Of a stretch of DNA of 64,000 nt, positions 1 through 64,000 are shown in pieces. The position numbers and the translations under genes were made by a program. The notes under the pieces are model-generated. The model ran no database searches and had not been told where the DNA came from. It was given only the letters and a program-made list of their open reading frames with translations. The stretch is from the sequence record NC_061449.1; one strand, given 5' to 3'. How positions within the stretch are numbered: position 1 is the first letter of the stretch; the number at the start of each line of letters is the position of its first letter.

Positions 1-2
1 CA

Positions 3-725
3 TACGTTGAATTGTATCGGGCATTCGTCAGTACGCAAGATCCGATTCGACGTGAAGCGTACTCGAAGCGCCTGAACGTGTATGTGAAGATGTTTGGTGC
101 AGAGTCTCGCTCTAAGCTATTCGTCGCGCTGTGCCGCTTGAATGATTTGCTGCCGCAGTTCATGGAATACTTCCACTCGGTGGTGGCTGACTTCTATAGA
201 CTATGCAGCAAGCAAACAAAGTTTTATGTTGATACAAACCGCGGCAAGCTGTATGACAGCAAAGACGTGCGCCAGAACTTCTTGCGTAACGTTATCGTGG
301 CGATCAACAAGTATGACTCGTCGCGTGGTGCGATTGTGAGTTATACGAAGTGGTGGATCTTGAATGCCCAAACCTGTAGTAGTAGCGAGCATGAATATGG
401 CATCGCGTATACTATTCCCCAGACTCAACGTAAGAAACTGGCGACAGGTGAAGATACCACTTCTCTGAATTTCTCGGTAAGTCTTGATACTCCTGCGAAC
501 GAATCTGATGAAGGTGCGGACGCGTCCCTACATCAAAAAGTGAGTGACCATCATCACTTAGAAGATCACGTAGATAGTGAAAGACGTACTGAAAAACTGA
601 GACTGCTTATTAAGCGCGTAGACCCACTCGGCGTTGCACGATTGACGATGGATGTGGGTGAGGAGTTCGATAAGTTCGAACTTGATCTGATGCGCAAACA
701 TATGCAGGCTCAAGGGCTAGCCTAA
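3..725 (+). CDS. Sigma70-family RNA polymerase sigma factor-like protein (5'-truncated by window edge)
   Basis: DVRQNFLRNVIVAINKYDSSRGAIVSYTKWWI resembles sigma70 region 2 ([33 protein letters not shown]); VSLDTPANESDEG resembles region 3.2 (ISMETPIGDDED). The frame is open back to base 3. Confidence 0.75.
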   Translation, partial: YVELYRAFVSTQDPIRREAYSKRLNVYVKMFGAESRSKLFVALCRLNDLLPQFMEYFHSVVADFYRLCSKQTKFYVDTNRGKLYDSKDVRQNFLRNVIVAINKYDSSRGAIVSYTKWWILNAQTCSSSEHEYGIAYTIPQTQRKKLATGEDTTSLNFSVSLDTPANESDEGADASLHQKVSDHHHLEDHVDSERRTEKLRLLIKRVDPLGVARLTMDVGEEFDKFELDLMRKHMQAQGLA

Positions 726-726
726 A

Positions 727-736
727 ACTGTAAACA
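727..736 (+). promoter_or_regulatory. WCTGTAAAYA motif (candidate phage-sigma promoter) upstream of SSB
   Basis: ACTGTAAACA; the same motif recurs at about 12 gene boundaries. Confidence 0.45.
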
Positions 737-773
737 GTGATCACATAAGCACACTCAATATTGAGGAACAACA

Positions 774-2036
774 ATGGCACGTGGATTTGGTGACATTCAA
801 GATAACAGCAAACGCGATAGTTTGCGTGAATCGGAAATCTTTGAGATCTTCCCTCTTTCGAAGAAAGCAAACGGCAACTGGGTTTCAATTCGTCTGCTGA
901 ATCTTGACCTGCTTCCTATCAAGAAGCACTGGATCAAGATCATGGGCGGGAAAGATAAAGACAAAGAGATCAAAATCCCGCGCATGTGCGTTAGCTTCGA
1001 CCCGGACAATCAGAACAAACCTCTGAACGGGATGAAGTGTCCGTACTGTGGCATCGCTCACGGTAACGACGAATCTGGTGCGCCAGCGCAGTACGACTAT
1101 AAGTGGTATGCGCAAGCGATCATTCGTGACGAGCAAGCTGCTGCGCCGCGTAAAATGCCGAAGCTCACTAAGAATGAGCAGAAGACCGGCAAGAAAGAAA
1201 TGGGCAGTGAGTCTTGGACTCCTGTTATGTGTATTCCTTTGTCGAACTCTCTGGCTGGCAAAATCCGAGAACTGGGTGAACGTAACATCCACACAGTCAA
1301 AGATAAGAAGTCCGGCAAGAAGTCGAAGCAAGCGTTCCAGGTCAATGACGACAAGTACGGTTGTGATATTGAAATCAAATACAACCCGAAAAAATCTCCG
1401 GCAGAGCGTTACACCATTGAACGCGGCGATCACACTCCGTTGACGAAAGAAGAAAAGGGTTATCTGACCTGGGACTTCGACAACTGGAACGAAATCTACG
1501 ACATGCTCGGTCGTCTTGATGAAGCTGCTGCTTTGGCTGACTTCAAGAAGATGGACGTTATCGGCGTTAACACCAACGATGATGACGGTGATGACGACGA
1601 AGACGGCGATGATGATATGTCTCTCGGCCGCAAAAATAAAGGCAGCAAAGCAGACAAGAAAAAACGTCGTAGCGATGACGACGATGATGACGACGAGGAC
1701 GAAGATGACGATGAAGATGATCGTCGCAAGTCCAAGAAGTCAAAAGCGTCCAAGTCTCGTAAGCTGTTAGACGATGACGACGATGATGACGACGAAGACG
1801 ATGAAGATGATCGTCCGTCCAAGAAAAAGAAATCTTCGAAGGACAAAAAGTCCTCGAAGGTTAAGTCTAAGAAGTCCAAGAAGTCAGATGATGACGACGA
1901 AGACGACGCACCTAAGAAGAAGAAGAAAAAGAAATCTTCTGACAAAGTGAAATCATCCGATAAGAAGAAAAAGAAAAAGTCTTCTGATGACGATGACGAC
2001 GACGCTCCGAAGAAGAAGAAAAAGAAAAAGAAGTAA
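774..2036 (+). CDS. T4 gp32-like single-stranded DNA-binding protein with alternating poly-Asp/poly-Lys C-terminal tail
   Basis: GAGGA RBS; IRLL..H(W)...C...CPYC matches the gp32 His/Cys/CxxC Zn ligand pattern; adjacent to the recombinase; long D/K block tail. Confidence 0.75.
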   Translation: MARGFGDIQDNSKRDSLRESEIFEIFPLSKKANGNWVSIRLLNLDLLPIKKHWIKIMGGKDKDKEIKIPRMCVSFDPDNQNKPLNGMKCPYCGIAHGNDESGAPAQYDYKWYAQAIIRDEQAAAPRKMPKLTKNEQKTGKKEMGSESWTPVMCIPLSNSLAGKIRELGERNIHTVKDKKSGKKSKQAFQVNDDKYGCDIEIKYNPKKSPAERYTIERGDHTPLTKEEKGYLTWDFDNWNEIYDMLGRLDEAAALADFKKMDVIGVNTNDDDGDDDEDGDDDMSLGRKNKGSKADKKKRRSDDDDDDDEDEDDDEDDRRKSKKSKASKSRKLLDDDDDDDDEDDEDDRPSKKKKSSKDKKSSKVKSKKSKKSDDDDEDDAPKKKKKKKSSDKVKSSDKKKKKKSSDDDDDDAPKKKKKKKK

Positions 2037-2044
2037 TCTGAAAC

Positions 2045-2070
2045 AGGGTGGCTAACGCCGCCCTTTCTTC
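2045..2070 (+). terminator. Intrinsic terminator-like hairpin
   Basis: AGGGTGGC-TAAC-GCCGCCCT followed by TTCTTC. Confidence 0.6.
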
Positions 2071-2093
2071 TCTCTAATCTGGACTATCCAACA

Positions 2094-5000
2094 ATGGCAA
2101 AAACGAACAACAAGGCTGAGAAAAAAGCTGAGAAGAAAGCTAAAGTCAAAGCCTCTAAGTCGAAGGACAAAGCAGTCGCCTCTGATGATATCGGTGGCGT
2201 TGAAGTATTAGGCTTTGACCTCGGCAGCATGATGGATGACGTGCTCGACGGCATCGAAAAGAAAACGAAAGTAAGTTCTGCCGATGCAGCACGACACGCA
2301 CCTCGCATCTCTACTGGTGTGCTCGCGCTTGATATGTACCTTGACGGCGGTATCGTACCTGGCGGTTGGTACACGTTCAGCGGCGGTGAGCAGTCGTGTA
2401 AGTCAACCATGACCATGAGTATCATGGCGAGTCTGATTCGTCTGAAATACTCTGGCATTAGCGTAGTGTTCGACTACGAAGGTTCGACAGATGCTGAATA
2501 CGTTGCTGGTCAGCTCAAAACGTTCGGTGTTAAAGTCGATCCGAAAACAATCTTCGGTGTGCGTGACGAAGACGGCTCGTGGATTATCAAGCCTAAGATT
2601 CGTTACTATGCACCAGACAATGGTGAGCGCTTCTTCGATTATATGTCGATGCTGCGTCGTCGTCTGCCTGACAAGATCGTAGAGAAAGACGGCTCTGCGT
2701 ATTACCTCTTTGAGAACAACAAAGAGAACGCGAAGAAGCTGGCTGGTAAGTACGACAAGAAGTGGTTCAGTCGTAACAACCAATTCAAAGTTCCTGCTGC
2801 TGATGGCCACATGCAAGCGGCTGTTATCGTTGACTCCTATCCGGCAATGCTGCCTGATCAGGTAGATGACGATGACGGTTCAAAAGCAATGGCACTGCAA
2901 GCGCGTATGTTCTCTGACGGCATCAAACGTTTCCGTGGTGGTATGCGTCGTAAGATGATGACCATCGTTGGCGTTAACCAGTTGCGTCAGAAGCCTGCTG
3001 TAATGTTCGGCTGTTTACATGGAAAGACGCTGGTACCATTCGTTGACGGTCGTGTTCTCCGCATGAAAGATATTGTGGATAATAAGATTGAAGGTGAAGT
3101 GTGGTCATACAACGAAGATAATCGTCAGATTGAACCGCGTCGCATTACTGCATGGCACCACAACGGCAACGTTGAAGATCAGTCGCATTGGATGCGCATT
3201 ATCACCCAATGCCCTGAAACTGCTAACGGACAGGCTTCCGTCACGGTGACTCCTAACCATGAAATTCTGACTGACCGTGGTTGGAAACGTGCTGACGAGA
3301 TCACAATGACTGACCGAGTTGTGTCGAAGTACACGTCAGTGCGTACTGGCTCCCTTGCTAAGTTCCTGAATGCTGTCGCTGTAGGCGATAGCTCGATGGT
3401 TGCGGATAGCCCGAACAGCGGCCTGTTGAAATTCCAGGATAACAACAACCCGGACTACGTTCTGTGGAAGATTGGTAAACTGGAAAATCACTTCGAGTTT
3501 GAATCCTATTCAGCTTCGCATGGCGGCGAGTGCTACATTGCTCGTGGTAGCGACTTTGTTGCTTACTCAAAGCAGGTGCCTGAGCGTGAGCCGTGGAAAG
3601 TTAAGTTTGATGACCTGTCGTTTGCTGTGTTCTACATGGACGACGGTACTCTGAAAACTGATCGCAAGAACGCCCTGTTTAGCATCAAGCGCTTTAAAGG
3701 CGATACTGCCGCCCTTGATTCGATTCATGCGATGTTTGCCGAACATGGCTTTGCGGTTAACTACAATCCTGACGACGGCTGTTTCTGGATGAACTTGAAT
3801 GAAAGTGATAGCTTCTTCCAGCGCATTCGTAAGTACGTGCCTGACTGTATGCAGTACAAACTGCCTGCTGAACATCAGGGCTTCTACGAAGAATTTGAAC
3901 TCGAAGGTCAAGAGCATGTGCGTCCAGTTTACGTACCTGTGATCGGCATCGAGCCTGGTTCTAAGAAAGCATTCCAGATGAAGGGCAAGTACGATATTAC
4001 TGTTGATAACAACCACAACTACATGGTTGGCAATTCGGCGAACGGAATCATCGTCCATAATAGTCCCGAATATGAGCCGGGCGGTGATGCGTTGAAGTTC
4101 TACTGCTTCGACCGCGACACTCTGATTCGTACTGACCACGGCGTGTTGACTGCACCGCAGATCAAAGAGCTGATGGAAGCTGGTACCGAAGTTCGTGTTG
4201 AATCGTTCGACGGTTATCAGAAGATTCAGGGTGCGTGGAAAGTTGATGACGCTCCGTTCCCAATCGAAATGAATGCTGGTGGTCACACATACATCGGCAG
4301 CGCAGAGCACCGTCAGTTCACGTTCATGTATGACTGGACAGCAGAAGGTATGATGGTTCTGCGTCCTGAGTGGAACACACTCGACCAGCTTGCTAAGTGG
4401 CCTGATAAGAAGGGTCAGTATGCAGGTCTGCGTGTACCGCCAGTGAAAGAACTGAAACAGAACGTGCCTGATGCGTTCGACGAAGCGAGCCAGCTTGTTC
4501 GTAATCTTCTCGGTAACTGCGATCCGGTTAGTGTGCAACTGCCTCTGGTGACTGACGGCGATACTACCTACGCTGCAAACGTGCTGACCATTGATATGGT
4601 TGGCGAAAGCACTGACGTGTCTGACTTCTCGTTCTGGGCTAAGAAGCTGCTGGATATCGGTGTGTACGCATACGCTGACGAAAGCGGTCTGCACATGCCT
4701 GGCCTGAACAAGTACGAGCTGACGCAAGCCGTAGAGCAATACGCTGAGGGTGAGTTTGTGGGTCTGTCGTTTGAGGCCACCAGCCGTCAACGTCAAACGC
4801 AGATGCTGACTGTTATCGCTGATGTGTTCCCTGAACTGACTCGCTATGTTCTGGACTATCAGTTGCAGACAGGTGATGATAAAATCTATCTTGCACCTGA
4901 GCAGGACTTCGCACAGGCTCTCGACCTGATTCTGCATAAGCAGATTGAAGGCTACGATGACATGTACGACCTGCTGATGACTCAGCTTGCCTACGTTGAA

Positions 5001-5669
5001 GACTGGTTCAACTTCGACAACTCGATTCTGCCTGTGCCGTTCACTCTGAAAGCTCTCGACAAGCCTGTTGAGTTCTGGGACGTGAATGTTGACGAAACCT
5101 CTGTGGTAATCACTAACGGTTTCGTATCGCATAACAGTGACGTGCGTGTTCGTCTGGCCTCTCGTGCAGTACCTGAAGGTTGGCCGAAGCTCAAAGACGC
5201 GCCTGGCGTTGTTGGTGAGAAGTCTGTTACTGTTGAAGGTGGTACTGACCGCTATCGTTTCATCGCTGCTAAGACCATCAAGAACAAGATGGGCGGCATC
5301 CCTAACCAGAGCACTTGGCTGCGTCTGTGGGAAGCTGATGGTAATGGTGAAGCGCGTGGTTTCGACCCAGTGTTCGATACGTGGCACTATCTGAAAGTTC
5401 TCGGCCTGATCAACGGTACTCGTAAGAACTTCAAGATCAAAGCGCCATGTCCTCTTGCATCCGAAGTCAAGATGGACTGGGATGACTTCCGTACTCTTAT
5501 CAACGGCAGCAAAGAACAAGTCGTTGCTGTCTGTAAGAAACTGAAAGTCAAACCTGCAGGTCTGCGTCTGTGGTGCTTCAAGTTTGTGCAGTCTGCCAAA
5601 GGCAAAGAAATGTTGAAAGCGTCTATCAGTAAGTCTGCGAAGTCTTCTGATGACGGTGACGACGAGTAA
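2094..5669 (+). CDS. recA: RecA/UvsX-family recombinase precursor with two inteins (predicted spliced product 497 aa)
   Basis: ISTGVLALD, Walker A variant GGEQSCKST, Walker B VIVDS, MALQARMFS, VNQLRQK..VMFG, SPEYEPGGDALKFY, SDVRVRL, KTIKNK. Confidence 0.93.
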   Translation: MAKTNNKAEKKAEKKAKVKASKSKDKAVASDDIGGVEVLGFDLGSMMDDVLDGIEKKTKVSSADAARHAPRISTGVLALDMYLDGGIVPGGWYTFSGGEQSCKSTMTMSIMASLIRLKYSGISVVFDYEGSTDAEYVAGQLKTFGVKVDPKTIFGVRDEDGSWIIKPKIRYYAPDNGERFFDYMSMLRRRLPDKIVEKDGSAYYLFENNKENAKKLAGKYDKKWFSRNNQFKVPAADGHMQAAVIVDSYPAMLPDQVDDDDGSKAMALQARMFSDGIKRFRGGMRRKMMTIVGVNQLRQKPAVMFGCLHGKTLVPFVDGRVLRMKDIVDNKIEGEVWSYNEDNRQIEPRRITAWHHNGNVEDQSHWMRIITQCPETANGQASVTVTPNHEILTDRGWKRADEITMTDRVVSKYTSVRTGSLAKFLNAVAVGDSSMVADSPNSGLLKFQDNNNPDYVLWKIGKLENHFEFESYSASHGGECYIARGSDFVAYSKQVPEREPWKVKFDDLSFAVFYMDDGTLKTDRKNALFSIKRFKGDTAALDSIHAMFAEHGFAVNYNPDDGCFWMNLNESDSFFQRIRKYVPDCMQYKLPAEHQGFYEEFELEGQEHVRPVYVPVIGIEPGSKKAFQMKGKYDITVDNNHNYMVGNSANGIIVHNSPEYEPGGDALKFYCFDRDTLIRTDHGVLTAPQIKELMEAGTEVRVESFDGYQKIQGAWKVDDAPFPIEMNAGGHTYIGSAEHRQFTFMYDWTAEGMMVLRPEWNTLDQLAKWPDKKGQYAGLRVPPVKELKQNVPDAFDEASQLVRNLLGNCDPVSVQLPLVTDGDTTYAANVLTIDMVGESTDVSDFSFWAKKLLDIGVYAYADESGLHMPGLNKYELTQAVEQYAEGEFVGLSFEATSRQRQTQMLTVIADVFPELTRYVLDYQLQTGDDKIYLAPEQDFAQALDLILHKQIEGYDDMYDLLMTQLAYVEDWFNFDNSILPVPFTLKALDKPVEFWDVNVDETSVVITNGFVSHNSDVRVRLASRAVPEGWPKLKDAPGVVGEKSVTVEGGTDRYRFIAAKTIKNKMGGIPNQSTWLRLWEADGNGEARGFDPVFDTWHYLKVLGLINGTRKNFKIKAPCPLASEVKMDWDDFRTLINGSKEQVVAVCKKLKVKPAGLRLWCFKFVQSAKGKEMLKASISKSAKSSDDGDDE
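3012..4061 (+). mobile_element. Intein 1 (350 aa) with LAGLIDADG homing endonuclease, inserted after VMFG (L2 loop)
   Basis: Begins CLHGKTLV, block B VTPNHEILT, ends IIVHN before Ser; LAGLIDADG-like LNAVAVGDS and FAVFYMDDG. Confidence 0.93.
4104..5135 (+). mobile_element. Intein 2 (344 aa), inserted after ALKFY; endonuclease motifs not recognisable
   Basis: Begins CFDRDTLI, block B-like GSAEHRQF, ends VDETSVVITNGFVSHN before Ser. Confidence 0.88.
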
Positions 5670-5676
5670 TCAATTT

Positions 5677-5701
5677 GGGAGGGCTTCGGCTCTCCCTTTT
5701 C
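5677..5701 (+). terminator. Intrinsic terminator
   Basis: GGGAGGGC-TTCG-GCTCTCCC-TTTT. Confidence 0.85.
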
Positions 5702-5718
5702 CTGTGTAAGGAGAACCC

Positions 5719-6141
5719 ATGCGTACTCAAATCATCACTGCTGATATTGTCAATCTCGAAACCGTGACTGTTAATGAAGAAGACGGTTCAGAGGTCCGCA
5801 CACCGACAATCGTGCCCAACGTTGAAGGCGAAATGACTGTTGGTATTAACGAACTGATCAGCCTGTCTGACGGCATCAACGAGCATCCTGACTCCGACTG
5901 TCGCCTGATCGTTATCGTGTCACCCGACGCTGTGCCTGTATTCTACAGCGAAGCGCTGGCAGACTACTTCGATCCAATTGAGCGCGTAGTTGATATCGAA
6001 GCCGGTAACATCGGTAGCATTACTGGTTTGCAGGTGATTCGTGGTCTGCAAGCAGAACATCCTTATGTTGCAGTCGTCGAAGTGCGTGACGCTGACACCG
6101 TAGAGATTCTGCGCTACAACGCGTCTGTAGTGAAACTGTAA
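5719..6141 (+). CDS. Hypothetical protein
   Basis: AAGGAG RBS, 140-aa ORF with phage-like codon use. Confidence 0.75.
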   Translation: MRTQIITADIVNLETVTVNEEDGSEVRTPTIVPNVEGEMTVGINELISLSDGINEHPDSDCRLIVIVSPDAVPVFYSEALADYFDPIERVVDIEAGNIGSITGLQVIRGLQAEHPYVAVVEVRDADTVEILRYNASVVKL

Positions 6142-6206
6142 ATAAAGAGTGGGAGGCATACTCCCACATCTTCTCACTCGATAGGCCAACGTGCCAGGAG
6201 TAACTA

Positions 6207-6917
6207 ATGAATAAATATCATTTCGCTCATGTACCTAATCAGGACATGTTCTCGGGTTTAGTTCACGGTTCTTTTCACGCATTACGTGCGCACGAACAGA
6301 ACAACCCAAACAAACACCAACTCGCAGTCGTGTACGTCGATATAACCGCACATGCTGCAACGTCTGCGCTGTATGCTATTCTCAAGCGCTCACATATTCA
6401 AGGGATGTTGCCTACGGCCTACATTGATAATCACTCTGTTCGCGGCTTTACTGCTGCGCGTGAGTTCTCTGTGTTCCTGTCACCGAGTCTTAACTACGTC
6501 GATCAAAAACAACTCGGTGAGGACCTGCTTCGATTCTTCGATGCTGTGGAGAAGGCCTCTCAAAGCGGCAACTCTTTCATTGGTGTGTATACAACGTCCG
6601 AAAGTCTGAGTATCATCTCAAATCTGCGTGACGCCGCGTATGGACGCTATCTCAGCTCTGAATTTGGTCACACTTCTCTAGGTGCTGATGGAGTGCAGTC
6701 TAACCTTGCATTCAAAGACGCGTTTAATTTGATTAATGGTGTTGACCAGTTGCATGACAGTCCGTGTCAAACAGTCATACTCGGTGACGACTATCTCAAT
6801 CTTAGTATGTCAGCGATAGGCACTCTCATTCGTATCTGCGAAGATGCAGGTAAGAAGTATGTTCTCGGACGTAATCTGCACCGCGAATACTTCATGAAGA
6901 AGATCTGTAAATACTGA
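6207..6917 (+). CDS. Hypothetical protein, paralogue of 8083..8850
   Basis: AGGAG RBS; N-terminal AHVPNQDMF...VHGSFHALRAHEQN aligns with AYIPDMGSF...VRSLCHMARALENN. Confidence 0.75.
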   Translation: MNKYHFAHVPNQDMFSGLVHGSFHALRAHEQNNPNKHQLAVVYVDITAHAATSALYAILKRSHIQGMLPTAYIDNHSVRGFTAAREFSVFLSPSLNYVDQKQLGEDLLRFFDAVEKASQSGNSFIGVYTTSESLSIISNLRDAAYGRYLSSEFGHTSLGADGVQSNLAFKDAFNLINGVDQLHDSPCQTVILGDDYLNLSMSAIGTLIRICEDAGKKYVLGRNLHREYFMKKICKY

Positions 6918-6965
6918 TCACCAACCGAACACAAATGCTGTGTGTAGTCTAGCCTGAATTGGGCA

Positions 6966-6999
6966 GGGGAGAGCCGGATGGCCTCCCCATTTTTTTTTT
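6966..6999 (+). terminator. Intrinsic terminator-like hairpin with long T tract
   Basis: GGGGAGAGCC-GGAT-GGCCTCCCC followed by A and ten T. Confidence 0.7.
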
Positions 7000-7014
7000 G
7001 TCTGAGGGTTTTCT

Positions 7015-8037
7015 ATGTCTGAAAAAGCAACATTCGTCCAAGTGCATGAGGCCTACTTACAAGAGTCTGCCTCTCGCGGTGCAGCACGATCAAAGATAAC
7101 CGATCACTTCACTACGTACCTGAAAAAGAACAACGGCAAGCTCCCTCCACTCGGAATCCCTATGGAAGAGTTTGTTCGTTGGGCCAATATGATCCCAACA
7201 GAAATCAATCCTGACATAGCCCGTCAGCTAATGTTTATTTCGTCAGCGACCTATACGCATTACGTTTGGTCTTTTACGAAAGCATCGTTTGTAATTGAGA
7301 AGGAGCTGTGGCCACATCTGATTGATGGTGATGCACCTAAAGTGTTGCCGACCTCTACGCTGCGTCAATTACCTCACTGGTCGCAGTGGATCAATTGTGT
7401 GTTCACGCTTGAATACAAACACGCCACTACAGGTAACAGATACGAAATTGATATTGAAGGCTTCTGGGCAACCTACGTCAACTACCAAGAGGCAACTCAC
7501 CTGAGCTTGTCCTGCTTAGGTGTGTATAATGACGGCACAGGCAATCAAGTAATGTCGCTCTACATCATGTTCGACATTACCAAAGACATGGAACTGTCTG
7601 ACGGTTTCGATTGGTTCATGCACCTTGTAGGCGCTAAAGGCGCAACGGGTGTTGACATTAATTCTGACAACGGCCATGAGGTCAATGAGGCTGTCATGGC
7701 TCTCATGAAGCCTGTCGTTAACGTGCTGCTGTTTGTTGCATCGCAGGTAGACAACATCTATAAAGGAGGAATCAAATCACTCAAACCCAGACGTAGCGGT
7801 AACAGTTACAAAATCATTCCTGTTCGTGATGTTCGTGAGTGGAATGTGGGTACAGAGTTGCTTAATGAAATTCGTACCTATGAAAGCGAAGTGAAATCTC
7901 ATGAATCAAATGGTCGTCGTGCGCATATACGCAGAGGCCATCATCATAGTTATTGGTACGGACCTTTAAAGGGTGAGCGTGAGTTGAAGTCACGCTGGGT
8001 ACCACCATGTGTTGTTCGCGGCACTATCGCAGAATAA
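7015..8037 (+). CDS. AcrVA2/FinQ-family protein homologue
   Basis: Colinear motifs with the AcrVA2 sequence as I recall it: LPTSTLRQLPHW, IEGFWATY, LLFVASQVDNIYKG, WNVGTELLNEIRTYES, RRAHIRRGHHHSYWYG...RWVPPCVV; similar length (340 aa). Confidence 0.8.
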   Translation: MSEKATFVQVHEAYLQESASRGAARSKITDHFTTYLKKNNGKLPPLGIPMEEFVRWANMIPTEINPDIARQLMFISSATYTHYVWSFTKASFVIEKELWPHLIDGDAPKVLPTSTLRQLPHWSQWINCVFTLEYKHATTGNRYEIDIEGFWATYVNYQEATHLSLSCLGVYNDGTGNQVMSLYIMFDITKDMELSDGFDWFMHLVGAKGATGVDINSDNGHEVNEAVMALMKPVVNVLLFVASQVDNIYKGGIKSLKPRRSGNSYKIIPVRDVREWNVGTELLNEIRTYESEVKSHESNGRRAHIRRGHHHSYWYGPLKGERELKSRWVPPCVVRGTIAE

Positions 8038-8082
8038 CTTTTATCTCAACTCCATGTATGGGCGTTATGCCCGGAGGCTATT

Positions 8083-8850
8083 ATGAAATCTCGTGTACAA
8101 CATGCGTATATCCCTGATATGGGATCGTTTGACCCTTACGTCCGCTCTCTGTGCCATATGGCGCGAGCACTGGAAAATAATGGCCTGAACTACGGCAAGT
8201 CAAAGCCTGTCGTGATCATCGGCACTTCGAAACGCGTAGTTGAAGCCTATGTTAAGCAGTTACTCAACACAAACAATCTACCGCACACTCTCATTTGCTT
8301 TGGCGTAGACGAACCTCCTGTCAGCCATCGTGACTACACCTACGCCGGTGCCCATGTTGTGCTGATGCACGATCTGACCTATGTTTGCAGCGACACAATG
8401 AACAAGGTTGCCACACGCGTTCTCGAAATCATCGACAGCCTGAAACAGAAAGAAGGTGATACTGACCTCAAAAACAGTGAGCTGTCTTTGGTTTACTCCA
8501 ACCCACATTTGTGGTCTGCTATTCTTGACTACGGCGCTGCTTCGTTTATGAACATGGGTGGTCGTAACATCGAATACCGCAGCGGCTTGGTTTCATCTAT
8601 CGGCCTCGACGCGTTAATGAAGTGCGAAAGCAATCAAGAATACCATGAGCTTCGAGCCGAAACTATTACGATCGGCCTGGAGTTCTTCTGCATACGTACA
8701 GACTACCTGCTGTCCAAGGTGCATAACCTGTTGTGGTCACTCGCGTGTGATGACTGCAAGTTCAAAAAGAACCATCGCATCATCTTCCACGAAGACTTCC
8801 GCCGCTTGTTCTTTGAAGAATACATTCTAAGGGACTTCAAGGGCTTTTAA
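8083..8850 (+). CDS. Hypothetical protein, paralogue of 6207..6917
   Basis: GGAGG RBS; shared N-terminal motif and LxYV segment. Confidence 0.75.
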   Translation: MKSRVQHAYIPDMGSFDPYVRSLCHMARALENNGLNYGKSKPVVIIGTSKRVVEAYVKQLLNTNNLPHTLICFGVDEPPVSHRDYTYAGAHVVLMHDLTYVCSDTMNKVATRVLEIIDSLKQKEGDTDLKNSELSLVYSNPHLWSAILDYGAASFMNMGGRNIEYRSGLVSSIGLDALMKCESNQEYHELRAETITIGLEFFCIRTDYLLSKVHNLLWSLACDDCKFKKNHRIIFHEDFRRLFFEEYILRDFKGF

Positions 8851-8923
8851 GAATAATCTTAGCCCGCTATCTAATTTCTATATGTTGGCAAGTAGTGCTG
8901 ACGTATCGTTATTGGAGAATAAC

Positions 8924-9184
8924 ATGTGCGGACGTAGCCTTCTACGGTTGAAGTACAACGCACGGTCCTCGAACTGGTGCAATAATAAAGTAAACGCTTG
9001 TAGTGAGCGGAAGGCGAAGAATGTCCAGTGCGAACAATTCTTGGAAGCAACCAAAGATTGTCGCTCAGAGCAGAAGTCGTCAAGTGTAGTCTCTTTCTTC
9101 CGAGGCCATGAGCTAGTAGGTCAGGCGATATGGCATGAGATTGAGGGGGACAGCACACTTCAATTCCGGTTGCTGCTTGCTTAA
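8924..9184 (+). CDS. Small Cys-rich hypothetical protein (start moved to ATG 8924)
   Basis: GGAG RBS before ATG 8924; FFRGHE motif shared with the next gene. Confidence 0.5.
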   Translation: MCGRSLLRLKYNARSSNWCNNKVNACSERKAKNVQCEQFLEATKDCRSEQKSSSVVSFFRGHELVGQAIWHEIEGDSTLQFRLLLA

Positions 9185-9188
9185 CGAT

Positions 9189-9226
9189 AAAAGGGCTTTC
9201 AGAGATGATCTGATGGCCCTTTTCTT
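9189..9226 (+). terminator. Terminator-like hairpin
   Basis: AAAGGGC..TCAGA/TCTGA..GGCCCTTTT. Confidence 0.6.
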
Positions 9227-9282
9227 ATTCTAACGCTAATTTTCACCTGTCAATACACACAAACCGAACTCGGGGTACTCAT

Positions 9283-10923
9283 ATGTCTTTGGTTAAAATT
9301 CAAGGCGTACCATCAACTTCTGCTCCGTCTAAAGCGCAGAAAGATGCCGCCGTATATATGTTTGGCTCTAAGGGCCATTCAATTGTCGCAGTGCTCGACA
9401 AATTCAGTCGTGCAAAAGAGCTGCGTACCGCACACCTTGACGGTCTGCTCAAGCTGATGAAAGATGGTGAAGATGACGAGATCATCAAATTCACCGCATC
9501 TGCTTTGGGTAAGAAAACCCTCGCTGCTGCTAAAGCGTTTGCTGTTGCGAAAACACTGACAGCATCTATCAAAGCGTTGAAGCTGATTCGCGTTCCTGTT
9601 AAGTGGATCGACGGTCACTCTGATGTTGCGGCTGCTCGCGCACAAGAAACCAAAGAGATTCGCGCACGTCGTACTGCGGGCAACAAACCTGAGAAGCCGA
9701 TTAAGCTCGATAACCCTGGCGCACCTGAAGCTACTACTGTAGACAACAAAGTGATCGACGCTAAGAAGGGTTCAGCGACGCCAGCCACAGATGAAGTGAG
9801 TGTAATTTCAAGCATTTCATACAACAAATCTATCGGCGTTAACTCTATTGTAATTCGCCGCTTCTTCCGTGGTCATGAAGTCACAAGCTCTTTGATGTTC
9901 AGAAAAGGTGTCGGTGCACAAGCGACTCAACTCGGACTGTCCTCTCACGGTAACGGTCATGAGCAAGGTGCTGGTTTACTGGTCGAAGCGTTCAAAGCAA
10001 CTGGTGTCAAGCCTGTTTGGTATTTGGCTGATGCTGGCGATGCTGCGTTCGATTTGGGTTCTGCTGCAAACGTGGCGAAAGTGTTTAAGTGGCTGCGAGC
10101 ACGAAAAGTCGGTATGACCTTTGACGCAAAAGCGAAACTGCCTAAGTCTGGCAAAGTTCCTGCAGGTGCCTCTCGAATTGTTCGAAACGCTATCGGTAAA
10201 CAGAAGCCAGCAACGGCGGACGAAATCAGCAAAATGACCTTTGAATTTGTTAAGAGCAAAAACACAGGCAAAGATTCTGTAGAGCTGAGTTTCAAACAAC
10301 CTTCGAACGGTCATGAGTGGTCATTGAACCTGTCACGTCAAGGCGATTCTATTGCGAGCGAACACGACGGTACCTCTGGCTATCAGACCGCAGAATCATT
10401 CCTGCAACGCGGCGTCACTGCTATCGGTGGTACCCTTGTTTGGGAACATCAACAATCAGGCAGTGCGAGCTTCAAATTCGCAAGTGAAGATCAGGCCAAA
10501 CAGTTTATTGCCTGGGCCAAGAAACAGAAAGCCCAAACAATCAACTTTAAGACTGAACCAAAACTCACAGTTGCTAAGAGCGCAGGATATACGCCGTCAG
10601 GTAAATCGGACGTGACGCTGGTGGATGAACTGGCAGAAGTGACCGCACGTAAGATCGCTGCGAAGCCGCTACAGGCGCGTGAGGAATATTTCAATGCGCT
10701 GCGTAATACTTTGCATTCTAACCTGCGTAACTCTGTGGTCAACACAACGTCCGACGGTGTTACCGTTGCACTTGGTAGCAAGCTGTACACGATCCGCCTG
10801 TCAGATAACGCGTGGACTATTCAGACTGGCGCTACTGGTAAGCAGAAAAAAGTCGGTGCAACGTTCGATATCGTTGACCTGCTGGGCATGATGGACAAGA
10901 GCATTCTGCGTCCTAAAGCATAA
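9283..10923 (+). CDS. Lys/Ala-rich hypothetical protein with two tandem ~100-aa domains
   Basis: 546-aa ORF with highly expressed-type codons; internal repeat GHE...PVW/LVW...KWLRARK/AWAKKQK. Confidence 0.8.
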   Translation: MSLVKIQGVPSTSAPSKAQKDAAVYMFGSKGHSIVAVLDKFSRAKELRTAHLDGLLKLMKDGEDDEIIKFTASALGKKTLAAAKAFAVAKTLTASIKALKLIRVPVKWIDGHSDVAAARAQETKEIRARRTAGNKPEKPIKLDNPGAPEATTVDNKVIDAKKGSATPATDEVSVISSISYNKSIGVNSIVIRRFFRGHEVTSSLMFRKGVGAQATQLGLSSHGNGHEQGAGLLVEAFKATGVKPVWYLADAGDAAFDLGSAANVAKVFKWLRARKVGMTFDAKAKLPKSGKVPAGASRIVRNAIGKQKPATADEISKMTFEFVKSKNTGKDSVELSFKQPSNGHEWSLNLSRQGDSIASEHDGTSGYQTAESFLQRGVTAIGGTLVWEHQQSGSASFKFASEDQAKQFIAWAKKQKAQTINFKTEPKLTVAKSAGYTPSGKSDVTLVDELAEVTARKIAAKPLQAREEYFNALRNTLHSNLRNSVVNTTSDGVTVALGSKLYTIRLSDNAWTIQTGATGKQKKVGATFDIVDLLGMMDKSILRPKA

Positions 10924-10925
10924 TC

Positions 10926-10954
10926 AAAAGGGGTAGCTTCGGCTGCCCCTTTTT
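10926..10954. terminator. Bidirectional intrinsic terminator
   Basis: AAAAGGGGTAGC-TTCG-GCTGCCCCTTTTT. Confidence 0.9.
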
Positions 10955-10975
10955 ACGTCTAAATGCCATAAAAAT

Positions 10976-11005
10976 GACTTAACTCAAATCGAGACTTAAC
11001 TCAAA
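10976..11005 (+). repeat. 13-bp direct repeat, period 17
   Basis: GACTTAACTCAAA at 10976 and 10993. Confidence 0.8.
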
Positions 11006-11033
11006 CTCAGACGCCCTACGATCTGCGAAGTAT

Positions 11034-11087
11034 GCAAATAACTGGACAAAATAGCTCTATACACGCATACGCGCCCTATGATACACT
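11034..11087 (+). promoter_or_regulatory. Early-type promoter family copy 1
   Basis: GCA-AATAAC-TGGACAAAAT ... TATGA-TACACT. Confidence 0.8.
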
Positions 11088-11140
11088 ATATGCAGACGCT
11101 ACATGTCGTAGCGCATACAACTCATGCTAAGGGGCATACA

Positions 11141-11839
11141 ATGAAAGCAGCAGATTTTGACAAAGCATTCAACGCGAAAGACGAAGCAACCTTAAACGCA
11201 TACGCCGACAAAATTGTTGCGGCGCTTAACGCTCTCGGTCGATATGACCTGAAACTTCAAATCATCTTCGGTACCGACCCGTACGGCGAGTGTCCTGATT
11301 TTGTGAATGACCCGAACGGTCTGCGTGTCGTTCAGAACGGCGAAGAAATTTTCGATATCTACACGCCGACTGAAAAACAAGTTGAAGGCGATTCGTCAGA
11401 TGTTTTCGTCTACGCTTCATTCTCTGGTGTTGAGGCCTCAAAGTGGGGCAAAGATGTTTCTGACAATGACGTGGCCGAAATCGCCGCTGACCTGAACGAA
11501 GAAATCGAACGTGTTGGCCGCGTGTTTAGTGAATCTGATCGCCCGATGTTGCAGCAAATCGCCGACGACCTGAACGCGAAAATGAAACGTACCGATGCCC
11601 GTGTGATTGTTACAGACGGCGCCGAAGATAATCTGATACTTATGGTTGTAGGTTATGAAGACGGTGAAGTCGGTGACGAGTTTGGTTTCTTCTTAGACCT
11701 GCCGTATACAGATGACGCAGGCGAAGACGAGAATTACGTTCTGCACTATGCCGGTTACCCTGATATGAACGACTACACGTTCCGCACTGTTGACATCGGC
11801 CAGCTTTCTGCTGCAATCGAAGAACTCGACCTGCTGTAA
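11141..11839 (+). CDS. Acidic hypothetical protein with internal duplication (start moved to ATG 11141)
   Basis: AAGGGG RBS; the earlier start overlaps the promoter; D/E-rich. Confidence 0.75.
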   Translation: MKAADFDKAFNAKDEATLNAYADKIVAALNALGRYDLKLQIIFGTDPYGECPDFVNDPNGLRVVQNGEEIFDIYTPTEKQVEGDSSDVFVYASFSGVEASKWGKDVSDNDVAEIAADLNEEIERVGRVFSESDRPMLQQIADDLNAKMKRTDARVIVTDGAEDNLILMVVGYEDGEVGDEFGFFLDLPYTDDAGEDENYVLHYAGYPDMNDYTFRTVDIGQLSAAIEELDLL

Positions 11840-11904
11840 TCGCTAACTAACATTAACTGCGGGGTTACGGCCCCGTCTACTTACTTCTATAGAGAGACAC
11901 GACC

Positions 11905-12525
11905 ATGACTATGCACATCACTACTTTCTTCGTAAAACGCTCTTACGCATCTCTGGCTGCTGGTTCATTCACTATCGCTTCTAAGCAAGTGCAAGAGCTT
12001 GTAGAGTCTGAGGTATTCATTGTGTATGCTAACACAGGCTTAGGTAACGCCTTCGCTTTACGCAACATCACTCTGACGCCTGTTGATGAAGCAAACGTGC
12101 GTGTTGAGTTCGACCCGCTGACCGACGTTCACGCAATGCCACCGTCAGTGTTGCCGAAAGACGTATTGACCGAAAGCACGCAGCAATACTATATGATGCC
12201 TGATGATGTTGCTCAGGCCCCTCGCTTCTGCGTATCTAATCACGCATCTGGCAACGAACCTAACATGTTGTGCTTGAACCATGACGTGCGCGAGCGCCTG
12301 ATTCAATATAAAGGCGGCATGATCAGTCTGACAGAGTTGGTGCTTGTGTTACATGATCAAGCTATTTCAGTGACTGACATTCACCAGCACCGCCGCAACA
12401 AAGAGAAGTATGTGGCGCAAATCACTGAACGCACCTCACATGTTATCGAACTGTCGAAAGACAATGGTGTTAAGCAGCACGACACAGACTTCCCGTTGCT
12501 TGCTCGCCTGAACGTGTATCTGTAA
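11905..12525 (+). CDS. Hypothetical protein
   Basis: 206-aa ORF, GAGAG RBS. Confidence 0.7.
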   Translation: MTMHITTFFVKRSYASLAAGSFTIASKQVQELVESEVFIVYANTGLGNAFALRNITLTPVDEANVRVEFDPLTDVHAMPPSVLPKDVLTESTQQYYMMPDDVAQAPRFCVSNHASGNEPNMLCLNHDVRERLIQYKGGMISLTELVLVLHDQAISVTDIHQHRRNKEKYVAQITERTSHVIELSKDNGVKQHDTDFPLLARLNVYL

Positions 12526-12586
12526 ACAAACATCAGCGCCTTCTGACTGAGGGCGCATTCTCAAATTTGCTTCAAGGGGAAGCGCT

Positions 12587-13063
12587 ATGAGTAACAAACT
12601 TTTCGGCAATACACGTTATTTGATTATTACGGACAAAGAATTGCAGGCCGGTCTTACTGTTGTCGCTTCTCCAAAAGCAGATACAGATACGATTGATGGT
12701 CTGCGTCTTATCGTCGTTTATCCAGGCACTATGGGGAAACCTGATGCTTACAGTGTGTGCGCTGTGGGGAAAGCGACGTTCACTTATTATCAACGTGTCT
12801 TGGGCGAGTATGACGAAAATCAACCTATCGATACTCACATTCATTTTAGCGATGTGCGTCAAATTGACTTGACTATGGCTCATATCGACCGCGTAAAACG
12901 CTTTCGATACGGCGTACACACGACACATGAGGTCACCGATACTGTGATTACCCGCGCTGACAGAGTTACTACTTACGAAGATCTTTTCGTGCCTGTAGGT
13001 CAGGCATTGGACGCGTTCACTACCAAACAACTGCAAGACGAACTGACTCGTCGTTGCGCATAG
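12587..13063 (+). CDS. Hypothetical protein
   Basis: AGGGGA RBS, 158 aa. Confidence 0.7.
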   Translation: MSNKLFGNTRYLIITDKELQAGLTVVASPKADTDTIDGLRLIVVYPGTMGKPDAYSVCAVGKATFTYYQRVLGEYDENQPIDTHIHFSDVRQIDLTMAHIDRVKRFRYGVHTTHEVTDTVITRADRVTTYEDLFVPVGQALDAFTTKQLQDELTRRCA

Positions 13064-13073
13064 GAGAATAAAA

Positions 13074-13171
13074 ATGAGCAACAACACTAAAGGCAAGTAC
13101 AACTGCGAAGAACTGCTGAACCTAGCCGCGAACAGTTGGTTGATGCTATTCTGACTCGACCAACTATTTAA
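13074..13171 (+). pseudogene. Possible frameshifted/collapsed paralogue of 13233..13493
   Basis: AGGAG RBS; frame 0 reads MSNNTKGKYNCEELLNLA, the -1 frame reads PSREQLVDAILTRPTI*, like PEREVLVGMIL of the next gene. Confidence 0.35.
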
Positions 13172-13232
13172 TTCCTTAATGTAAAGGCAATATGCCTCGC
13201 AATATGTGAGGCTTTTCTATTTGGAGAATGTT

Positions 13233-13493
13233 ATGGTATACGAACGCGAAGAACTCGAAGACATGCCTCTTAGTACGCTTTATCATCTGGCGTGTGCCAA
13301 AGGTCTGTTAGATGACCTCGACGATGAAGACGACGTACCAGAACGTGAGGTGCTGGTGGGAATGATTCTCGACGCGCAGAGTGAAGATGAACAGGCAGAG
13401 CAAGACGCTGCCGATAAACAACGCGCCGAAGATGATCGCGACCCGCGTATCAATCGTCGTGAAGATCAAGACGGCTCGGACGACTACTGCTAA
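13233..13493 (+). CDS. Small acidic protein with Rho-N/HeH-like module
   Basis: GGAG RBS; ELEDMPLSTLYHLACAKGL...EREVLVGMIL. Confidence 0.7.
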   Translation: MVYEREELEDMPLSTLYHLACAKGLLDDLDDEDDVPEREVLVGMILDAQSEDEQAEQDAADKQRAEDDRDPRINRREDQDGSDDYC

Positions 13494-13711
13494 TGACACC
13501 TACTGAACTCAATGAGTATCTGCATCTGGTGCTGACGCCTGTTGCTATGGCATGGCGTGAACAGTTCCCCAAGAAAAAGCAGGTGATGGCCTAGGTCAAA
13601 ACAGCTTACTCATGTCGTATCAAATTCGTCGAAGACCGTGAAGTTGAAAAAGCGTGGCAAGCATTCTGTCGCACACACGGTCTCAAGAACGAAGAAACAC
13701 TCGAAGTCTAA
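13493..13711 (+). pseudogene. 72-codon reading frame interrupted by one in-frame TAG (13592-13594)
   Basis: TAATG coupling; MTPTELNEYLHLVLTPVAMAWREQFPKKKQVMA*VKTAYSCRIKFVEDREVEKAWQAFCRTHGLKNEETLEV; ends just before a terminator. Confidence 0.55.
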
Positions 13712-13715
13712 ACTC

Positions 13716-13745
13716 AAGGGCTGCCATTGCTGGTGGCCCTTTTTC
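13716..13745 (+). terminator. Intrinsic terminator
   Basis: AAGGGCTGCCA-TTGC-TGGTGGCCCTTTTT. Confidence 0.8.
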
Positions 13746-13790
13746 ATTTCTGTAAATATCACGCACACAAACAACAATGCGAGATATACA

Positions 13791-14159
13791 ATGCGCCGCT
13801 TCGTTATCGTCTTCAACGTCACTCAGGCAGAGCTTGAGGACCGTCGCTTCTTTCAGTCTAAATTCAACATCGTTTCGTCACTGCGCCGTGCTCGCTGTGT
13901 CTTTCTCGTTGTTCGTGAAACAAAGCAGGTGCTGTGCGTTTCAGAACTGACCTATCAACCAAGTGTAGAGCCAGGCATCCGTCAGGTAGACTTCGATGCA
14001 CCGCGTGATGTGACTGCATATGTGTTGCCATTCACCGAACTCACTACAGCTATGGTCAACAACTCACAGGACCCAAGCATTCGCTACTTCGGTCGCCAGC
14101 TTGAGATGGATGCAGACCAACTCAAGCGCTTCCACACTCAACTGGAGATTGTCTCATGA
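13791..14159 (+). CDS. Hypothetical protein (start moved to ATG 13791)
   Basis: The longer ORF start runs across the terminator; coupled to the next gene by ATGA. Confidence 0.6.
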   Translation: MRRFVIVFNVTQAELEDRRFFQSKFNIVSSLRRARCVFLVVRETKQVLCVSELTYQPSVEPGIRQVDFDAPRDVTAYVLPFTELTTAMVNNSQDPSIRYFGRQLEMDADQLKRFHTQLEIVS

Positions 14160-14401
14160 CCAAACCAACACTGGGCGCTTCACTGGGCGCTCGCTTCGCC
14201 GTCACCTCGAAAGAGAACATCGAGGCACGTAAGAAAACGAACCCACGTCGAAGCACGTTAAGCGCAGCAACAACCAGAGAATTGCACAACGCTGTGAACA
14301 TGCTGGCGATCAAACTCAAGACCACACGCTCTGGTGCTATTGAACGCGCAGTGGCGGAACTATGCGACAAGCATGGCATTGACTACGGGACGCTTGAATG
14401 A
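14156..14401 (+). CDS. Ribbon-helix-helix-like DNA-binding protein
   Basis: STLSAATTRELHNAVNMLAIKLKTTRSGAIERAV fits the CopG/RHH strand-helix-helix pattern. Confidence 0.5.
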   Translation: MTKPTLGASLGARFAVTSKENIEARKKTNPRRSTLSAATTRELHNAVNMLAIKLKTTRSGAIERAVAELCDKHGIDYGTLE

Positions 14402-14760
14402 CCGACACGCATATCTACTGCAAGCTGTATGGTGTGCGGCATCGCTTAAAGATCACCGCGTACAACTTCATGAAGCAGCCTAACATGATCACTGTCGATT
14501 CGTCTGACGTGCTCAAGATGATGCCTCTGATTGATGTTGGTGCTGCATACGACACTTACACGCCGTACAACGTGCTCAAAGCAGGACGCGCTGACTTCAA
14601 GATCCGCCTGATAGAAAAGACAGACGCGAACGTTTGGCGTTATGTGTTTGAGGATTATCGTGGGCAGATGTTCGAAACGTATTTAGTTCGGAGACACTAT
14701 GAAACGCCTCGGGATTGTAACGGTGTTGTCATTAAAGGACAAACAACCCAAATCATGTGA
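14398..14760 (+). CDS. Hypothetical protein
   Basis: ATGA coupling, 120 aa. Confidence 0.65.
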   Translation: MTDTHIYCKLYGVRHRLKITAYNFMKQPNMITVDSSDVLKMMPLIDVGAAYDTYTPYNVLKAGRADFKIRLIEKTDANVWRYVFEDYRGQMFETYLVRRHYETPRDCNGVVIKGQTTQIM

Positions 14761-15334
14761 TTTAGATATCACGCCTGTATCGAAAGACGAAGAATGGGGC
14801 TCGCTGAGTCCCTTTCACTTAGGTCCGTGTCGTACACCAGACGGCACGATGTTTCTCAACATGGAGAATCTGTGGCAGTACAGCAAGGTCTACGAAGAAC
14901 ACCTCATTAACTCGAATGACCTGTTCCATGGTGAGATCTCCTCAGATTGGTGGGCGTGGCATTTAAAAGGCAGCACAACAAAACAGGCGCATCGCTATCC
15001 TATGGGAAAAGGCCAAAAGGCTTTGTTCTCCAGATGGGGCGACTTGCGCCTTTCGTACATTCCCGCACGAAAACAAATCTATGTGCCGGAGTACACAAAG
15101 CTGGTGGTGCAGCAACCGAAGTTCAAGCGCCTGTTGAAAGAATATAAGAAAGGTGCTCACATAGTTTTACGCGACTATGACACCTACGATATTCAGAAAG
15201 CCTATCCTGAATCGCGTAGTCCTTGGCTTTCCGCCATTCAAAACGACAATGCAAAATTCGGACACGCGTTCGTTATCGCATTGGCCCTGTTATTCCACGA
15301 ACGACCACTCTGGTATAATCAATGGACAATCTAA
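14699..15334 (+). CDS. DUF6939-like (NADAR-related fold?) protein
   Basis: DITPVS..LSPF..GP..ENLWQYSKVY..ARKQIYVPEY pattern recalled from this family. Confidence 0.5.
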   Translation: MKRLGIVTVLSLKDKQPKSCDLDITPVSKDEEWGSLSPFHLGPCRTPDGTMFLNMENLWQYSKVYEEHLINSNDLFHGEISSDWWAWHLKGSTTKQAHRYPMGKGQKALFSRWGDLRLSYIPARKQIYVPEYTKLVVQQPKFKRLLKEYKKGAHIVLRDYDTYDIQKAYPESRSPWLSAIQNDNAKFGHAFVIALALLFHERPLWYNQWTI

Positions 15335-15639
15335 AGTATCTGGCCTGTATCGAACTGAGCACAAGGGAAGGTAATCTGAATCTGCCTATCTTGCCTAAAT
15401 GTGATATGCAGGCGTTTCTGCTTGATAGCCGTACTAAAACGAAAGTGCCTATCAAGCTCAATGCCACAAATGTGGTCAAAGTCTGCAACAAGACGTGCGG
15501 TAGCCTACAGTGGTTCGACTGCGTTAATCTGCTTATTTGGTCTTCTTTCGAGCCTGAAAGATTTACGATGTATATTGAGCGCGTACTCAAAACAGACGAG
15601 ACTACAGAAGCCCTGCAATCTGCTGAACTCTGCAAATAA
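15322..15639 (+). CDS. Hypothetical protein
   Basis: 105-aa ORF overlapping the previous stop. Confidence 0.55.
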   Translation: MDNLKYLACIELSTREGNLNLPILPKCDMQAFLLDSRTKTKVPIKLNATNVVKVCNKTCGSLQWFDCVNLLIWSSFEPERFTMYIERVLKTDETTEALQSAELCK

Positions 15640-15685
15640 CTGGCTAAAATAGCCGTTTCATTCAGAGACTGACCTATGTTATAAT
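15632..15685 (+). promoter_or_regulatory. Early-type promoter family copy 2
   Basis: GCA-AATAAC-TGGCTAAAAT ... TATGT-TATAAT. Confidence 0.8.
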
Positions 15686-15731
15686 AAACGTGAGCGCAGT
15701 GCTCATTACAACACAAGCTGAGGAGCTTATT

Positions 15732-16178
15732 ATGACTATTTCAATCGCTGATCTGAAAACGCCTGCTGACTTTACTGCTAAACTGACTTTCGGTCACATG
15801 GAAGAATTGAGGGCGAATCTCGAACGCGCCTTGAATCGTCCTGACCTTGAAGTGTATGTTGAGTGTGACTCAAACTATACCATCGAAGAAGCGAACACTG
15901 ACGGTCCTGACCAACTGGTTGCTGGTCATGATTACATAAACGTTCACGTTCGCTATTCAGGTATGTCATTCGACGAGACTACTGAGAAAGGTGTGTGGGA
16001 TATTCTGCTGCATACACCACATGAAGATAACGATGTGGGTGAATGGTCGAACTCGTACACAATGCTTATCATGGACGATAACATGGACCTTCTCGAAGAA
16101 GTGAACGTAGAAAATGGCAACCCGCGCATGTACGAAACTTTCGTAGATCGTCTGAACTACTGGTTACCTAAACTGTAA
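15732..16178 (+). CDS. Acidic hypothetical protein (start ATG 15732)
   Basis: AAGCTGAGGAGCTT RBS block. Confidence 0.75.
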   Translation: MTISIADLKTPADFTAKLTFGHMEELRANLERALNRPDLEVYVECDSNYTIEEANTDGPDQLVAGHDYINVHVRYSGMSFDETTEKGVWDILLHTPHEDNDVGEWSNSYTMLIMDDNMDLLEEVNVENGNPRMYETFVDRLNYWLPKL

Positions 16179-16180
16179 GT

Positions 16181-16249
16181 GATTTGTGTAGAGCATTCGC
16201 TGAGTGCTCTATGAAAATCCAAACAACCTAAGCTGAGGAGCTTAACATG
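16181..16249 (+). repeat. Intergenic cassette repeat A (hairpin + AAGCTGAGGAGCTTAACATG)
   Basis: GATTTGTG-TAGAGCATTCGCTGAGTGCTCTA-TGAAAATC...TAAGCTGAGGAGCTTAACATG. Confidence 0.85.
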
Positions 16250-16564
16250 TCATCATCTACTACTCTGACTTTCATCTTCCCAGAAATGACTACTCTGGAA
16301 GTTTCTATCGGTAACGGCATTGTTCCTGCGTATCTGGGTCTCGCCGAAAACAGAGACATAACATTCAGCGATGTTAAAGCGCTGCGTCTTATGGGTGACT
16401 CTAACATCGTGGGTGCAATGAGCCGCTTTGATCAGTCACTGCTTAACATGCTGATCGCTCGCCACGAAACGCATGAGCATATTCGTTGTCGTGACGCGAT
16501 TGAAAATGGCACTGAGCATTTCCCATCTACTTGTCTGTACCTGAAAGTAGCGCACCACCGCTAA
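16247..16564 (+). CDS. Hypothetical protein
   Basis: Starts at the cassette ATG. Confidence 0.75.
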   Translation: MSSSTTLTFIFPEMTTLEVSIGNGIVPAYLGLAENRDITFSDVKALRLMGDSNIVGAMSRFDQSLLNMLIARHETHEHIRCRDAIENGTEHFPSTCLYLKVAHHR

Positions 16565-16630
16565 GATTTGTGAAGGGCATTCGCTGAGTGCCCTTTGAAA
16601 ATCAAACCATAAGCTGAGGAGCTTAACATG
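16565..16630 (+). repeat. Intergenic cassette repeat B
   Basis: GATTTGTG-AAGGGCATTCGCTGAGTGCCCTT-TGAAAATC...TAAGCTGAGGAGCTTAACATG; compensatory stem changes relative to A. Confidence 0.85.
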
Positions 16631-16981
16631 CCAGCAACTGAACTGCCTATCGACGCCCGCGCTTTTGACGACCTGAGCAACAACGCTTTCTTGCAAGTAT
16701 GCAACGCGATCTCTTTCTGTGTATCGCGTGGTGATCTTGAGTTTCGTCATCACATTAAAGGCCGTCACATCGACGTTGCTTATCGTGCTGGTGGCAACAA
16801 CACATTCGGTATTAGCACTGTGCGTATACTGATGCCGTCCGAAGTTCTGCGTGAAGATATCGTAGAAGACTTCGAAATCATACACGGCGATGCAGTGATT
16901 CAGATTGAACGCCAGAAAGATTCGTTCTCAACGTTACAGCGTATCGCTGGTGCAGTCGAAGCGTGTATGCCTAAACGGTGA
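16628..16981 (+). CDS. Hypothetical protein
   Basis: Starts at the cassette ATG. Confidence 0.75.
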   Translation: MPATELPIDARAFDDLSNNAFLQVCNAISFCVSRGDLEFRHHIKGRHIDVAYRAGGNNTFGISTVRILMPSEVLREDIVEDFEIIHGDAVIQIERQKDSFSTLQRIAGAVEACMPKR

Positions 16982-17048
16982 TTGTTGCTCGCAGGTTCTT
17001 ACGAGAGCCTGCTGTCAACATAACCCATAAGCTGAGGAGCTTAACATG
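16980..17048 (+). repeat. Intergenic cassette repeat C
   Basis: GATTGTT..GCAGGTTCT-TACG-AGAGCCTGC...CCATAAGCTGAGGAGCTTAACATG. Confidence 0.75.
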
Positions 17049-17450
17049 AAACAATATCCACAACGCGGCCGAGTGTACACGCTGAAAGAAATCGAGAATG
17101 AACTCGAACTGCGTGACAGCCCGTTCTTAGGCTTCACCCCGCAGAAAGTTCGTTACGTTGCACTCTCCGCGACCGAGCAAGTGATTCAGCAGTCGCATAT
17201 TGCTAACCTCTCAGATCTTGAGGGTTGGGCCGATACTGAGTGGACGTATCTGTATGAGACAGACGAGTGGATTCCAATCTTCCGTGCTGTCGATAACGCA
17301 GCAATCGAAGCGCTGTGTGTCATTGAACCTGACACGTATGAACATCGTTCTGATACAACAATGTTCGTCTACCCTAAAGGCACTGAGTGCAAACAGTACG
17401 TGCCTTTCGATGAAGCAGTTCACGGCGATCTGCTTGAACGCGACAAATAA
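17046..17450 (+). CDS. Hypothetical protein
   Basis: Starts at the cassette ATG. Confidence 0.75.
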   Translation: MKQYPQRGRVYTLKEIENELELRDSPFLGFTPQKVRYVALSATEQVIQQSHIANLSDLEGWADTEWTYLYETDEWIPIFRAVDNAAIEALCVIEPDTYEHRSDTTMFVYPKGTECKQYVPFDEAVHGDLLERDK

Positions 17451-17505
17451 CAACAAGGGATGCTCACATAGGTGGGTGTCCCATTCTACATTTAAGGGGA
17501 AAATC

Positions 17506-18045
17506 ATGTTAGACCAAATCACTCATATCATCCAAGCGATGATGACCAATCTGAAAGACGTTCGTGCTGTTGAAGAAGTTCGAATCATCGGTAGCATGGC
17601 TGTGCGCTTCCGTGCAAAAGGCAAAACGTTTGACGTGCGTGGCCATTATCCGCTTTTCTGCGTTAATGAAATCGAAGGTTCCTGCATGACTGGTTCGAAA
17701 GCAGCCTATGAGATTGAGCGTCAGATGAATGGCGGACCTATTGACTCGCATGACGAAGAAGACTTCGCGCATGACTCACACGAAGAAGCAGTCAACGACC
17801 TGCTGTGTGCGCATGTCGATAGCATGAGCGAGGAGCATGTTCGTGCGTACAACGAAGAATGCGGTGGTCCTGACTTAGACCCTATCAATGCGCAACGTGT
17901 CTGGTTGAAAACACACTTGATACACCGCAGCGCAGAACTATCCCGCATGTTTGAAGAAGTGTTGTTCATGGAAGGTAAAGAGCGTTACGAAGAACTGCGT
18001 AAAGCAATCAAAGCTGTTTACGACAATAAACCGAAAGTAGCCTAA
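17506..18045 (+). CDS. Hypothetical acidic protein (start ATG 17506)
   Basis: AAGGGG RBS after a hairpin at 17457-17482. Confidence 0.7.
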   Translation: MLDQITHIIQAMMTNLKDVRAVEEVRIIGSMAVRFRAKGKTFDVRGHYPLFCVNEIEGSCMTGSKAAYEIERQMNGGPIDSHDEEDFAHDSHEEAVNDLLCAHVDSMSEEHVRAYNEECGGPDLDPINAQRVWLKTHLIHRSAELSRMFEEVLFMEGKERYEELRKAIKAVYDNKPKVA

Positions 18046-18057
18046 GAGGAAATAGTA

Positions 18058-18498
18058 ATGAGCGAAATAGATATTCTGATCCGTGAGTTCGAACGGGCGT
18101 ATCTCAAGTCACTTGCGTCTGCCTGGGGTAACGTTGCGTACCATGTCCAAGATCATCACCCTGAGTTGAAAAACATTCGCATGTACTTGCGTTTTCGCAC
18201 CCAGTATCAATGTCTCTGGAATCGACCTGTTCTTGTTCTCGCAACAATTGATGTTACTAATCCTGGCCAAGGCGAGTTCTCGAAGTTACTCGCTCGTACT
18301 AAAGAAATGTGTCGGCAGCGTGACTGGATTCTCCAAATTGAAAACGTGCTGACACCTAAGTTCAGAAAGTTTCTACAGCGTGGTGGATTCAAACCATTTG
18401 GTATTGATGCCGAAGTGCCGTACGGAAGTCTCTATTGGTTCCACGACGAAACAATCCCAACGCAGTGTGCCATGTACAGACAGGAGCGTTCGCTATGA
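18058..18498 (+). CDS. GNAT-fold acetyltransferase-like protein
   Basis: LATIDVTNPGQGEFSKLL (motif A-like) and IENVLTPKFRKFLQRGGF (motif B-like). Confidence 0.5.
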   Translation: MSEIDILIREFERAYLKSLASAWGNVAYHVQDHHPELKNIRMYLRFRTQYQCLWNRPVLVLATIDVTNPGQGEFSKLLARTKEMCRQRDWILQIENVLTPKFRKFLQRGGFKPFGIDAEVPYGSLYWFHDETIPTQCAMYRQERSL

Positions 18499-18938
18499 CA
18501 ATCTACTGGCCGACAATACTGATCTGTCTGACGCCGTTGCTTGCGTGTTATGCGACAATCCCGTGGTTCCGAGCGGCGGTAGACAGACGCCTGATGTTCA
18601 AGCCGTTTGACTATGACGCACTGACCGACATATACGCTAATGGTATGCCGGAGCGTATGCGCATCGAATGTCTACACGCAAAGTACACTGCGTTTCAGGA
18701 GAATCATTCGCATGTGGATATCTTCCCCCACAAAGAAAACGTAGCAACGCTTCGCTTTCGTGTCGATGAAGAATTTCCTATTGCTCGTATCTTTCATGAT
18801 GTGCTGGTTGGTAACTACAACGCGTTCGGGCTCAAAACAAAGAAAGCGCCTACGATAAGTATCAACCAGTCAGTGTATCGTGTGCTTGATTTTGAATACG
18901 ACGATCAGTACCTGTTCATTTATGTGAAACATCACTGA
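18495..18938 (+). CDS. Hypothetical protein with N-terminal hydrophobic segment (start ATG 18495)
   Basis: AGGAG RBS, ATGA coupling. Confidence 0.65.
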   Translation: MTIYWPTILICLTPLLACYATIPWFRAAVDRRLMFKPFDYDALTDIYANGMPERMRIECLHAKYTAFQENHSHVDIFPHKENVATLRFRVDEEFPIARIFHDVLVGNYNAFGLKTKKAPTISINQSVYRVLDFEYDDQYLFIYVKHH

Positions 18939-18947
18939 GGCAACATC

Positions 18948-19247
18948 ATGGTCACCCAACAACAACTCAAAGAGTTTTCTGCATTGCCCTCTTTAGACAG
19001 GAAAGTGTTTCTGCGTAGTATGCAAGTAGAGATGTTGGGTGCCCTCCCCGAAGTCGAGGCGATTGTGCGCGAGATGTTGTATCGCGCTATCGTGGTAGAC
19101 GTAGCACAGGCGGAGATGGCACTCCTTGCAGCACGTCAAATGTGTGAGAACAGGGACGTAAAGAAAGCCATTGACGATTTACTTACGTTTGCGGCCAAGA
19201 TACATGACGCCGCAACTGATATCCTTTTTCTTGGAGATATAGCATGA
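18948..19247 (+). CDS. Hypothetical protein
   Basis: GAGG RBS. Confidence 0.7.
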   Translation: MVTQQQLKEFSALPSLDRKVFLRSMQVEMLGALPEVEAIVREMLYRAIVVDVAQAEMALLAARQMCENRDVKKAIDDLLTFAAKIHDAATDILFLGDIA

Positions 19248-20296
19248 ACACAATTTCTGGATCAGTGATTGACGAAGATGTTCTGGATTGGCTTGATAAC
19301 TTTAGTTCGCATGACCAGCGTAAAATCGCTGATGCGATCAACGCGATTGCGTATGCCCATCGCGCAGAGCTATCTATTCCGAACATGCTGCATGATGAAG
19401 ACATTGCTGCACTGTCTCATTCTGACCTGTTCACTATTCTTTCGCTTGCTGCACCTAATGCGCAGTATGACTTAACGTTGTCCAACGTTCAACTGCTCGG
19501 CCTTGCGATGAACGCAATGGGTATCATCAATTACAACATGCCTGAACTGAATAGCCCGATTATGATCGCTCGCAAGTTCGCAGACGAGCGACGTAAAAAC
19601 ATACTTGGTGGTGATAGCAGTCGCGGTGATGTGATCAAAGCACTCAATCAGTGGGTTTGCGGTCTGCGCGATATTGATTTGTCCCATGCAGGTTCCGATG
19701 TAGCGCCTGACATTGCAGGTATGTACCTGTGCCTCGACGAGCATGAACAGATTCGTTACGGCCGTCTGTTCCGTAACAGCAGTGATGGTTGGACCTTCTG
19801 TGAATCAAACGAAGACGGTGGATCTACTAACTGGTATGATCGCAGCACCGAGCACGTCAAAGAAGATGATCTGCCTATGACGTTGCTTAGTAACTGGGTG
19901 CTGGTGGCTGAGTGGTATAGCCCGAATGTTAAAGCTGCCCAGAAAGCAATTCCGCTAGGTTGTGTGAGCGACACGCATCGCATCTTTATGTTCCTGCGAA
20001 GTCTTAGCCCTCACGTAAAAGCGGAGCTGGTGGCACACTTCGATGGTGTGCTTGATTACAAAGCACCGACCTGTGTTGATACTATCGGTCGCTTGACTGA
20101 GCATGACTGGCGTATGGCTGCTATCGCTGTTGCAGACGACGCAGAGATTCCTGCAGGTGAAACGAGCTGGTCTAATGTACCTGCGTGGTTGTGCTTCGTT
20201 GCCGTTGCTAAATCACTTGGTTTCAACTTCGAAACGCGCCAGTTCGACCCGCAGTTCGAGTATCAAGCTAACGACGATCATTTAGAAGGAGAGTAA
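19244..20296 (+). CDS. Hypothetical protein
   Basis: GGAG RBS, ATGA coupling, 350 aa. Confidence 0.75.
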   Translation: MNTISGSVIDEDVLDWLDNFSSHDQRKIADAINAIAYAHRAELSIPNMLHDEDIAALSHSDLFTILSLAAPNAQYDLTLSNVQLLGLAMNAMGIINYNMPELNSPIMIARKFADERRKNILGGDSSRGDVIKALNQWVCGLRDIDLSHAGSDVAPDIAGMYLCLDEHEQIRYGRLFRNSSDGWTFCESNEDGGSTNWYDRSTEHVKEDDLPMTLLSNWVLVAEWYSPNVKAAQKAIPLGCVSDTHRIFMFLRSLSPHVKAELVAHFDGVLDYKAPTCVDTIGRLTEHDWRMAAIAVADDAEIPAGETSWSNVPAWLCFVAVAKSLGFNFETRQFDPQFEYQANDDHLEGE

Positions 20297-20297
20297 C

Positions 20298-20840
20298 ATG
20301 GCAAAGTCACTGGGCGTATACATGACGTATATTCTGCGTCATAAACCTCAGGACATTGGCATCGCAATGGACACCCAAGGCTGGGTGTCTGTTCTGGATT
20401 TCTTGCAGAAAGCGAAGTACAAAAAGCAAGTGACCAGAGAGATGCTGATCGAAGAAGTAGAAGCGGACGATAAAGGTCGTTTTGAGTTTAACTCGAACAA
20501 GTCCAAGATTCGTTGTGTTCAAGGTCATTCTGTCGAACACGTCATTCTCAATCTTGCACCGTGGACTGATTGTTCGTCTTTGTATCACGGCACCGCTGAA
20601 AAGAATATTGCTTCAATCATGCACGAAGGAATCCTGAAACGCAAACGCAAGCACGTCCATATCAGCAACGATATTGAAACAGCGAAACGCGTTGGTCAAC
20701 GTCACGGTGTGCCTGTTGTATTTGAGATCGACACCCAGGCAATGATTACTCACGGGTACAAGTTCTACCGAGCAGAGAACGGGGTCATCTTAACTGACCA
20801 CGTACCTTCTCGCTATATTCGACTTCTGGACTCTAACTGA
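20298..20840 (+). CDS. kptA: RNA 2'-phosphotransferase (Tpt1/KptA family)
   Basis: YILRH.P..IGI.MD..GW, DDKGRF, IRCVQGHS, LYHGT, GI...RKHVHIS, G.KFYRAENGVILTDHVP. Confidence 0.93.
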   Translation: MAKSLGVYMTYILRHKPQDIGIAMDTQGWVSVLDFLQKAKYKKQVTREMLIEEVEADDKGRFEFNSNKSKIRCVQGHSVEHVILNLAPWTDCSSLYHGTAEKNIASIMHEGILKRKRKHVHISNDIETAKRVGQRHGVPVVFEIDTQAMITHGYKFYRAENGVILTDHVPSRYIRLLDSN

Positions 20841-20893
20841 GCATATTTCTGGACGAAACAGCCATTCAAGACTGGCTCGATTTATGCTATAAT
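20841..20893 (+). promoter_or_regulatory. Early-type promoter family copy 3
   Basis: GCA-TATTTC-TGGACGAAAC ... TATGC-TATAAT. Confidence 0.8.
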
Positions 20894-20942
20894 AGAGATG
20901 AACGCTAGACACTCGTTTAGCTACTTACATGAGGATATGTAT

Positions 20943-22352
20943 ATGAAAAAGATTAAGCACACTTTCCGCCTGACCGACCTTGTTCGTATCTCCAACGTTC
21001 TGCCTGTGACCATGAAGCATTTTGATGGTGCAGGTGAAGAAGCAATCGTCGTTGGTCGTCAGGATGAAAAAGACGAGTACGCACTGCACGTCAAACATCA
21101 TGGTCGTGTTTCATGGTACCCCGCCGAGTGTTTGAAACTTATCAAACACGATCAGTCTGCACTTCTCGACAAGTGGGAAGCAGGTAAGTACGGTAAGAAG
21201 AAAAAGAAAGAGCGTGAGATCCCTAACGAACTGCGCAACTTCACTGCTATCCTGCCTGTGACCTGTAACGCTGATTGTGCTTTCTGCCCTGAGAAAGAAA
21301 TGGAAAACAAAGCGCCGCAGAAAGAGTGGCAAGACAATCTGATGGCTGCAATCAAAACGCACGGTCATCGTGTTGATCACATCTCAATCTCTGGGGGTGA
21401 ACCTACGCTTCGCATGAAGTATCTGTTCGAAACGATTGACCGTATTCGTGCAGAAGCTGGTACGCACAAAGTGGGTCTGACTTCTAACGGTCAGTTCCTT
21501 GAAAAGCATAATCAGACGATGACGTTCCTCGATCTGAATACAGACGTGATGCTGGAAAGCAAACTGTCGCATCTGAATATCAGTCTGCACTCATTTGACC
21601 GTGAGAAAGCAAACAAGATCATGGGCGTCAACTATACGTGGACTCTTGATGACCTTGTGCGCTTCCGCCGCCAGTTAGGTCGCAGGCTGAGTTTCCATAT
21701 CAACTTCGTTATCAACAAACAGAACATCGACAACATCGAATGGGAGTTCCGTCAGGCGAACGAACTGATGAAAGCAAACCCGTGGATCGACGTTGTGTTC
21801 CGTGTTGACTACGACAACAAGAAGTTGAGCAAAGAACTGCGTAAGTATGGCATGGCGCATGAAGCGTGGCGCAACGCTACACGCGGCTCACAGCGTGACG
21901 TTATGGAGGCTGAGAAGAAGTTGAAGAAGAAGCCTGAGCTGATCAAGCTGTTTGATTCTATCTTTGACGGTAGCTACTACGATGAAATTTTCGACGAGAC
22001 CCTGCCAGGATTCGACGATACGTTTACTACTGGTTGTCCGTCATGCTTCACGCATCGCAGCGCCGACCTCGGTAACAGCTTCGCATATCTGAAAGCGTCT
22101 TCATACGAACCGAACGAAGACGAAGAAGAATACACCGAAATGGTATTCCACATGGACGGCAACCTGTACTTCGACTGGTCACGCAAAGAGCCTGTACCAG
22201 AAGTGAAAGCCAAGAAGGTAAAAGCGAAGAAAGTGAAGAAGGCGAAGAAAGAAGAACCTAGAGGCTATCCTGATACCTGTAACTTTGGTTCTTCTCGTTG
22301 TGGATTTACTGGCGGCAACGGGAGTTGTGGTTTCGGTAGCGGTATGTGCTAA
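20943..22352 (+). CDS. Radical SAM enzyme with N-terminal SH3/KOW-like domain and Cys/Gly-rich C-terminal tail
   Basis: CNADCAFC (CxxxCxxC), ISGGEPTL, LTSNG, LNISLH; GAGGA RBS before ATG 20943. Confidence 0.85.
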   Translation: MKKIKHTFRLTDLVRISNVLPVTMKHFDGAGEEAIVVGRQDEKDEYALHVKHHGRVSWYPAECLKLIKHDQSALLDKWEAGKYGKKKKKEREIPNELRNFTAILPVTCNADCAFCPEKEMENKAPQKEWQDNLMAAIKTHGHRVDHISISGGEPTLRMKYLFETIDRIRAEAGTHKVGLTSNGQFLEKHNQTMTFLDLNTDVMLESKLSHLNISLHSFDREKANKIMGVNYTWTLDDLVRFRRQLGRRLSFHINFVINKQNIDNIEWEFRQANELMKANPWIDVVFRVDYDNKKLSKELRKYGMAHEAWRNATRGSQRDVMEAEKKLKKKPELIKLFDSIFDGSYYDEIFDETLPGFDDTFTTGCPSCFTHRSADLGNSFAYLKASSYEPNEDEEEYTEMVFHMDGNLYFDWSRKEPVPEVKAKKVKAKKVKKAKKEEPRGYPDTCNFGSSRCGFTGGNGSCGFGSGMC

Positions 22353-22363
22353 GGAAAACTAAA

Positions 22364-22726
22364 ATGAATGAACGTCGTAACTTTTATTACCACAGCCCGT
22401 TTTATTATGGGCTTATTGTGTGGCGTAGACGTCTTGCTGTTGTCGGTGCTATGCTGATCGCTATTCTGATCATGCACGGTCGCTCCGCTCCTGCTGTCGA
22501 AGACATGTGGTTCTGGACAGGCATCATCTTCGGTGTAATTGGTGGTGTGTGCTATATACGCATGTGGTGCTATGAAAACTACCTGCTTGCTGCAATGGGC
22601 CCGCTCGATAACAGCACCGTTATTGGTTCATTGAACTTCGATAAGATCGAACGCAAACACGAAGTCTGGTACGAGAAGAAATTTGGCTGCAAGCCACCGA
22701 AGACTAACACATGGAGCAATGACTAA
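22364..22726 (+). CDS. Membrane protein (two TM segments)
   Basis: AAGGA RBS; two hydrophobic stretches. Confidence 0.65.
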   Translation: MNERRNFYYHSPFYYGLIVWRRRLAVVGAMLIAILIMHGRSAPAVEDMWFWTGIIFGVIGGVCYIRMWCYENYLLAAMGPLDNSTVIGSLNFDKIERKHEVWYEKKFGCKPPKTNTWSND

Positions 22727-23184
22727 TGCCACGCATGTTCACTGTAACCCACCGCAAGAAGCTCCACGTCCGTATGAGTGATCCTAAATTTCACGGTGCG
22801 AAGTGTGAAGCTATCTACCAACAAGGCATGAAAGCTCTGCGTCAACTTAAAATGTATCAAGACGCTATTCGTTATGCTCGTCGTCCTGGTGTGCGTTTCC
22901 GGCGTAATAGTACGTTTGCACTTATGTTGGATAATGAATGGTGGGACCATAAATCTATCGAGGAGTACCGTCGAGAAGTTCTCCATTGGACTGCTTGCTT
23001 GAGAAAGGCTCGCGTTGCATACACCGAAGAACATTCAAAGCGCCACAATCATCCACTGCGTTTCGAAGTGAAAGATGCAGATGGTAATCGCGTTGATCTG
23101 TTCGTGACTTATGGTGCGGCCAATCACTGTAAACTACGTTCAGGGCTTGGCGCTACACTCAATCGTTATGAGGAAAAGAAATAA
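22726..23184 (+). CDS. Basic hypothetical protein
   Basis: TAATG coupling. Confidence 0.7.
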   Translation: MPRMFTVTHRKKLHVRMSDPKFHGAKCEAIYQQGMKALRQLKMYQDAIRYARRPGVRFRRNSTFALMLDNEWWDHKSIEEYRREVLHWTACLRKARVAYTEEHSKRHNHPLRFEVKDADGNRVDLFVTYGAANHCKLRSGLGATLNRYEEKK

Positions 23185-23185
23185 A

Positions 23186-23449
23186 ATGGCTGTTGGTTTT
23201 GTGAAAGATGATGGTGTGAATGATACCATCGAAACAAACGTGATGAACGAGATTGACCGCGCTCGCTCAGAACTTCAAGGCGTAGGTTCTGATTACTGCG
23301 TCAACCAAGACTGCGGTGCGAAGATTCCTGTGATGCGCAAACTCGCTATGCCAAATGCGCGTTACTGTGTTAACTGTCAGGCAAGTCATGATGGCACTGC
23401 TAACGTCGGCTACAATCGTCGTGGCTCCAAAGATTCCCAACTGAGGTAG
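23186..23449 (+). CDS. ybiI: DksA/TraR-family C4 zinc-finger protein, YbiI-like
   Basis: MAVGFVKDD.VN..I, C....C...IP..R...P..RYCVNCQ; C-terminus GYNRRGSKDSQLR matches E. coli YbiI as I recall it. Confidence 0.9.
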   Translation: MAVGFVKDDGVNDTIETNVMNEIDRARSELQGVGSDYCVNQDCGAKIPVMRKLAMPNARYCVNCQASHDGTANVGYNRRGSKDSQLR

Positions 23450-23454
23450 CAACA

Positions 23455-23877
23455 ATGGCAACACTTACCCAGACTAACAAGAAGTGGAACGTAACGTTCA
23501 CCCAGAAAGATAAACCGGATAACGTGTTCACTGCTACATACACCAATGAGCAGGAGTATCTCAACTGGGTAGCACTGCATGAGCAAGGCTTCGATATCGA
23601 AGTTGAGATCGAAATGTCTTTCCTTGTGCAGAAAGGTCCGCACGACAACATACAACCTGTCGATCAGCCTGATGTGACTTATTCGCTTGAGGCGTTTATC
23701 TCGACCGCTAACGACTGGGTAGTTATTCGTAGTGGCATCGCTTCCCCAGAAGCTGTCACTCAACTTATCGATCAACTCAATATCACGCCTGAAAACAAAC
23801 ACGTCAAGGGAACTAAGTTCCGTGTTGTGCGTGTTATGCGTGACGCTGTTGAAGAACTGTGGGGAGAGATGTGGTGA
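23455..23877 (+). CDS. Hypothetical protein
   Basis: GAGG RBS. Confidence 0.7.
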   Translation: MATLTQTNKKWNVTFTQKDKPDNVFTATYTNEQEYLNWVALHEQGFDIEVEIEMSFLVQKGPHDNIQPVDQPDVTYSLEAFISTANDWVVIRSGIASPEAVTQLIDQLNITPENKHVKGTKFRVVRVMRDAVEELWGEMW

Positions 23878-24008
23878 GCGACAAAGAACCATATTCACGT
23901 TGTGAAGACTGCCGTACACCTCTAGCAGAAGATGAAGTGTACGGTGAGTGGGATGACCTGTGCGAGAACTGCTTCGCCGATCGTGAAGACGAAGGGGAGC
24001 CGACATAA
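23874..24008 (+). CDS. 44-aa acidic CxxC-CxxC zinc-ribbon microprotein (absent from the ORF track)
   Basis: GTGA overlap, GGAG RBS; MSDKEPYSRCEDCRTPLAEDEVYGEWDDLCENCFADREDEGEPT; TAATG coupling to the next gene. Confidence 0.65.
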   Translation: MSDKEPYSRCEDCRTPLAEDEVYGEWDDLCENCFADREDEGEPT

Positions 24009-24325
24009 TGCTGCGTAAACTTTGGATAGCTATGGGATTCATATTCCCTACTGTTGCAGATGCCATGCGTAAACGTCAGGCTTGTACACGCATTGGTTAC
24101 ACCAGTTACTGCGTTATGAATCGAGCTGGTTTTGCGGAGGCATTCACGCACCACCTGCATGAGTATCGAAACGCCAGCGAATCGCTGGCTGTACTCAACA
24201 AACATAAGCACGAAGACGTGACCGCAAAAGCGCAGCGTATGGATTATCCTTGTGTTGTTGTCTTTGTGGAAGATGGCTTCTCAACGATTGCAATTGATGC
24301 ACCTACCATGGAGCGCCACGTATGA
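24008..24325 (+). CDS. Hypothetical protein
   Basis: Translational coupling at both ends. Confidence 0.65.
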   Translation: MLRKLWIAMGFIFPTVADAMRKRQACTRIGYTSYCVMNRAGFAEAFTHHLHEYRNASESLAVLNKHKHEDVTAKAQRMDYPCVVVFVEDGFSTIAIDAPTMERHV

Positions 24326-24675
24326 AACTTACAAAGCTGCCGCGTTACTTGTGGCTAACAGGCATACAGGTAACGCACTTCTTCAAGCTGCTTAAAGCGA
24401 ATCGTGAACTCGCTGCTATGGAGCATGAAGCAGAAGTGCTCAAAGCTCTGCAAGATCTCACTGAGCGTGATATGCAGAACGGAACTATCATCTGCATCAA
24501 GGTGCTTTCGTTCTTTCAGGAGTTGAAGCGCCCTCGTGGTGTGAAGCACAATCTTCCCTACCTGTGGCCGAAGCGTGACCTGATTCGCTTGCTCAACAAG
24601 AACGGCGTTGCAGTAGGGCCAGTACCGAATTACTTTGCAGCGTTCCATCAACTCGTAGACAAAGGGTTTAAGTGA
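24322..24675 (+). CDS. Hypothetical protein
   Basis: GGAG RBS, ATGA coupling. Confidence 0.65.
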   Translation: MKLTKLPRYLWLTGIQVTHFFKLLKANRELAAMEHEAEVLKALQDLTERDMQNGTIICIKVLSFFQELKRPRGVKHNLPYLWPKRDLIRLLNKNGVAVGPVPNYFAAFHQLVDKGFK

Positions 24676-25337
24676 TGAACATCATTCAATTCCTCATGGA
24701 TGAGGACGAAGTACAGTCTGCATTCGTTGCGTACCGCACCGACCCTACCGATGAAAACAAACGTCGTGTGATCGAAACGCTTTTGCGTGAACACGCGTTC
24801 GCAACTAACGTAACAGAGAAAGCTACGGTGCTGGGTAAGCCTCAACATCGTTTTGTGCTTATCCCCCACACTACCGCTATCAATCGTGAGCGAGTAGAAG
24901 TTAGTGGAGATCAGATTAGCTGGGACAGGCCCGTTGATCGCAGACTGCTCGATCTAGCGAAGTGTGCTACCCGTGTCAGTAATCACGTACACGAACTAGG
25001 CGGCTCTGCTGTGTTTGTGCGCTTCACCGCCGACGAGTGGCACGAGACTTTCCTGACTCAGGGCCTTCCGATGTATCTTGCGGCGATGCAGGAAGCCCTG
25101 AAGGAAACAGAGAGTCTCGAAGCTATCGCAGTCTCTATGGAAAAACTGATTCGCGTTGTCGGTAATATGACCGAACTTGCATATTCAAAACGACTGATAG
25201 GTCAGATGTATGCCGTTGCTGAAAACAGACACGATGACACTGTTAGCAGTGCGCTAGTTGCTATGGTAGATCTGGGGAGAACGAAGAACATCCCTGCTAT
25301 CTGTAAAGAGACAGAAGACGAGAACGAGGAAGAATAA
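24672..25337 (+). CDS. Hypothetical protein
   Basis: Coupled ORF, 221 aa. Confidence 0.7.
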   Translation: MMNIIQFLMDEDEVQSAFVAYRTDPTDENKRRVIETLLREHAFATNVTEKATVLGKPQHRFVLIPHTTAINRERVEVSGDQISWDRPVDRRLLDLAKCATRVSNHVHELGGSAVFVRFTADEWHETFLTQGLPMYLAAMQEALKETESLEAIAVSMEKLIRVVGNMTELAYSKRLIGQMYAVAENRHDDTVSSALVAMVDLGRTKNIPAICKETEDENEEE

Positions 25338-25709
25338 ATGATCAAACAAATCCCAAGACAACTTTCGACCAAAGATCGTAGTCTGTCTATCGACGGCTTT
25401 GCTTCTGCGGTCAATCTGGAAAACTACACTGCTGTCGTGCGCGGTCCGTGGAAGTTACTGCGCGGCACTAACACCAGCGGTAACTTCACTGTCGTGCTGG
25501 TGGGGCCTCACGCCGTCCCATCGAATCTGGTCGGCATTCAAATCTTAATGGCTGCTGGCTTCTCTGATGTAGACGCTATGCTTGCTCTCGGTGTAACACG
25601 TAATGAATATCGTGCGTGGACAAAAACGCAACGCACTCGCAAACGCGAAGCAGCCGCACAACCACGCATGGGCAGCACAACATCACTCGACGATCTCAAG
25701 GGGAAGTAA
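25338..25709 (+). CDS. Hypothetical protein with C-terminal HTH-like segment
   Basis: LMAAGFSDVDAMLALGVTRNEYRAW. Confidence 0.55.
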   Translation: MIKQIPRQLSTKDRSLSIDGFASAVNLENYTAVVRGPWKLLRGTNTSGNFTVVLVGPHAVPSNLVGIQILMAAGFSDVDAMLALGVTRNEYRAWTKTQRTRKREAAAQPRMGSTTSLDDLKGK

Positions 25710-25710
25710 G

Positions 25711-26097
25711 ATGAAACAGCTATTCGTAGGCAGTCACCCAAACACCGTTCGCTTCTCTGATCTCGATTCTCGTGATCGCGTGTGTGAGATTCGTGTGCTG
25801 ATCGCCAATGCGTATACTATCCTGCGCGATGCTATCGGTGAGAAAGCCAAAGATGAAGCGAGCGTCTTCCACGGCCCGTGGCTTGTGTTTCGTAACCTGA
25901 TGAACGAGCACCCTGCTACGTGTCTCGAAGAATATCGTCACGCTTCAATCTACTTCGATGCAGACACCGAAAACATGGTGACTGAGATTGCTGATCTGAT
26001 TGAACAGCATATCGAACTGACTCGTCAGTCTCTCAGTTTGAAAGGCGCTAATCAACATCAGGCTGCTGACGATGAAAACTTTGCATTGCGTGGCTAA
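25711..26097 (+). CDS. Hypothetical protein (start ATG 25711)
   Basis: AGGGGA RBS. Confidence 0.7.
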   Translation: MKQLFVGSHPNTVRFSDLDSRDRVCEIRVLIANAYTILRDAIGEKAKDEASVFHGPWLVFRNLMNEHPATCLEEYRHASIYFDADTENMVTEIADLIEQHIELTRQSLSLKGANQHQAADDENFALRG

Positions 26098-26275
26098 ACG
26101 TTATTGGCGCGAGGCGATGATACTGATTGTGTTGGTTGTCATCGCTTTCGCTTTACCTTACTTCGAAGTGCGTAGCCCAGAGCTGACTATGCTGGTGGCT
26201 GTTATCGTGGCTGTGTACTTCTTCGCTACTTGGGCATGTAAGCCTAGATATGGACGAGACAATGAGAAAGAATGA
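26072..26275 (+). CDS. Small two-TM membrane protein
   Basis: Two hydrophobic helices. Confidence 0.6.
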   Translation: MKTLHCVAKRYWREAMILIVLVVIAFALPYFEVRSPELTMLVAVIVAVYFFATWACKPRYGRDNEKE

Positions 26276-26813
26276 AATCGTATTGAGCGCCGAAGAGATT
26301 GCAGACGGCATCGAGAAGATCAATCACGCACTACTGCAAGTTGGTCTGCGTTGCAACGAAGGTGATGTTGGTTACGAAACTGTGTATACCGATGATCGCG
26401 GTGAAACGCAGGGTGGCTGGTACGCCGAGTTCGATAAGAAGTCCCGCGATAAGCTGCGTGAATCAAAGAAAGTGTCGTGGCGTAACTGTGGCATGATTAG
26501 CGGCGACACGCTCGATAGCATTCTGCGTACTGCTGCTAGTCTGAAATTCCGCAACTATGGCAAAGAGCCTAGCCCTACTCAGATTAAGAAAGTGGTGCAC
26601 ATGATGACCAAAGAAGGTGCCACCAAGAGAGCGCTTGAGATCTACAACTCAGCCGCGCCTCTGTCTGACGATGACCTCAAGCTGTGTATCGAACACTTCC
26701 GTTCACTGGAAGCGTTAATCAAAGTTGACCCGATGTTGAAGCTCGCGCAGCCTTACGTTGTGAACAACCTGTATCAACTCGAAAACTACTTACACGCACG
26801 TAAGAGCAAGTAA
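26250..26813 (+). CDS. Hypothetical protein
   Basis: 187-aa ORF in an operon-like run. Confidence 0.7.
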   Translation: MDETMRKNEIVLSAEEIADGIEKINHALLQVGLRCNEGDVGYETVYTDDRGETQGGWYAEFDKKSRDKLRESKKVSWRNCGMISGDTLDSILRTAASLKFRNYGKEPSPTQIKKVVHMMTKEGATKRALEIYNSAAPLSDDDLKLCIEHFRSLEALIKVDPMLKLAQPYVVNNLYQLENYLHARKSK

Positions 26814-26818
26814 CAATC

Positions 26819-26869
26819 ATGGGAGACTCCTAACGGGGTTTCCCATTAGTCATTTCTGGAGCAAATTTT
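26819..26869 (+). repeat. Hairpin + CATTTCTG..GCAAATTTT unit (second copy at 35237-35284)
   Basis: ATGGGAGACTCC-TAAC-GGGGTTTCCCAT then CATTTCTGGAGCAAATTTT. Confidence 0.55.
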
Positions 26870-26871
26870 AC

Positions 26872-27852
26872 ATGAGATTCGGATTCGCCTGCAAGCTAAT
26901 CGACGAGAACGGCAAACAACCTTACCCAAACAAAAGTCTAAGCTATAAGCACTTCTCAAAACTCAGTCTTGACGAACGACGCCAGAAGTTGCGTGAGATC
27001 GTGACAGTCAATCTAACGTCGCTGTATGATATGATTGCTCACGTCGGTATGTTACGCCGAGACATGCGTATGTTTCGAATCACTAGTGAATTACTTCCGT
27101 TGTACACGCACCCGCAAGTAACGCATCTTTATCAAGAGCGTGAACTTGCCGCATACATCGAACACTGGTTGTGGAAGTGTGGTAAGTTGGCACAAGGCGC
27201 TGGTGTTAGACTTTCGTTTCATCCAGGCCAGTTCACAGTGCTCGCGTCCGATCGCCCTGATGTTGTACTCAACTCAATTAACGAACTTGAGTACCATGCG
27301 TACTGCGCCTATCACATGGGGTACGGTCGTCGCTTTCAAGACTTCAAGATTAACATTCACCTGAGCGGTAAACTTGGTGCAAAAGGGTTTCGTGCAGCAC
27401 ACTCGAAACTTTCTGATCACTGCCGAAAGATGTTGACCGTCGAGAATGACGAGATTACGTCCAGCATCGAAGACTGTTTAGAACTCGCCGACCTTTGCCC
27501 GATAGTTCTCGATATTCATCATCACTGGGTAATGACAAACGAATACATTCAACCGACCGATGATCGTGTTCAGCGTGTCATAGAGTCGTGGCGAGGCATC
27601 ACGCCTGTTGCGCATTATTCTGTGTCGCGGCCTGAGTTCGTACCGTCGAGAGGTCTGCCAGATCAAAACAAGCTCGCTGCTAATCGTATGCAGTTACGCG
27701 CACATTCTGACTACTATCACAATGACGACGTAAATGACTGGGCCCTAAGTTTCACTGATTTTGACTTGATGTGTGAGTCGAAAGCTAAAAACAGAGCACG
27801 TATAAAACTGGCTTGTTTTAGAGCGAACTCTGCAAATAACTGGACAAAATAA
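26872..27852 (+). CDS. uvsE: UV damage endonuclease (UvsE/UVDE family)
   Basis: MRFGFACK, MFRITSELLP, RLSFHPGQFTVL.S, INIH, LTVENDE, LDIHHH, AHYS, AHSDY, MCESKAK. Confidence 0.93.
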   Translation: MRFGFACKLIDENGKQPYPNKSLSYKHFSKLSLDERRQKLREIVTVNLTSLYDMIAHVGMLRRDMRMFRITSELLPLYTHPQVTHLYQERELAAYIEHWLWKCGKLAQGAGVRLSFHPGQFTVLASDRPDVVLNSINELEYHAYCAYHMGYGRRFQDFKINIHLSGKLGAKGFRAAHSKLSDHCRKMLTVENDEITSSIEDCLELADLCPIVLDIHHHWVMTNEYIQPTDDRVQRVIESWRGITPVAHYSVSRPEFVPSRGLPDQNKLAANRMQLRAHSDYYHNDDVNDWALSFTDFDLMCESKAKNRARIKLACFRANSANNWTK

Positions 27853-27885
27853 GGCTTGTTTCAGATGGTTGCCCTATGCTACACT
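27832..27885 (+). promoter_or_regulatory. Early-type promoter family copy 4 (overlaps the uvsE 3' end)
   Basis: GCA-AATAAC-TGGACAAAAT ... TATGC-TACACT. Confidence 0.8.
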
Positions 27886-27936
27886 GTATGTGAGCACTTT
27901 AATCGCGTTTAACTAGACAGAGGAAGGAACACTACT

Positions 27937-28239
27937 ATGTTCAATACGACAACTATCGCTAAAAAGACAGACGTTCTCCGTGCCACCAACCATTCTTTTG
28001 GCATTACTGGTATCACGCCTACCAATCGCATCTCCTGCGTTTGGCCCGGCGCTCTGGAAGTTCCTGCACACATTAAACGTTGGTGCCGCGCAAACGAAAT
28101 CCTGACTGACCTTGACGCGTACATGCGTGTTCGTTTTAAAGGTCGTCGCGCAGACATTCTGAATCTGGTAGCCAAGCATCTTGCACCAGATAACCCGGAA
28201 CTGGCTGTTCGTATTCTCTCAACTATCACAGAGGCTTAA
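27937..28239 (+). CDS. Hypothetical protein
   Basis: GAGGAAGG RBS. Confidence 0.7.
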   Translation: MFNTTTIAKKTDVLRATNHSFGITGITPTNRISCVWPGALEVPAHIKRWCRANEILTDLDAYMRVRFKGRRADILNLVAKHLAPDNPELAVRILSTITEA

Positions 28240-28240
28240 A

Positions 28241-28504
28241 ATGAAACTTCAACCACTAGAAGCTATGTATGGTGCTACGAACACCAATACACCGTTAGAT
28301 AGCAAACGTGGCTTCCGTCCTGTCGAATCAAAATACGTCGATAGTACGGAGGTTAAGTTGCAGAGGCTATCGCACGATATACACGAACGTGTGGTTGTTG
28401 GGTACGATCAATTTGGTCGTGCCTTGTATGGAACACGGGAGCCACAAACAACGTTCGAAGTGCGTGACAGCAAGGAAAGCGAACCGAGTAAGACGGCGCC
28501 CTAG
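28241..28504 (+). CDS. Hypothetical protein (start ATG 28241)
   Basis: GAGG RBS. Confidence 0.6.
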   Translation: MKLQPLEAMYGATNTNTPLDSKRGFRPVESKYVDSTEVKLQRLSHDIHERVVVGYDQFGRALYGTREPQTTFEVRDSKESEPSKTAP

Positions 28505-28579
28505 CAAGCTCACAAACGGAAGCCATAGAATAACAAACAATAAATTCATGCGCTGAACAAACGTGGGGGGTGTCTCAAA

Positions 28580-28957
28580 ATGATCGTTATATGTAACTCT
28601 TCAAGACAGTTCTGTCCTGACCGTCTCGCACACGGAGACGCTTTTGTCTTTGGTAAGACCCGCATGTTGTTACGCGCAGACTTCTTAGTTCTGACCGATA
28701 AAAATAACAGCATGTATGTTGTACGCAAATCTGATGTTGTATGGGCTCCCGAGCTTACGGGTGCGACGCATGTGATTAAGATCAGGGCGTTCGCCCAGAT
28801 TAAACCGTTTGAACTCAATGCAGCATGTCCTCAGTTCAATAGCCGCGTATTCGGAACAATCGCGTTCCGCAATCCGCACTTCGAACACAGACTGAATGGT
28901 CTGAAATATGTAGAGACAATCTTCGGAGGTTTACATGGCTCGATATCATGTGTTTAG
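28580..28957 (+). CDS. Hypothetical protein
   Basis: GGGGGG RBS-like sequence, 125 aa. Confidence 0.6.
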   Translation: MIVICNSSRQFCPDRLAHGDAFVFGKTRMLLRADFLVLTDKNNSMYVVRKSDVVWAPELTGATHVIKIRAFAQIKPFELNAACPQFNSRVFGTIAFRNPHFEHRLNGLKYVETIFGGLHGSISCV

Positions 28958-29183
28958 TGCGGCGCATAAGTATTTCGGTGAAGCATATGAAGGTACTTGG
29001 TTGAAAGAGATCGCTCTCAACGGCAAACAAGTCCTCAGTGCAGAGTTCCCCAACTTTGACGCAGCGAAAGAATGTGCCGATAAGTTGCATGAGGTTTGCG
29101 ATATAGGGTGGATCGTGTATAACGCTTTCTCAGAACGCGCAATGTACGATACCCGCACAGAGCACGGCGAGTCTGTAAAGTAA
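28935..29183 (+). CDS. Hypothetical protein
   Basis: GGAGG RBS. Confidence 0.7.
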   Translation: MARYHVFSAAHKYFGEAYEGTWLKEIALNGKQVLSAEFPNFDAAKECADKLHEVCDIGWIVYNAFSERAMYDTRTEHGESVK

Positions 29184-29260
29184 TAGCAGACTCGCTTGCA
29201 CCTATTCTTAACGTGGCGCTTACGGGCTACACAACAATTCACTATCAATTGAGGTTCCAA

Positions 29261-29770
29261 ATGAAATTCACTGCTATCGCTATCGCACTGGTTATGTCCG
29301 CTTCTGTATCTGCTGCAAACTTCAAAGCGCCTGCACCCGCTGCTGGTATGCAGTCGTCTGGCATGTCTATCTCTGATCGTCTGGATGATAGCTGCCTAAT
29401 CAAGTTGTCTGCCGCACAAGATCTGCGTGACGCTATTGTTGACTTTGCGGTGTCACGCGACGCTATTGACACTGTAGCACTTTGGCCTCTGGTCTGTGCG
29501 CCGACGGTCGAAGCTAAATCCATTAACGTCGAACGCATTGGCTCCGATTTGACTCTAACCTACGTCAACAAAGACGCAACGATGCCCAAGCTCGTTATTG
29601 TGTTGCAGCGCGTCAAGTCTGAGAACGAAGACGATGCACCTGCATATCAGATCGTTCAAGTCGGTGATATGAATGCTATGGGCTACGAAGAACAGTCCGC
29701 GGTTAAAGATTGGTTGCTTGATTGCTACGCAGCTACTGTACAAGACGATATGGTGGCGGCGCTGAACTGA
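29261..29770 (+). CDS. Secreted/periplasmic protein with Sec signal peptide
   Basis: GAGG RBS; MKFTAIAIALVMSASVSA-A signal-peptide pattern. Confidence 0.75.
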   Translation: MKFTAIAIALVMSASVSAANFKAPAPAAGMQSSGMSISDRLDDSCLIKLSAAQDLRDAIVDFAVSRDAIDTVALWPLVCAPTVEAKSINVERIGSDLTLTYVNKDATMPKLVIVLQRVKSENEDDAPAYQIVQVGDMNAMGYEEQSAVKDWLLDCYAATVQDDMVAALN

Positions 29771-30075
29771 TGGAAGGTAAAAAGCTAGACGTATTCCTGC
29801 AACAACGCACTGCAATAAATAAAGTCGCTTCCAGTCCAAAAGACTGGGAGACGTACAAAGAAATGCTGTTGAACATACGGCTTGCCGTTGCTGTTGACCC
29901 ACGCCCTGATGCCGCTGTGCGACACTTAGCACGTACTTGGCACGCCGAAAAGAAATATGCGCTCCCTGTCTGTCAGGCTACGCTTTTAAAACTGATGACG
30001 TTGAAGAAAGCGAACCAAACGCTTGAAGAAATGATCGCGCTCTACATTGACCTTGAGGAAGGACCGAAGAAATGA
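29770..30075 (+). CDS. Hypothetical protein (start ATG 29770)
   Basis: TGATG coupling. Confidence 0.65.
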   Translation: MEGKKLDVFLQQRTAINKVASSPKDWETYKEMLLNIRLAVAVDPRPDAAVRHLARTWHAEKKYALPVCQATLLKLMTLKKANQTLEEMIALYIDLEEGPKK

Positions 30076-31244
30076 ATGATATCACCAAAATTGCTCGCAG
30101 CATTTTTGAACGAGGCACTATCGAGCAACGTGATGCGTTACGTGCCGTTGCGAATACAGTGCTTGTTCCAAACATGCGACTTGCCTATGAAGTCGCTGAG
30201 CCTACAGTTGAAGAAACGTATCGCCTTCTTGAGGGCATTGCGTTTACAGGTGATGGTACGCTGATGCTGCCGGGTGACGAGATCTACGCACTCGATTCTC
30301 TCCTGAACAAAGAGTGGAAGAAGACTTTCTTCGAAGCTGTTGCGAACATGACGCTTACCATGTATTGCACAGACCCGCACACCGCGGGCAAAGGCTTCTG
30401 GCCTAAGAACAACAATGATTGTTGCGAGTTTATCACACGCGCCTTTATCTGGATGCTCACTCAGCACGGTCTGACCAATATTCTGTTGCGCGATACAAGC
30501 GTCGTAAGCCATACGCGTTTGCCTCAGTTTATCATTGCGTTGCAGACAGAAGGTAAAGACGATGGCTATGCGCGTCATTTCAGTTTGTATGATCCGTATT
30601 CTGATTCAGGCAACATCACTGTTTCTAACTTGTGGTCGGACGAATACAAAGCAGCAAGAGTGAGTGAGACTCTTGCTAGTCGTCCACCTGAATACGATGC
30701 GGTTCGTCGTATGAAGTTCGATGAACTCGCTGACTTGTGCGAGCGACTGGAACTCATTGCAGTGAAGTCCGACTCGAACTGCGATTGTGAAGATGATGAC
30801 TGCGAATGCGGTGAGCTGGTAACTCGCCATGACCTCGACCGCGACCCAGACGATCTGCGTGAAATCTTCTACGCCAAGTATGGCGACCCTGACGACGAAG
30901 GCGTTGTCGATGAAGAAGCCTGGATTACAGGCGCTTCACTCATGGAAGTTGAAATCAATCTGCCGATCGTCACTTTGCATAAGCCTGTACCTAAAACGAA
31001 TATGCCGCAATCTGGCCGCATGAAAACGAAAAAGCCGATGGCGAAATCGACTAACAAGAGTCGTGTCGTTCTTCGTCCAGACCAACAGATCTGGCATGAG
31101 CTTGATGAAAAGCAAGAGTTCGGTGATCGTCGTTTTGCTATCACTCTCGTATCTCGCCATACGTGTGGTATCAATCGACCTGTAGCAACGAACAATGAAG
31201 CGCTCGCTATCGCATACGCCCTGTTAGCGCTAGAAAGCAAATAA
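30072..31244 (+). CDS. Hypothetical protein with HeH-like module and a CDCEDDDCEC loop
   Basis: 390 aa, ATGA coupling. Confidence 0.75.
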   Translation: MNDITKIARSIFERGTIEQRDALRAVANTVLVPNMRLAYEVAEPTVEETYRLLEGIAFTGDGTLMLPGDEIYALDSLLNKEWKKTFFEAVANMTLTMYCTDPHTAGKGFWPKNNNDCCEFITRAFIWMLTQHGLTNILLRDTSVVSHTRLPQFIIALQTEGKDDGYARHFSLYDPYSDSGNITVSNLWSDEYKAARVSETLASRPPEYDAVRRMKFDELADLCERLELIAVKSDSNCDCEDDDCECGELVTRHDLDRDPDDLREIFYAKYGDPDDEGVVDEEAWITGASLMEVEINLPIVTLHKPVPKTNMPQSGRMKTKKPMAKSTNKSRVVLRPDQQIWHELDEKQEFGDRRFAITLVSRHTCGINRPVATNNEALAIAYALLALESK

Positions 31245-31289
31245 TTGGTCAGAATAGCGCTTCTATCTGAGGCGCTTCTATGATATAAT
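31237..31289 (+). promoter_or_regulatory. Early-type promoter family copy 5
   Basis: GCA-AATAAT-TGGTCAGAAT ... TATGA-TATAAT. Confidence 0.8.
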
Positions 31290-31356
31290 CATAGATAGAG
31301 CAATATCGCTCTCAACGTCACTTTTAACCATACGTTTATAACGGGAATTGTCATTT

Positions 31357-31659
31357 ATGTCACGCACTATTTCACGCAAGAAAGCAGTTAACCTCATGTC
31401 CACCACTTACAACGCGAAACACCCTGAGTACCTGCCTCGCCTGTTGGCCGAAGATATGGACTCGACTCACCTGTTTGAGTTTCGTGAAATGGTAATAGCC
31501 AAGATTCAATCTGGTGAAGACCCAACTAAAGTGGTCGATGATATGATCGATACTGCAATCCGCGTCACTCAGGTTCGTCGTCGTACAAGCAACGATTACA
31601 ACCCAAAGATTGCCGACGTGCTTACTGATGAACTGCGTGATATGCTCCGTAAACTCTAA
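31357..31659 (+). CDS. Hypothetical protein
   Basis: First ORF after the promoter; start uncertain. Confidence 0.65.
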   Translation: MSRTISRKKAVNLMSTTYNAKHPEYLPRLLAEDMDSTHLFEFREMVIAKIQSGEDPTKVVDDMIDTAIRVTQVRRRTSNDYNPKIADVLTDELRDMLRKL

Positions 31660-31667
31660 GGATAAAA

Positions 31668-32222
31668 ATGAAAAGCTACGGTTACTTTTATATTCTGAAT
31701 CACATCGCTATGGCCGTAGATGCACCCAACAAGGACGTTGGGTTTAAAGCTCTGATTGAACTGGATATGCTCAATCGCGCATCTATCTTTACGCGCCCTG
31801 ACGCCGAGCCCCGCGCTGCAAAACTTGTACGCGATTTAACTCAGGCAATCTATCCACCTGCCTCCGATATTCATCCGACTGTTGCGCAGCGTATGATGTT
31901 GGTTAAAGCGCTGCACGACGAAGAACTAGAATCCATCGTCGGTGGTATTCGCTTCTTCGTGCCGTTTGCGTACACGAAAGAACAACTGACCGAGCAGTTC
32001 GGTTTCTTTGATAATGGTGAGGCGCTTAACGTGCCCTACTATCTGCGACATATGCTCATGGAAGATCAAGCCGTCTTCCTCGATGGTAAGCTGACCAGCT
32101 TCGCGTATTCGTGCTCGCATGGAGAAGTGACGCAGACAGCCAGAACTTACGGTCTGCTTCCTGCTCAGGCTTATGGCAAAAACGATATCCCTGAGCAATT
32201 CAAACATCTGCCTCTGTTTTAG
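31668..32222 (+). CDS. Hypothetical protein
   Basis: AAGGA RBS. Confidence 0.7.
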   Translation: MKSYGYFYILNHIAMAVDAPNKDVGFKALIELDMLNRASIFTRPDAEPRAAKLVRDLTQAIYPPASDIHPTVAQRMMLVKALHDEELESIVGGIRFFVPFAYTKEQLTEQFGFFDNGEALNVPYYLRHMLMEDQAVFLDGKLTSFAYSCSHGEVTQTARTYGLLPAQAYGKNDIPEQFKHLPLF

Positions 32223-32234
32223 GAGACAACACTC

Positions 32235-32693
32235 ATGGGAGTTGTTAACGGCATAACCGCTACCACGTTCCCTTCGCGGGGACGTGACGAGGGCCAGAAG
32301 ATTGCTCTCAAGACTCGCTGGGGAATTTATCCAGCGGTTATTGTGCGACAGGATAACGACCAGCCGTACAATGAGATATGGAAGATCGATGCAAAGAATC
32401 TTCCTCGTCGTTATTTCGCAGAAAGCGATGACCTGTTCGTGTCGCGCCATTACATTGAGAACTACGCGAAGCATTCACCTATCTGTGCTAAAGGTGAGTA
32501 CGAAGATCAGTTCGTCGATGTGGTGTTTGACCACGACACACAGAATAAATGCGAAGGCGTCGTTGTGACGCATCGTGATTTGCTTGTGGTAATTCTTATT
32601 ACTACAGGCCCACATTCAGGTCGCTACGTTACTGGCAAAGAATGTCAGTACGCACCCCGACCTCGCTTCACCAAAGAACTTATCGACAACTAA
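32235..32693 (+). CDS. Hypothetical protein
   Basis: AGGAG RBS. Confidence 0.7.
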   Translation: MGVVNGITATTFPSRGRDEGQKIALKTRWGIYPAVIVRQDNDQPYNEIWKIDAKNLPRRYFAESDDLFVSRHYIENYAKHSPICAKGEYEDQFVDVVFDHDTQNKCEGVVVTHRDLLVVILITTGPHSGRYVTGKECQYAPRPRFTKELIDN

Positions 32694-32703
32694 GGACATA
32701 AGA

Positions 32704-33231
32704 ATGCAATTCAAAGTAATGCCTGACCTCGAACGTTTCCCAGACTTCATTATGCCTAAACGTGCTACTGCACACTCGGCTGGGTTTGACCTGTTTGCGC
32801 AGGAAGATATGATCATCACAAACAACACCGAGCTGTTCGAGCTGGGGTTCAAAGCAGCCGTACCTCGCGAGGTTACTGGCGCTAACGATCAGGTTCCGAA
32901 GGAGTACGTAGGGATCATCTTCCCACGCAGTGGCCTGGGCGCCAAGTTCAACTGTCAACTGTCTAACACGCTGGGTGTAATTGATAGCGACTACCGCGGT
33001 CAGTGGATGGCTGCTCTGCATCTCGGCGGCAAGGGGACTAAGGTCCAAAGCACGGAAACCAATCGACCTAACCACGGTGAAACGCAACGCCTCGTGATCA
33101 AGCGCGGCGAAGCATTTGCACAAGTGCTGTTCTTCGAAGTACCTCAGGTGACTGTTGTTCAGGTTACCGAACTGGATGACACAGAGCGTGGCGAGGGTGG
33201 TTTCGGTTCCACCACTAAGCCTAGTGAGTAA
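32704..33231 (+). CDS. dut: Trimeric dUTPase
   Basis: All five motifs: SAGFDL, PRSGLG, GVIDSDYRG, FAQ, RGEGGFGST. Confidence 0.95.
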   Translation: MQFKVMPDLERFPDFIMPKRATAHSAGFDLFAQEDMIITNNTELFELGFKAAVPREVTGANDQVPKEYVGIIFPRSGLGAKFNCQLSNTLGVIDSDYRGQWMAALHLGGKGTKVQSTETNRPNHGETQRLVIKRGEAFAQVLFFEVPQVTVVQVTELDDTERGEGGFGSTTKPSE

Positions 33232-33439
33232 TCTCTGGGTATTGTTCATTGCCTACTATGTTGTAGGCATTATTCAGTTCGCAAGAGAACTGCGATCTAT
33301 ATCGAACGATGATCCAGAAGTCAAAGCGTTCAATCGCAGCATGGACGATCAGTCCAATGTCCAAGTTCTCTGGACTGGACTCAAACTCGCTATGGCGGTG
33401 ATATTCATTCACATTCCGTGCTGGATATTCCGCATATAG
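33224..33439 (+). CDS. Small membrane protein (GTG start)
   Basis: Two hydrophobic segments; overlaps the dut stop. Confidence 0.55.
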   Translation: MSNLWVLFIAYYVVGIIQFARELRSISNDDPEVKAFNRSMDDQSNVQVLWTGLKLAMAVIFIHIPCWIFRI

Positions 33440-33497
33440 TGATGCTACTCACACGAGGGACCTTACGTGGGTTCCTCATTATCGTAATATAAACACT

Positions 33498-33812
33498 ATG
33501 GCAAAGAAAACTTATCTGCTGCCCCGTGAGCGACCTAGCCCGTTGCCGAACTTACGAGCCTATCTCGCGTTCCTCGCCCGGAAGCCTAACGCTAATCGCG
33601 CAGTATTAGAATCGTATTGTAATGCAAGTCTGGCTCAAATGCGCCGCCACCGTTTCTTTGTAGGTAAGCTCTTTGGCTACAAGGTGTATACGAAATCGAA
33701 CAAGCTCGCATACACGGTTGTGTGGATCGACCCATACAACTACGATTGTCTTGTTCTGAATCATCAAAGGAGAATAGTAGAGTTCAAAAACCTTTACGGC
33801 CTGCTTTTATAG
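33498..33812 (+). CDS. Basic hypothetical protein
   Basis: 104-aa ORF after a hairpin at 33455-33477. Confidence 0.6.
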   Translation: MAKKTYLLPRERPSPLPNLRAYLAFLARKPNANRAVLESYCNASLAQMRRHRFFVGKLFGYKVYTKSNKLAYTVVWIDPYNYDCLVLNHQRRIVEFKNLYGLLL

Positions 33813-33850
33813 TTAGGTCCTAGCGCCTTCACACTAGGGGAAATCTTCCG

Positions 33851-34528
33851 ATGATAACTGTTCTTAACAATCGTACCGACGAGGTAATTAAACGCCTGAA
33901 CGTAGCAGTATGGATCTGTGTCGCAATCATGTTTGCTGTCTTCATTGCAGTCGTGAGCAACGCACGAGCCAGTATGTCTACAGGCCCTGACAACGCCATT
34001 GATCTTTCATCCTCCGTGTCACTCGATCCCTCCAATCGCGTGGCAACCAAATACAAGGAGATAGAAAAGGCAGTAGCTGTGAAAGAAGAACGAAGGCCCA
34101 AACGTTATGTAACGAGAGAGCGCCTCCGACAACTTTATGCTCACTTGCCTCATCCGTCTGACTTGGGCAAGCAGATTGATTTGGCCGCAGAGAAGTACAA
34201 TGTAGATGCAAAACTGCTTCTATCAATCTGTGTGTCCGAGTCGCATCTTCGTGCAAAGGTCAGGAACAAGTCTGGTGCTACAGGTCTGTGTCAAATCATG
34301 CCTAACATGCACGGACGTTCTGTACGGGAACTCATGGACTACCGAATCAATGTTGATCAGGCAGCCCAGATTGTTGCGTTACTAAACAAGCAGTGTAAAG
34401 GCCGACGCGCTTGCGTTATCCAAAGTTACAACACTGGTTGGGGAGCATATTTGAAAGGGGTTCGTTCCCCTCAATATTTAGCGAAAGTACAGACTGAGTA
34501 TCGCCGCAAGCATACTCCATCTTCCTAA
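33851..34528 (+). CDS. Lytic transglycosylase (SLT domain) with N-terminal TM helix
   Basis: AAEKYNVDAKLLLSICVSES (catalytic Glu), SGATGLCQIMP, SYNTG. Confidence 0.88.
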   Translation: MITVLNNRTDEVIKRLNVAVWICVAIMFAVFIAVVSNARASMSTGPDNAIDLSSSVSLDPSNRVATKYKEIEKAVAVKEERRPKRYVTRERLRQLYAHLPHPSDLGKQIDLAAEKYNVDAKLLLSICVSESHLRAKVRNKSGATGLCQIMPNMHGRSVRELMDYRINVDQAAQIVALLNKQCKGRRACVIQSYNTGWGAYLKGVRSPQYLAKVQTEYRRKHTPSS

Positions 34529-34543
34529 TAAGAGGACATAATA

Positions 34544-35230
34544 ATGAACATCAATATCACCACGCTGTACAAAATGCAATTCCAGTTACTGAAACCTCTG
34601 TCACCTCGTCAGGAGTATGCGCTTGTCGTGCTGCTCTGTGACAACGTGCAAGACGGTGATGTGGCTGCACTGGCACAAGTAATCGTTCGTGACTATCCGC
34701 ACGTTGCGCGTCTGTATGATGCGTTCGCTGCTGCCAACCAGTACGAAAACGCTGTGCCGTTTATCGTACCTGTGTTGAACTCCGATGAAGTCACCGAAGA
34801 GATCTTCTGCATTCGTAATCACGCTCTGGTTGTTGCACCTGACCTGCGTGATTCCCTGTATCAGGCTCTGACTCGCGTTGTAATGATGCGTGAAACTCCT
34901 GATGAATTGCTGATGCGTGAAGGCGCTGAATTGATTCTGGTCCATGACGCTTTGCCGTTCTTGCTAGGCCAGTTCGTTGACAGTATGCTCGACGCGTACA
35001 ACTGTGGTGTGCTGCCTATGGTTATTCGTCCTACGAAAGACCAGCAGGCTATGCGTGATGATCGCCTCTTGTCGTTTGAGATGTTGCGTGACAGCAATAT
35101 GTTCTCTGGAAGTCTGGACTTTACTAAAGCTCTACAGCCGAGCGAAAAAGCGAAAGCAATTGCTGCCCAGCTTATCTCTCGTCTGCGTGGTGTCAAGCCT
35201 GTACACGGCTTCGACGCAGTAGCACAATAA
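34544..35230 (+). CDS. Hypothetical protein
   Basis: GAGGA RBS. Confidence 0.75.
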   Translation: MNINITTLYKMQFQLLKPLSPRQEYALVVLLCDNVQDGDVAALAQVIVRDYPHVARLYDAFAAANQYENAVPFIVPVLNSDEVTEEIFCIRNHALVVAPDLRDSLYQALTRVVMMRETPDELLMREGAELILVHDALPFLLGQFVDSMLDAYNCGVLPMVIRPTKDQQAMRDDRLLSFEMLRDSNMFSGSLDFTKALQPSEKAKAIAAQLISRLRGVKPVHGFDAVAQ

Positions 35231-35236
35231 AACTCA

Positions 35237-35266
35237 ACGGGAGACCTTAACTGGTTTCCCGTTTTT
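35237..35266 (+). terminator. Intrinsic terminator
   Basis: ACGGGAGACC-TTAACT-GGTTTCCCGT-TTTT. Confidence 0.8.
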
Positions 35267-35296
35267 CATTTCTGCGCAAATTTTGAGACTACGACA

Positions 35297-36238
35297 ATGA
35301 CTAAAATGACTAACATGCCATTCAGCACCTCTCTTGAACGTAATGCTTTCTTCAATGAGCACGTTCTCTCCTTAGACCTGTGGCCAGTATGGAAATACGT
35401 TGACGCTAACAACAATCCTCAATGGCAGGGTGACCCGCTGCTGCACCACATGCACTATCACTCTACCGAACATATGAAGCAGGTTACTGCGCTTGCGCTA
35501 TGGTTACTTCTTCAGGAGATGGAGTATCAGTGGCAGTACGATAACGGTGCCCTGCCACTGGCCGTCGCGTGTATGTTCCATGATATGCACCATTCGCTCG
35601 GACGTCTTAGCGATGAAGTTAACGTCCGTACTTCACAAGATGCTTTCAAGCAGTATCTGACGGTATGCGAAGACCAACGCATTAAAGATCACGAAGAAAT
35701 CATTCTCGATCTGATAGGCGTTACGCAATTTCCGTACATGAAGAATCGTCAGCCGAAGAATCTTATTGAGCGTTGTATTCGTGATGCGGATATTCTTTAT
35801 GGTATGCAGGATGATGCACTGGATGTTGTGATGTTTGCCTTGCGCCGTGAGGTAAATCGAAGCGTCAATACGCCAACCCACTTCACAGCAGAACAATGGG
35901 CAGCAGGTCGTGTTGATTTTCTTATGTCTGTTGAGATGTACACGCCAACTGCGAATACAATTATGGATTGGTTGCTTGTTCAAGATAACGATCACAACCA
36001 TCAGGCTAAGATTGATAGCTGGATGCGGGACAACGTTATCTTCCGTGATACGACGGCAAACAAACTTCGCGCCAATGACGTGTTGTTCATTGATACTGAA
36101 TCAGATAGTACGCCAAAGCGTCGTCTGATTGAACGTGTGGAATCAGTACACCCGTATATCAACTTCTACTTCCACGACGGCGAAGCTCTTTCGCTGCGTG
36201 ATGGTGAGAGTTGCGTCGTGTGCGAAAGACGCAAATAA
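35297..36238 (+). CDS. HD-domain phosphohydrolase
   Basis: YHSTEH, CMFHDMHH, IRDADIL. Confidence 0.8.
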   Translation: MTKMTNMPFSTSLERNAFFNEHVLSLDLWPVWKYVDANNNPQWQGDPLLHHMHYHSTEHMKQVTALALWLLLQEMEYQWQYDNGALPLAVACMFHDMHHSLGRLSDEVNVRTSQDAFKQYLTVCEDQRIKDHEEIILDLIGVTQFPYMKNRQPKNLIERCIRDADILYGMQDDALDVVMFALRREVNRSVNTPTHFTAEQWAAGRVDFLMSVEMYTPTANTIMDWLLVQDNDHNHQAKIDSWMRDNVIFRDTTANKLRANDVLFIDTESDSTPKRRLIERVESVHPYINFYFHDGEALSLRDGESCVVCERRK

Positions 36239-36283
36239 TAGGCTGAAATAGCCGTACTGTCTAAAGTGCGCCTATGATACAAT
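36231..36283 (+). promoter_or_regulatory. Early-type promoter family copy 6
   Basis: GCA-AATAAT-AGGCTGAAAT ... TATGA-TACAAT. Confidence 0.75.
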
Positions 36284-36339
36284 ATGCGTAAAGCAGAAGA
36301 ACGCGCACTGCATCACCCACGTAAACTGAGATACTGATT

Positions 36340-36645
36340 ATGCCTACTAACCACAATGACGTTCTGGAAAAGAAAGTAAAACGCGCCCTTGAAATTTGCT
36401 GGAATGAAACGGCAAAGAACAATTCAGGACCGACGACTTATGCGTTTCTTGCATCTTCGTTTGCTGCTGATGGTCGCATCCTGTTTGAACATGAATTGAA
36501 GATGATCGGCGACTGGCTGCGCGACGGTATTAACATCAACCTGTATGGTCGCTTTGCCGTAACTACCTACACAAGCAATAAGGGCTTCATGGTGGCATTC
36601 CAGCCTGTTGCTGACCTAGAAGATATCGTTGAGATGGAGCTGTAA
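36340..36645 (+). CDS. Hypothetical protein
   Basis: First ORF after the promoter. Confidence 0.7.
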   Translation: MPTNHNDVLEKKVKRALEICWNETAKNNSGPTTYAFLASSFAADGRILFEHELKMIGDWLRDGININLYGRFAVTTYTSNKGFMVAFQPVADLEDIVEMEL

Positions 36646-36646
36646 C

Positions 36647-37222
36647 ATGGAACAGATTGATATGTTTGATACACAGGGTGCGCATGAAATCTCCGAGTAC
36701 ACCGAACTTGATTCAGATCGTTTGCATCCGTCTGAGGTTACGCGCAATGACCGTCGCGTGATCGCTGCGTTCGGTCAGCCTGTACTTAGTGACGAATATC
36801 TTGCTAAGTACCCGAGTATGCGTCCTGGTAAATTGAAGTTTCGCAAGAAGCTGGTTATGGTTCATGAGTTCGTGCTCGTCACGCATGATAAACTGAAAGC
36901 CAGTTTATTGAAAAAGCAGGGCGACGTGCGCCGTATGAGCAATGCTGACCCGCAGTACCTGATCAATGTGTATAACCACACAGAGAAGGTAGCGTTGTTC
37001 ATGCGCGACTTTGAAGACTTCATGAGCCACTTCATGAATGCCCTTCACCTGTTTACTGTGGCGACTGTGTATGATGGCCGTCTGCTTGTGTTTGCAGAGA
37101 ACGGCGATCCGCTTGTCACCTCAGAAGAAACGTTGGCGATGCTCACCGAGATTGAGCACTTCATCAACAAAAGCAAAGTGTATCGCGTACACTCACAACA
37201 CGCCATCTACCGTACAATCTAA
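36647..37222 (+). CDS. Hypothetical protein (start ATG 36647)
   Basis: GGAG RBS. Confidence 0.7.
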   Translation: MEQIDMFDTQGAHEISEYTELDSDRLHPSEVTRNDRRVIAAFGQPVLSDEYLAKYPSMRPGKLKFRKKLVMVHEFVLVTHDKLKASLLKKQGDVRRMSNADPQYLINVYNHTEKVALFMRDFEDFMSHFMNALHLFTVATVYDGRLLVFAENGDPLVTSEETLAMLTEIEHFINKSKVYRVHSQHAIYRTI

Positions 37223-37269
37223 TCTATCAATCGAGGCAGCGCTCACGGGTGCTGCACAGGAGAAACATT

Positions 37270-38808
37270 ATGTCATTCGATCTTCGTCAAAACTTACTGC
37301 TTGTTCGTGACGCTGCCTTGACAGGCAAGCCGCTGTTTTATTTCTACAACGCCATGGGACGTGAGATGGTTCTTACTGGCGATGTGCTGCGTGAAATCAT
37401 TGAGCGCCAGAAAGAAGGTACGCTCTGCACTAACACTTACTGGGGTTTCGCGTCTGACCCTACGCTAGAGGTTTGGTCGTTCGACGATAACAATGACCTA
37501 ATGCTTCACCATCACGTAGGCAAGTCCTGCAAAACGTTCCTGCCGTATGAGATGCTTGAGAGTGCTCACGAAGGCTTCAAGCCCATCAATGGTCTGTTCA
37601 TCGAAGACAGTCTGCGCCGCATAATCAAGATTCATCTCAAGGCAACATGCCGTGAGGAACAAAAGATCACTTGGTTTGCCGATCTACCTGAGTCCGAAAT
37701 GCGTAGCATGTTGTTATCTCTCGGTGTGGGTCCGATGCGTGTGTCGCGGGAAGACAAAGAAGGTCTGGTCAAGCTGCATGGCCGTTGGCTGGAAGACTTC
37801 GATGATAAGTACAAGTACACGCATAACGCAATCGGCTTGGACGACAACGAAAAAATTCCTGCTGACTATCGCCCTGACCGCATTCGTGACATTACGAAGC
37901 GTATGATGGCTAATGGCAAAACTCAGGATATGATGGACCAAACTCTGAATGACTTGTTGCGTCAGTGTCGTATTCGCGGCGATATCCCGCATCCGGGCCG
38001 TAACTTCAATCGCCATCAATTGACTTGCTACTACGCAACGCATTTGATCTTTGCGCACGACGCGAAAGAGAAAATGTCAGAACTGATTGATAATCCGCAA
38101 TTCGTGGTCAACTTCATTTATGGCTGGTACCCGGAATATACGTGGATTACGATCAACGAAGAAACGTTCGAGTATCAGCAGTCGCTGGTACGTGCCGCGC
38201 TGATCAGTCTGCAACGTCATGTGCAGAATGAAGTTGATGTATACAAGATCGATCATGGCATGGTTAAGTTTGCAGACAACTTCGAACCAAAAACAAACGA
38301 AAAGCCAGAAGATGATGGTGATCTTGATCTGGATAAACTGGACAGAGATGGTCTGTTAGAGCTGGTCATCCAGTATAAGCTGGCCTCAGCAAAGAAAGCC
38401 GCATCACTCGATATTTCTGAGTTACGTGAGCTTTGTGAAGACCATTTCGGGTATGATGAAGTTGAAGAGGACGAGCCAGAACAGGAGCGTGAGCCTCGTA
38501 AATTCCCAGCCGTCAGCGATGACCGTAATATCAGCTACGAAGCGATTCGTAAGGTTCTGATGAAAGCTAAAGTTCCTCGCGCTACCTACGCAGGCGACCT
38601 GTACTCAAACAACCGAGCAACTGTAAGCAAAGTACGTAAGAGCATAATCAGTGCTCTGACAAATGCAGTTGAAGAGGGTATGCTGAATAAACTGCCTCAA
38701 ATCTCATTAGAGGCTATTGCATACGCTCTGACAAAAATGAAAGACGGTGATCGCTATCCGCGTGACGCTGAGTACCTGAAAGAACTAATTAAACACGCAC
38801 TGCGTTAA
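37270..38808 (+). CDS. Hypothetical protein carrying the shared ~45-aa helical module
   Basis: AGGAG RBS; LDLDKLDRDGLLELVIQYKLASAKKAASLDISELRELCEDHFG at 38323-38454. Confidence 0.8.
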   Translation: MSFDLRQNLLLVRDAALTGKPLFYFYNAMGREMVLTGDVLREIIERQKEGTLCTNTYWGFASDPTLEVWSFDDNNDLMLHHHVGKSCKTFLPYEMLESAHEGFKPINGLFIEDSLRRIIKIHLKATCREEQKITWFADLPESEMRSMLLSLGVGPMRVSREDKEGLVKLHGRWLEDFDDKYKYTHNAIGLDDNEKIPADYRPDRIRDITKRMMANGKTQDMMDQTLNDLLRQCRIRGDIPHPGRNFNRHQLTCYYATHLIFAHDAKEKMSELIDNPQFVVNFIYGWYPEYTWITINEETFEYQQSLVRAALISLQRHVQNEVDVYKIDHGMVKFADNFEPKTNEKPEDDGDLDLDKLDRDGLLELVIQYKLASAKKAASLDISELRELCEDHFGYDEVEEDEPEQEREPRKFPAVSDDRNISYEAIRKVLMKAKVPRATYAGDLYSNNRATVSKVRKSIISALTNAVEEGMLNKLPQISLEAIAYALTKMKDGDRYPRDAEYLKELIKHALR

Positions 38809-38842
38809 TAGTCAATCATACCTAACATTGTAGGGAACAAAA

Positions 38843-39265
38843 ATGAAATTCGAACAAAACATTCTGGTTGTAAATCGCATCGCTCTTATCATGAACGACG
38901 AGCTAGTTCAGAAATGGGGCGAAGCTGCAAATGCTAACCGCGAAGCTGCGCAATATGCAACTGTAGTTATTCTGGCAAAACTCCAGCAACGTATCTTAGC
39001 TGCATTGTACAGTGAGAACATGGAAGCGTGTGCGCGTCCTGAACTTCTTTGGACTGACTATGGCGCTATCTCAACTAGTGGTCTGTTTATCATATCATCT
39101 GGTGCCGACCCGGAAATGTTGAACCATTACGAAGACCACGATTACTTGAACCACCTGCACACAATCAAACGTGTCGCCGAAGAGAATGGGTTTAAGCTGT
39201 CTGTCTTCCCTGTGAAAGCAAACTTCCCGTTCGCTAATACTGAAATCCCGGCAGATATGCAGTGA
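38843..39265 (+). CDS. Hypothetical protein
   Basis: AGGGA RBS. Confidence 0.7.
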   Translation: MKFEQNILVVNRIALIMNDELVQKWGEAANANREAAQYATVVILAKLQQRILAALYSENMEACARPELLWTDYGAISTSGLFIISSGADPEMLNHYEDHDYLNHLHTIKRVAEENGFKLSVFPVKANFPFANTEIPADMQ

Positions 39266-39273
39266 GGTGATCT

Positions 39274-39579
39274 ATGACTGATAAACTGACGTTGGTACCG
39301 AATGTCGCTATCGTCCTGAAGATGAACGAGCGCCGCTCATTCTTAGGGCCGAAAGAAGATGGGTTTGTCTATCTGGCGAGCAAGGAAGCGCTCGATAAAT
39401 TCGAGGCACATATCTTGCGCTACCGCAGCCGCGAAGAATACTCTGAGATAGACGAGCGTGAATTACGCGCTCTGACAGACGACGGTATTTTAGCTCTGAG
39501 TCATGCAGTCAAAGAAGACCCAGAACGCCCCTGGCTGTGGACAAAGACAGACTTTCGCATCAAGCTCTGGCAAGCATAA
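39274..39579 (+). CDS. Hypothetical protein
   Basis: GAGGTG RBS. Confidence 0.7.
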   Translation: MTDKLTLVPNVAIVLKMNERRSFLGPKEDGFVYLASKEALDKFEAHILRYRSREEYSEIDERELRALTDDGILALSHAVKEDPERPWLWTKTDFRIKLWQA

Positions 39580-39627
39580 AACTGGACAAAATGAGGCTAG
39601 TATTTGATGGTCTCATTGTGTTATACT
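39574..39627 (+). promoter_or_regulatory. Early-type promoter family copy 7
   Basis: GCA-TAAAAC-TGGACAAAAT ... TGTGT-TATACT. Confidence 0.8.
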
Positions 39628-39680
39628 AAAAGCGTAGCTTGTGCTGCGCTTTTTTCACTTATGTCTGAGGAGACAACAAA

Positions 39681-40145
39681 ATGCTGAACGAAACGAAAGC
39701 AACCTTATCTGATATCGAATTGCAGGACCGTATGATGGACTCTGCTGTCCAAAAAGTTATCGAACTGAAACCTGAATGGATCGACGTTTGTGCTGCGGGT
39801 CTCCGACTGTATCTGACAGTATGTGACCAGCTCGGCGGTCCGATTCCTGAAATGCGTTTCGTTCACAACAACAAGCCGTGCAAACTCTCGTTCAACCTGA
39901 AAGAAGCTACTGAGGGTAGTGAGTTCGTTGCGAACGATATCGATCACGAAAAGCAGATGGAAATTTGTGAAGCTATTCTCGCTACAGCCGAAGCAAATGA
40001 AGAAGGTCACTCGCTTATGGATCTTGCGATTTGCTCTGGTCGTCTGTTTATGATTGGTTATGACGGACTTGCTGGTACTATCGACAAAGTGTGTTTCCGC
40101 CACGCTAAAAAGAACTACACAATGAATCTGGTCAAAGAGGCCTGA
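39681..40145 (+). CDS. Hypothetical protein
   Basis: GAGGAG RBS. Confidence 0.75.
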   Translation: MLNETKATLSDIELQDRMMDSAVQKVIELKPEWIDVCAAGLRLYLTVCDQLGGPIPEMRFVHNNKPCKLSFNLKEATEGSEFVANDIDHEKQMEICEAILATAEANEEGHSLMDLAICSGRLFMIGYDGLAGTIDKVCFRHAKKNYTMNLVKEA

Positions 40146-40152
40146 GATTCTA

Positions 40153-40344
40153 ATGAAAACCACAAACGAAATGATCAAAGAGTTGCGACAACGCGGCGAG
40201 CTTGTTATTGAAGAACGCCAGAAAGACGCAGTACCCGACTTAACGTTCACGCTTGATTGTCTATGTCTCACATACAAGAAGCGTGAAGTAGAAACGACCA
40301 AGCGAGGCCGCGTTATCACAATCAAGTTGACGAACATGCACTAA
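40153..40344 (+). CDS. Small hypothetical protein
   Basis: 63 aa, GAGG upstream. Confidence 0.55.
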   Translation: MKTTNEMIKELRQRGELVIEERQKDAVPDLTFTLDCLCLTYKKREVETTKRGRVITIKLTNMH

Positions 40345-40355
40345 CAATCCAGTTT

Positions 40356-40429
40356 GGCTCGCCCGTCCAGAAATGCTCACCCCCTAATGAGGCGCCTATC
40401 GCAGAGGCGTGACGGTGCGGGTCCTTTTT
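40356..40429 (+). ncRNA. Candidate three-way-junction structured RNA
   Basis: 12-bp outer stem GGCTCGC-CCGTC/GACGG-(T)-GCGGGTC enclosing CTCA/TGAG and GCGCCT/AGGCGT hairpins, then TTTTT. Confidence 0.4.
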
Positions 40430-40485
40430 AGAACGTACTTATTAGTGCGTTGCATAAAGTACCTAAAACCAAACAGGAGGCTGTT

Positions 40486-40752
40486 ATGAAGTTTAACGAT
40501 GTAAGCAAAGATGCTCAGGTAATTCTTATGGGTGGCGCACTTGCCGGTGTGATTGAAGTCTTCGGACGCGACGAAGAAGATGAAGGCAAAAAGCTGATCG
40601 AAACAGCATTGAGCCAAGTCGGTATGACGTTCGACGAGTTCCGTGTTCTGATGACAGAGATGACACCGGAAGTTGAGGCAGAAGTTGAAGCAATGCTCGG
40701 CAATCGCAATGAAGACGGCCAGACTGATGAAAATGGCTGGAGCAAAGAATGA
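40486..40752 (+). CDS. Acidic hypothetical protein (start ATG 40486)
   Basis: AGGAGG RBS. Confidence 0.75.
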   Translation: MKFNDVSKDAQVILMGGALAGVIEVFGRDEEDEGKKLIETALSQVGMTFDEFRVLMTEMTPEVEAEVEAMLGNRNEDGQTDENGWSKE

Positions 40753-40964
40753 GCCGACGACCAACGCAAGATGAAGTGAACGGTCAGATAGCTGCGTCCG
40801 AAGAGCAACGCTATAACGAACAAATCGCTCAATATGACGACTGGACAGACGACGAGCTGGCAGATGCTGTAGAAGCTAATGAGCTTGTACGCGAAGATGA
40901 AGACGCAAGCGACTACAGCCGCGAAGCGCTGATTCGTATGCTGCTGGCTGATAGACGCTTCTAA
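40749..40964 (+). CDS. Small acidic protein with Rho-N/HeH-like module
   Basis: YDDWTDDELADAVEANEL...YSREALIRMLL. Confidence 0.7.
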   Translation: MSRRPTQDEVNGQIAASEEQRYNEQIAQYDDWTDDELADAVEANELVREDEDASDYSREALIRMLLADRRF

Positions 40965-41018
40965 GCATAAAACTGGACAAAATGAGGGTTGTATCAGAAT
41001 AGCGCCCTGAGCTATACT
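40965..41018 (+). promoter_or_regulatory. Early-type promoter family copy 8
   Basis: GCA-TAAAAC-TGGACAAAAT ... TGAGC-TATACT. Confidence 0.8.
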
Positions 41019-41022
41019 ATAC

Positions 41023-41207
41023 AGACAGCGAGACATGTTCTCTCTGTGATGTGCCTATAACGTCTTGACCGTGTGTTTATCTTTTCCCGGGCACACGGTC
41101 CTTTTTAAAGCCGCTTCCTGTGAGGCTGTTTTAAAAAGGGTTCGATACCCTTTGAGCGCGCCGGGCTTTACGCGGTTTCCGCCTATCGTGCTCTCATGCT
41201 AAACCGC
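41023..41207 (+). ncRNA. Candidate structured leader/sRNA with a tRNA-like T-arm
   Basis: Own promoter; hairpin GACCGTGTG/CACACGGTC + TTTTT; AAGGG-TTCGATA-CCCTT (41136-41152); GCGGTTT/AAACCGC stem. Confidence 0.4.
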
Positions 41208-41220
41208 AAAGGAAATTGAT

Positions 41221-41940
41221 ATGCCTACTACTTCACGCCCTAAAACAGAAGACAAATTCTCTCAGGCTCGTGCTGCTAAGAACTCTCCAGAGCGTCAGGC
41301 CGCCGCCGAAAAGAAACGTCACAAGGAAACTCCGCCGAAATCAGTACAGGCGAAGTTAGATGCCGTAGCTGCTTCTAAAAAGAAGACGCCGCGTGGTCCG
41401 TCTTCTGTTAGGCCAAAAGCCAGTGCCCCGACTCCTTCTTTCAAGGAACACCTTGCTAAGAAGCGAGTGCGCGATGAAGAACGCGTGTTCAATTTGGTTC
41501 ATGCAATTCTTTCTGCGTGGAAAGCAGATGTGGGTCACGCTGAACACACTGCCGCTTCTGCGGGCATCATCAAAGTGTCGCGTCGTAAGATTGAAGGCGC
41601 CCTGCGTGACCTCAAGAATACGCGCTTCACTAAGATCCCGACGCTCATTAATGACGTCCTCGTGTATAACGAAGTCTGCAATGAGTTTGGTCAGTGGGTA
41701 TACGTCGAGCATGATAGTCCTGATTGGATTTTCGTGCGTCTGCCTGAAAACAGCACACCTGTGATTCGTGCTGATATCAGCTACGACAAGACAGGGGAAA
41801 CACCTGCCTCTATTTCGACTTCAAGCGAAGCTCTGCTGGCCGACTTCGACGAAGAAGAGGAAGACGAGATTCCTGAGAACGTCGAATATGATGACGAGAA
41901 TGATTCCGATCTTGCCGAAGAAGAAGAGGAGGAAGAATAA
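41221..41940 (+). CDS. Hypothetical protein with basic N-terminus and acidic C-terminus
   Basis: AAGGA RBS. Confidence 0.75.
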   Translation: MPTTSRPKTEDKFSQARAAKNSPERQAAAEKKRHKETPPKSVQAKLDAVAASKKKTPRGPSSVRPKASAPTPSFKEHLAKKRVRDEERVFNLVHAILSAWKADVGHAEHTAASAGIIKVSRRKIEGALRDLKNTRFTKIPTLINDVLVYNEVCNEFGQWVYVEHDSPDWIFVRLPENSTPVIRADISYDKTGETPASISTSSEALLADFDEEEEDEIPENVEYDDENDSDLAEEEEEEE

Positions 41941-42389
41941 TGGCCTCTTCAATTCGTCCGGCATCCGAAACTGCTGCAATGATCATTGAAAACGTCACGC
42001 TCTATTCTCAAGAGAAGGGGCATGATTATACGCTGCCGCGCTTTAAAATGTCAGACGCAGCAATACGCCGCATTTCAGGGCATACGCGCTTGCTGCCTGA
42101 AAGCTATATCGAACAGCTCACCGTCGAGCTACAACAACTTGACTGGTTAATCGTTCGATATGAAGCAGGCATGTTTGTCTTCATGTCGTATGCAGTGGCA
42201 AAGAACTGGACGACTTTGAGCGCAAAGCGTGTTGTGCCAAACGACGACCTAAACGCTGAGTACGATACGTGGACGTTGCCTGAGCTACAGGGATTCGCTC
42301 AACGTAACGACTTCTTACAGCCCGACGAAGAGGGGTTTCACGATAGAGCGTCAGTGATTCGCGCTATCATGCGAGGCGAGACTCACTAA
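41940..42389 (+). CDS. Hypothetical protein with C-terminal Rho-N/HeH-like module
   Basis: TAATG coupling; YDTWTLPELQGFAQRNDF...HDRASVIRAIM. Confidence 0.7.
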   Translation: MASSIRPASETAAMIIENVTLYSQEKGHDYTLPRFKMSDAAIRRISGHTRLLPESYIEQLTVELQQLDWLIVRYEAGMFVFMSYAVAKNWTTLSAKRVVPNDDLNAEYDTWTLPELQGFAQRNDFLQPDEEGFHDRASVIRAIMRGETH

Positions 42390-42438
42390 GCAATAACGAG
42401 CGGGGCAGTATATAGCTGCCCTGCTATCTGCGAAGTAT

Positions 42439-42492
42439 GCAGAAAACTGGACAAAATCGTGGTTGCTATCTGAAAGCGACCTATGATATACT
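42439..42492 (+). promoter_or_regulatory. Early-type promoter family copy 9
   Basis: GCA-GAAAAC-TGGACAAAAT ... TATGA-TATACT; shares ATCTGCGAAGTATGCA upstream with copy 1. Confidence 0.8.
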
Positions 42493-42549
42493 TAATGCAG
42501 ACGCAATAGTGCGTCGCACATAAAACACATATACTGAGGAGTATTAATC

Positions 42550-44166
42550 ATGGCACGTATCGAAACTAACACTAACCTGGTTGGCAAAACTATCGTCCTG
42601 CTGAACGGCACCAAAACTAAAATCGAAGATGCAATCGCATCCGGCTACAAAGTGAAAGGCCAGACGAAACGTATCGCTACCCGTTGCGTTGTGAAAGATG
42701 GTGCGCACTTCCGTGAAATCGAACGTATGAACATGAGCCAGCTGGAAGATACAGGCGAAGGTTATGTTAAGCTGAAAGATGCGAAAGCGTCTGGCAAGAA
42801 AGCGACCGGCAAGAAAGACGCTGTGAAAGAGAAAGCGCCTAAGACTTCTGGTAAGAAGACTGGCGGCAAAGTCTCGAAAGAGAAAGAGCCGAAAGTTCGT
42901 CGCAAAACAAAAGTTAGTGGAGGCGAAGACGAGCTGGACTTCAATGATTTTTCAGCAACCGCTGTTGCTGGCTCTATCATCAAAGGCGGCAAGGCGAAAC
43001 CTGCTGTTGAAATCGAGGCTGTAGACGAAACGCTGACCGATACTGTAGCCAAACGTCTGGTGGCGCTGATTGAAAACAGCGAAATTGCGAAAGTGTGCGC
43101 TGACAACAAAACGCCGATCGCTAACGCGCTGTCAGTTGCTTACGGTGCTGAGTACGCCGAAGAGAACAACACAATGCAGATCACGCTGAGCCTGCAATAT
43201 GCGATGCCTGTCAAAGATACCGCTGTTGCGCCTGAGCTTGATGAAGCTGTTGCGAAACGTGCCTCCAAACTTGCTGCTAAGAAGATTGGCAAAGTGCTGG
43301 CGAAAGCAATCAAAGCTGCGTTTGATCTCGAAGATGCAAACGACCTGCTGCCCGGTACTGTACTGACCACTGACGGTGCTGAGTTCGTGTTTGTGGGTGA
43401 ATCTGCTAAACACGCCGGCAAAGCGCTGATGTATAGCGCAGACACTGACGGCTTCAAATCATTCGGCGCCGACAAGCTGTCCGACTTCGAAATCGTCGCT
43501 GAGGAAAGCGAAGAAGTCGAAGAAGAAGAGGAAGAAGAGGAAGAAGAAGTCGAAGAAGTCGAAGAAGAAGAGGAAGACGGCGAAGACGACGACAACGTAG
43601 AAGATGACGGCGAGCCACAAGACGCCGAATACGAGTTCGTTGCTGTCGAAGCTGATCAACTCGAACTGGTCAACAAGAAAGTGACCGCGAAGTATCACGC
43701 TGCACTTGCCGAACGTTTCGGCGTAGACGAAGAAGCGCTCGCCCCTGGCCTGATGTTGACTGACGGCGAAACAACCTTCGCTTATCTGGGCTGCGATAGC
43801 AAAGGCGGGCTGTTGGTAATCGACCTGTCTGACGACGCAGACGAAGAAGATAACGTTCTGGTCTATAGTAAAGCGGATATCAAAACGCTGAACGACTTTA
43901 GCCCTGTGATCGATAGCGGTGAAGCTGACGACGCCGAAGAAGACACCGAAGAAGAAAACGACACCGAAGAAGAAAACGACTTCGAAGATGAAGACGGTGA
44001 AGAAGACGAAGACGAAGAAGACTTCGAATTTGACGACGCACCGAGCGAAGACCTCGAAGATCTGTCCGAAGACGAGCTGCGTGATCGCGCTGTTGAAGCC
44101 GGTCTGACTACGCCGCGTAAAGCAGACAAAATGAATGCTGCCCAGCTGCGTAAGCTCCTGAAGTAA
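42550..44166 (+). CDS. Large acidic multidomain protein, paralogue of 44243..45655
   Basis: GAGGAG RBS; shared N-terminal domain, two LxPG..F.(F/Y)(V/L)G domains, D/E tracts, C-terminal helical module. Confidence 0.85.
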   Translation: MARIETNTNLVGKTIVLLNGTKTKIEDAIASGYKVKGQTKRIATRCVVKDGAHFREIERMNMSQLEDTGEGYVKLKDAKASGKKATGKKDAVKEKAPKTSGKKTGGKVSKEKEPKVRRKTKVSGGEDELDFNDFSATAVAGSIIKGGKAKPAVEIEAVDETLTDTVAKRLVALIENSEIAKVCADNKTPIANALSVAYGAEYAEENNTMQITLSLQYAMPVKDTAVAPELDEAVAKRASKLAAKKIGKVLAKAIKAAFDLEDANDLLPGTVLTTDGAEFVFVGESAKHAGKALMYSADTDGFKSFGADKLSDFEIVAEESEEVEEEEEEEEEEVEEVEEEEEDGEDDDNVEDDGEPQDAEYEFVAVEADQLELVNKKVTAKYHAALAERFGVDEEALAPGLMLTDGETTFAYLGCDSKGGLLVIDLSDDADEEDNVLVYSKADIKTLNDFSPVIDSGEADDAEEDTEEENDTEEENDFEDEDGEEDEDEEDFEFDDAPSEDLEDLSEDELRDRAVEAGLTTPRKADKMNAAQLRKLLK

Positions 44167-44242
44167 TCTCGTAACACTGAAATAAGATGCGGTTCATACA
44201 GAGCCGCATCTCTGACAACTAAGCTGATTGAGGAATCACACT

Positions 44243-45655
44243 ATGTCAAACGCAAATGCAAACCTGTTGAACGCTCGTGTACGTCGTCTGGACGGTACTG
44301 TAACTTACATCAATAAAGTAAATAGTAACGGTTATAGCACCGACGCGAAAGGTCCGCAGATTCCAGTTAAGCGTATCGTGCTTGCTGGCAAAACGCTGAA
44401 AGAGATTGAAGCGCCGTTAGCGAAAGCTGAACACGTTCTGATTGACGGTATCACTGTGAAGCTGAACAAGCGCCAGCAGAAAGACTTGCTCAACAACGAG
44501 CTTGATCTCGACACAATCAAGCCAGACTTTAGCTCTCTGGTGTACATTGACCCTGAGACAGGCAAGCCAGCTACTGCGAAAGCACCGAAAGCAGAGAAAG
44601 CTGCAAAGCCTAAAGCAGGGCTGAAAGCAACACGCGAGCGTAACGAAGCGAAAGGTCCTTCACTCGCACAGCAGGTAGACGCAGTGATCGCTGATGCTAA
44701 TAGCGTAGCGAAACGCGCCGATGCAGCGAAAGCGTTTGGCATGTTGTGGAAAGATTTGAAAGTTGCCAAGGGCGTTGACGTTGTAAAAGCTCTTGGCCGT
44801 AGCCATGTACGTAAAGCGCTCAAAGCGCTGGACACCGAAGCTGCTAACCTGAAAGCTGATGTAGATTTGCTGCCGTCTGATAAAGTTGATCGCAAAGCAG
44901 AACTGGCACACACTATCGACGCAACCATCGCCGATGCTGATACGCAAGATCGCCGTAAGCTGTTGAGCGAAGCGTTTGACATGGACTGGAAAGACGTTAA
45001 GAAGCACGGTGGTAAGGGCGTCATCAAGCACATGGGCCGTAAAGCTGCCCAGTCTGCTGTGAATCGTCTGCGTGAAGGCGTGAAGCAAGACACGTTCATT
45101 AAGCAAATGCCTATCGCGCTGAAACGTCTGATTCAAGACGGCAATCTGACGCTGAACAAAGCGCAGATTGAACGTGTGCTGGGTGCGCTTGACCTCGACG
45201 TGAAGTTCTACGACGTGGCAATGCAAACACTGCTGGGTAATCTCAAGCTGTCTCTCGACAAATCTATTGAGAACCCGAAAGTGAAAGAGAAGAAAGCGAA
45301 GCACAAACTTGCAGTGCCGACCTACGCTTCTGAAAAAGAACAGACCAAGCGTGTGCGCAAAATGACTATCAAGCTCATTAAGCCCCCGAAGAAAGAAATG
45401 AAAGCGGCAAGAGCGCACATGAAAGAATCAAAAGCGATCATCGCCAAGAAGCTGGGCATCAAACCTGCTGATGTGAAGCGTGGCCTGATCTGCTACAAGC
45501 CGAACGGTGTTGAGCTGATGTTCGTCGCGTGTGACATGACCGGCCCTGTCTTCATCGAGAAAGACGGCAGCGAATGTGTAATGGCACATGCCAACGTTGC
45601 ACACACCTTCAATCTGACTCTGGGCCCTAAATCTGAACTGGATGCTGCTGTATGA
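44243..45655 (+). CDS. Large basic multidomain protein, paralogue of 42550..44166
   Basis: GAGGA RBS; shared N-terminal domain; two internal IDAxIADA..AF.M.WKD repeats; Lys/Ala-rich. Confidence 0.85.
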   Translation: MSNANANLLNARVRRLDGTVTYINKVNSNGYSTDAKGPQIPVKRIVLAGKTLKEIEAPLAKAEHVLIDGITVKLNKRQQKDLLNNELDLDTIKPDFSSLVYIDPETGKPATAKAPKAEKAAKPKAGLKATRERNEAKGPSLAQQVDAVIADANSVAKRADAAKAFGMLWKDLKVAKGVDVVKALGRSHVRKALKALDTEAANLKADVDLLPSDKVDRKAELAHTIDATIADADTQDRRKLLSEAFDMDWKDVKKHGGKGVIKHMGRKAAQSAVNRLREGVKQDTFIKQMPIALKRLIQDGNLTLNKAQIERVLGALDLDVKFYDVAMQTLLGNLKLSLDKSIENPKVKEKKAKHKLAVPTYASEKEQTKRVRKMTIKLIKPPKKEMKAARAHMKESKAIIAKKLGIKPADVKRGLICYKPNGVELMFVACDMTGPVFIEKDGSECVMAHANVAHTFNLTLGPKSELDAAV

Positions 45656-46035
45656 CAAATAACGAAATCCTTTTGTCTGGCATGTTTGCTCAACTCTATG
45701 CGCGGCTGGTAACAGCCGCAGTATTGAAGACCCACGTGTACTACTCTGACTTAGCGCCGATTGTATTCGGCGTTCAACTATCCGTGATAAGCAGTGCGCA
45801 GTACGATGCACTGTGGTCTCTTTTAAAAGAGACCATGCGTATTGATATATCGCAGGGTAGACCGCCGCTCGCAGCACTGTATGTATCACGGGCGTCCGAT
45901 AGTAAACTGCCCGCTAAGAAATTCTTTCGTGAGTACCACAAGCTCACGGGCAAGCATTTGTCAGAAGCTGAATGGCAAGCACTCGTCGAGAATGTGTGGA
46001 ACAACTATTCACCAGATCTTCGGGAGCCATCATGA
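45652..46035 (+). CDS. Hypothetical protein, possible winged-helix (YxxLA...GRPPLAALYV)
   Basis: ATGA coupling; PPLxALxV pattern. Confidence 0.6.
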   Translation: MTNNEILLSGMFAQLYARLVTAAVLKTHVYYSDLAPIVFGVQLSVISSAQYDALWSLLKETMRIDISQGRPPLAALYVSRASDSKLPAKKFFREYHKLTGKHLSEAEWQALVENVWNNYSPDLREPS

Positions 46036-46493
46036 AAAAGGCCAAAGTAGCAATTAGTCGCGGTGGCTACAGACCGTCATCGCAAGAAGAAGCAAAGAAG
46101 CTGATAGCTGAATTTATTCTCGGTACTATCGGCGTCGACCCTACTGTTATCAGTCAACAAATGCTGTTGAACGTTGCGAACTACAACTACCTAACGTCTA
46201 TCGCAGACACAGGCAAGGCAAACGCAGCCAACCAAGCAGCATTGCATAAAACTGTAAAAGAACTTAATGCGTTCTGTAGACTGCACAAGATTCAACTGGG
46301 ATTACTAATTATGCCCCATACATCTGCTAGTGATTATTCTGGCGATGAAGTTGTAGCGATTCCGTGGGAGCATGTGCAGAAAAACGCATTAAGCCAGTCT
46401 GCCATCGAGTCGCTGTTTCAAACAGTTGAAGCCGATGGTTATCCGCAGTTTGTGACTGATGCGAAAACAGTAGAGGGATACAATGTTTTATGA
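46032..46493 (+). CDS. Hypothetical protein (start ATG 46032)
   Basis: GGGAG RBS. Confidence 0.7.
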   Translation: MKKAKVAISRGGYRPSSQEEAKKLIAEFILGTIGVDPTVISQQMLLNVANYNYLTSIADTGKANAANQAALHKTVKELNAFCRLHKIQLGLLIMPHTSASDYSGDEVVAIPWEHVQKNALSQSAIESLFQTVEADGYPQFVTDAKTVEGYNVL

Positions 46494-47763
46494 TCATGTA
46501 TTCAGCCACGACGAGAAGCAATTGCTCTTGTCTGTGGCAGAATCTAAATATCTGGTTCGGCTAGACTGCCCAGAGTATTTGAAGAAATCGAAACACGCGA
46601 TTGAAATTCGCCACACTGTGACGAACCGTGGTGAGCAACGTCGCAGTGGTACAATCACAACTGCGTTTGTACCGCGTATTCATTCTGCGACTGTGCAGCG
46701 CCTTGTGCGCGATGTTCGTGACTCTGCCTCAAAGAGTTCGTCTGATAATCTCGCTGCGCTGTTTGAGCTGGGTCTTGGTGTACCGAAGCAACACGATATT
46801 GCAGTGTACCTGAAAGACTACTCGCGTGAGAACGATAAGAAAGGTGTGGGTATCAAATATATCCGCAAACTGATTAACGAGTACCATCGAAAGCATCGTC
46901 ACAGTTTTGCCGGTAGTCGCTGGTTGATGCCCGCAGCGTATACTGCGAACATGCTCAACATGCAGAACTTCATTCATCTGAAAGAAGACGGTTACTCGAA
47001 GAAAGTAAAAGTACCTGAGGGTGTGCCTGTCGTGTTCATCTACCAGAACACGAATCATGAGAAAGCGATGTTTACGATGTGCGACGCATTCATGATAAGC
47101 CCGCTCGGTTACCCGATGCCGTTCGCGCAGATAGCGTTACGACCTGAGTTCAAAGCTGCACCGAAAGAGTTCAAGTCGAAAGCGCTGCGTGGCAAAAGCA
47201 TGTACGCCATGGTCATGGGCATTGTCTACTGGGAAGAAGGAAGTGCGATTGAGAACTTCCGGGAGCTACAGGCAATTGATGACGACCCGTATCTGACGCT
47301 GCTTAGTGACGAGAAGTACGCTGACCGCCGCTCTGAGGAGTATCAAGAGCTGCTGGACAAACGTGTTGAACTGAACGAGCAAGCGAAACACTGGAACGCA
47401 GTGATCGCTAAGTATGGCAACACAACGCGCACTCTGAAACCCGAACAAGTCGAGAAGCTACAGAAAGCCGAAGCGTTTTTCAAAGAACGCAAAGAGTTCA
47501 TGGACGACTTCGACAAGTTCGAGAAGAAAGAAAACCACAAAGCTGCGAAGAAGTTCGCTGCTGCGAAAGCGCTGTTTGCCGCTGTTGATTGTGGCACTAT
47601 CATGGACCGCACGACTTATATGTCCGTGTCGTCTGGGCTTGACGATGTGAATAAGATTCTTACCGTATGGGGATTCACAACCGTCAATACTGTTAATGTT
47701 AGTTTGAAGAAGTCTGTTCTTACATACGACCGCAAAAACGCAAGCCGCGTCTGGTCACTGTAA
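46483..47763 (+). CDS. Hypothetical protein
   Basis: 426 aa, GAGGGA RBS. Confidence 0.75.
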   Translation: MFYDHVFSHDEKQLLLSVAESKYLVRLDCPEYLKKSKHAIEIRHTVTNRGEQRRSGTITTAFVPRIHSATVQRLVRDVRDSASKSSSDNLAALFELGLGVPKQHDIAVYLKDYSRENDKKGVGIKYIRKLINEYHRKHRHSFAGSRWLMPAAYTANMLNMQNFIHLKEDGYSKKVKVPEGVPVVFIYQNTNHEKAMFTMCDAFMISPLGYPMPFAQIALRPEFKAAPKEFKSKALRGKSMYAMVMGIVYWEEGSAIENFRELQAIDDDPYLTLLSDEKYADRRSEEYQELLDKRVELNEQAKHWNAVIAKYGNTTRTLKPEQVEKLQKAEAFFKERKEFMDDFDKFEKKENHKAAKKFAAAKALFAAVDCGTIMDRTTYMSVSSGLDDVNKILTVWGFTTVNTVNVSLKKSVLTYDRKNASRVWSL

Positions 47764-47766
47764 ACC
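47757..47766 (+). promoter_or_regulatory. WCTGTAAAY motif upstream of the giant acidic protein
   Basis: ACTGTAAACC, overlapping the previous stop codon. Confidence 0.4.
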
Positions 47767-47789
47767 ACTTATCTGAGGAGATAACGCAA

Positions 47790-50700
47790 ATGTCTAATAA
47801 TAATCTGGGCGCTGCTGCATCATTTGGTTCTGAAACACAAAAGCAGATTAGCGACGAGCAACGTCGTGCTCACTCTGCTGAGAGCGGTCATCTGAACAAA
47901 TGCACCATCGTTGTTCTGACTTCTCTGAACGCTCACGGTCGCTTCTCTTACATGAGCGCTGACGAGCAACTGCACGAGAAGTCGATTGAAGGTAAGGTAA
48001 TGGATCGACTGCCTAGCCTGATCGAACGTGCAACTGGTCCTTCTACAGACCAGAACAGTGCGTATTACATTCTGCATCCAAACAATGGTGTGCCTACTCG
48101 CATCGACGAGCGCATCAAAGTTGGTGAAGGTGATGCGGTCATTGTTTCGTATACTGTAAATAAAGCGGTGTCAGAGATGCACGGTAGTTTGTCGCTCGCT
48201 CTTTTCAGCGCAGGCGAAAGCGACCTGTCAGACTTGGCAGCCGAGTTTGGGGTTCACTCTATCTCGATTGTCGAAGAAAGCAAAGCCGGTAATTACATTC
48301 AGGCACTCGCCGCTCAGGTGGAAGCTCTGCAAACTGTAAATATCACAAGCATTGATGAAACTGATGGTGCTCTCGATAAAGCGGTAATTGATTACAGCGC
48401 GTTGCCAGCTAACCCTGTTACTGTGCTGTCTGGTGCTGTGCGTACTTTCATCATGCAAACTATTGGCGGCGAGATCGTTGCTGCAATTCCAAATAACGGA
48501 GAACTGAACGTGAAACAACCTACCAACGCAACGCCTGTAAACCTGAGCGAAGACTTCGACGCAGAAGACGAAGTTGTTGATCAGCATGAAGGCGGCGACG
48601 AAGAAGAAGTTGCTACTGGCACTGACCTGTTCGGCTACAAAGCAGAAACGCTGTCTGTTGAGCAAATGACCGAAGCGCTCGAAGCGATTGGTTATGATCT
48701 GACTGCGATGAACGAAGACGGTATTCGTGAATCGTTCGACACTGAGCAGGCCATCTGGCTGGAAAAAGCTGACAGCGCCGAAGTAGACGGCGAAGACGAC
48801 GATGCCGAAGACGAAGAAGAAGACGAAGAAGAAACCGAAGACGGTGACTTCGATGCCGTTCAATTCCTCGCTTCTGTGCTGGTCGCCGAAGAACTGGATC
48901 GTGCCGGTCTGAAAGTTCTGATTCGTACTCAAGACCTTCCGGTGATGAAGAAAGACACCGTTGAAACTCTGACTGCGAAGCTGCTTGAGCTGGTCGAAGG
49001 CGCAACCGAAGAAGAGATGGTTGAACTGCTGAACACATTCGTAGGCGCTCTGCAAGAGCATGAAATCGCCTGCCCGAACATGCTGGCGGCTCTGTCTTCT
49101 GACGAAGACGAAGACGAAGACGAAGACGAAGACGAAGACGAAGACGAAGAAGATTCTGAGGAGGAAGAAGACTCCGAAGATGATGAAGACGAAGACGAAG
49201 AAGATTCTGAGGAGGAAGAAGACTCCGAAGATGATGACGGTGATGACCTGCAGGAGCAGATTGACGCCGTAACTGATCCTCTCGACTACTTCCAGTTTAC
49301 CGGCGGTGCCCTGACTGCTGAACAACGTGCTGCTGCCGTTGCTGCTATGGGTGAAGACGCATCTGCGATGACTATCGTTCAGGTAATGAAAGCGTTTACT
49401 CGCATTCAAAGCCAGACCAGCCCTATCGCTGCTGACGATGAAGCTGACCTTTCGTCTAACGTTGACGAACTGACTGCGCTGCTTGGTCAGTACGATGAAG
49501 CGACCGTTCAGCACGTAGCTGAAAGCCTGGGCATTCTCGTTGACGAATGCGAAACCGCTGACGAAATGATCGAAGCGATTGCTAACGGCGGTAACGAAGA
49601 CGACTTCGCCGCAGTTGAAGAGATCGCAACTAACTACGGTGTTGACCTGTCCGAAGTTGCTGACGGCCGTGAGCTGAACTTTGTTGACGCTCTGCTTGCC
49701 GTGCTGCCAGCGTTCCTGAACGACGACGAAGTTTCCGACGACGAAGACGAAGACGAAGACGCCGATGAAGCAGGCGACGATGAAGTTGAAAGCGAAGACG
49801 AAGATGAAGTAGAAGCTGAGGGCGATGCCCCTGCTGAAAACGATCATCTGAAATTCGTTAAGTCTGTTGATACCACAAATCGCGTTGGCCCTATGCTGAC
49901 TGTCGATATGGACCAGACTCTGATCATCAACTTCACGCTGACTGACGGTGATACTTACTCGCCGATTGAAAGCGAACTGTCTGACATTAACGGCTTCAAC
50001 TACCGCTATCCGTTCAATCTGGGTAAAGCTGGTAAAGCGCCGGGCGCGATGCACCTGCCAGCGCAGTCTCTGCTGGACATCATCGAACGTACCAGCACTA
50101 CTCGCTTCATGGCTGACCCATCAACGTTCGATGTTGCTGCGTGGTCTGAGAGTCTCGAAGCGACTCTGGAAGATGAAATCGCATCATCTCTGTATGCTGG
50201 TCGCATCGAAGATGGTATGGACCCGAACGAAGCTGGTCTTGTCGTCGGTGAGTTCATCGACGAAGAAGAAATCGCACAAGCCACTGAGCTGGGATACATC
50301 GACGAAGATCAGTTTGCAGAACTGCAGGGCGACCATCTGCCGATTGCAAGCCTGTACAGTGCTAAGTCTCGCGTCCGTCCTGTGCAGGTTGATACTGCCC
50401 ACGTCGCGCTGCACACCACTGTGATGAACGTTGCAGTCCCTGGCTTCTGGGGTGACTCTGATGTTTCTCTGCTGGTGCAAGCTGCTGTTAACCGCGTTAT
50501 CGCTCTGGCTGGTACCGTTGAAGGTATCAAAGTGTACGCTGGCTTCACGTTCGAGTCTGCTGCACTGCTGAACAACGACCGTCTGTTTGAAGCGCTGACC
50601 GCACTGCGCACCATGGAAGGCGTACAGTCTTACTCTGCTGCTGACGCTGCGAACTTCGACGACGCAGAAGACGTGATCGAAGTAGCTGGTGCTCTCGATG

Positions 50701-50840
50701 CTCGCGACCTGCCGCTGTCTATCCTGTCTGGCGGTCTGGCTGCTGCAACGTTCGATAACGGCGGTGACCTGACTGTTCTTGTTCAGTGTTCTCCTGAGGA
50801 AGAAGAATCCGAAGAAGAAGACGAAGGCGAAGACGAATAA
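47790..50840 (+). CDS. Giant (1016 aa) hyper-acidic protein with several HeH-like modules
   Basis: GAGGAG RBS; D/E tracts; EELDRAGLKVLIRTQDLPVMKKDTVETLTAKLL. Confidence 0.85.
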   Translation: MSNNNLGAAASFGSETQKQISDEQRRAHSAESGHLNKCTIVVLTSLNAHGRFSYMSADEQLHEKSIEGKVMDRLPSLIERATGPSTDQNSAYYILHPNNGVPTRIDERIKVGEGDAVIVSYTVNKAVSEMHGSLSLALFSAGESDLSDLAAEFGVHSISIVEESKAGNYIQALAAQVEALQTVNITSIDETDGALDKAVIDYSALPANPVTVLSGAVRTFIMQTIGGEIVAAIPNNGELNVKQPTNATPVNLSEDFDAEDEVVDQHEGGDEEEVATGTDLFGYKAETLSVEQMTEALEAIGYDLTAMNEDGIRESFDTEQAIWLEKADSAEVDGEDDDAEDEEEDEEETEDGDFDAVQFLASVLVAEELDRAGLKVLIRTQDLPVMKKDTVETLTAKLLELVEGATEEEMVELLNTFVGALQEHEIACPNMLAALSSDEDEDEDEDEDEDEDEEDSEEEEDSEDDEDEDEEDSEEEEDSEDDDGDDLQEQIDAVTDPLDYFQFTGGALTAEQRAAAVAAMGEDASAMTIVQVMKAFTRIQSQTSPIAADDEADLSSNVDELTALLGQYDEATVQHVAESLGILVDECETADEMIEAIANGGNEDDFAAVEEIATNYGVDLSEVADGRELNFVDALLAVLPAFLNDDEVSDDEDEDEDADEAGDDEVESEDEDEVEAEGDAPAENDHLKFVKSVDTTNRVGPMLTVDMDQTLIINFTLTDGDTYSPIESELSDINGFNYRYPFNLGKAGKAPGAMHLPAQSLLDIIERTSTTRFMADPSTFDVAAWSESLEATLEDEIASSLYAGRIEDGMDPNEAGLVVGEFIDEEEIAQATELGYIDEDQFAELQGDHLPIASLYSAKSRVRPVQVDTAHVALHTTVMNVAVPGFWGDSDVSLLVQAAVNRVIALAGTVEGIKVYAGFTFESAALLNNDRLFEALTALRTMEGVQSYSAADAANFDDAEDVIEVAGALDARDLPLSILSGGLAAATFDNGGDLTVLVQCSPEEEESEEEDEGEDE
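49101..49237 (+). repeat. (GACGAA)8 microsatellite plus 51-bp-period tandem duplication in CDS
   Basis: GACGAA x8 at 49101-49148; 50 identical nt at 49137-49186 and 49188-49237. Confidence 0.9.
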
Positions 50841-50853
50841 TAAAGTCTGAACG

Positions 50854-50881
50854 AGCGGCTCGAAAGGGCCGCTTACTTTTC
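50854..50881 (+). terminator. Terminator-like hairpin with GAAA loop
   Basis: AGCGGCTC-GAAA-GGGCCGCT-TACTTTT. Confidence 0.7.
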
Positions 50882-50897
50882 TCGGGGATCTGTAAAC

Positions 50898-51725
50898 ATG
50901 ACACAAGAAGTAGACCATGAAGCTAACATCATTCAGATGCTTAGTAGCCGTGACGATAAAATCCGCGAACTGACCAACGAGCTTGAAGAAGCTGTTGGTG
51001 ATAAGAAAGATGTGGAGGACGTCTTAGATGACACAGTGCGCGGCAATACTGTGCTGCGTGTCGCACTCAGACGTAAAGTACGCCAACACGCCGTTGAAAT
51101 CTCACTGCGCGATGAACGCATTCGTGAAATCACTGGATTCTGCAACGAGCAGACCGAAGAAGTTCGCACACTGAAAGCTGAACTCGAATCTGTAAAGAGT
51201 AAACACGAAGCGGCAAACCCGCTACCGTTTGCTCTGCATATGATAATGTGTGCTGGCATCAACCACTACCACACAGTCATCCAGCAACTCGCTCACGGTA
51301 CTGTAAACCGTGAAACGAACAAAGTATCTCGCGCACTGGCCGAGCAAAACAAAACAGACACAGTGGTCAAACAGCCTTCGCTGTATCGCTCTGTCGCAAT
51401 GTATTGTTCTGCTGTTAGTACCGATGCGCCGACGGCCGATGTGCTTCGTGGTAAGATTAAAGATCACATCGAAGCGCATGTCGACCTGTTCAAGAAAGAC
51501 CAGCAGTACGAAATGTCTCGCGCTATGCTGCATCTCGTGTGGGAAGCCGAAGCGAAAGCTGCTCACATGGGGTTTGGTGCACGTAACATCTGTCGTTCAT
51601 TCGACTGGCTGCCAATCGGCGTTGCTGGTGATACCGACGTGTTAGATGATGAAGACGACTACGAAGAATTGTTCTGCGAGTCGCTTCTCACTATCTGTCT
51701 GCAACTGATTAACGATAGCTTTTAA
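50898..51725 (+). CDS. Coiled-coil hypothetical protein
   Basis: Heptad-rich N-terminal half. Confidence 0.75.
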   Translation: MTQEVDHEANIIQMLSSRDDKIRELTNELEEAVGDKKDVEDVLDDTVRGNTVLRVALRRKVRQHAVEISLRDERIREITGFCNEQTEEVRTLKAELESVKSKHEAANPLPFALHMIMCAGINHYHTVIQQLAHGTVNRETNKVSRALAEQNKTDTVVKQPSLYRSVAMYCSAVSTDAPTADVLRGKIKDHIEAHVDLFKKDQQYEMSRAMLHLVWEAEAKAAHMGFGARNICRSFDWLPIGVAGDTDVLDDEDDYEELFCESLLTICLQLINDSF

Positions 51726-51727
51726 TA

Positions 51728-51763
51728 ATCTGTAAAAGTTACCTGCAATCGAAACTGTAAACA
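51728..51763 (+). promoter_or_regulatory. Tandem WCTGTAAA motifs
   Basis: ATCTGTAAAAG (51728) and ACTGTAAACA (51754). Confidence 0.5.
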
Positions 51764-51820
51764 CTAATTGAAGTTCGAACCGAGCAACAAGCTCACACTT
51801 ATAAATCCCGGAGCATTACA

Positions 51821-52375
51821 ATGGCTAAAGTAACTAAAGGCACTTCACTGGCACCTACCCTGGCATCTCGCATTGCTAAAAAATCTGGTTCCATCAGCAC
51901 CTCTAAAGTGAAGCCTGCTGACCTGCCGCACGACATTCTGATTGAAACAGTTCAGGCTGTTGAGCTGATTGGTTTCATTACTGATCGTACTGAAAACAGC
52001 GTTACCATTCGTCACAAACGTGGTCACGGTTCTTCTGCTCAGATCGTTTCTACTTTCGGTCCTAACCAAATCCTGTCTGTGCTGGGCGAAGCCGGTTCTC
52101 ACGGTAGCGTAATCGCAAACATCAGCGCTCCGGTGCGTGAGTACAAAGGCTTCACCGTTAAGTTCGTTGGCAACTTCATCCACGCGACCTCTGTTGAAAC
52201 TGGCGAAGTGGTTCATATCAACACCGCGCTGCCTGGCTACAACGTTCGCCCGACTGTGAACGAAACTGCTGCTGCTAAAAAGTACGGTACTGCCGCGCCT
52301 GCGAAAGCGAAGAAAGCTGATAAAGCTGATAAAGGCGGTAAGCCAGCTAAACTGGTTAAGAAAGCAAAAAAGTAA
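51821..52375 (+). CDS. Basic protein with beta-rich core and Lys/Ala tail
   Basis: GGAG RBS; highly expressed-type codons. Confidence 0.8.
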   Translation: MAKVTKGTSLAPTLASRIAKKSGSISTSKVKPADLPHDILIETVQAVELIGFITDRTENSVTIRHKRGHGSSAQIVSTFGPNQILSVLGEAGSHGSVIANISAPVREYKGFTVKFVGNFIHATSVETGEVVHINTALPGYNVRPTVNETAAAKKYGTAAPAKAKKADKADKGGKPAKLVKKAKK

Positions 52376-52411
52376 TAAAGTCTGACGAAGACTTTTAACT
52401 GAACTTTCGAA

Positions 52412-52479
52412 ATCTGTAAACATTAAGTATGCAGTGAGATAAAATGTTCTCACTGCCTGTCTCTTGAAATCTGTAAATC
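52412..52479 (+). promoter_or_regulatory. Tandem WCTGTAAAY motifs
   Basis: ATCTGTAAACA (52412) and ATCTGTAAATC (52469). Confidence 0.5.
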
Positions 52480-52524
52480 TTAATTGAAGCAACATCGCTT
52501 CTACTCAAACAGGAAAAACAAATC

Positions 52525-53349
52525 ATGGCTAAAGCTGCTAAAGCAACCGTTAACACCGCATCTCTGGTTCTGGCAAAAATGCTTGGTGTTGTAGTAGAAA
52601 ACGCGACCGATAAAGAAATCGCTGCGCTGCTCGCATCTGCCGGTCTGACCGTGTCTGGTGGCAAAGTTGTTAAAGCTGACAAAGGCGGTAAAGCTGCTAA
52701 AGGCAAAAAGGCAAAAGCACCTACCGTTGCTGAAATCGTCGCTGCTGTGAAAGACGAAGAAGAACTGGACATTTCCGGCGTTGACGAAGACACTCTGCGT
52801 GAAGCAGTTGTCAAAGCCAAGCTGGCTAATAAAAAGAAAGCAGGTGCGCTGGACGAAGACGAACTGCGCGAACTGCTGAACGACAACCTGGGTGGCGAGT
52901 CCGATGAGGACGAAGACGAAGAAGAAGAAGAAGAGGACGACGAAGACGAGGACGAAGAGTCCGACGACGAAGACGAAGACGGCGACGACGACGAAGACGA
53001 AGACGACGACTCTGATGATGAAGAAGAGGACGACGAAGACGACGAAGACGGCGACGACGACGAAGACGACGAAGACGGCGACGACGAAGATGAAGATGAA
53101 GACGACGAAGATGAAGACGAGGATGAAGATGAAGATCTCGACCTCGATTCACTCGACGAAGACGAACTTCGCGCCCTGGTAATCGAACACAAGCTGGCCG
53201 CCGCCAAGAAAGCGAAAAAGATGGACGAAGATGAACTGCGCGAACTCTGCGAAGAACACTTCGGCGGCGAAGACGACGAAGACGACGAAGACGAAGATGA
53301 AGACGACGAAGACTTCGACGACGAAGACGAAGACGAAGACGACGAGTAA
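52525..53349 (+). CDS. Hyper-acidic protein with two copies of the shared helical module
   Basis: AGGA RBS; modules at 52765-52896 and 53137-53268 flanking a near-pure D/E tract. Confidence 0.85.
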   Translation: MAKAAKATVNTASLVLAKMLGVVVENATDKEIAALLASAGLTVSGGKVVKADKGGKAAKGKKAKAPTVAEIVAAVKDEEELDISGVDEDTLREAVVKAKLANKKKAGALDEDELRELLNDNLGGESDEDEDEEEEEEDDEDEDEESDDEDEDGDDDEDEDDDSDDEEEDDEDDEDGDDDEDDEDGDDEDEDEDDEDEDEDEDEDLDLDSLDEDELRALVIEHKLAAAKKAKKMDEDELRELCEEHFGGEDDEDDEDEDEDDEDFDDEDEDEDDE

Positions 53350-53366
53350 TATCTTCTGACCGGCGC

Positions 53367-53398
53367 GCCCCTCTAGTTCTGACGAATGAGCGAGGGGC
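53367..53398 (+). terminator. Hairpin after the acidic gene
   Basis: GCCCCTC...GAGGGGC. Confidence 0.45.
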
Positions 53399-53400
53399 AA

Positions 53401-53479
53401 ATATTCGAGAAAACTTTTCGAATATTTTTTGTAAAAAGTTTCAAAATTTCTTGCAGACGTATGTTGAATATAATAATGT
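53401..53479 (+). promoter_or_regulatory. Canonical sigma70-type promoter with upstream palindrome
   Basis: TTGCAG (53451)-17 nt-TAATGT (53474); ATATTCGA-GAAAACTTT-TCGAATAT at 53401-53425. Confidence 0.5.
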
Positions 53480-53566
53480 ACGTCTACAGGAAATCAAACC
53501 CTGAACAAATTTATCTTTTCATCCAGCGGTGAAAACGCCGCATCAAATATAAAGTAAGGATATCAC

Positions 53567-54091
53567 ATGAGCAAGAAAATCATCAGCGGCCTGAACAAAG
53601 AAATCAAAGCCCTGGACAAATCTGAAAAAGCGCTGGTTAAAACTGCTGCCGGTCTGACCAAAGAAGCCGAAGCGATTGCTGCACGCCGCGAAGGCCTGGC
53701 TGCTCAGGTTGAAGCTCTGGCTAGCGGCGGTGAAGCTGCTCCAGCTAAAGGCAAAGCTAAAGCAGAGAAAGCTGCTAAGCCTGCTAAAGCAGAGAAAAAA
53801 GCAAAAGCTGAAAAGCCTGCTAAAGCTGAAAAAGCTGGCAAGAAAGCAAAAGCTGAAAAGCCTGCTAAAGCTGAAAAAGCAGACAAAAAAGCAAAAGCTG
53901 AAAAGCCTGCTAAAGCAGACAAAAAAGCAAAGGCTGAAAAGCCAGCCAAAGCTGATAAAAAAGCTAAAGCTGAAAAAGCCGCTAAGCCTGCTAAAGCAGA
54001 CAAAGCCGCCAAGAAAGTGAAAGGCGACAAGAAAGCCAAAGCTGGCAAGCAGAAGAAAGAGTCCGAAGACTTCGACTTCGAAATGGAATAA
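53567..54091 (+). CDS. Histone H1-like (AlgP/Hc2-type) protein: coiled-coil N-terminus, KAEKPAKA repeats, acidic-aromatic tail
   Basis: AAGGA RBS; repeated KA(E/D)KPAKA units; ends ESEDFDFEME. Confidence 0.8.
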   Translation: MSKKIISGLNKEIKALDKSEKALVKTAAGLTKEAEAIAARREGLAAQVEALASGGEAAPAKGKAKAEKAAKPAKAEKKAKAEKPAKAEKAGKKAKAEKPAKAEKADKKAKAEKPAKADKKAKAEKPAKADKKAKAEKAAKPAKADKAAKKVKGDKKAKAGKQKKESEDFDFEME

Positions 54092-54124
54092 GCAAGTAAT
54101 CGCGCACTAGCGGTCACTTGATCG

Positions 54125-54157
54125 AAAGGGCAGCGCTGACGAGCGTTTGCCCTTTTG
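54125..54157 (+). terminator. Intrinsic terminator
   Basis: AAAGGGCAGCGCT-GACG-AGCGTTTGCCCTTTT. Confidence 0.75.
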
Positions 54158-54189
54158 TCATATCTACACGACTTTTTGAGGTATTCCCT

Positions 54190-54684
54190 ATGTCTGCCGA
54201 ACATCTGCTTAACGACGACCTCCCCGACGATACTCGCCCGCTCAAACCCGCTCTCGAATCTGCTAAACCTACCTACTACGACTTGATGACGCTACGCTTA
54301 GAAGCTGGTGCTCGTCTTGCTCGTGCTATCAAAACATTGCGTGATGCTAACGTTCTCCCTACATCAGGTAGTGGTGCTACACTTCTAACTACTGCTCTTG
54401 AAGTAGCGGAACGTCACTTCGCTGATATCTGCATGGGACTCGTACCTGTTCGTGAAGGTACTGATGTATGCACAATCAAGATGCGTGAAGACCTCCCTGC
54501 CTGTGTCGAAGCGTTTCGTATTGTCGTAATGGAACATGCTCAACGTGAAGCACTGGAGCGTGAGTGTCGAAACATGATCGACCACGTAGGCGGCTTTAAG
54601 ATTCTCACTCAGCCTCAAGTGCTGCATGTCGAAAACAAACACGTCTGCAATGGGGATTGCGATCATGACTCAGAAACTGTCTGA
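54190..54684 (+). CDS. Hypothetical protein (start ATG 54190)
   Basis: GAGGT RBS. Confidence 0.7.
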   Translation: MSAEHLLNDDLPDDTRPLKPALESAKPTYYDLMTLRLEAGARLARAIKTLRDANVLPTSGSGATLLTTALEVAERHFADICMGLVPVREGTDVCTIKMREDLPACVEAFRIVVMEHAQREALERECRNMIDHVGGFKILTQPQVLHVENKHVCNGDCDHDSETV

Positions 54685-55402
54685 ACAAATCAACCGCTAT
54701 TTTAATCTCATGGAAAAAATCCGTGAGCAAATGTACCGCGTCCTGCCTGTTAGTGACCGTTACTTGTGTGTCGTAAGTTTCAGCACACAACTCCAGGCAC
54801 TCCAGTGCGTACTGGTAAGCAAAGCATCTTTGATGGAAGCAAAGCTGATTGAAGGTCTGACTGGTCAGGAGCTGGTGACGTATGGCCAGTATCTGCAAAC
54901 TGCCGAAGAGTGGGTTGCTAATGGTATGCAAGATGATTATCCGTTCACTCAGGATAAAGATGTGTATGCCGAGTACCGCAGCCTGACGCGTGACGAATCC
55001 CAGCCTGTGCTTGAAATGGATGACGAAGATCTCGACATACAGGAGCTGGATAATCTGCGCACCTCAATTCTTTGTGCAGACAAAGCCACTCTGGTGCAGA
55101 TGTACGTAGATGAAAATCTCGGTACAAAAGGCAAAGCCGCTGACATGGATGCGGATCAATTGCAGGAAGCTCTGTGTGAGCACTACGGCCTTAACCCTGA
55201 TGTTCCTGTCAGACTCGTCGATGTTGTTGGCGAAATGGTTAAACGCTTCGAAAGCCTTCCTAACCATGACGCCCTCAAAGAAGTTGACCTCCTGACAAAG
55301 GAAGAACTGCTTAGTCTTGCAGGCGCGTGGGGTATTGAAAAGACTGCACACGAGCACACTATGCGCTCTCTTATCAAGGGCTATCTGCTGCGCCGTACAT
55401 AA
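54665..55402 (+). CDS. Hypothetical protein with the shared helical module and a second HeH-like unit
   Basis: ADKATLVQMYVDENLGTKGKAADMDADQLQEALCEHYG (55061-55192). Confidence 0.75.
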   Translation: MTQKLSEQINRYFNLMEKIREQMYRVLPVSDRYLCVVSFSTQLQALQCVLVSKASLMEAKLIEGLTGQELVTYGQYLQTAEEWVANGMQDDYPFTQDKDVYAEYRSLTRDESQPVLEMDDEDLDIQELDNLRTSILCADKATLVQMYVDENLGTKGKAADMDADQLQEALCEHYGLNPDVPVRLVDVVGEMVKRFESLPNHDALKEVDLLTKEELLSLAGAWGIEKTAHEHTMRSLIKGYLLRRT

Positions 55403-55412
55403 TTCGAACTCT

Positions 55413-55465
55413 GCATATTGTTGGACAGAACGAGGGTAGCGTCTAATACTAAAGTGTGATATAAT
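55413..55465 (+). promoter_or_regulatory. Early-type promoter family copy 10
   Basis: GCA-TATTGT-TGGACAGAAC ... TGTGA-TATAAT. Confidence 0.8.
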
Positions 55466-55535
55466 AGCGTAAGACAAGTAGTGTCTGAATATGCTAATAT
55501 CGAGTGGTAAACGCTACTCACAGGAGAATACCAAA

Positions 55536-57560
55536 ATGGCCAAAGCGCCTAAAGCTGCAAAAGTTAAAAAGTCTAGTGATGGAAGTCAGGAAGGCTTCGT
55601 AATCGCGGAGGGCTTAGATGGTATAAGAATTAACCCGGGTATGTACTTAGGTCAACGCGGCGCCGATATGGCTTATCGCGGAGTTAAGGAACCTGTTGAT
55701 AACGTTTACGACGAACACATTGCAGGTCGAAACAAAGTTCTGGAAGTTGTGATTGACTACGACAACGACCTGAACGTAGTAGCCGATATGGCGAAAGGCA
55801 TTCCGACCGACTTCAAGAAATTGAAAGATGGTTCGAAAGAAACGATCATGACCGCAGCGTTTAGCCGTGTTCACGCTGGTGGTAAGTTTAACGATCAAGC
55901 GTACAAGACTTCTGCCGGTACTCACGGCGTTGGTGTTGCTGCACTGAACGCCGTATCAAGTCAGTTGCGCGTGTGGTCAATGTACAAGGGCAATTGCTCT
56001 TATCAGATGTGGCAGTGCGGTGTTGCGAAGTCCGGCAAAGACCCGAAGAAAGTCAAGTCAGTCGATAAAGACGTAATGAGCCTGCTACGTGAAAAGAAAG
56101 CAAGCAAGTACGGTACGATTGTTGCGTGGACGCTTGACCAGACTGTCGTGTCTGCTGACGTTATGCGTGGCAAGAAGCTGCCGAAGAATTATCGACACGC
56201 TGCGCCTGACCCAGCTCAACTCGGTACATGGCTGCGCAATATGTCGCTGCTTAACCCGGGATTCGAAGTACGCCTGACATTGATCAAGAAAGGCAAGCGC
56301 AAAGAGTTCACTTTCCATAACAAGAAAGATCTCGCGCACGTTGTTAAGACTATGGTTGAAGAACGCGAACTTGGTTCAGTTGGCAAGCCGTTCATCTTCA
56401 AGAACGACAACATCACCGCTGCGTTGACGTGGACAGATCATCCAGACACTGACAACTTCCTCAGTTTCGTTAACACCAGCCCAACAATTGACGGCGGGTG
56501 GCATGTTGTAGGTTTCCGTGACGCACTGTTCGAAGCAATCAAACCTTTCATGAAAGAATCGAAAGGCAAAGGCAAGAAGAAGCAGAACTTCAAACAAGAA
56601 GACTTGCTTATCGGCCTGACTGGTATGTTCGACTGGCGTATGCACGGTGCTCAGTACACCTCGCAGGTTAAAGACAAGCTGGCGAGCCGTGTCGAAAAAG
56701 AAGTATACGAAATGCTGAAAGACGCTTTCGTGAAATACTTCAAGGACAATAAGAAAGTCGCAACGACGATTATCAAACGCGCCGAAGCTATGAACAAGGG
56801 ACGTGAAGAACTCAGCGCTGTCGTGAAGTCTATGGCAGACACGAAGAAGAAGCTGAAAGGTAACTCGCTTCCTGCTGACCTGATCTCTGCGCTCAAGTGT
56901 AAGCCGCATGAGCGTGAGCTTATCGTGGTTGAGGGCGACTCTGCCGGTGGTACTGCGAAACACGCACGTAACCCTGACTATCAGGAAGTTATGCTTGCTG
57001 GCGGTAAGCCGCTAAACGGTCTGAAAGCAAGTCTCGCTGACGTACTCAAGCACAAAGAAGTGCAGGGCATGTTAGTGTCTGTTGGTGCTGACCTGAAATC
57101 GTTAGACCCGAAAGCAGAGGCGCCTAAGTTGAGCACGAAGAATCTGCGTATCGGCAACCTGCTGTTCCTGATGGATGCTGACCCAGACGGCTTCCACATT
57201 GCAACGTTGTTCCTCGGCGTTATCTATCGTCTGCTGCCTGACCTGATGAAAGAGGGTCGTGTGTGGATCGTAGATGCCCCGCTGTATAACGTGATGCACA
57301 AAGGCGTTCACTACGGTGGCATGACGTTTGAAGAATGCCGAGCGAAAGCGCCGTCTGCTGTAAAAGATAAAGAAATCGTTCGTGCTAAAGGTTGGGGTGA
57401 AGTTGAACCTGACGTGCTCGAAGCGATCTCATTCAATCCGAAGACTCGTCGCTTGATTCGCGTGAACCCGTTCACTAGCGTTGAGCAAGAACGTTTCTTC
57501 CGTGGTGTGCTGGCAGAAGATGCAGTCCATCGTCGTCGTCTGCTGGGTCTGGAGGAATAA
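55536..57560 (+). CDS. Type IIA DNA topoisomerase, GyrB/ParE-like subunit
   Basis: NPGMYLG, EPVDNVYDE, KGIP, HAGGKF, GTHGVG, EGDSAGG, GKPLN, DADPDG; AGGAG RBS before ATG 55536. Confidence 0.95.
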   Translation: MAKAPKAAKVKKSSDGSQEGFVIAEGLDGIRINPGMYLGQRGADMAYRGVKEPVDNVYDEHIAGRNKVLEVVIDYDNDLNVVADMAKGIPTDFKKLKDGSKETIMTAAFSRVHAGGKFNDQAYKTSAGTHGVGVAALNAVSSQLRVWSMYKGNCSYQMWQCGVAKSGKDPKKVKSVDKDVMSLLREKKASKYGTIVAWTLDQTVVSADVMRGKKLPKNYRHAAPDPAQLGTWLRNMSLLNPGFEVRLTLIKKGKRKEFTFHNKKDLAHVVKTMVEERELGSVGKPFIFKNDNITAALTWTDHPDTDNFLSFVNTSPTIDGGWHVVGFRDALFEAIKPFMKESKGKGKKKQNFKQEDLLIGLTGMFDWRMHGAQYTSQVKDKLASRVEKEVYEMLKDAFVKYFKDNKKVATTIIKRAEAMNKGREELSAVVKSMADTKKKLKGNSLPADLISALKCKPHERELIVVEGDSAGGTAKHARNPDYQEVMLAGGKPLNGLKASLADVLKHKEVQGMLVSVGADLKSLDPKAEAPKLSTKNLRIGNLLFLMDADPDGFHIATLFLGVIYRLLPDLMKEGRVWIVDAPLYNVMHKGVHYGGMTFEECRAKAPSAVKDKEIVRAKGWGEVEPDVLEAISFNPKTRRLIRVNPFTSVEQERFFRGVLAEDAVHRRRLLGLEE

Positions 57561-57561
57561 C

Positions 57562-57801
57562 ATGTTTACGAAAGAGAACCTCTCTGACGGTACGCAAGTT
57601 CGCTTTCTCGATCTGGCTCCGTACGAACAACGTCCGATGACTGCTGCTGGGCGTGAACAACACACTACTCTAATGTGCCGTGTGCGTGAGCGCTGTAAAG
57701 ATGTTGTCGTACCAGCTATGTGTGAAGGGCAGCGTGTTCAATTGCGTATGCAGCGCACCACTCTTGATAAGATTAACGCGATTGCCAAAGGGGAACAGTA
57801 A
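57562..57801 (+). CDS. 79-aa hypothetical protein between the topoisomerase subunits
   Basis: GGAGGA RBS; TAATG coupling to the next gene. Confidence 0.65.
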   Translation: MFTKENLSDGTQVRFLDLAPYEQRPMTAAGREQHTTLMCRVRERCKDVVVPAMCEGQRVQLRMQRTTLDKINAIAKGEQ

Positions 57802-59450
57802 TGGCAGTTAAGCCGAAGAAAGTTAAAGTCGTTAAGAAAGCGACTGCGGTAGCGAAGCCTGCAAAGGTTAAGTTGAAGTCGAAAGCTGTTGCTGTCGATG
57901 ACATGCCGAAGAAGAAAAAGAAGAAAGGCGAAGTAGCGGAAACGAGTACAAGCACTTCGCTGTACCCGATGATTGGTCAAGACGAGTCGCTCATTCGTGA
58001 CGAGAACCTCGCTGATTACACACGACGCGCTCTCTTCCAGTACGGTTCATACGTTGTTGAAGACCGTGCTATCGCTGACTATCGTGACGGCCTCAAGCCT
58101 GTGCACCGTGCGTTACTCTGGTCGCTGTCTGACTTGGGGTTACGCCCAGGTGGTGCGTTCAAGAAAGCTGCACGTACTGTTGGTGATGCGTTAGGTAAGT
58201 ATCACCCACACGGTGATGCTGCTTGTTATGGTGCTATGGTGACGATTGCGAACACAGTGCCGCCTGCTGTAGCGGGTCAAGGCAACTGGGGTGACCCGGT
58301 AGCACCTGCCGCTGCGATGCGTTATACCGAAGCGAAAATGAGTAAGTTCGCGGGTAGCTTCTTGCTTGACCCTGACTATCTCGAAGTAACGCCGATGGTA
58401 GACAACTTCTCGAACGATATGAAGTTGCCACTGTATCTGCCTGCACTTCTGCCGTACATGCTGTTCAACGGTAGTGTGCCTGCACCAGCGTATGGGGTGA
58501 AGTGCGGTAACCCGTCATTTAGCTTCACGTCCGTTGCAAAAGTCGTGTGCGATATGCTCAATGGCAAAGAGTATAGCGCGAAGAAGCTCGCTGATACGCT
58601 CAAAGTCAATCATGAGTATGGCTGTCTCGACGTAAGCTCTGATGAAGACTTCCTCGCGCTTATGTCTACGGGGCGTGGCAAAGTCACATACGAACCGCAG
58701 ATGAAGATCGACGAGAAGACGAAGACGATCACGATTCAAACGTATGTGCCGGGCGGTATGTCGAACAACGCAACCATCACCAAGAAGCTGGAGAAGATTG
58801 CAGAGTGGCCTGGCGTCGTGTCTGCATCAAACGCCAGTTCGAAGAAGAACAAAGACGCAGGCCCGTGGGGCGCAGCGTTTGCGATCAAGTGTCGTGGTAG
58901 CGAAGACCAGTTATACGAACTCGCAACCAAAGTGCAGCGTGAAGTTACCTCAGCGATTAACTACTCACTGGGTGTGACTGTCCGACGTGCTGATGCCTCG
59001 AACAAGTTCATGTACCTGTCGTATGTGAACTACTTCAAAGCGTGGGTTGCGTATCGCATTAAGCTGGAAGTTGCGATGCTCAAAAACAAGATGGCCAAAG
59101 CAGAGAAAGCCTTACATCTGCAAGAGGTTTACTTGTGGGCAGTGGACAACATGGACAAGCTGCTTAAAGCTCTGCCTAAAGCGCTGGTGGCCAGTGACCC
59201 TGACGCAACTCTTGCGAAGCTGTGCAAGATTCCTGTTGACGACGCGAAGATCATTCTCGACCGTCAAGTGCGTAAGCTCGCTAAACTTGAACGTGCTGGA
59301 CTTGTCGCCAAGATTAAAGAAATCAAGGCCGAAATTGCAGAGTATAAAGCTGGTCTGAAAGAGCCTGGAAAATATGCCGCAAATGGCACTGCTGCAAAAG
59401 TTAAGGCTTATCTCAAATCACCGGATGATAAACTTCCTGTAGGTCTTTGA
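57801..59450 (+). CDS. Type IIA DNA topoisomerase, GyrA/ParC-like subunit lacking the C-terminal beta-pinwheel
   Basis: DGLKPVHR, KAARTVGDALGKYHPHGD, AAMRYTEA (catalytic Tyr); only 549 aa. Confidence 0.95.
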   Translation: MAVKPKKVKVVKKATAVAKPAKVKLKSKAVAVDDMPKKKKKKGEVAETSTSTSLYPMIGQDESLIRDENLADYTRRALFQYGSYVVEDRAIADYRDGLKPVHRALLWSLSDLGLRPGGAFKKAARTVGDALGKYHPHGDAACYGAMVTIANTVPPAVAGQGNWGDPVAPAAAMRYTEAKMSKFAGSFLLDPDYLEVTPMVDNFSNDMKLPLYLPALLPYMLFNGSVPAPAYGVKCGNPSFSFTSVAKVVCDMLNGKEYSAKKLADTLKVNHEYGCLDVSSDEDFLALMSTGRGKVTYEPQMKIDEKTKTITIQTYVPGGMSNNATITKKLEKIAEWPGVVSASNASSKKNKDAGPWGAAFAIKCRGSEDQLYELATKVQREVTSAINYSLGVTVRRADASNKFMYLSYVNYFKAWVAYRIKLEVAMLKNKMAKAEKALHLQEVYLWAVDNMDKLLKALPKALVASDPDATLAKLCKIPVDDAKIILDRQVRKLAKLERAGLVAKIKEIKAEIAEYKAGLKEPGKYAANGTAAKVKAYLKSPDDKLPVGL

Positions 59451-59471
59451 TAAATCTGTAAATACAAGTCA

Positions 59472-59523
59472 GCACATTCTTGGACGAAATGCGGTTGTAG
59501 TTGAGAGCAGATTATGTTATAAT
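59472..59523 (+). promoter_or_regulatory. Early-type promoter family copy 11
   Basis: GCA-CATTCT-TGGACGAAAT ... TATGT-TATAAT; WCTGTAAATA just upstream at 59454. Confidence 0.8.
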
Positions 59524-59529
59524 GATCTA

Positions 59530-59790
59530 GATGGGTAGCTAGTATTGGGAGATACTAGCTACTCGAAACATAACAGGAGGGTAGCGTAGCTGTATCACAG
59601 CAACTTGGAAACTCAAGGGTAAAATAAACCGAGCCTAAACGGCCAACTCTGGCGAGGCATTCTCTGGGAGAGCCCCTCGACCTATACTATAATCGACCCA
59701 CAGAATACTAATATGCTAATGCAACATTGGTATTCGAAGTGTCGCTAGGACCAGCATCAACGGTCCTCAACTCTTAATGAAGTTTGGAAA
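59530..59790 (+). ncRNA. Candidate ~260-nt highly structured RNA
   Basis: Own promoter, no ORF; 13-bp hairpin 59533-59564, stems 59651-59682, 59703-59735, 59747-59767. Confidence 0.5.
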
Positions 59791-59797
59791 TCCATAG

Positions 59798-61072
59798 ATG
59801 AAAAATCAGGTAAGCAACCTTAAAGCTGGTTTAGAGCAAGTCATCGTCAAACTGACTACGCTCCGTTCGGGTATCAATCTCAAACGCCAGCACGTTGTTG
59901 ATTCATTAGGTCAGCCCTCATCTGTTTTAGCTGACTTGACCAAGGCATTAAAGAGTAATACCTATAAGTCTTACCCCGATGTACTGCAATTGCGTGATTC
60001 TGTCCGCGCAACTTGCACCACCTGCCTAAGCCTGTCAGAACAAGTGGTTGCCCGACGCATCAAGCCACGAGATCTGATGGAAAAGCTCGGTGAAATTGTG
60101 AAGTCGTTCGAGGCTGACGTATCGTTAGCTCAATCGTGCTTGGGTTACCTGCCTGAGTCGCGCAAAAATGTTTCTCTCGATGATATCCCTGAGGGTGTTG
60201 AGGGTAAAGCTCGTCTTGAGGCTGCCCAAAACATCGACCGTGAGATGTACGAGCAAGAAGCAAACGACAAAGCTGTACGACGTGAGCAACGCGAAGACGC
60301 AGCGACTGCGAAAACTAGTCGTGTGCTCAAGCGACTCAAAGACGCGTATAGCCACAAGGTACCGAGAACGTTCAAACACTCTATTCAGATAGTTCAACTT
60401 CCTGTGATGGCTCGATTCGGTACGCTCGCCATGAGTCCTGAATCGTTATCTCGCATGGGCTTCAAAATCGAAACCGCCGGACTGCATTCAACCCCCAGCT
60501 CCGACCTTGGTATCATTTTTGAAAACCAGCTTCTGTTGTTCTTCCGCATGTCAGACGCGAAGGGCGTAGCAGAAGAAGCCGTGAAAGATCACAAGATGCT
60601 TGATGGAACCCTCGTCGAACGCAAACGCCTCCAGAAAGAACGCAACACAGAACGCCGTGACCTCAAGAAGCTCAATCAGCTTTTGGAGGAAGCAAAGTCG
60701 CTGAAAGCTCGTCGTGCGCTGCGCGAACAAATCGCAGACACCGAGGCAACAATCAACGACATTACAGCGAAGCTGGATGCAATGGAAAGCAAGGTTCGTC
60801 TGAGCAATTCCAAAGAGCGCGTGTATCGTCAGATGAAAACATCGAACGATCATGCGATGCTCGACTATCTCAACCCCATTGTCGATATGCTCAACGAGAA
60901 AAGCAGCAGCACTCTCGGTCTGTTCACCACGATGCCGTTACGTGGCGTGATGAAAGACAGCGATGTGCATTGTGCTTGGCTTATGGAGAAATCAGCTATC
61001 AACCTCTTGCTGCGCCATACAGGTGGCGACGTGAAGTTGCAGAACTGGTTCCTTCCGTGGACTAATGGCTAA
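59798..61072 (+). CDS. Coiled-coil hypothetical protein
   Basis: 424 aa; charged heptad segments. Confidence 0.75.
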   Translation: MKNQVSNLKAGLEQVIVKLTTLRSGINLKRQHVVDSLGQPSSVLADLTKALKSNTYKSYPDVLQLRDSVRATCTTCLSLSEQVVARRIKPRDLMEKLGEIVKSFEADVSLAQSCLGYLPESRKNVSLDDIPEGVEGKARLEAAQNIDREMYEQEANDKAVRREQREDAATAKTSRVLKRLKDAYSHKVPRTFKHSIQIVQLPVMARFGTLAMSPESLSRMGFKIETAGLHSTPSSDLGIIFENQLLLFFRMSDAKGVAEEAVKDHKMLDGTLVERKRLQKERNTERRDLKKLNQLLEEAKSLKARRALREQIADTEATINDITAKLDAMESKVRLSNSKERVYRQMKTSNDHAMLDYLNPIVDMLNEKSSSTLGLFTTMPLRGVMKDSDVHCAWLMEKSAINLLLRHTGGDVKLQNWFLPWTNG

Positions 61073-61607
61073 CAACGAAAACCGATTACCGGCGGCGACG
61101 AAAGGTGATTTGACACAGTGCATCATCTGCGGTAAGTTTAGCAGAGCGATTCACTATCACCATACCGTACCCCGCTCACTGGGAGGCGAGCTTTCGCTTC
61201 AAATCCCAATAGACGGTGACTGCCACACAACGCTTCACGCAAAAGCAGAAGCTGTGGTAGCGAAGTTAGCAGGAAACCGCAAGCAACCGCTCGGTACGTT
61301 TTGGGATGACCCCGAAGCCGAAGAGCGAGCACAAACATGGCTAAGCATTCTGGTAGATGCGATGCTCAACCCACCGGTACAGCCTGGACAGAAAGAAGTG
61401 CTGTTGCCGATGATTAAGGTTGACATGGAAACCAGACATGCACTCGAACTCTTGAAGCGTGATACGCCTGGCATTACTAATATGAGCCAAGTGTTACGCC
61501 TCTGCATTGAGACAACATTAAAGACAAAGGGGTTAAAAAATGGCGAATCAAAAAGTACGCACTCTGGACATCAAAGCACTCGTAAAAAGCGAACTGACCT
61601 GTGGTGA
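61065..61607 (+). CDS. HNH endonuclease-like domain fused to a C-terminal RHH-like segment
   Basis: CIICG...HYHHTVPRSLGG...DGDCHTTLH; IKVDMETRHALELLK...NMSQVLRLCI. Confidence 0.7.
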   Translation: MANNENRLPAATKGDLTQCIICGKFSRAIHYHHTVPRSLGGELSLQIPIDGDCHTTLHAKAEAVVAKLAGNRKQPLGTFWDDPEAEERAQTWLSILVDAMLNPPVQPGQKEVLLPMIKVDMETRHALELLKRDTPGITNMSQVLRLCIETTLKTKGLKNGESKSTHSGHQSTRKKRTDLW

Positions 61608-62412
61608 CTGCCGCGGTCTGACGCGTGATGCTCTGTTGCCGACTGCCGAAAAACCGTGTGCAACACAAGGTCAGTTAGCTGATTCTAAGATCTGCAAACA
61701 CTATCGCTCTGACAGCCAATCGCTGACCGAGCTGATGACCGAACACGGTGATACGCTGGTTGCTCTGTTCAATACGTTCCGTAAGATGTCGGATAAAGAC
61801 CTGCGCGTTGTTGCTGGTATGCTGTTATCTGAATCTAAAACACGTCGTCATGGCGTTAAGATGGGACAAGCTGTATTTGTACGTTATCGTGGTCGTGAGA
61901 CTCGCAACTACATGAATAACTTCATGGCAGCGCGTGTTCTCGACGTAGACGCAGATTCGATTCGCCTTATTTCCGAGAAAGGCGATATTGTTCTGACGTA
62001 TGCGAACACCGGCTTTAATGGTCCTTCCGTATATACGAAGAAGCAGTTCGCTAAGTTACGCACAGAGATGATCAAAGCTGGTAAGTTGATCGACCCTGAG
62101 CAAGAGATCAAAACCGCTAAACGTAATCTTCCACAAGAAGACAACGTTAACTTCTCCGCACCAAGTTCACTCGATGGCTTCGCTATTCCTCTGATGGAAG
62201 ATGTGACGAAAGGCCGTGGTGGTAAGCGTAAGGGTAAGAAGACTCAGACGCTGGTGGACATTGTGTCTATGATCGAGAACGGTCACGACATGGGTGCAGA
62301 GCAAGACGAGTCTGGTGTAATGAGTCTCGGCGGTAACTCATACAAGTCGAAAGATAAGAAGAAGAAACTCCGTGTCGGTAAGAACGGCGTTGTCGAACTC
62401 GGCGACCTGTAA
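61540..62412 (+). CDS. Hypothetical protein with N-terminal Cys cluster and Lys-rich tail
   Basis: CGDC...C...C; 290 aa. Confidence 0.75.
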   Translation: MANQKVRTLDIKALVKSELTCGDCRGLTRDALLPTAEKPCATQGQLADSKICKHYRSDSQSLTELMTEHGDTLVALFNTFRKMSDKDLRVVAGMLLSESKTRRHGVKMGQAVFVRYRGRETRNYMNNFMAARVLDVDADSIRLISEKGDIVLTYANTGFNGPSVYTKKQFAKLRTEMIKAGKLIDPEQEIKTAKRNLPQEDNVNFSAPSSLDGFAIPLMEDVTKGRGGKRKGKKTQTLVDIVSMIENGHDMGAEQDESGVMSLGGNSYKSKDKKKKLRVGKNGVVELGDL

Positions 62413-62464
62413 TTAAGATCTAAGCATAGCATACTTCAACTATACGAACAGGATCTCGGAAAAA

Positions 62465-63604
62465 ATGATCACAGAAGAATTAGGTCTTAATGCTTATCTG
62501 GCACAGCGTCTGGGAATTGAGGAATCCTCAGAGGCGTTCCAACGAGTATACGCTGCAACGATTCGTTATATTGGCAGCGGGTATAAGTCTATCGCGGGTT
62601 ATCACCGCGACTTGCAAGCAGCCGTGGATTTTAAGCAGTACGAATTTACTGCACCGGACTTGCGAATTGAACTGTCTTCGATTTGTCGTTTCACTTTGAA
62701 GATGCGTTTCTTTGTTCTCGCCGTTTGTCTACACAAAGCACCGAGAGATATTATTCAGCAATACGCAGCATACGGTCTGTCAAAGCGTGAAGCAGTGTTG
62801 GCGTGGAATCTGATTCTCAAGCACGACACTCAGCGTACACAGATTCGTCGTTGTGCGAAAGCGCGAGCGAAGACTAAGGGTGGATTAGATATCACTATGG
62901 TTAGTAGCAAAGAGTTGCGCTTACGCCTAGATCAAACAGCAAGCCTGTTCGGTGAAATTCATCGCAGTGCGAAGCGTTTGTGTCGTAAGAATTTGCAGTG
63001 GGTGTCAGTGAGCCACAACATACCGATGGCTGACCTGACGTGTGACATTATGTGCAAGGTACTGCTGTCGTACTATCAGTCCCTACCGAACCGCTTTAGC
63101 GAGGGCCACCAGCTTAACTATCTTCGTGCGTCACTGACGAACCGCATCAACAACATGAACAACTACTACGGCGCTGAGAAGCGTAAACGTATGAAGAAGG
63201 TGGGTGAGGACAAGTATGAGATTGTGGTTATGTCTGACAATCAGATGTGGCACAATCCAGAAGACGACTCGTCCAACTCTTATGAAGACATGTTGGGTGA
63301 GGATGCTCGCGTACACACCGAGCAGATGGAAAACAATCTTACCATCAATCGTCTGCTTGAAGAAGCAGAAGGAACGAAGCGCCACAAACTGTATCAAACA
63401 GTGCTCGGCCGGGATTGTGCTGAGTTCACTGAATATCTGCGTGAGAACGGAATGCTGAAACAGACAATGACATGCGCCACCCAGTGGATCATGGCAAAGC
63501 CTACGAAGTTCATACGCAAGACCCTGGCGAAGTGGCTGGAGGTTAGCGTTGACGCTGTAACAGGCGGTCTGGAGACATTACGTGGTTCATTACAGGTTGC
63601 ATGA
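62465..63604 (+). CDS. Putative divergent (ECF/gp55-like) sigma factor
   Basis: ADLTCDIMCKVLLSYY...LNYLRASLTNRINNMNNYYGAEKRKR resembles sigma region 2.2-2.4. Confidence 0.45.
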   Translation: MITEELGLNAYLAQRLGIEESSEAFQRVYAATIRYIGSGYKSIAGYHRDLQAAVDFKQYEFTAPDLRIELSSICRFTLKMRFFVLAVCLHKAPRDIIQQYAAYGLSKREAVLAWNLILKHDTQRTQIRRCAKARAKTKGGLDITMVSSKELRLRLDQTASLFGEIHRSAKRLCRKNLQWVSVSHNIPMADLTCDIMCKVLLSYYQSLPNRFSEGHQLNYLRASLTNRINNMNNYYGAEKRKRMKKVGEDKYEIVVMSDNQMWHNPEDDSSNSYEDMLGEDARVHTEQMENNLTINRLLEEAEGTKRHKLYQTVLGRDCAEFTEYLRENGMLKQTMTCATQWIMAKPTKFIRKTLAKWLEVSVDAVTGGLETLRGSLQVA

Positions 63605-63620
63605 GAGGTCACCGTATAGT

Positions 63621-63992
63621 ATGCAGCAAGCAATCATTAATACTGATATGGAGCGTAGTGCATTAGCTCTGTTCAGCCGTCCTCAGTTGGATGAGGACTA
63701 TAAGCGTACCGTGTTGTATCTCGTGTATAAGACTGTAAATCGTAATGGCATGATGCAGGTCAAACGTCTGATGTTTGAACTAAGTCAGACGTACGGGTTA
63801 GACAAAGAAGATGTGAAGTCTGCTATCAGTGCGCTCAAGGCACCGTTCGCATTCAACACGCTTTCTGTGTTTGTGCCTCGTGCAGATCTGAAAGCAAACC
63901 GCGTGTGTCGTGTTAACTCGAATGCTGTGATTGAAAACTGGATCGCAGAAGTAGAGCAGACTCGACCACATATCACTCGCTTGTTGCAGTAG
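63621..63992 (+). CDS. Hypothetical protein, possible winged helix
   Basis: GAGG upstream; helix-helix-helix-strand pattern. Confidence 0.6.
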   Translation: MQQAIINTDMERSALALFSRPQLDEDYKRTVLYLVYKTVNRNGMMQVKRLMFELSQTYGLDKEDVKSAISALKAPFAFNTLSVFVPRADLKANRVCRVNSNAVIENWIAEVEQTRPHITRLLQ

Positions 63993-64000
63993 GGGCGTCA

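What the first reader, a model, noticed from the sequence alone, without database searches (positions are those of the whole stretch)
7015..8037. AcrVA2/FinQ-family homologue in a lytic phage of a host unlikely to carry Cas12a
Seen: five colinear motifs matching AcrVA2 as I recall it (TPTSIFLNLPDW, IKGFWAIY, LLWLC..DITYKG, IGERLGSEVRRYQS, RPHIRRGHWHGYW..RWQP). The counterparts here are LPTSTLRQLPHW, IEGFWATY, LLFVA..NIYKG, VGTELLNEIRTYES and RAHIRRGHHHSYW..RWVP. Established: AcrVA2 blocks Cas12a biogenesis by recognising the nascent polypeptide and triggering mRNA decay, and plasmid FinQ is a homologue that represses F transfer genes. Inference: this homologue silences a different, unknown nascent host protein such as another defence system, which would be an undescribed target for co-translational silencing.
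Basis: partly seen in the sequence, partly recalled or inferred. Interest (0 to 1): 0.85.

Follow-up and report, generated by a model that had tools for sequence, protein, structure and literature searches.

The report
AcrVA2-family gene in Erwinia jumbo phage
The gene is a genuine, intact relative of the anti-CRISPR AcrVA2 in a jumbo phage of Erwinia amylovora; its target is unknown, and such relatives in hosts without Cas12a are already described, so it is a new member of a known family.

Summary
Observation confirmed. ORF 7015-8037(+) (340 aa) is gene pEaSNUABM17_00246 of Erwinia phage pEa_SNUABM_17, a 264-kb Alexandravirus. All five quoted motifs are in it. AcrVA2 is its only PDB relative: E 8e-10 alone, 9e-54 as a family profile over the full length. 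A pLDDT 91 model matches only the AcrVA2 crystal structures (E 5e-12). The residues shown by mutation to matter are kept: W85, H304, R306 and H309; D89 is E95 here.

The gene is under purifying selection (dN/dS 0.05-0.10). It sits at one syntenic site behind SSB and UvsX in at least four jumbo-phage genera. Within Alexandravirus it is exchanged as a cassette: flanks are 90-98% identical while the gene is 29% identical, and homology breaks at the ORF ends. The C-terminal part is the most conserved and the central sheet the least.

The host has type I-E CRISPR, with no Cas12a reported. A non-Cas12a target is therefore likely but not shown. That idea, the FinQ link and the occurrence in megaphages are already published (Marino et al. 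2023 preprint, Nature 2026). Verdict: new member of a known kind, moderate interest.

The parts
7015..8037 (+). AcrVA2-family ORF, 340 aa plus stop (pEaSNUABM17_00246, annotated 'hypothetical protein')
   Evidence: ORF and annotation. (AcrVA2 is the only PDB sequence hit, E 8e-10 alone and 9e-54 as a profile). (model pLDDT 91.4; fold matches only AcrVA2). (PHROG 6160, unknown function, E 6e-72). (dN/dS 0.05-0.10).
7015..7329 (+). N-terminal helical region (residues about 1-105). Contains W85, the counterpart of AcrVA2 W79, and E95, the counterpart of D89.
   Evidence: Secondary structure of the model. Alignment to AcrVA2. Column counts: W in 60 of 61 family representatives; D 41 and E 9 of 61 at position 95. 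The region boundary is my reading of the model.
7330..7902 (+). Middle domain (residues about 106-296): a large antiparallel sheet (123-213) plus helices. It is the most divergent part between phage alleles and is inferred to be the target-recognition part.
   Evidence: strands 123-213, helices 220-295. (residues 121-215 are only 17-45% identical between allele classes). The role is inferred from the AcrVA2 literature.
7903..8034 (+). C-terminal beta domain (residues about 297-340). It is the most conserved part and is inferred to be the ribosome-associating, decay-triggering part.
   Evidence: strands 304-334. (residues 271-340 are 40-79% identical between classes). (invariant R306, H309, G316, W328). 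(the review of Marino 2026 says the C-terminal part associates with ribosomes and polysomes).
7924..7941 (+). H-I-R-R-G-H motif (H304, R306, H309), the counterpart of AcrVA2 H286, R288 and H291
   Evidence: aligned; PDB chain numbering is +1 relative to the paper. (H286A, R288A and H291A diminish activity). (H 60/61, R 61/61, H 61/61 in family representatives; 13/13 in the phage alleles).
6966..6999 (+). Terminator-like hairpin (6966-6988, -18 kcal/mol) followed by T10 (6990-6999), directly upstream of the ORF. It lies inside a linker (6882-7004) that stays conserved between phages with different alleles.
   Evidence: z -1.98. (linker 89-94% identical). (a run of five or more T in about 10 of 42 intergenic regions). 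Function is inferred.
7004..7008 (+). Shine-Dalgarno-like GAGGG, 6 nt before the ATG
   Evidence: read directly from the sequence.
6207..6917 (+). g245, a 236-aa ORF of unknown function. It is a second, independently swapped hypervariable cassette and a paralogue of g247.
   Evidence: 25-30% identity to the seven relatives that have a match, none found in Yoloswag or SNUABM_5, while the flanks are conserved.. (hhalign 97.9%, E 3.5e-13 against g247).
8083..8850 (+). g247, a 255-aa ORF of unknown function. It is a paralogue of g245 and is conserved (84-99%) in four of the five Alexandravirus loci compared (SNUABM_33, SNUABM_1, AD1, SNUABM_16), but only about 61% in SNUABM_32 and about 64% in phB78, which is assigned to the genus but not to a species.
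   Evidence: (family found only on contigs of this jumbo-phage group). (model pLDDT 71.8; no significant fold match).

Best explanation
The ORF encodes a functional member of the AcrVA2/FinQ protein family. By analogy with AcrVA2, I propose that its conserved C-terminal domain, carrying H304, R306 and H309, docks on translating host ribosomes. Its variable N-terminal and middle domains would recognise a short peptide in a particular nascent protein. That recognition would trigger decay of the mRNA being translated, through a recruited cellular RNase, so the protein is never made. Erwinia amylovora is reported with type I-E CRISPR and not Cas12a, so the target is most likely something else. It could be a host immunity protein, another strain-variable host protein, or a protein of a competing element, made after infection starts. 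The gene is a fixed-position but cassette-swapped locus in these jumbo phages. I read the deep allele classes as different target specificities built on one common effector domain. Shown here: family membership, fold, retention of the functional residues, purifying selection, cassette exchange and the domain-wise conservation pattern. Inferred: ribosome binding, nascent-chain recognition, mRNA decay, and the identity and kind of the target.
For: Sequence and profile homology to AcrVA2 only. Fold match to AcrVA2 only. W85, H304, R306 and H309 are kept and near-invariant in 61 representatives and 13 phage alleles; these are the residues whose mutation weakens or abolishes AcrVA2 activity. dN/dS is 0.05-0.10 among alleles 91-96% identical. 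There is one copy at the same site in all 64 matching phage records. Against pEa_SNUABM_1 the flanking genes are 90-98% identical but this gene is 29%, and DNA homology ends at the ORF start and resumes 40 nt before its stop. The C-terminus is 40-79% identical between classes and the central sheet 17-45%. This mirrors the published AcrVA2/FinQ pattern and the reported C-terminal ribosome association. The host is described with type I-E CRISPR plus a type I-F remnant. Homologues are typically found without Cas12a.
Against: There is no functional datum for this protein or for any phage homologue outside Moraxella. The target is unknown and nothing points to a defence system specifically. A strictly syntenic, universally retained gene beside the SSB and UvsX genes looks more like a core life-cycle function than a typical accessory anti-defence gene. 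No known anti-defence or Aca-like neighbour was detected. D89 of AcrVA2 is E here. Absence of Cas12a from the host rests on the literature, not on a search made here. A biogenesis blocker does nothing against protein already present in the cell, which limits its use to a lytic phage unless the target is induced or turns over quickly.
Confidence: 0.55

Rival explanations
1. Same biochemical mechanism, but the target is not host immunity. The protein silences a gene of a competing mobile element, such as a resident plasmid, a prophage or a co-infecting phage, as plasmid FinQ does to F transfer genes.
For: FinQ, the other characterised homologue, lowers mRNA of F-plasmid transfer genes. Unrelated jumbo phages of the same hosts also carry family members: RisingSun and JA13, with FBKp24 in Klebsiella. 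Cassette swapping fits any arms race.
Against: Nothing in the locus indicates a competitor target. A lytic jumbo phage kills the cell quickly, so blocking conjugation brings little obvious gain.
Confidence: 0.12
2. Same mechanism, used for host take-over. It shuts off synthesis of a particular housekeeping or stress protein, for example a protease, an RNase or a regulator, and is a core life-cycle function rather than counter-defence.
For: The gene is universally retained at one syntenic position next to SSB and UvsX across at least four genera. It is under strong purifying selection.
Against: A conserved housekeeping target would not explain allele classes only 27-31% identical within one genus, nor replacement of the gene by recombination at its borders.
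Confidence: 0.15
3. It is a bona fide anti-Cas12a protein, like AcrVA2 itself.
For: Family membership and retention of all effector residues.
Against: E. amylovora is described with type I-E and a type I-F remnant only. Family members are typically in Cas12a-less bacteria. Identity to AcrVA2 is only about 16% in the structural alignment, and the recognition domains are the most divergent part. There is no acr-aca operon context.
Confidence: 0.03
4. The AcrVA2 fold is used here for something unrelated to translation-coupled mRNA decay, for example plain stoichiometric binding and inhibition of a protein, or a role in phage DNA metabolism suggested by its neighbours.
For: The mechanism is established for one family member only. 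AcrVA2 also binds mature apo-Cas12a and an internal Cas12a peptide. The gene lies next to recombination genes.
Against: The residues that specifically serve mRNA down-regulation, and not binding, are the invariant ones across the family. In AcrVA2 binding alone is not inhibitory.
Confidence: 0.12
5. It is a decaying or non-functional remnant.
For: None beyond the lack of annotation.
Against: The ORF is intact in all 13 loci examined. dN/dS is 0.05-0.10, the motif residues are invariant, and the model is high-confidence.
Confidence: 0.01

Closest known systems
AcrVA2 (Moraxella bovoculi prophage anti-CRISPR; PDB 7CI1/7CI2; Marino et al. bioRxiv 10.1101/2022.11.29.518452, Nature 2026)
   Same: Full-length profile homology (E 9e-54), the same three-part fold, and the same conserved W and H-x-R-x-x-H residues. 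The C-terminal domain is the most conserved part. Both are encoded by a phage.
   Different: About 16% identity in the structural alignment. This one is in a lytic-type jumbo phage rather than a prophage. There is no AcrVA1-like partner gene or Aca gene nearby. The host has no reported Cas12a. The recognition domains are highly diverged, so a different target is expected. D89 is E.
FinQ (fertility-inhibition protein of I-like and F-like E. coli plasmids)
   Same: According to Marino et al. it belongs to the same family, shares the conserved C-terminal HxR motif, has a non-Cas12a target, and lowers mRNA of specific genes of another element.
   Different: FinQ is plasmid-borne and acts on F tra genes. 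A direct comparison could not be made here: tblastn of this protein against 72,556 plasmids found only one weak hit, in a Nitrosomonas plasmid.
AcrVA2-like ORF43 of Shewanella phage vB_SbaS_Y11 (PMC10846135), and AcrVA2-like proteins of huge phages (PMC7162821)
   Same: These are family members in phages without integrase or in huge phages, in hosts that have type I-E rather than type V-A systems. All are annotated by homology only.
   Different: Different phage lineages. Cassette exchange and a fixed syntenic site were not described for them.
PHROG 6160 (unknown function) and Pfam PF26125
   Same: The protein matches PHROG 6160 at E 6e-72 over its whole length. Its relatives carry a precomputed PF26125.1 hit.
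   Different: Neither carries a function in the libraries at hand. PF26125 is not in the local Pfam copy, so its name could not be read.

Membership tests
AcrVA2/FinQ protein family | Significant full-length sequence or profile similarity to AcrVA2 | tested here: met
   phmmer E 8.2e-10 as the sole PDB hit. The profile of 61 relatives gives E 9.1e-54 covering residues 3-319 of 323.
AcrVA2/FinQ protein family | AcrVA2 fold: helical N-terminal domain, sheet-rich middle domain, small beta C-terminal domain | tested here: met
   Model pLDDT 91.4. Foldseek against the PDB finds only 7ci2_A, 7ci1_B and 7ci1_A at E 5e-12 to 6e-11, probability 1.00, TM 0.49-0.57. The next hit has E 0.04.
AcrVA2/FinQ protein family | C-terminal H-x-R-x-x-H (AcrVA2 H286, R288, H291), required for mRNA down-regulation | tested here: met
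   H304, R306 and H309 align to it. Counts are 60/61, 61/61 and 61/61 in family representatives and 13/13 in phage alleles.
AcrVA2/FinQ protein family | Conserved N-terminal W79 and D89 | tested here: met
   W85 is kept (60/61). D89 is the conservative E95; the column has D 41 and E 9 of 61, and E in 10 of 13 jumbo-phage alleles.
AcrVA2/FinQ protein family | Encoded on a mobile genetic element | tested here: met
   The window is 100% identical to Erwinia phage pEa_SNUABM_17.
AcrVA2/FinQ protein family | Associates with ribosomes or polysomes and triggers translation-dependent decay of a specific mRNA | not testable with these tools
   Known for AcrVA2 only. It needs expression and fractionation data.
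Type V-A anti-CRISPR (functional class) | The host carries Cas12a | tested here: not met
   Literature only: E. amylovora has type I-E cas genes with CRR1 and CRR2, plus a type I-F remnant array.
Type V-A anti-CRISPR (functional class) | Lies in an acr locus with other acr genes or an HTH Aca regulator | tested here: not met
   The neighbours are SSB, an intein-bearing UvsX and ORFs without Pfam, PHROG, NCBIfam or PADLOC matches.
Type V-A anti-CRISPR (functional class) | Inhibits Cas12a interference | not testable with these tools
   No functional data.
FinQ (plasmid fertility inhibition) | Direct similarity to FinQ itself | not tested
   No tool retrieves FinQ by name. NCBIfam has no FinQ model hit. 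tblastn against plasmids gave one Nitrosomonas hit. The link rests on Marino et al..
FinQ (plasmid fertility inhibition) | Plasmid-borne and inhibits conjugative transfer | tested here: not met
   The gene is in a phage genome. The activity is not testable.

The most novel reading that the evidence does not exclude
In these jumbo phages the AcrVA2-family gene is a fixed 'socket' that holds interchangeable specificity cassettes. Each deep allele class (at least two within Alexandravirus, five or more across the related genera) would read a different nascent host protein, for instance different inducible defence proteins of Erwinia or Dickeya strains, while sharing one ribosome-docking effector domain. 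This would be a natural library of peptide-specific, co-translational gene silencers used by lytic phages.
Probability: 0.3. Interest if true: 0.75.

Novelty: new member of a known kind. Interest (0 to 1): 0.4.

Why it matters
AcrVA2 is the only bacterial example of a protein that destroys an mRNA after reading the nascent peptide it encodes. The open question left by that work is what the roughly 1,800 homologues in Cas12a-less bacteria act on. This locus does not answer it. It does offer a clean natural comparison: cultured, sequenced phages that are over 90% identical around the gene but carry alleles 29% identical, with the effector residues intact. Descriptive comparison of infections by such isolates could reveal non-Cas12a targets. 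On the practical side, the gene is labelled 'hypothetical protein' in all 13 phage loci inspected and could be annotated as an AcrVA2-family protein, not as an anti-CRISPR.

Tried and rejected
- The local Pfam copy, NCBIfam and PADLOC gave no meaningful hit for the ORF or its neighbours. The sub-threshold hits (Skunalike_TailTerm, Cass2, FinO) are far below their cut-offs, so I treated them as chance.
- The word-indexed protein search found only 4 relatives with the single sequence and 7 with the profile, and none carried a name. Cluster look-ups gave only 'hypothetical protein'.
- tblastn against plasmids found one weak hit, so there is no direct route to FinQ.
- The Nature 2026 paper is not in the library. 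Its content is known here only through a 2026 editorial.
- A search for 'PF26125' in papers found nothing.
- The sigma-70 promoter scan was at the shuffle expectation. A k-mer search of 42 intergenic regions found no shared promoter-like motif, so the expression class of the gene could not be inferred.
- There are no Rfam families or tRNAs in the window. No repeats bracket the cassette, so there is no sign of a transposon-like or integron-like mobility mechanism.
The second ran, but the fold search was inconclusive, with only weak resemblance to RecA-like alpha/beta domains (E about 0.01, probability 0.54 or less). The idea that g245 and g247 are the RNase partner was therefore dropped for lack of evidence. 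They are also absent from the FBKp24 and JA13 contexts.
- Checking the AcrVA2 residues that contact the internal Cas12a peptide (E98, D129, D195) was abandoned. The alignment there is loop-rich, and that interface is reported as dispensable in vivo.

Full report
**Identity of the window and the ORF**

- The window is 100% identical to the last 64 kb of Erwinia phage pEa_SNUABM_17. This is accession MZ443777.1, 263,916 bp, genus Alexandravirus, host Erwinia amylovora, isolated from stream water in Korea.
- ORF 7015-8037(+) is locus tag pEaSNUABM17_00246, annotated 'hypothetical protein'.
- It is intact and ATG-started. A GAGGG lies 6 nt upstream of the ATG.

**Is it an AcrVA2 relative?**

Yes, by three independent tests.

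- Single sequence: against all PDB sequences it hits only AcrVA2 (7ci1/7ci2), E 8.2e-10, residues 72-335.
- Exhaustive HMMER search: a search of 1.84 billion cluster representatives found 963 relatives at E <= 0.001.
- Profile: a profile of 61 of those relatives (A1) hits AcrVA2 at E 9.1e-54 over essentially its whole length.
- Structure: an AlphaFold2 model built on that alignment is confident (pLDDT 91.4, pTM 0.89). In the PDB it matches only the AcrVA2 chains at E 5e-12 to 6e-11, probability 1.00. The next hit is at E 0.04.
- Other libraries: the protein also matches PHROG 6160, of unknown function, at E 6e-72. Its relatives carry a precomputed PF26125 hit. That model is not in the local Pfam copy, so its name is unknown to me.

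**Functional residues**

- Marino et al. report that W79A and D89A weaken AcrVA2. H286A, R288A and H291A abolish down-regulation of Cas12a while still binding it.
- The tool alignments use PDB numbering, which is +1 relative to the paper. In them these residues correspond to W85, E95, H304, R306 and H309 here.
- In the 61 representatives the columns read W 60/61, D 41 with E 9, H 60/61, R 61/61 and H 61/61.
- In 13 jumbo-phage alleles W, H, R and H are 13/13.

**Is it a live gene?**

- All 13 loci examined have an intact ORF.
- Among the four alleles that are 91-96% identical, dN/dS is 0.05-0.10 with dS up to 0.84. This indicates strong purifying selection.

**Context and evolution**

- Gene order: the order is SSB, then UvsX/RecA with intein, g244, g245, the AcrVA2 homologue, then g247, g248 and g249.
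- Synteny: the upstream part (SSB, UvsX, the g245 homologue, this gene) is conserved in Alexandravirus, Sasquatchvirus (Y3), Yoloswagvirus, Rivsvirus (pEa_SNUABM_5) and the unclassified pEa_SNUABM_21 group. Yoloswag lacks a g244 counterpart, and Yoloswag and pEa_SNUABM_5 lack g247.
- Copy number: all 64 matching phage records have exactly one copy, and the window has only one.
- Divergence against the flanks: compared with pEa_SNUABM_1, the flanking proteins g244, g247, g248 and UvsX are 90-98% identical. The homologue is 29% identical and g245 is 26%.
- Breakpoints: against SNUABM_1, AD1 and SNUABM_16, nucleotide homology stops at 6196 for SNUABM_1 and AD1 (6035 for SNUABM_16). It returns for the short linker 6882-7004, stops again at the ORF start, and returns at 7996, 40 nt before the stop codon.
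- Independence of the two cassettes: pEa_SNUABM_33 shares this AcrVA2-type allele (95%) but has a different g245 (30%). The two genes are therefore exchanged separately.
- Allele classes: Alexandravirus holds at least two deep classes, 27-31% identical to each other. The class found here is closest to that of Sasquatchvirus Y3, at 55%.
- Where divergence falls: residues 271-340 are 40-79% identical between classes, while residues 121-215 are only 17-45% identical.
- Agreement with the literature: this matches the published statement that AcrVA2 and FinQ resemble each other in the C-terminal domain and diverge towards the N-terminus. It also matches the report that the C-terminal part associates with ribosomes and polysomes.
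- No repeats bracket the cassette.

**Neighbours**

- g245 and g247, on either side of the gene, are paralogues of each other (hhalign probability 97.9%, E 3.5e-13).
- Their family was found only on contigs of this phage group.
- It has no PDB sequence relative and no significant fold match.
- It is absent next to the homologues of Klebsiella phage FBKp24 and Dickeya phage JA13. I therefore do not treat it as an obligate partner.
- A hairpin of -18 kcal/mol followed by T10 lies between g245 and the ORF. This suggests a transcript boundary or a regulated read-through. No promoter could be recognised.

**Host and literature**

- E. amylovora is described with a type I-E system flanked by CRR1 and CRR2, plus a type I-F remnant array. 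Cas12a is not mentioned.
- Alexandravirus isolates were reported without lysogeny-related genes.
AcrVA2 triggers translation-dependent loss of cas12a mRNA by recognising the N-terminal nascent peptide. FinQ is a homologue that lowers F tra mRNA.
- The 2026 Nature version is known here only through an editorial. It adds ribosome and polysome association through the C-terminus and recruitment of a cellular enzyme.
- AcrVA2-like proteins of huge phages were noted in 2020.
- An AcrVA2 homologue in an integrase-free Shewanella phage, with a type I-E system in the host genus, was reported in 2024.

**Mechanism proposed**

- Most likely, at about 0.55: the protein is a ribosome-associated, nascent-peptide-specific trigger of mRNA decay, aimed at a protein other than Cas12a.
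- The kind of target is open. Cassette-style allele replacement argues for a variable, conflict-type target, either host immunity or a competing element.
- Universal retention of the gene next to the recombination genes argues for a core take-over role.
- A biogenesis blocker cannot remove protein that already exists. In a lytic phage the target should therefore be induced on infection, turn over quickly, or be needed late.

**Verdict**

- This is a new member of a known kind.
- The interest is moderate. It lies in the natural allele series at a fixed locus, not in the existence of the homologue.

- The AcrVA2 letters I reasoned with were those printed.
- No repaired or consensus sequence was built or used.

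Noticed in passing
window 2094-5669 (+); extra insert at about 3015-4049: The UvsX/RecA-like recombinase is 1191 aa here against 830-842 aa in pEa_SNUABM_1, pEa_SNUABM_33, AD1, Y3 and Yoloswag. The difference is an extra insert of about 345 aa at residues about 308-652, which matches Pfam Intein_splicing (residues 315-656). The relatives share only the second, downstream insert, so this phage seems to carry one more intein than its relatives.
   Followed up: partly
window 6207-6917 and 8083-8850 (+): The two genes flanking the AcrVA2 homologue are paralogues of each other (hhalign 97.9%). The family was found only in this jumbo-phage group and has no recognisable fold or function. The upstream copy is itself a hypervariable, independently swapped cassette. 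Its allele in this phage is at most 30% identical to all 10 others compared, which resemble each other much more.
   Followed up: partly
window 6882-7004: A short linker stays 89-94% identical between phages whose genes on both sides are only 26-30% identical. It contains a terminator-like hairpin plus T10, and the Shine-Dalgarno-like GAGGG begins at its 3' edge. It may be the recombination anchor for cassette exchange.
   Followed up: partly
BFVD hit A0A223LH45 (Erwinia phage vB_EamM_RisingSun); L012 5938-6912; L013 5848-6891: AcrVA2-fold proteins also occur in jumbo phages that share no detectable synteny at this locus, or belong to other lineages, and infect the same or related hosts: RisingSun, Dickeya JA13 and Klebsiella FBKp24. 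The RisingSun protein is named 'putative mycothiosynthase', which looks like a misannotation.
   Followed up: no
protein P0003: A 51%-identical homologue is labelled 'MAG: Raoultibacter sp.' on a 9.2-kb contig. It is probably a phage contig binned into a bacterial MAG.
   Followed up: no
whole window 1-64000: All 90 annotated CDS are on the + strand and are called 'hypothetical protein'. There are no tRNA genes and no Rfam family at gathering score. Most ORFs downstream of the locus have no PHROG match.
   Followed up: partly

Follow-up and report, generated by a model that had tools for sequence, protein, structure and literature searches.

Eleven promoter copies and their genes

The window analyzed here is the last 64 kb of the genome of Erwinia phage pEa_SNUABM_17 (Alexandravirus), a 264-kb jumbo phage. 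A sequence-only reading had described eleven copies of one promoter type in it, each marked by a TGG triplet (AGG at 36240), and all of them could be read directly at those triplets. Every copy lies on the coding strand, immediately 5' of a gene. The copies are listed below in window coordinates, together with two terminator-like hairpins of the same region.

11028..11087, + strand: copy 1, TGG 11043; box 11028-11059; extended -10 11077-11087; predicted start ~11094; downstream an ORFan gene, 11141-11839
13716..13758, + strand: strong terminator-like hairpin of the intrinsic type (13716-13741), then CTGTAAATA (13750-13758)
15626..15685, + strand: copy 2, TGG 15641; box 15626-15657, overlapping the preceding gene's stop codon; extended -10 15675-15685; predicted start ~15692; downstream gene 15732-16178
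20835..20893, + strand: copy 3, TGG 20850; box 20835-20866; extended -10 20883-20893; predicted start ~20900; downstream a radical SAM gene, 20943-22352
27826..27885, + strand: copy 4, TGG 27841; box 27826-27857, within the 3' end of a UvdE-like gene; extended -10 27875-27885; predicted start ~27892; downstream gene 27937-28239
31231..31289, + strand: copy 5, TGG 31246; box 31231-31262; extended -10 31279-31289; predicted start ~31296; downstream gene 31357-31659
35236..35263, + strand: strong terminator-like hairpin of the intrinsic type
36225..36283, + strand: copy 6, AGG variant at 36240; box 36225-36256; extended -10 36273-36283; predicted start ~36290; downstream gene 36340-36645
39568..39627, + strand: copy 7, TGG 39583; box 39568-39599; extended -10 39617-39627; predicted start ~39634; a conserved hairpin and T-run immediately after; downstream gene 39681-40145
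40959..41018, + strand: copy 8, TGG 40974; box 40959-40990; -10 block 41008-41018, with AG for TG; predicted start ~41025; 196-nt leader, then gene 41221-41940
42433..42492, + strand: copy 9, TGG 42448; box 42433-42464; best -35 of the family (TTGCTA, 18-bp spacer); extended -10 42482-42492; predicted start ~42499; downstream gene 42550-44166
55407..55465, + strand: copy 10, TGG 55422; box 55407-55438; extended -10 55455-55465; predicted start ~55472; downstream the topoisomerase II genes, GyrB-like 55536-57560 and GyrA-like 57801-59450
59466..59523, + strand: copy 11, TGG 59481; box 59466-59497; extended -10 59513-59523; predicted start ~59530; 268-nt leader with a 14-bp hairpin at its beginning, then gene 59798-61072

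Pfam scans of the window proteins showed that the genes 3' of the family promoters are nearly all ORFans. We propose that the family drives a block of ~48 kb made up of accessory, mostly ORFan genes and the type II topoisomerase pair, in agreement with the earlier suggestion that these promoters control accessory genes and a topoisomerase. In 8 of the 11 copies, the upstream stop codon lies no more than ~20 nt from the box (counted from GCA) with no hairpin between, and the distance from predicted start to start codon is 40 to 64 nt in 9 copies. The family's hairpins are located after the predicted start, and terminators are rare; the hairpin at 13716-13741 probably ends the transcription unit begun at copy 1 and that at 35236..35263 the unit begun at copy 5. 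The sequence-only reading had also counted noncoding RNA candidates among the targets. What we found of these were conserved 5' hairpins and two long leaders (196 nt in copy 8 and 268 nt in copy 11), whereas no Rfam family matched anywhere in the window. The 5' hairpins gave no countable covariation signal, their alignments being either invariant or too rich in indels.

Anatomy, uniqueness and conservation of the family

The conserved box is ~32 bp long: it begins 15 nt upstream of the TGG, ends 16 nt downstream (approximately -66 to -35), and has the asymmetric consensus AACTnnGCAaATAAC TGGACAAAAT rr sG n T. Its GCA stands exactly 9 nt 5' of the TGG in 11/11 copies, which places the two about one helical turn apart. 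The GCA-N6-TGGAC box previously noticed is therefore present and fixed, but it is only part of a longer conserved block. The G and C positions of the box are kept at G 49/51, C 51/51, GG 51/51, and C 44/51 instances. Self-similarity within the box is direct and repeat-like and is highest when the sequence is shifted by 12; the box core, GCA to AAAAT, has ~68% A+T in a genome of 48% G+C.

At its downstream end, the box finishes in a near-invariant T (~-35/-36), kept in 50/51 instances and often part of TTG or TAG. We regard this terminal T (often TTG) as a vestigial -35. Because the remnant moves with the box, the architecture is best described as box plus remnant -35, 16 to 18 bp, and extended -10. 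Only one of the eleven copies (42448) passed a -35/-10 scan. The -35 is thus poor, as had been claimed, but not absent, and the box adjoins this vestige rather than standing in place of it.

The expected TRTG-N-TAYAMT element was confirmed downstream of the TGG and is a textbook match to the sigma70 extended -10, here of the form TRTGnTAtAaT. The TG is present in 10/11 copies, with TGAG (AG for TG) in the copy at 40974; across five phages, its G is found in 51/51 instances and its T in 48/51, and the hexamer never departs from T, A, A, and T at its positions 1, 2, 4, and 6 (51/51). The offset from TGG to TG is 34 to 36 nt in all 107 instances scored, corresponding to 16 to 18 bp between box and -10, and the spacer sequence is free.

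We determined how far these features exceed chance. By chance, GCA-N6-WGG-N3-RAA should occur 1.99 times in the window; it occurs 12 times, and all but one of these sites belong to the family. For TRTGNTAYAMT, the expectation is 0.87, and the 10 occurrences observed are without exception family copies. With a two-block matrix, only the 11 copies scored in the window, each with at least 42 bits, while nothing else there reached 14 and no score in the other 200 kb exceeded 13.2 bits. The box matrix alone returned the same 11 copies and nothing more from the whole 264-kb genome. Among 52 extended -10-like sites genome-wide, the 11 family sites had box scores of 27 to 48 bits and the other 41 all scored below -16, and good extended -10 sites (TGnTAnnnT) on the coding strand are the 11 family sites only. 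Box and -10 are coupled in 11/11 copies. These results confirm that the promoter family is real and far above chance.

The family is retained at orthologous sites in other Alexandraviruses of Erwinia and Dickeya, and phages Yoloswag and JA29 carry a variant box. Between orthologues, per-site divergence rises from 0.12 (box) through 0.16 (-10 block), 0.25 (spacer), and 0.27 (downstream sequence) to 0.34 (upstream flank); no other segment, the -10 included, evolves as slowly as the box. In IMG/VR, all matrix-positive matches fell in Alexandravirus-like contigs of ~260 kb. The composite pattern, in strict form and with one spacing only, gave 39 scattered, chance-like matches when 185,579 species genomes were searched, none of them in Enterobacterales. 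A string search of the literature for the motifs returned nothing relevant.

A second promoter family and the phage sigma factor

This phage has a second, separate promoter family, CTGTAAATA, which is present in 28 exact copies on the coding strand only and serves core and late genes. Further features of the window that involve it are listed here.

1..725, + strand: last 240 codons (C-terminal part) of the gene for the phage sigma factor (whole gene, genome 199604-200641), which is preceded by CTGTAAATA
59456..59464, + strand: promoter-like CTGTAAATA site of the second (middle/late) family, directly 5' of copy 11

The site at 59456..59464 and copy 11 form a tandem pair of two promoter classes. 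In Pseudomonas phage Lu11, CTGTAAATA is annotated as a "putative middle/late promoter" (GenBank annotation NC_017972); here it occurs as the second family, and a phage sigma factor is shared across the clade, the gene in our phage being a homologue of Lu11 gp174 (PMC7412058). The sigma gene lies outside the 11-promoter regulon.

The two families differ in motif and distribution: CTGTAAATA, found at core and late genes of both gene blocks, has neither an extended -10 nor an upstream box. The distal half of the box (GCAAATA) is one base away from the CTGTAAATA core, but the differing base is invariant in each family (C in 51/51 instances of the box, T in 28/28 of CTGTAAATA). Given this exchange and the lack of conservation of the flanking CT, we rejected the assignment of the eleven copies to the Lu11-type CTGTAAATA promoter.

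We recognized no phage RNA polymerase among the large proteins, only the sigma factor, and the clade is described as carrying sigma factors and no RNA polymerase of its own (PMC7412058; PMC13282480). A promoter for a phage polymerase was therefore rejected, the largest proteins being a helicase, tail proteins, DNA polymerase A, and unknowns; a stand-alone promoter of that kind would also leave the obligatory -10 at a fixed distance unaccounted for. Generic sigma70 -35/-10 promoters occurred at chance level and without strand bias over the whole genome, and -10 scans of the whole genome at lower thresholds found no further site with a box. The sigma gene (window 1-725) is without a recognizable host-type promoter. 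This counts against assigning the family to the early class, since an early family together with such a sigma gene leaves the activation of the CTGTAAATA class without an explanation.

Candidate readers of the box

From the extended -10, we infer that the host sigma70 holoenzyme reads the family promoters, with the extended -10 as the likely basis of recognition. They are probably the early promoter class of the phage, because the regulon consists almost entirely of ORFans and such content is typical of early take-over genes. Our main reading, to which we assign a probability of roughly 45%, is that the host sigma70 holoenzyme uses the family as extended -10 promoters for a hyperplastic ORFan region, probably as an early class, and that a sequence-specific protein reads the box and recruits the polymerase. 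A strictly conserved box at the -35/UP position points to an undescribed way of recruiting host RNA polymerase, and the invariant G/C, the ~12-bp periodicity, and the strong purifying selection are best fitted by a sequence-specific protein, most likely one other than the alpha-CTD. Such a protein would bind along one face of the helix, just 5' of sigma region 4, and could recruit polymerase via the alpha-CTD and/or sigma region 4, and the 32-bp box (~-66 to -35) would take over the contribution of a -35 reduced to a T/TTG remnant.

Since the genome has no other host-type class from which an activator could be made first, the box-reading protein would have to be present at DNA entry, either delivered by the virion or supplied by the host. 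By Pfam, no DNA-binding activator was found among the ~70 window proteins that the scan covered; the sole match of a DNA-binding kind was a DksA/TraR zinc finger (23186-23449). The XRE-type regulator annotated in phages AD1 and phB78 is missing from pEa_SNUABM_17. A more specific version is possible but doubtful: the box would be a dock for a phage protein delivered together with the DNA, or else the site favored by an alpha-CTD that the phage has modified. If true, the host polymerase would be handed to the 11 promoters within seconds of infection, by an early activator system that replaces the -35 contact. We know of no such system in jumbo phages without their own polymerase.

We compared this architecture with known systems. 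Like other sigma70 extended -10 promoters, these have TG one base before TAnnnT (usually TRTG), a weak -35, and sites 5' of genes on the coding strand, but here the element is invariably coupled to a 32-bp conserved upstream block. The late promoters of P2 Ogr/P4 delta and the Mu Mor/C promoters also combine a poor -35 with a sequence-specific upstream site at fixed distance, near -55 or at -51 to -33, from which the activators contact host RNA polymerase. The P2 site, however, is dyad-symmetric (TGT-N12-ACA), and the box is instead asymmetric and direct-repeat-like with a period of ~12; moreover, those classes are late or middle with a known activator gene, whereas ours looks early and Pfam found no activator gene among the ~70 window proteins. 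The sites of AraC/XylS-type activators are direct-repeat-like bipartite G/C boxes about one turn apart adjoining a weak -35, and we take the box to be architecturally like XylS at Pm (TGCA-N6-GGNTA, ~-70 to -35) by analogy only. The GCA-N6-TGG spacing is one base longer, and no AraC-family gene was recognized in the phage.

The main rival is that the box is a specialized UP element, read without an extra protein by the two alpha-CTDs of host polymerase, with CAAAT (~-59 to -55) as the distal and CAAAAT (~-47 to -42) as the proximal subsite. The two subsites would then make up for the weak -35, an arrangement seen in strong early promoters of other lytic phages. The position of the box between -40 and -60, its A-tracts about one turn apart, its A+T richness, and its supposed role of compensating for weak core elements resemble the UP elements of rrnB P1 and the A-rich stretches upstream of T4 early promoters. 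Because the A-rich parts of the box coincide with the two subsites (judged against the published UP consensus), the alpha-CTD alone may suffice; the 10- to 12-bp periodicity suits two alpha-CTDs, the dearth of activator candidates in the window agrees, and a mechanism with no additional factor suits early promoters on freshly injected DNA. However, the UP consensus is an A-tract, a T-tract, and an A-tract, and the sequence-only reading was right that the box sits in the UP zone and yet contains G/C. Rather than A/T tracts without conserved G/C, it has (near-)invariant G, C, G, G, and C in triplets foreign to that consensus (GCA, TGG, and C), with TGGAC standing where the T-tract belongs (-52 to -47). 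In addition, whereas UP elements are degenerate, the box surpasses the -10 in conservation, and its conserved stretch reaches -66 and about -37, past both subsites. We therefore hold this reading to be tenable but improbable. If instead the reader were a host transcription factor or nucleoid protein common to Erwinia and Dickeya and exploited for first transcription, it would already be there at infection. In favor of this, phages of two host genera and three phage genera share the box. The bipartite GCA...TGG spacing also presumably recalls sites of monomeric two-helix activators, which we treat as a lead. Even so, the composite pattern, in the strict search with one spacing, is absent from Enterobacterales among the 185,579 species genomes. 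By eye, the sites of CRP, Fis, IHF, marbox, PhoB, CpxR, AraC I1, and XylS differ in spacing or bases; sigma54 (TGGCAC-N5-TTGC) was rejected because the GC comes two bases too early after GG, and in some copies only. A host factor is thus quite unlikely.

The family might also be a middle or delayed class, transcribed by a phage sigma holoenzyme or by sigma70 with a remodeled region 4, the box being bound by a phage protein made earlier, as with T4 MotA/AsiA. An extended -10 combined with a weak -35 typifies promoters that remain active under anti-sigma remodeling (T4 AsiA, Thermus phage P23-45 gp39), the phage encodes its own sigma factor, and GCAAATA is one base off the CTGTAAATA core. Nevertheless, this base is invariant both ways, the distance from box to -10 is too great for one sigma to read both, and the genome offers no earlier host-type class to make such a factor, which makes a middle class unlikely. 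Finally, the conserved block could be mainly a recombination cassette that shuffles accessory genes, with a sequence not needed for transcription. When related phages are compared, segments that are replaced or missing do tend to have their edges near the promoters (13/76 edges against 3.6 expected, in comparisons that are not independent), and the family's block is absent at the corresponding place in Lu11. The T4-like PeSLs (PMC2839356, PMC4122927) are likewise repeated early-type promoter cassettes amid ORFans in a hyperplastic region, with indel and replacement breakpoints at the cassettes. In PeSLs, however, a terminator stem-loop precedes the promoter, whereas here the hairpin follows the predicted start, terminators are rare, and the promoter sequence is unrelated. 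Homogenization should also conserve the spacer, yet the spacer is free; invariant positions flank a freely varying one (G-C-A-n-A), which argues for selection on single bases, and this base-specific invariance with the fixed -10 spacing indicates recognition by a protein. A cassette as the main explanation is very improbable.

Most jumbo phages lack an RNA polymerase of their own, and to our knowledge, little has been described of the way in which they take over that of the host. In this 264-kb phage, alongside a separate sigma-dependent class for the core genes, the whole host-type promoter repertoire is one tightly defined, testable architecture, which can also serve as an annotation key for ~50 related genomes whose genes are nearly all labeled "hypothetical." If the alpha-CTD reads the box directly, its known sequence specificity would be widened. 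If a dedicated factor reads it, as our main reading proposes, the box would represent a new mechanism of early take-over and a compact, portable control element for Enterobacterales.

Structure and constraint of the promoter box

The window matches positions 199,917-263,916 of the Erwinia phage pEa_SNUABM_17 genome (MZ443777.1; 263,916 bp; genus Alexandravirus) with identical sequence, and all 330 genes of that record are annotated as "hypothetical protein." Eleven promoter copies had been claimed in the sequence-only reading, and by direct reading we found 11/11 at their TGG positions (11043 to 59481), which we use as names. Each copy has the described GCA exactly 9 nt 5' of the TGG (AGG at 36240), and the bases directly after TGG are (A/T/C)(C/T)(A/G)(A/G)AA(T/C). 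The extended -10 was also present downstream as TRTG-n-TAYAMT, with its TG 34-36 nt past the T of TGG (TGAG in copy 40974).

A loose box pattern gave 12 matches in the window (2.0 expected), 11 of them in the family, and the -10 pattern matched 10 times (0.87 expected), each time at a family copy. With a two-block weight matrix, the 11 copies scored at least 42 bits, the rest of the window remained below 14 bits, and the best score in the other 200 kb was 13.2 bits. Trained on 51 instances, a 32-nt matrix for the box matched the genome at the 11 family places only. When 52 extended -10-like sites were taken genome-wide, box scores were 27-48 bits at the 11 family sites and below -16 at the other 41. 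The box and the extended -10 are thus never found apart. Good extended -10-like sites without a box lie at genome 58767(+), 62156(+), and 168925(+), antisense to late structural genes; these may represent antisense promoters or arise by chance.

Besides the 11 copies of pEa_SNUABM_17, the 51 instances in the logo include those of four relatives (pEa_SNUABM_1, Dickeya phage AD1, vB_Ea_2910A, and phB78), each with 10 orthologously placed copies in the 50 kb examined. In this logo, conservation starts 15 nt before TGG and extends through 16 nt after it, with the consensus AACTnnGCAaATAAC TGGACAAAAT rr sG n T. Within this block, G-C-A-n-A and GG show little or no variation, and position -6, flanked by two invariant bases, is free to vary. 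The block ends in a T in 50/51 instances; T or A comes next, and often then G. Its position, -34 to -36, makes this T the opening base of a vestigial -35 that lies 16-18 bp from the -10. The block therefore keeps a fixed place relative to the -35 remnant. The -35 had been called poor, and this was borne out: a standard -35/-10 scan picked up copy 42448 alone, so the element is weak. The 34-36 nt offset held in all 51 instances and in 56 more from IMG/VR, with none outside, and corresponds to the ordinary sigma70 spacer range. Direct self-similarity of the box was greatest at a shift of 12 (AACTnnGCAAAT versus AACTGGACAAAAT), which is suggestive but short of conclusive because the box is A-rich.

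Pairwise differences per site between orthologues, by segment
Box: 0.12
Extended -10 block: 0.16
Spacer: 0.25
Transcribed leader: 0.27
Upstream flank: 0.34

The strongest constraint in the intergenic region is on the box. As the spacer varies freely among paralogues and orthologues alike, this conservation is not cassette homogenization.

Gene setting and leaders

Counted from its GCA, the box begins no more than about 20 nt from the upstream gene's stop codon in 8 of the 11 copies, sometimes within that gene. The predicted transcription start is 40-64 nt ahead of the next start codon in nine copies; long leaders follow copies 40974 (196 nt) and 59481 (268 nt). Most leaders begin with a hairpin, and several have a second small hairpin whose loop contains the Shine-Dalgarno GAGG. 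This arrangement recurs: a hairpin of 4-6 bp directly precedes the start codon and holds GAGG(A) in its 4-nt loop, as in AAGCT-GAGG-AGCTT.

Ribosome-binding-site hairpins (window positions)
11126-11139
15716-15729, identical across all five aligned phages
20926-20939
39662-39675, arrangement also kept in leaders after copy 39583
42532-42545

A 14-bp perfect hairpin opens the 268-nt leader (window 59533-59564; z = -6.4 versus shuffles). The relatives carry a similar-sized hairpin of different sequence in the same place, in an automatic alignment too indel-rich for covariation counts. At the predicted start of copy 39583, a GC-rich conserved hairpin is followed by TTTTTT (window 39631-39656); it may serve as an attenuator, yield a very short RNA, or stabilize the 5' end.

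As had been proposed, accessory genes and a topoisomerase lie downstream of the promoters. Nearly all of these genes are without Pfam families; the exceptions are radical SAM, Tpt1/KptA, UvdE, a DksA/TraR zinc finger, and a GyrB-like and GyrA-like pair.

Selected genes (window positions)
20298-20840: Tpt1/KptA RNA 2'-phosphotransferase
23186-23449: DksA/TraR-type zinc-finger protein, possibly an RNA polymerase secondary-channel binder
26872-27852: UvdE UV endonuclease
61065-61607: weak, sub-threshold HNH match (19.0 bits; cut-off, 21.4 bits), between core genes

Gene order is syntenic with Pseudomonas phage Lu11 (sigma-SSB-RecA ... topoisomerase-like-gp184-DnaB-terminase-portal). From RecA to the topoisomerase-like gene there are ~55 kb in pEa_SNUABM_17, with the promoter family across ~48 kb of them, versus ~3 kb in Lu11. 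The RecA/UvsX-like gene contains an intein (window 2094-5669; Pfam RecA and Intein_splicing), and the terminase large-subunit homologue (genome 2543-5371) matches intein splicing only weakly, below threshold (22.6 bits; cut-off, 35.8 bits).

Two putative promoter classes

For the PaBG/Lu11/AD1/Alexandra clade, sigma70-family factors have been reported, with no mention of a phage RNA polymerase core subunit (PMC7412058), and the general view of jumbo phages without a polymerase is that they rely on the host enzyme together with sigma factors of their own (PMC13282480). We found no phage RNA polymerase among the largest proteins of pEa_SNUABM_17. Its sigma gene (genome 199,604-200,641; C-terminal part in window 1-725) is homologous to Lu11 gp174 and matches Pfam Sigma70_r2 only weakly.

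A separate promoter-like motif, CTGTAAATA, has 28 exact copies genome-wide, versus about 2 expected from length alone. Every one of the 28 lies on the coding strand, and they occur in the plus-strand gene block (187 kb, across the record end, to 45.8 kb) as well as in the minus-strand block (45.8-187 kb). A/T precedes the motif. One-mismatch variants (CTGTAAACA, CTGTAAAGA, and others) are mostly on the coding strand too.

CTGTAAATA family sites (window positions)
6136, 6905, 13750, 48154, 48334, 59456

The motif is identical to one annotated "putative middle/late promoter" in Lu11 and resembles the T4 late TATAAATA. A unit of terminator hairpin, T-run, and CTGTAAATA recurs at window 13716-13758 and genome 36829-36862, 143948(-), and 178881(-), and is the middle/late-class counterpart of a terminator-promoter cassette.

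Scans for generic sigma70 promoters in pEa_SNUABM_17 gave matches at chance level without strand bias. The box family is the genome's sole recognizable host-type promoter class, and because there is no other we argue that it is the early class. Upstream of the sigma gene there is a CTGTAAATA site only, with no recognizable host-type promoter. The lack of a box-family copy there is a misfit with the early-class reading and leaves the first switch-on of the CTGTAAATA class unexplained.

All matrix-positive IMG/VR matches were in Alexandravirus-like contigs of about 260 kb; those in other contigs were due to chance. A box variant, GCAAA-N4-(T)GGTCAAAAT, occurs with the same geometry in Yoloswag (Yoloswagvirus) and JA29 (Salmondvirus). 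In the 92 kb of Lu11 examined, CTGTAAATA is the only motif annotated, and a scan of the first 42 kb did not find the box family.

How the box may be read

With an extended -10 and a legally spaced -35 remnant, these promoters are probably read by host sigma70 holoenzyme. We favor, with a probability of roughly 45%, a sequence-specific protein that would bind the box directly upstream of sigma region 4. Such a protein would already be there at DNA entry, either virion-delivered or host-supplied. The main rival, direct reading by alpha-CTD, is consistent with the box occupying the alpha-CTD zone and with A-tracts that match both UP subsites. However, the invariant G/C bases, the length, and the very low divergence of the box are not properties of UP elements; they make this rival rather unlikely and are why we prefer a sequence-specific protein.

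The family might instead be a middle class served by a phage sigma or a remodeled sigma70, which we consider unlikely. Slightly less probable again is that a host factor reads the box; with one genome per bacterial or archaeal species, the composite pattern gave 39 scattered matches, with 0 in Enterobacterales. A purely recombinational role of the conserved block is very improbable. Edges of segments replaced or missing in the four relatives fell near promoters in 13 of 76 cases versus 3.6 expected, in comparisons that are not independent, and promoter-proximal positions look like gene-exchange hot spots. Promoter-adjoining genes are replaced or missing in related Alexandraviruses at window 15730-16217, 36669-38774, 41156-42419, and 54953-55406.

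Phage genomes routinely yield conserved promoter motifs, and P2 Ogr, Mu Mor, and XylS-type systems are known to combine an activator site near -55 with a weak -35. A description of the box motif was not found in our literature search. Three features are unusual: a long asymmetric box is obligatorily coupled to an extended -10, this family is the jumbo phage's only host-type promoter class, and it probably acts from the outset of infection with no recognizable activator.

Follow-up and report, generated by a model that had tools for sequence, protein, structure and literature searches.

A rare module of predicted helix–extension–helix fold recurs in unrelated proteins of the Erwinia jumbo phage pEa_SNUABM_17

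Known helix–extension–helix domains and acidic tails

The known roles of the helix–extension–helix fold lie mostly in nucleic-acid binding, and many domains of the Rho N-terminal (Rho_N), SAP, and HeH/LEM families bind nucleic acid. SAP domains are basic DNA binders. The LEM domain binds BAF and provides a precedent for this fold as a protein-docking unit. Partner recruitment is also known for the flexible acidic tails of single-stranded DNA-binding proteins (SSBs)—the tip of Escherichia coli SSB, T4 gp32, and T7 gp2.5—among the replication proteins. The SSBs of the DUF669 type cooperate with an AAA recombinase; their C-terminal region is acidic and flexible, and this tail recruits partners (PMC13687109).

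The window analyzed here is the last 64 kb of the 264-kb genome of the Erwinia jumbo phage pEa_SNUABM_17. It encodes a module, referred to as type 1, that resembles each of these systems in part. With Rho_N, type 1 shares a size of approximately 40 residues, the predicted order helix, extended connector, helix, and frequent occurrence as an add-on to phage proteins; unlike Rho_N, it is strongly acidic, lies in poly-D/E tracts, and is not adjoined by a Rho RNA-binding domain. With SAP, it shares the spacing of the hydrophobic residues and a conserved connector that is basic or contains glycine, but its net charge is approximately −6. LEM and HeH (PF03020 and PF12949) have the helix–extension–helix fold that is predicted for type 1, and HeH/LEM-annotated phage proteins are among the fold neighbors of type 1, whereas the LEM, HeH, and Ish1 families are those of eukaryotic nuclear-envelope proteins. 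The setting of type 1 is comparable to that of the SSB tails: in three proteins of other phages (the DUF669 protein of L028, P0008, and P0021), the module sits within such a tail, and the acidic tail that closes gp319 of pEa_SNUABM_17 contains one conserved Phe. However, SSB tails act via a short linear motif, whereas type 1 is a predicted folded mini-domain that is often repeated, and its carriers in pEa_SNUABM_17 are not SSBs.

Five copies of the type-1 module

The five type-1 copies are all encoded on the + strand, where the first-pass annotation had placed them. Two lie in gp319 (52525..53349): copy 1 comprises residues 81–124 (52765..52896; 59.3 bits to an HMM of 41 sequences) and is kept in four of four divergent relatives, and copy 2 comprises residues 205–248 (53137..53268; 73.5 bits) and is nearest to the family consensus. 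The third is inserted in gp302 (37270..38808) at 38323..38454 (57.3 bits)—residues 359–402 if counted from an ORF start at 37249. The fourth forms the extreme C terminus of gp311 (module 44047..44163 in 42550..44166; 51.6 bits) and remains C-terminal in the orthologues of four of four relatives. The most divergent copy is found in gp322 (module 55061..55192 in 54665..55402; 57.5 bits); the peptide as located spans 55076–55189 (+), and position 55061 lies in the same frame, five codons upstream.

These copies are related beyond chance. An HMM built from the three best copies scored the held-out copies of gp322 and gp311 at 17.4 and 16.5 bits, whereas nothing in 20 shuffled proteomes exceeded 5.5 bits. 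By hhalign, the five copies scored 57–86, other window proteins at most 18.3, and reversed sequences up to 17.0. Membership in type 1 was defined by a significant score to the 41-sequence HMM, together with a fixed 43-residue layout, the hydrophobic core, and a basic connector. The core residues L11, L20, A26, L35, and L38 are invariant or nearly so, and the spacing is fixed without insertions or deletions. A six-frame search across the whole genome returned the five copies only, at 51–73 bits; a sixth was not found, with the next best hit at 7.3 bits compared with a shuffled maximum of 7.7. Type 1, hence, occurs in four proteins of this phage and not in at least nine, as had been proposed, and the five looser copies on which that count relied score inside the null range for type 1 in both the HMM and hhalign comparisons.

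The third codon positions of the copies are merely 25–48% identical, whereas positions 1 and 2 are conserved. This combination indicates that the copies are old and maintained by selection on the peptide, and the saturation of the third positions leads us to reject recent within-genome duplication or gene conversion as their source. At the level of sequence, the five copies are one real family under selection.

Predicted fold and relation to known families

The AlphaFold2 model of type 1 (mebb3ffe8efed, computed for the copy at 53137) has a pLDDT of 85.7 and features a 13-residue connector between helices of 10 and 12 residues in a domain of approximately 43 residues. The connector carries a conserved K-K-A-K-K patch and is the most conserved polar feature; acidic residues of the D-E-D-E-L kind cap the start of both helices. 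The net charge has a median of −6 (range −12 to +1), with approximately +3 on the connector and −9 on the helices. In the BFVD library of viral structures, the named neighbors of the model are mostly Rho N-terminal, SAP, and HeH/LEM proteins. Rho_N is the commonest annotation among them (8 of the top 50), and the HeH-type matches have TMq values of 0.56–0.70 and rmsd values of 1.3–2 Å, each weak when taken alone (E 0.8–5). Foldseek against the PDB gave neither a significant match nor an HeH entry (best E approximately 4), as expected for a unit of only about 40 residues. PDB sequence searches with profiles of 5 and 27 sequences and with gp311, gp302, and P0004 found nothing relevant.

The sequence stays below the thresholds of the Pfam families of this fold. 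No match to Rho_N (PF07498) was obtained for the nine proteins at full length with E values allowed up to 1, or for sets of 5 and 27 isolated modules with E values allowed up to 10. For SAP (PF02037; cut-off 23.9 bits), the best single module of the 27 reaches an E value of 0.0058, and P0016, a protein with two modules, scores 20.5 bits. Ish1 and LEM match one module each, at E 0.02–0.03 (15 bits compared with a cut-off of 26.6) and E 0.17, respectively; in total, 3 of the 27 modules show such faint matches to SAP, Ish1, or LEM. Effector-associated domain 7 (EAD7, PF19960; cut-off 32 bits) is approached by six of the 27 modules at E 0.009 or worse (16 bits), with the match spanning the D-E-D-E-L-R-E-L stretch only. 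The resemblance to helix–extension–helix domains noted in the first pass, thus, holds at the level of the predicted fold, on modest evidence from the model and its neighbors, and does not extend to Pfam membership. Type 1 is predicted to adopt a helix–extension–helix fold of the Rho N-terminal/SAP/LEM type with a sequence outside those Pfam families. Its sequences make up a new and rare family, predicted to share a known fold, that neither Pfam nor NCBIfam contains.

A second module family

Two of the looser copies, in gp308 (40749) and gp310 (41940), are not type 1—the gp308 module scores 7.3 bits to the type-1 HMM, within the shuffled range—but carry a separate family, type 2, of matching predicted layout. 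Both modules are C-terminal and lie on the + strand, at 40827..40961 in gp308 (74.2 bits to the type-2 HMM) and at 42255..42386 in gp310 (90.8 bits). The motif reads Y-x-x-W-T-L ... D-R-x-x-[LV]-I. The AlphaFold2 model of the gp310 module (mf89f0debd6bc; pLDDT 85.2) again predicts a helix, a 13-residue connector, and a helix, with the same helix spacing as in the type-1 model; the connector, however, is acidic and lacks any basic patch. By hhalign, a possible sequence relation between the two types scores P 0.004 at 12% identity. The BFVD neighbors of type 2 are also enriched in Rho_N, SAP, and HeH/LEM annotations, five targets are common to both top-50 lists, and SAP-annotated phage proteins are fold neighbors of both types. 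The carrier of the type-2 module differs among relatives: gp310 bears it here, whereas in SNUABM_7 and Yoloswag it is found on the orthologue of gp309.

The other three looser copies match neither profile. On the + strand, gp254 (13233..13493) reaches 11.7 against type 1 by hhalign (null to 17.0) and 3.5 bits against the type-2 HMM. For gp291 (30072..31244, +), the type-1 hhalign score is 14.6 (P 0.07 over 14 columns), and a half-motif, D-P-D-D-L-R-E-I, alone resembles the second helix. The 1016-residue gp316 (47790..50840, +) contains several poly-D/E tracts, and an alignment of 17 orthologues gave no match to the type-1 or type-2 profile (P 0.064 and 0.094, respectively).

Carrier proteins and their surroundings

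The carriers have no assigned function, and searches of Pfam, NCBIfam, and PHROGs returned PHROGs of unknown function only (phrog_30618 for gp319 and phrog_33433 for gp311); neither Rho_RNA_bind nor any other Pfam domain was found in them. For gp302, no relatives were found in Pfam, NCBIfam, or the PDB. With the modules masked, no similarity among the carriers was detected (best E 0.83), which upholds their description as unrelated proteins. In gp319, a helical N terminus and a K-rich stretch are followed by the first module, a poly-D/E tract of 80 residues (52897–53136), the second module, and the acidic tail. gp311 features K-rich and poly-D/E blocks, and gp302 and gp322 are weakly charge-blocky; the gp322 gene directly precedes the topoisomerase II genes. 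In the SSB of the phage itself, gp242, poly-D and poly-K blocks alternate along the tail.

The module lies almost always inside or next to poly-D/E and K-rich linkers. The D/E fraction of its flanks ranges from 0.2 to 0.96, compared with 0.15 for the window proteome, which confirms the acidic surroundings described earlier. Among 21 foreign carriers, 12 contain a poly-D/E block (3 of 80 among the other window proteins) and 12 contain a K/R-rich block (8 of 80). Searches of the literature on HeH, Rho_N, or SAP domains in phages and on virion proteomics of the clade brought up nothing on the proteins described here.

Distribution in other phages

The type-1 family is rare, with approximately 21 clusters among 1.84 billion representatives; 3 of the 24 database matches are unrelated HTH-repeat proteins. 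Proteins carry one to four copies. Modules have been gained and lost among orthologues: the gp302 module, along with its acidic flank, is lacking in the Y3 orthologue and has degenerated in that of SNUABM_7; the C-terminal extension of gp322 that bears the module has no counterpart in the orthologues from Yoloswag and Yersinia; P0001 has three copies where gp319 has two; and P0006 has one extra internal copy.

The spread over several proteins is confined to the Y3/Alexandra/AD1 phage clade, and in this respect the module is lineage-specific, as suggested; the module as such is also present in unrelated phages, where it sits on the tails of DUF669 SSBs and beside clamp and clamp-loader genes. 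The L028 DUF669 protein belongs to a cassette of PolA, a PD-(D/E)XK nuclease, AAA_24, DUF669, and SNF2. P0008 occupies the same position after AAA_24, and P0021 matches DUF669 at E 2.6e-13. The neighbors of the P0018 gene encode a processivity factor and a clamp-loader-like AAA+ protein. In the portions of foreign contigs that were examined, one carrier protein and not many was present. tblastn with the two-module protein P0020 gave no match, the low-complexity filter probably masking the query. Two further candidate assignments were dropped: a gp32-like N-terminal domain in P0004 is unsupported by Pfam, PHROGs, the PDB, and comparison with gp242, and the 171-residue ORF of L028, considered as a VRR-NUC nuclease, has no Pfam match.

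Possible functions of the modules

Our tentative explanation, put forward with somewhat less than even confidence, is that type 1 is one helix–extension–helix family that has moved among unrelated proteins and serves, on flexible charged linkers, as an adaptor for protein docking. In the Y3/Alexandra/AD1 clade, otherwise unrelated proteins of the early/replication gene region have gained, lost, and multiplied the domain. Held out on its charged tether, it would contact a partner via the basic connector and the exposed helix faces, and this partner would be bound where phage DNA is replicated or recombined, akin to partner recruitment by SSB C-terminal tails. Tandem copies would add avidity. 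Type 2 would bind a different partner, as its acidic connector suggests.

Docking is our best guess over DNA binding in view of the net charge of −6, the poly-acidic flanks, and the arrays of one to four copies, although the basic connector and the replication context are also compatible with nucleic-acid binding. The corresponding alternative—a SAP-like unit whose K-K-A-K-K connector and second-helix start touch DNA or RNA, anchoring the carriers to phage DNA, with the poly-acidic tracts as auto-inhibitory or competing DNA mimics—appears unlikely, though it deserves serious weight. It draws on the nucleic-acid-binding families among the fold neighbors, on the connector as the most conserved polar feature, on carriers in replication regions and on SSB proteins, and on the near-threshold SAP score of P0016. 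It has to accommodate helices at approximately −9 in a domain of −12 to +1, flanks of up to 96% D/E, and a type 2 of the same layout without any basic patch. In addition, the OB fold of DUF669 already supplies single-stranded DNA binding (PMC13687109).

Rather improbable is a role as a multivalent sticker that has no single partner and builds a condensate or scaffold at replication sites by binding itself or the oppositely charged blocks on other carriers, with the blocky poly-D/E and poly-K linkers contributing. The tandem arrays, the excess of poly-D/E and K/R-rich blocks in foreign carriers, and the block-patterned tail of gp242 would suit such a role; it is, however, purely inferential, and the weak charge blocks of gp302 and gp322 speak against it. 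That the similarity is a compositional artefact of convergent amphipathic helices is already disfavoured and scarcely credible. The sequence is indeed rich in D, E, K, and L in low-complexity surroundings, much of it is masked by the BLAST filter, and there are HTH-repeat proteins among the database matches. But the nearly invariant core with its fixed spacing, scores tenfold above the shuffled and reversed nulls, a conserved protein over saturated third codon positions, and a confident model speak against this reading.

The first-pass proposal of a docking tag that recruits cargo to one hub as an undescribed organization system is a plausible hypothesis because of the strongly acidic charge, the SSB-type tail placement, and the tandem arrays; the single carrier in the examined portions of foreign contigs is a poor fit to a general scheme of many cargos and one hub. 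An extended version, which we consider quite improbable, is that types 1 and 2 form a small docking code and, together with the blocky poly-D/E and poly-K linkers of the carriers and of gp242, gather several otherwise unrelated proteins in one replication/recombination body, be it a hub or a condensate. Such a body may be organized by multivalent module–partner contacts in a clade of jumbo phages that do not form a nucleus.

Significance

Type 1 can be defined as a new family beyond Pfam and NCBIfam, and its recurrence provides a handle on at least four function-unassigned jumbo-phage proteins (six with type 2), tying the carriers to replication and recombination via the company that the module keeps in other phages. 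If the module is a docking unit, its partner would reveal how these phages gather proteins at replicating DNA, and a folded, repeatable element would stand beside the short linear motifs known on SSB tails. Should it bind DNA in spite of its charge, the SAP-like fold would have in type 1 an unusual, acidic member. The docking-code body, if real, would represent an undescribed mode of organizing phage replication.

The type-1 module and its carriers

The window is identical to the final 64 kb of NC_061449.1, the 263,916-bp genome of Erwinia phage pEa_SNUABM_17 (genus Alexandravirus). This phage is a member of the PaBG/Lu11/Y3/AD1 group of jumbo myoviruses (PMC7412058); window positions equal record positions minus 199,916. 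Every window gene lies on the + strand. Nearly all are annotated as hypothetical; only a few carry a product name, among them a sigma factor, an SSB, a UvsX-like recombinase, and the topoisomerase II subunits. The recombinase, gp243 (window 2094–5669, 1191 residues), belongs to the RecA type (Pfam RecA, E 1.9e-16), and an intein interrupts it (Intein_splicing, residues 315–656, window ~3036–4061).

The first-pass annotation described a helical module reused in at least nine unrelated proteins, mostly beside D/E-rich tracts, and quoted five close copies. These five peptides, here called type 1, are in frame at 52765, 53137, 38323, 44047, and 55076, and their carriers are four proteins: gp302, gp311, gp319 (two copies), and gp322. 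An HMM always recovers its own seeds, so only the three best copies were used to build it, and 20 shuffled proteomes served as the null. The left-out copies at 55076 and 44047 are recovered at 17.4 and 16.5 bits—the shuffled proteomes (n = 20) never exceed 5.5 bits. In a profile–profile comparison against all 84 window proteins, the five copies score 57 to 86, the rest at most 18.3, and reversed sequences up to 17.0; that the similarity is a compositional artefact is very unlikely. The carriers are indeed unrelated, with no mutual similarity once the modules are masked (best E 0.83), and the acidic surroundings are real, with a D/E fraction of 0.2 to 0.96 in the 30-residue flanks versus 0.15 in the window proteome. 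Identity between copies is 25 to 48% at third codon positions—which rules out recent duplication as their origin—and 41 to 77% at first and second positions; the copies are therefore old and kept by selection on the peptide.

Looser copies and the type-2 module

An HMM of 41 type-1 sequences (five from the window and 36 from elsewhere) was run on the whole genome translated in six frames. It scores the five copies at 51–73 bits and finds no sixth; the next match is gp308 at 7.3 bits, with shuffled sequences reaching 7.7. The looser copies that had been proposed at 13233 (gp254), 30072 (gp291), 40749 (gp308), 41940 (gp310), and 47790 (gp316) are thus not supported as type-1 members. Gp308 and gp310 have a separate module in common at their C-termini, type 2, whose pattern is Y-x-x-W-T-L ... 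D-R-x-x-[LV]-I. Its HMM scores these two modules at 74 to 91 bits and finds no other occurrence in the genome; elsewhere, type 2 turned up in close relatives only. Comparison of the two types by hhalign (P 0.004, 12% identity) is suggestive at most of a sequence relation. Gp254, gp291, and gp316 match neither profile, and for gp316 a 17-sequence orthologue alignment also matches neither (P 0.06 and 0.09). As judged by these HMM and profile results, the defensible count is four type-1 and two type-2 proteins: the four stand, two more carry type 2 instead, and the others that would have made nine are unsupported. Gp316 (window 47790–50840) is a clade-conserved protein of 1016 residues with several long poly-D/E tracts between short helical segments and has no family assignment.

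Predicted fold

The AF2 model of the type-1 module (27 sequences, mean pLDDT 85.7) features a helix at 11–20, a short helical turn at 26–31 within a basic connector, and a helix at 34–45. Conservation is highest in the hydrophobic core (L11, L20, A26, L35, and L38), in the acidic caps with which the helices begin, and in the K-K-A-K-K connector. The type-2 model (4 sequences, pLDDT 85.2) features helices at 14–23 and 37–49 joined by a 13-residue connector, and the helix spacing is identical in both models. Foldseek against the PDB gives no significant match. In a viral predicted-structure library, the top ranks for type 1 are the family's own members. Most of the named neighbours after them are of three kinds: Rho termination factor N-terminal domains (ranks 11, 12, 13, 24, 30, 36, 44, and 48), a SAP protein (rank 37), and an HeH/LEM protein (rank 46), all weak matches (TMq 0.56–0.70, rmsd 1.3–2 Å, E 0.8–5). 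The type-2 list is weaker (SAP rank 14; Rho ranks 32, 35, and 44; HeH/LEM rank 50), and five targets are common to both top-50 lists. The models and these weak matches lend moderate support, at the level of predicted fold, to the resemblance to helix-extension-helix domains noticed earlier, and to such a fold for both types. Sequence-level searches place the modules in no Pfam family: none of the 27 modules matches Rho_N, one each gives a faint match to SAP, Ish1, and LEM, and six match EAD7, all far below threshold.

Gain, loss, and movement of modules

Orthologues in four divergent relatives keep both modules of gp319 and the C-terminal module of gp311. The Y3 orthologue of gp302 lacks the module together with its acidic flank, the SNUABM_7 version is degenerate, and the module-bearing extension of gp322 is absent from the Yoloswag and Yersinia orthologues. 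Among the database matches, P0001 has three copies and P0006 an additional internal one. Because of these gains and losses among orthologues, the type-1 module appears, on sequence comparison, to behave as a mobile domain. The Y3 gp322 orthologue (L009 22122–22901) carries an extra insert of ~55 residues upstream of a divergent type-1 module; by eye, this insert resembles a further helix-connector-helix unit.

In SNUABM_7 and Yoloswag, type 2 lies at the C-terminus of the gp309 orthologue and not of gp310 (L010 9119–9940; L007 8996–9709), so the domain has switched between adjacent genes. In the present phage, gp309 ends in an acidic tract directly before the gp310 start (gp309 and gp310, window 41221–42389). 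In pEa_SNUABM_33, the gp308-type module (L021 9361–9495) forms residues 103–147 of a 147-residue open frame—gp308 here has 71 residues—which suggests a fusion with the upstream gene or a different start relative to it.

Occurrence in other phages

The five-copy profile matches 24 of 1.84 billion representative proteins at E ≤0.001. Three of these (P0017, P0019, and P0023) were rejected as unrelated: they are built from HTH-like repeats (L-R-x-L-Y-[VI]-E-x-x-L-[ST] ... E-I-A ...) that cross-match the first half of the profile (E 5e-6 to 5e-4) and were treated as false positives, a distant kinship with the first helix and connector being possible. Among the other 21 are orthologues of the four carriers as well as several foreign architectures, such as small acidic proteins with two modules. 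P0008 has four modules, P0018 has two, and P0021 is a DUF669 protein (E 2.6e-13) with a type-1 module. Foreign contigs, in the portions covered, encode one module-bearing protein each, with one to four tandem copies.

DUF669 proteins are SSBs whose C-terminal region is acidic and flexible; they work together with an AAA recombinase (PMC13687109). The charged tail of such a protein contains the module in the IMG/VR contig L028, where the protein is part of a cassette of dCMP deaminase, PolA, PD-(D/E)XK nuclease, AAA_24 ATPase, DUF669, and SNF2 helicase. The P0008 gene sits after AAA_24, in the same slot; the P0018 gene adjoins a DNA polymerase processivity-factor PHROG match and a clamp-loader-like AAA+ gene.

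Carrier tails and proposed function

Several charged tails were observed alongside. The annotated SSB gp242 (window 1575–2033, residues ~268–420) has a tail of alternating long poly-D/poly-K blocks, a strongly charge-blocky polyampholyte without an HeH module; similar K/D-block tails occur in P0018 and the L028 DUF669 protein. The last 13 residues of gp319 (window 53308–53346) form the acidic tail E-D-F-D-D-E-D-E-D-E-D-D-E, the Phe being kept in eight of nine aligned family members (Glu in P0003) and being reminiscent of the aromatic residue that SSB-type tails carry in their acidic tips. By eye, gp311 (window 42550–44166) contains two alike segments (residues ~265–315 and ~395–450; L-x-P-G-x-[VM]-L-[ST]-x-D-G ... 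F-x-[FY]-[VL]-G). A poly-acidic tract follows each of them, and the arrangement hints at an internal duplication of a small domain.

The helix-extension-helix fold is already known, and phage proteins commonly carry it as an add-on. What is new is the type-1 sequence family, how strongly acidic it is, the poly-acidic linkers that constantly accompany it, and its presence on several proteins within one phage clade. Neither Pfam nor NCBIfam contains the family, and PHROGs includes it only as part of whole-protein families whose function is unknown.

The module has a median net charge of −6, to which the connector contributes about +3 and the rest about −9, and poly-D/E and K/R-rich blocks are enriched in carriers. 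The main rival account of its function, SAP-like nucleic-acid binding, is rated somewhat less likely than docking: the usual role of the fold and the basic connector speak for it, the charge of the module against it. As a third reading, the module may act in a multivalent scaffold driven by charge. The single hub for many cargo proteins put forward in the first-pass annotation is conceivable. We tentatively favor a protein-docking unit: the module is acidic, sits on flexible charged tethers, lies inside SSB-type tails, and forms tandem arrays. As such a docking unit, it may act at sites of replication or recombination.
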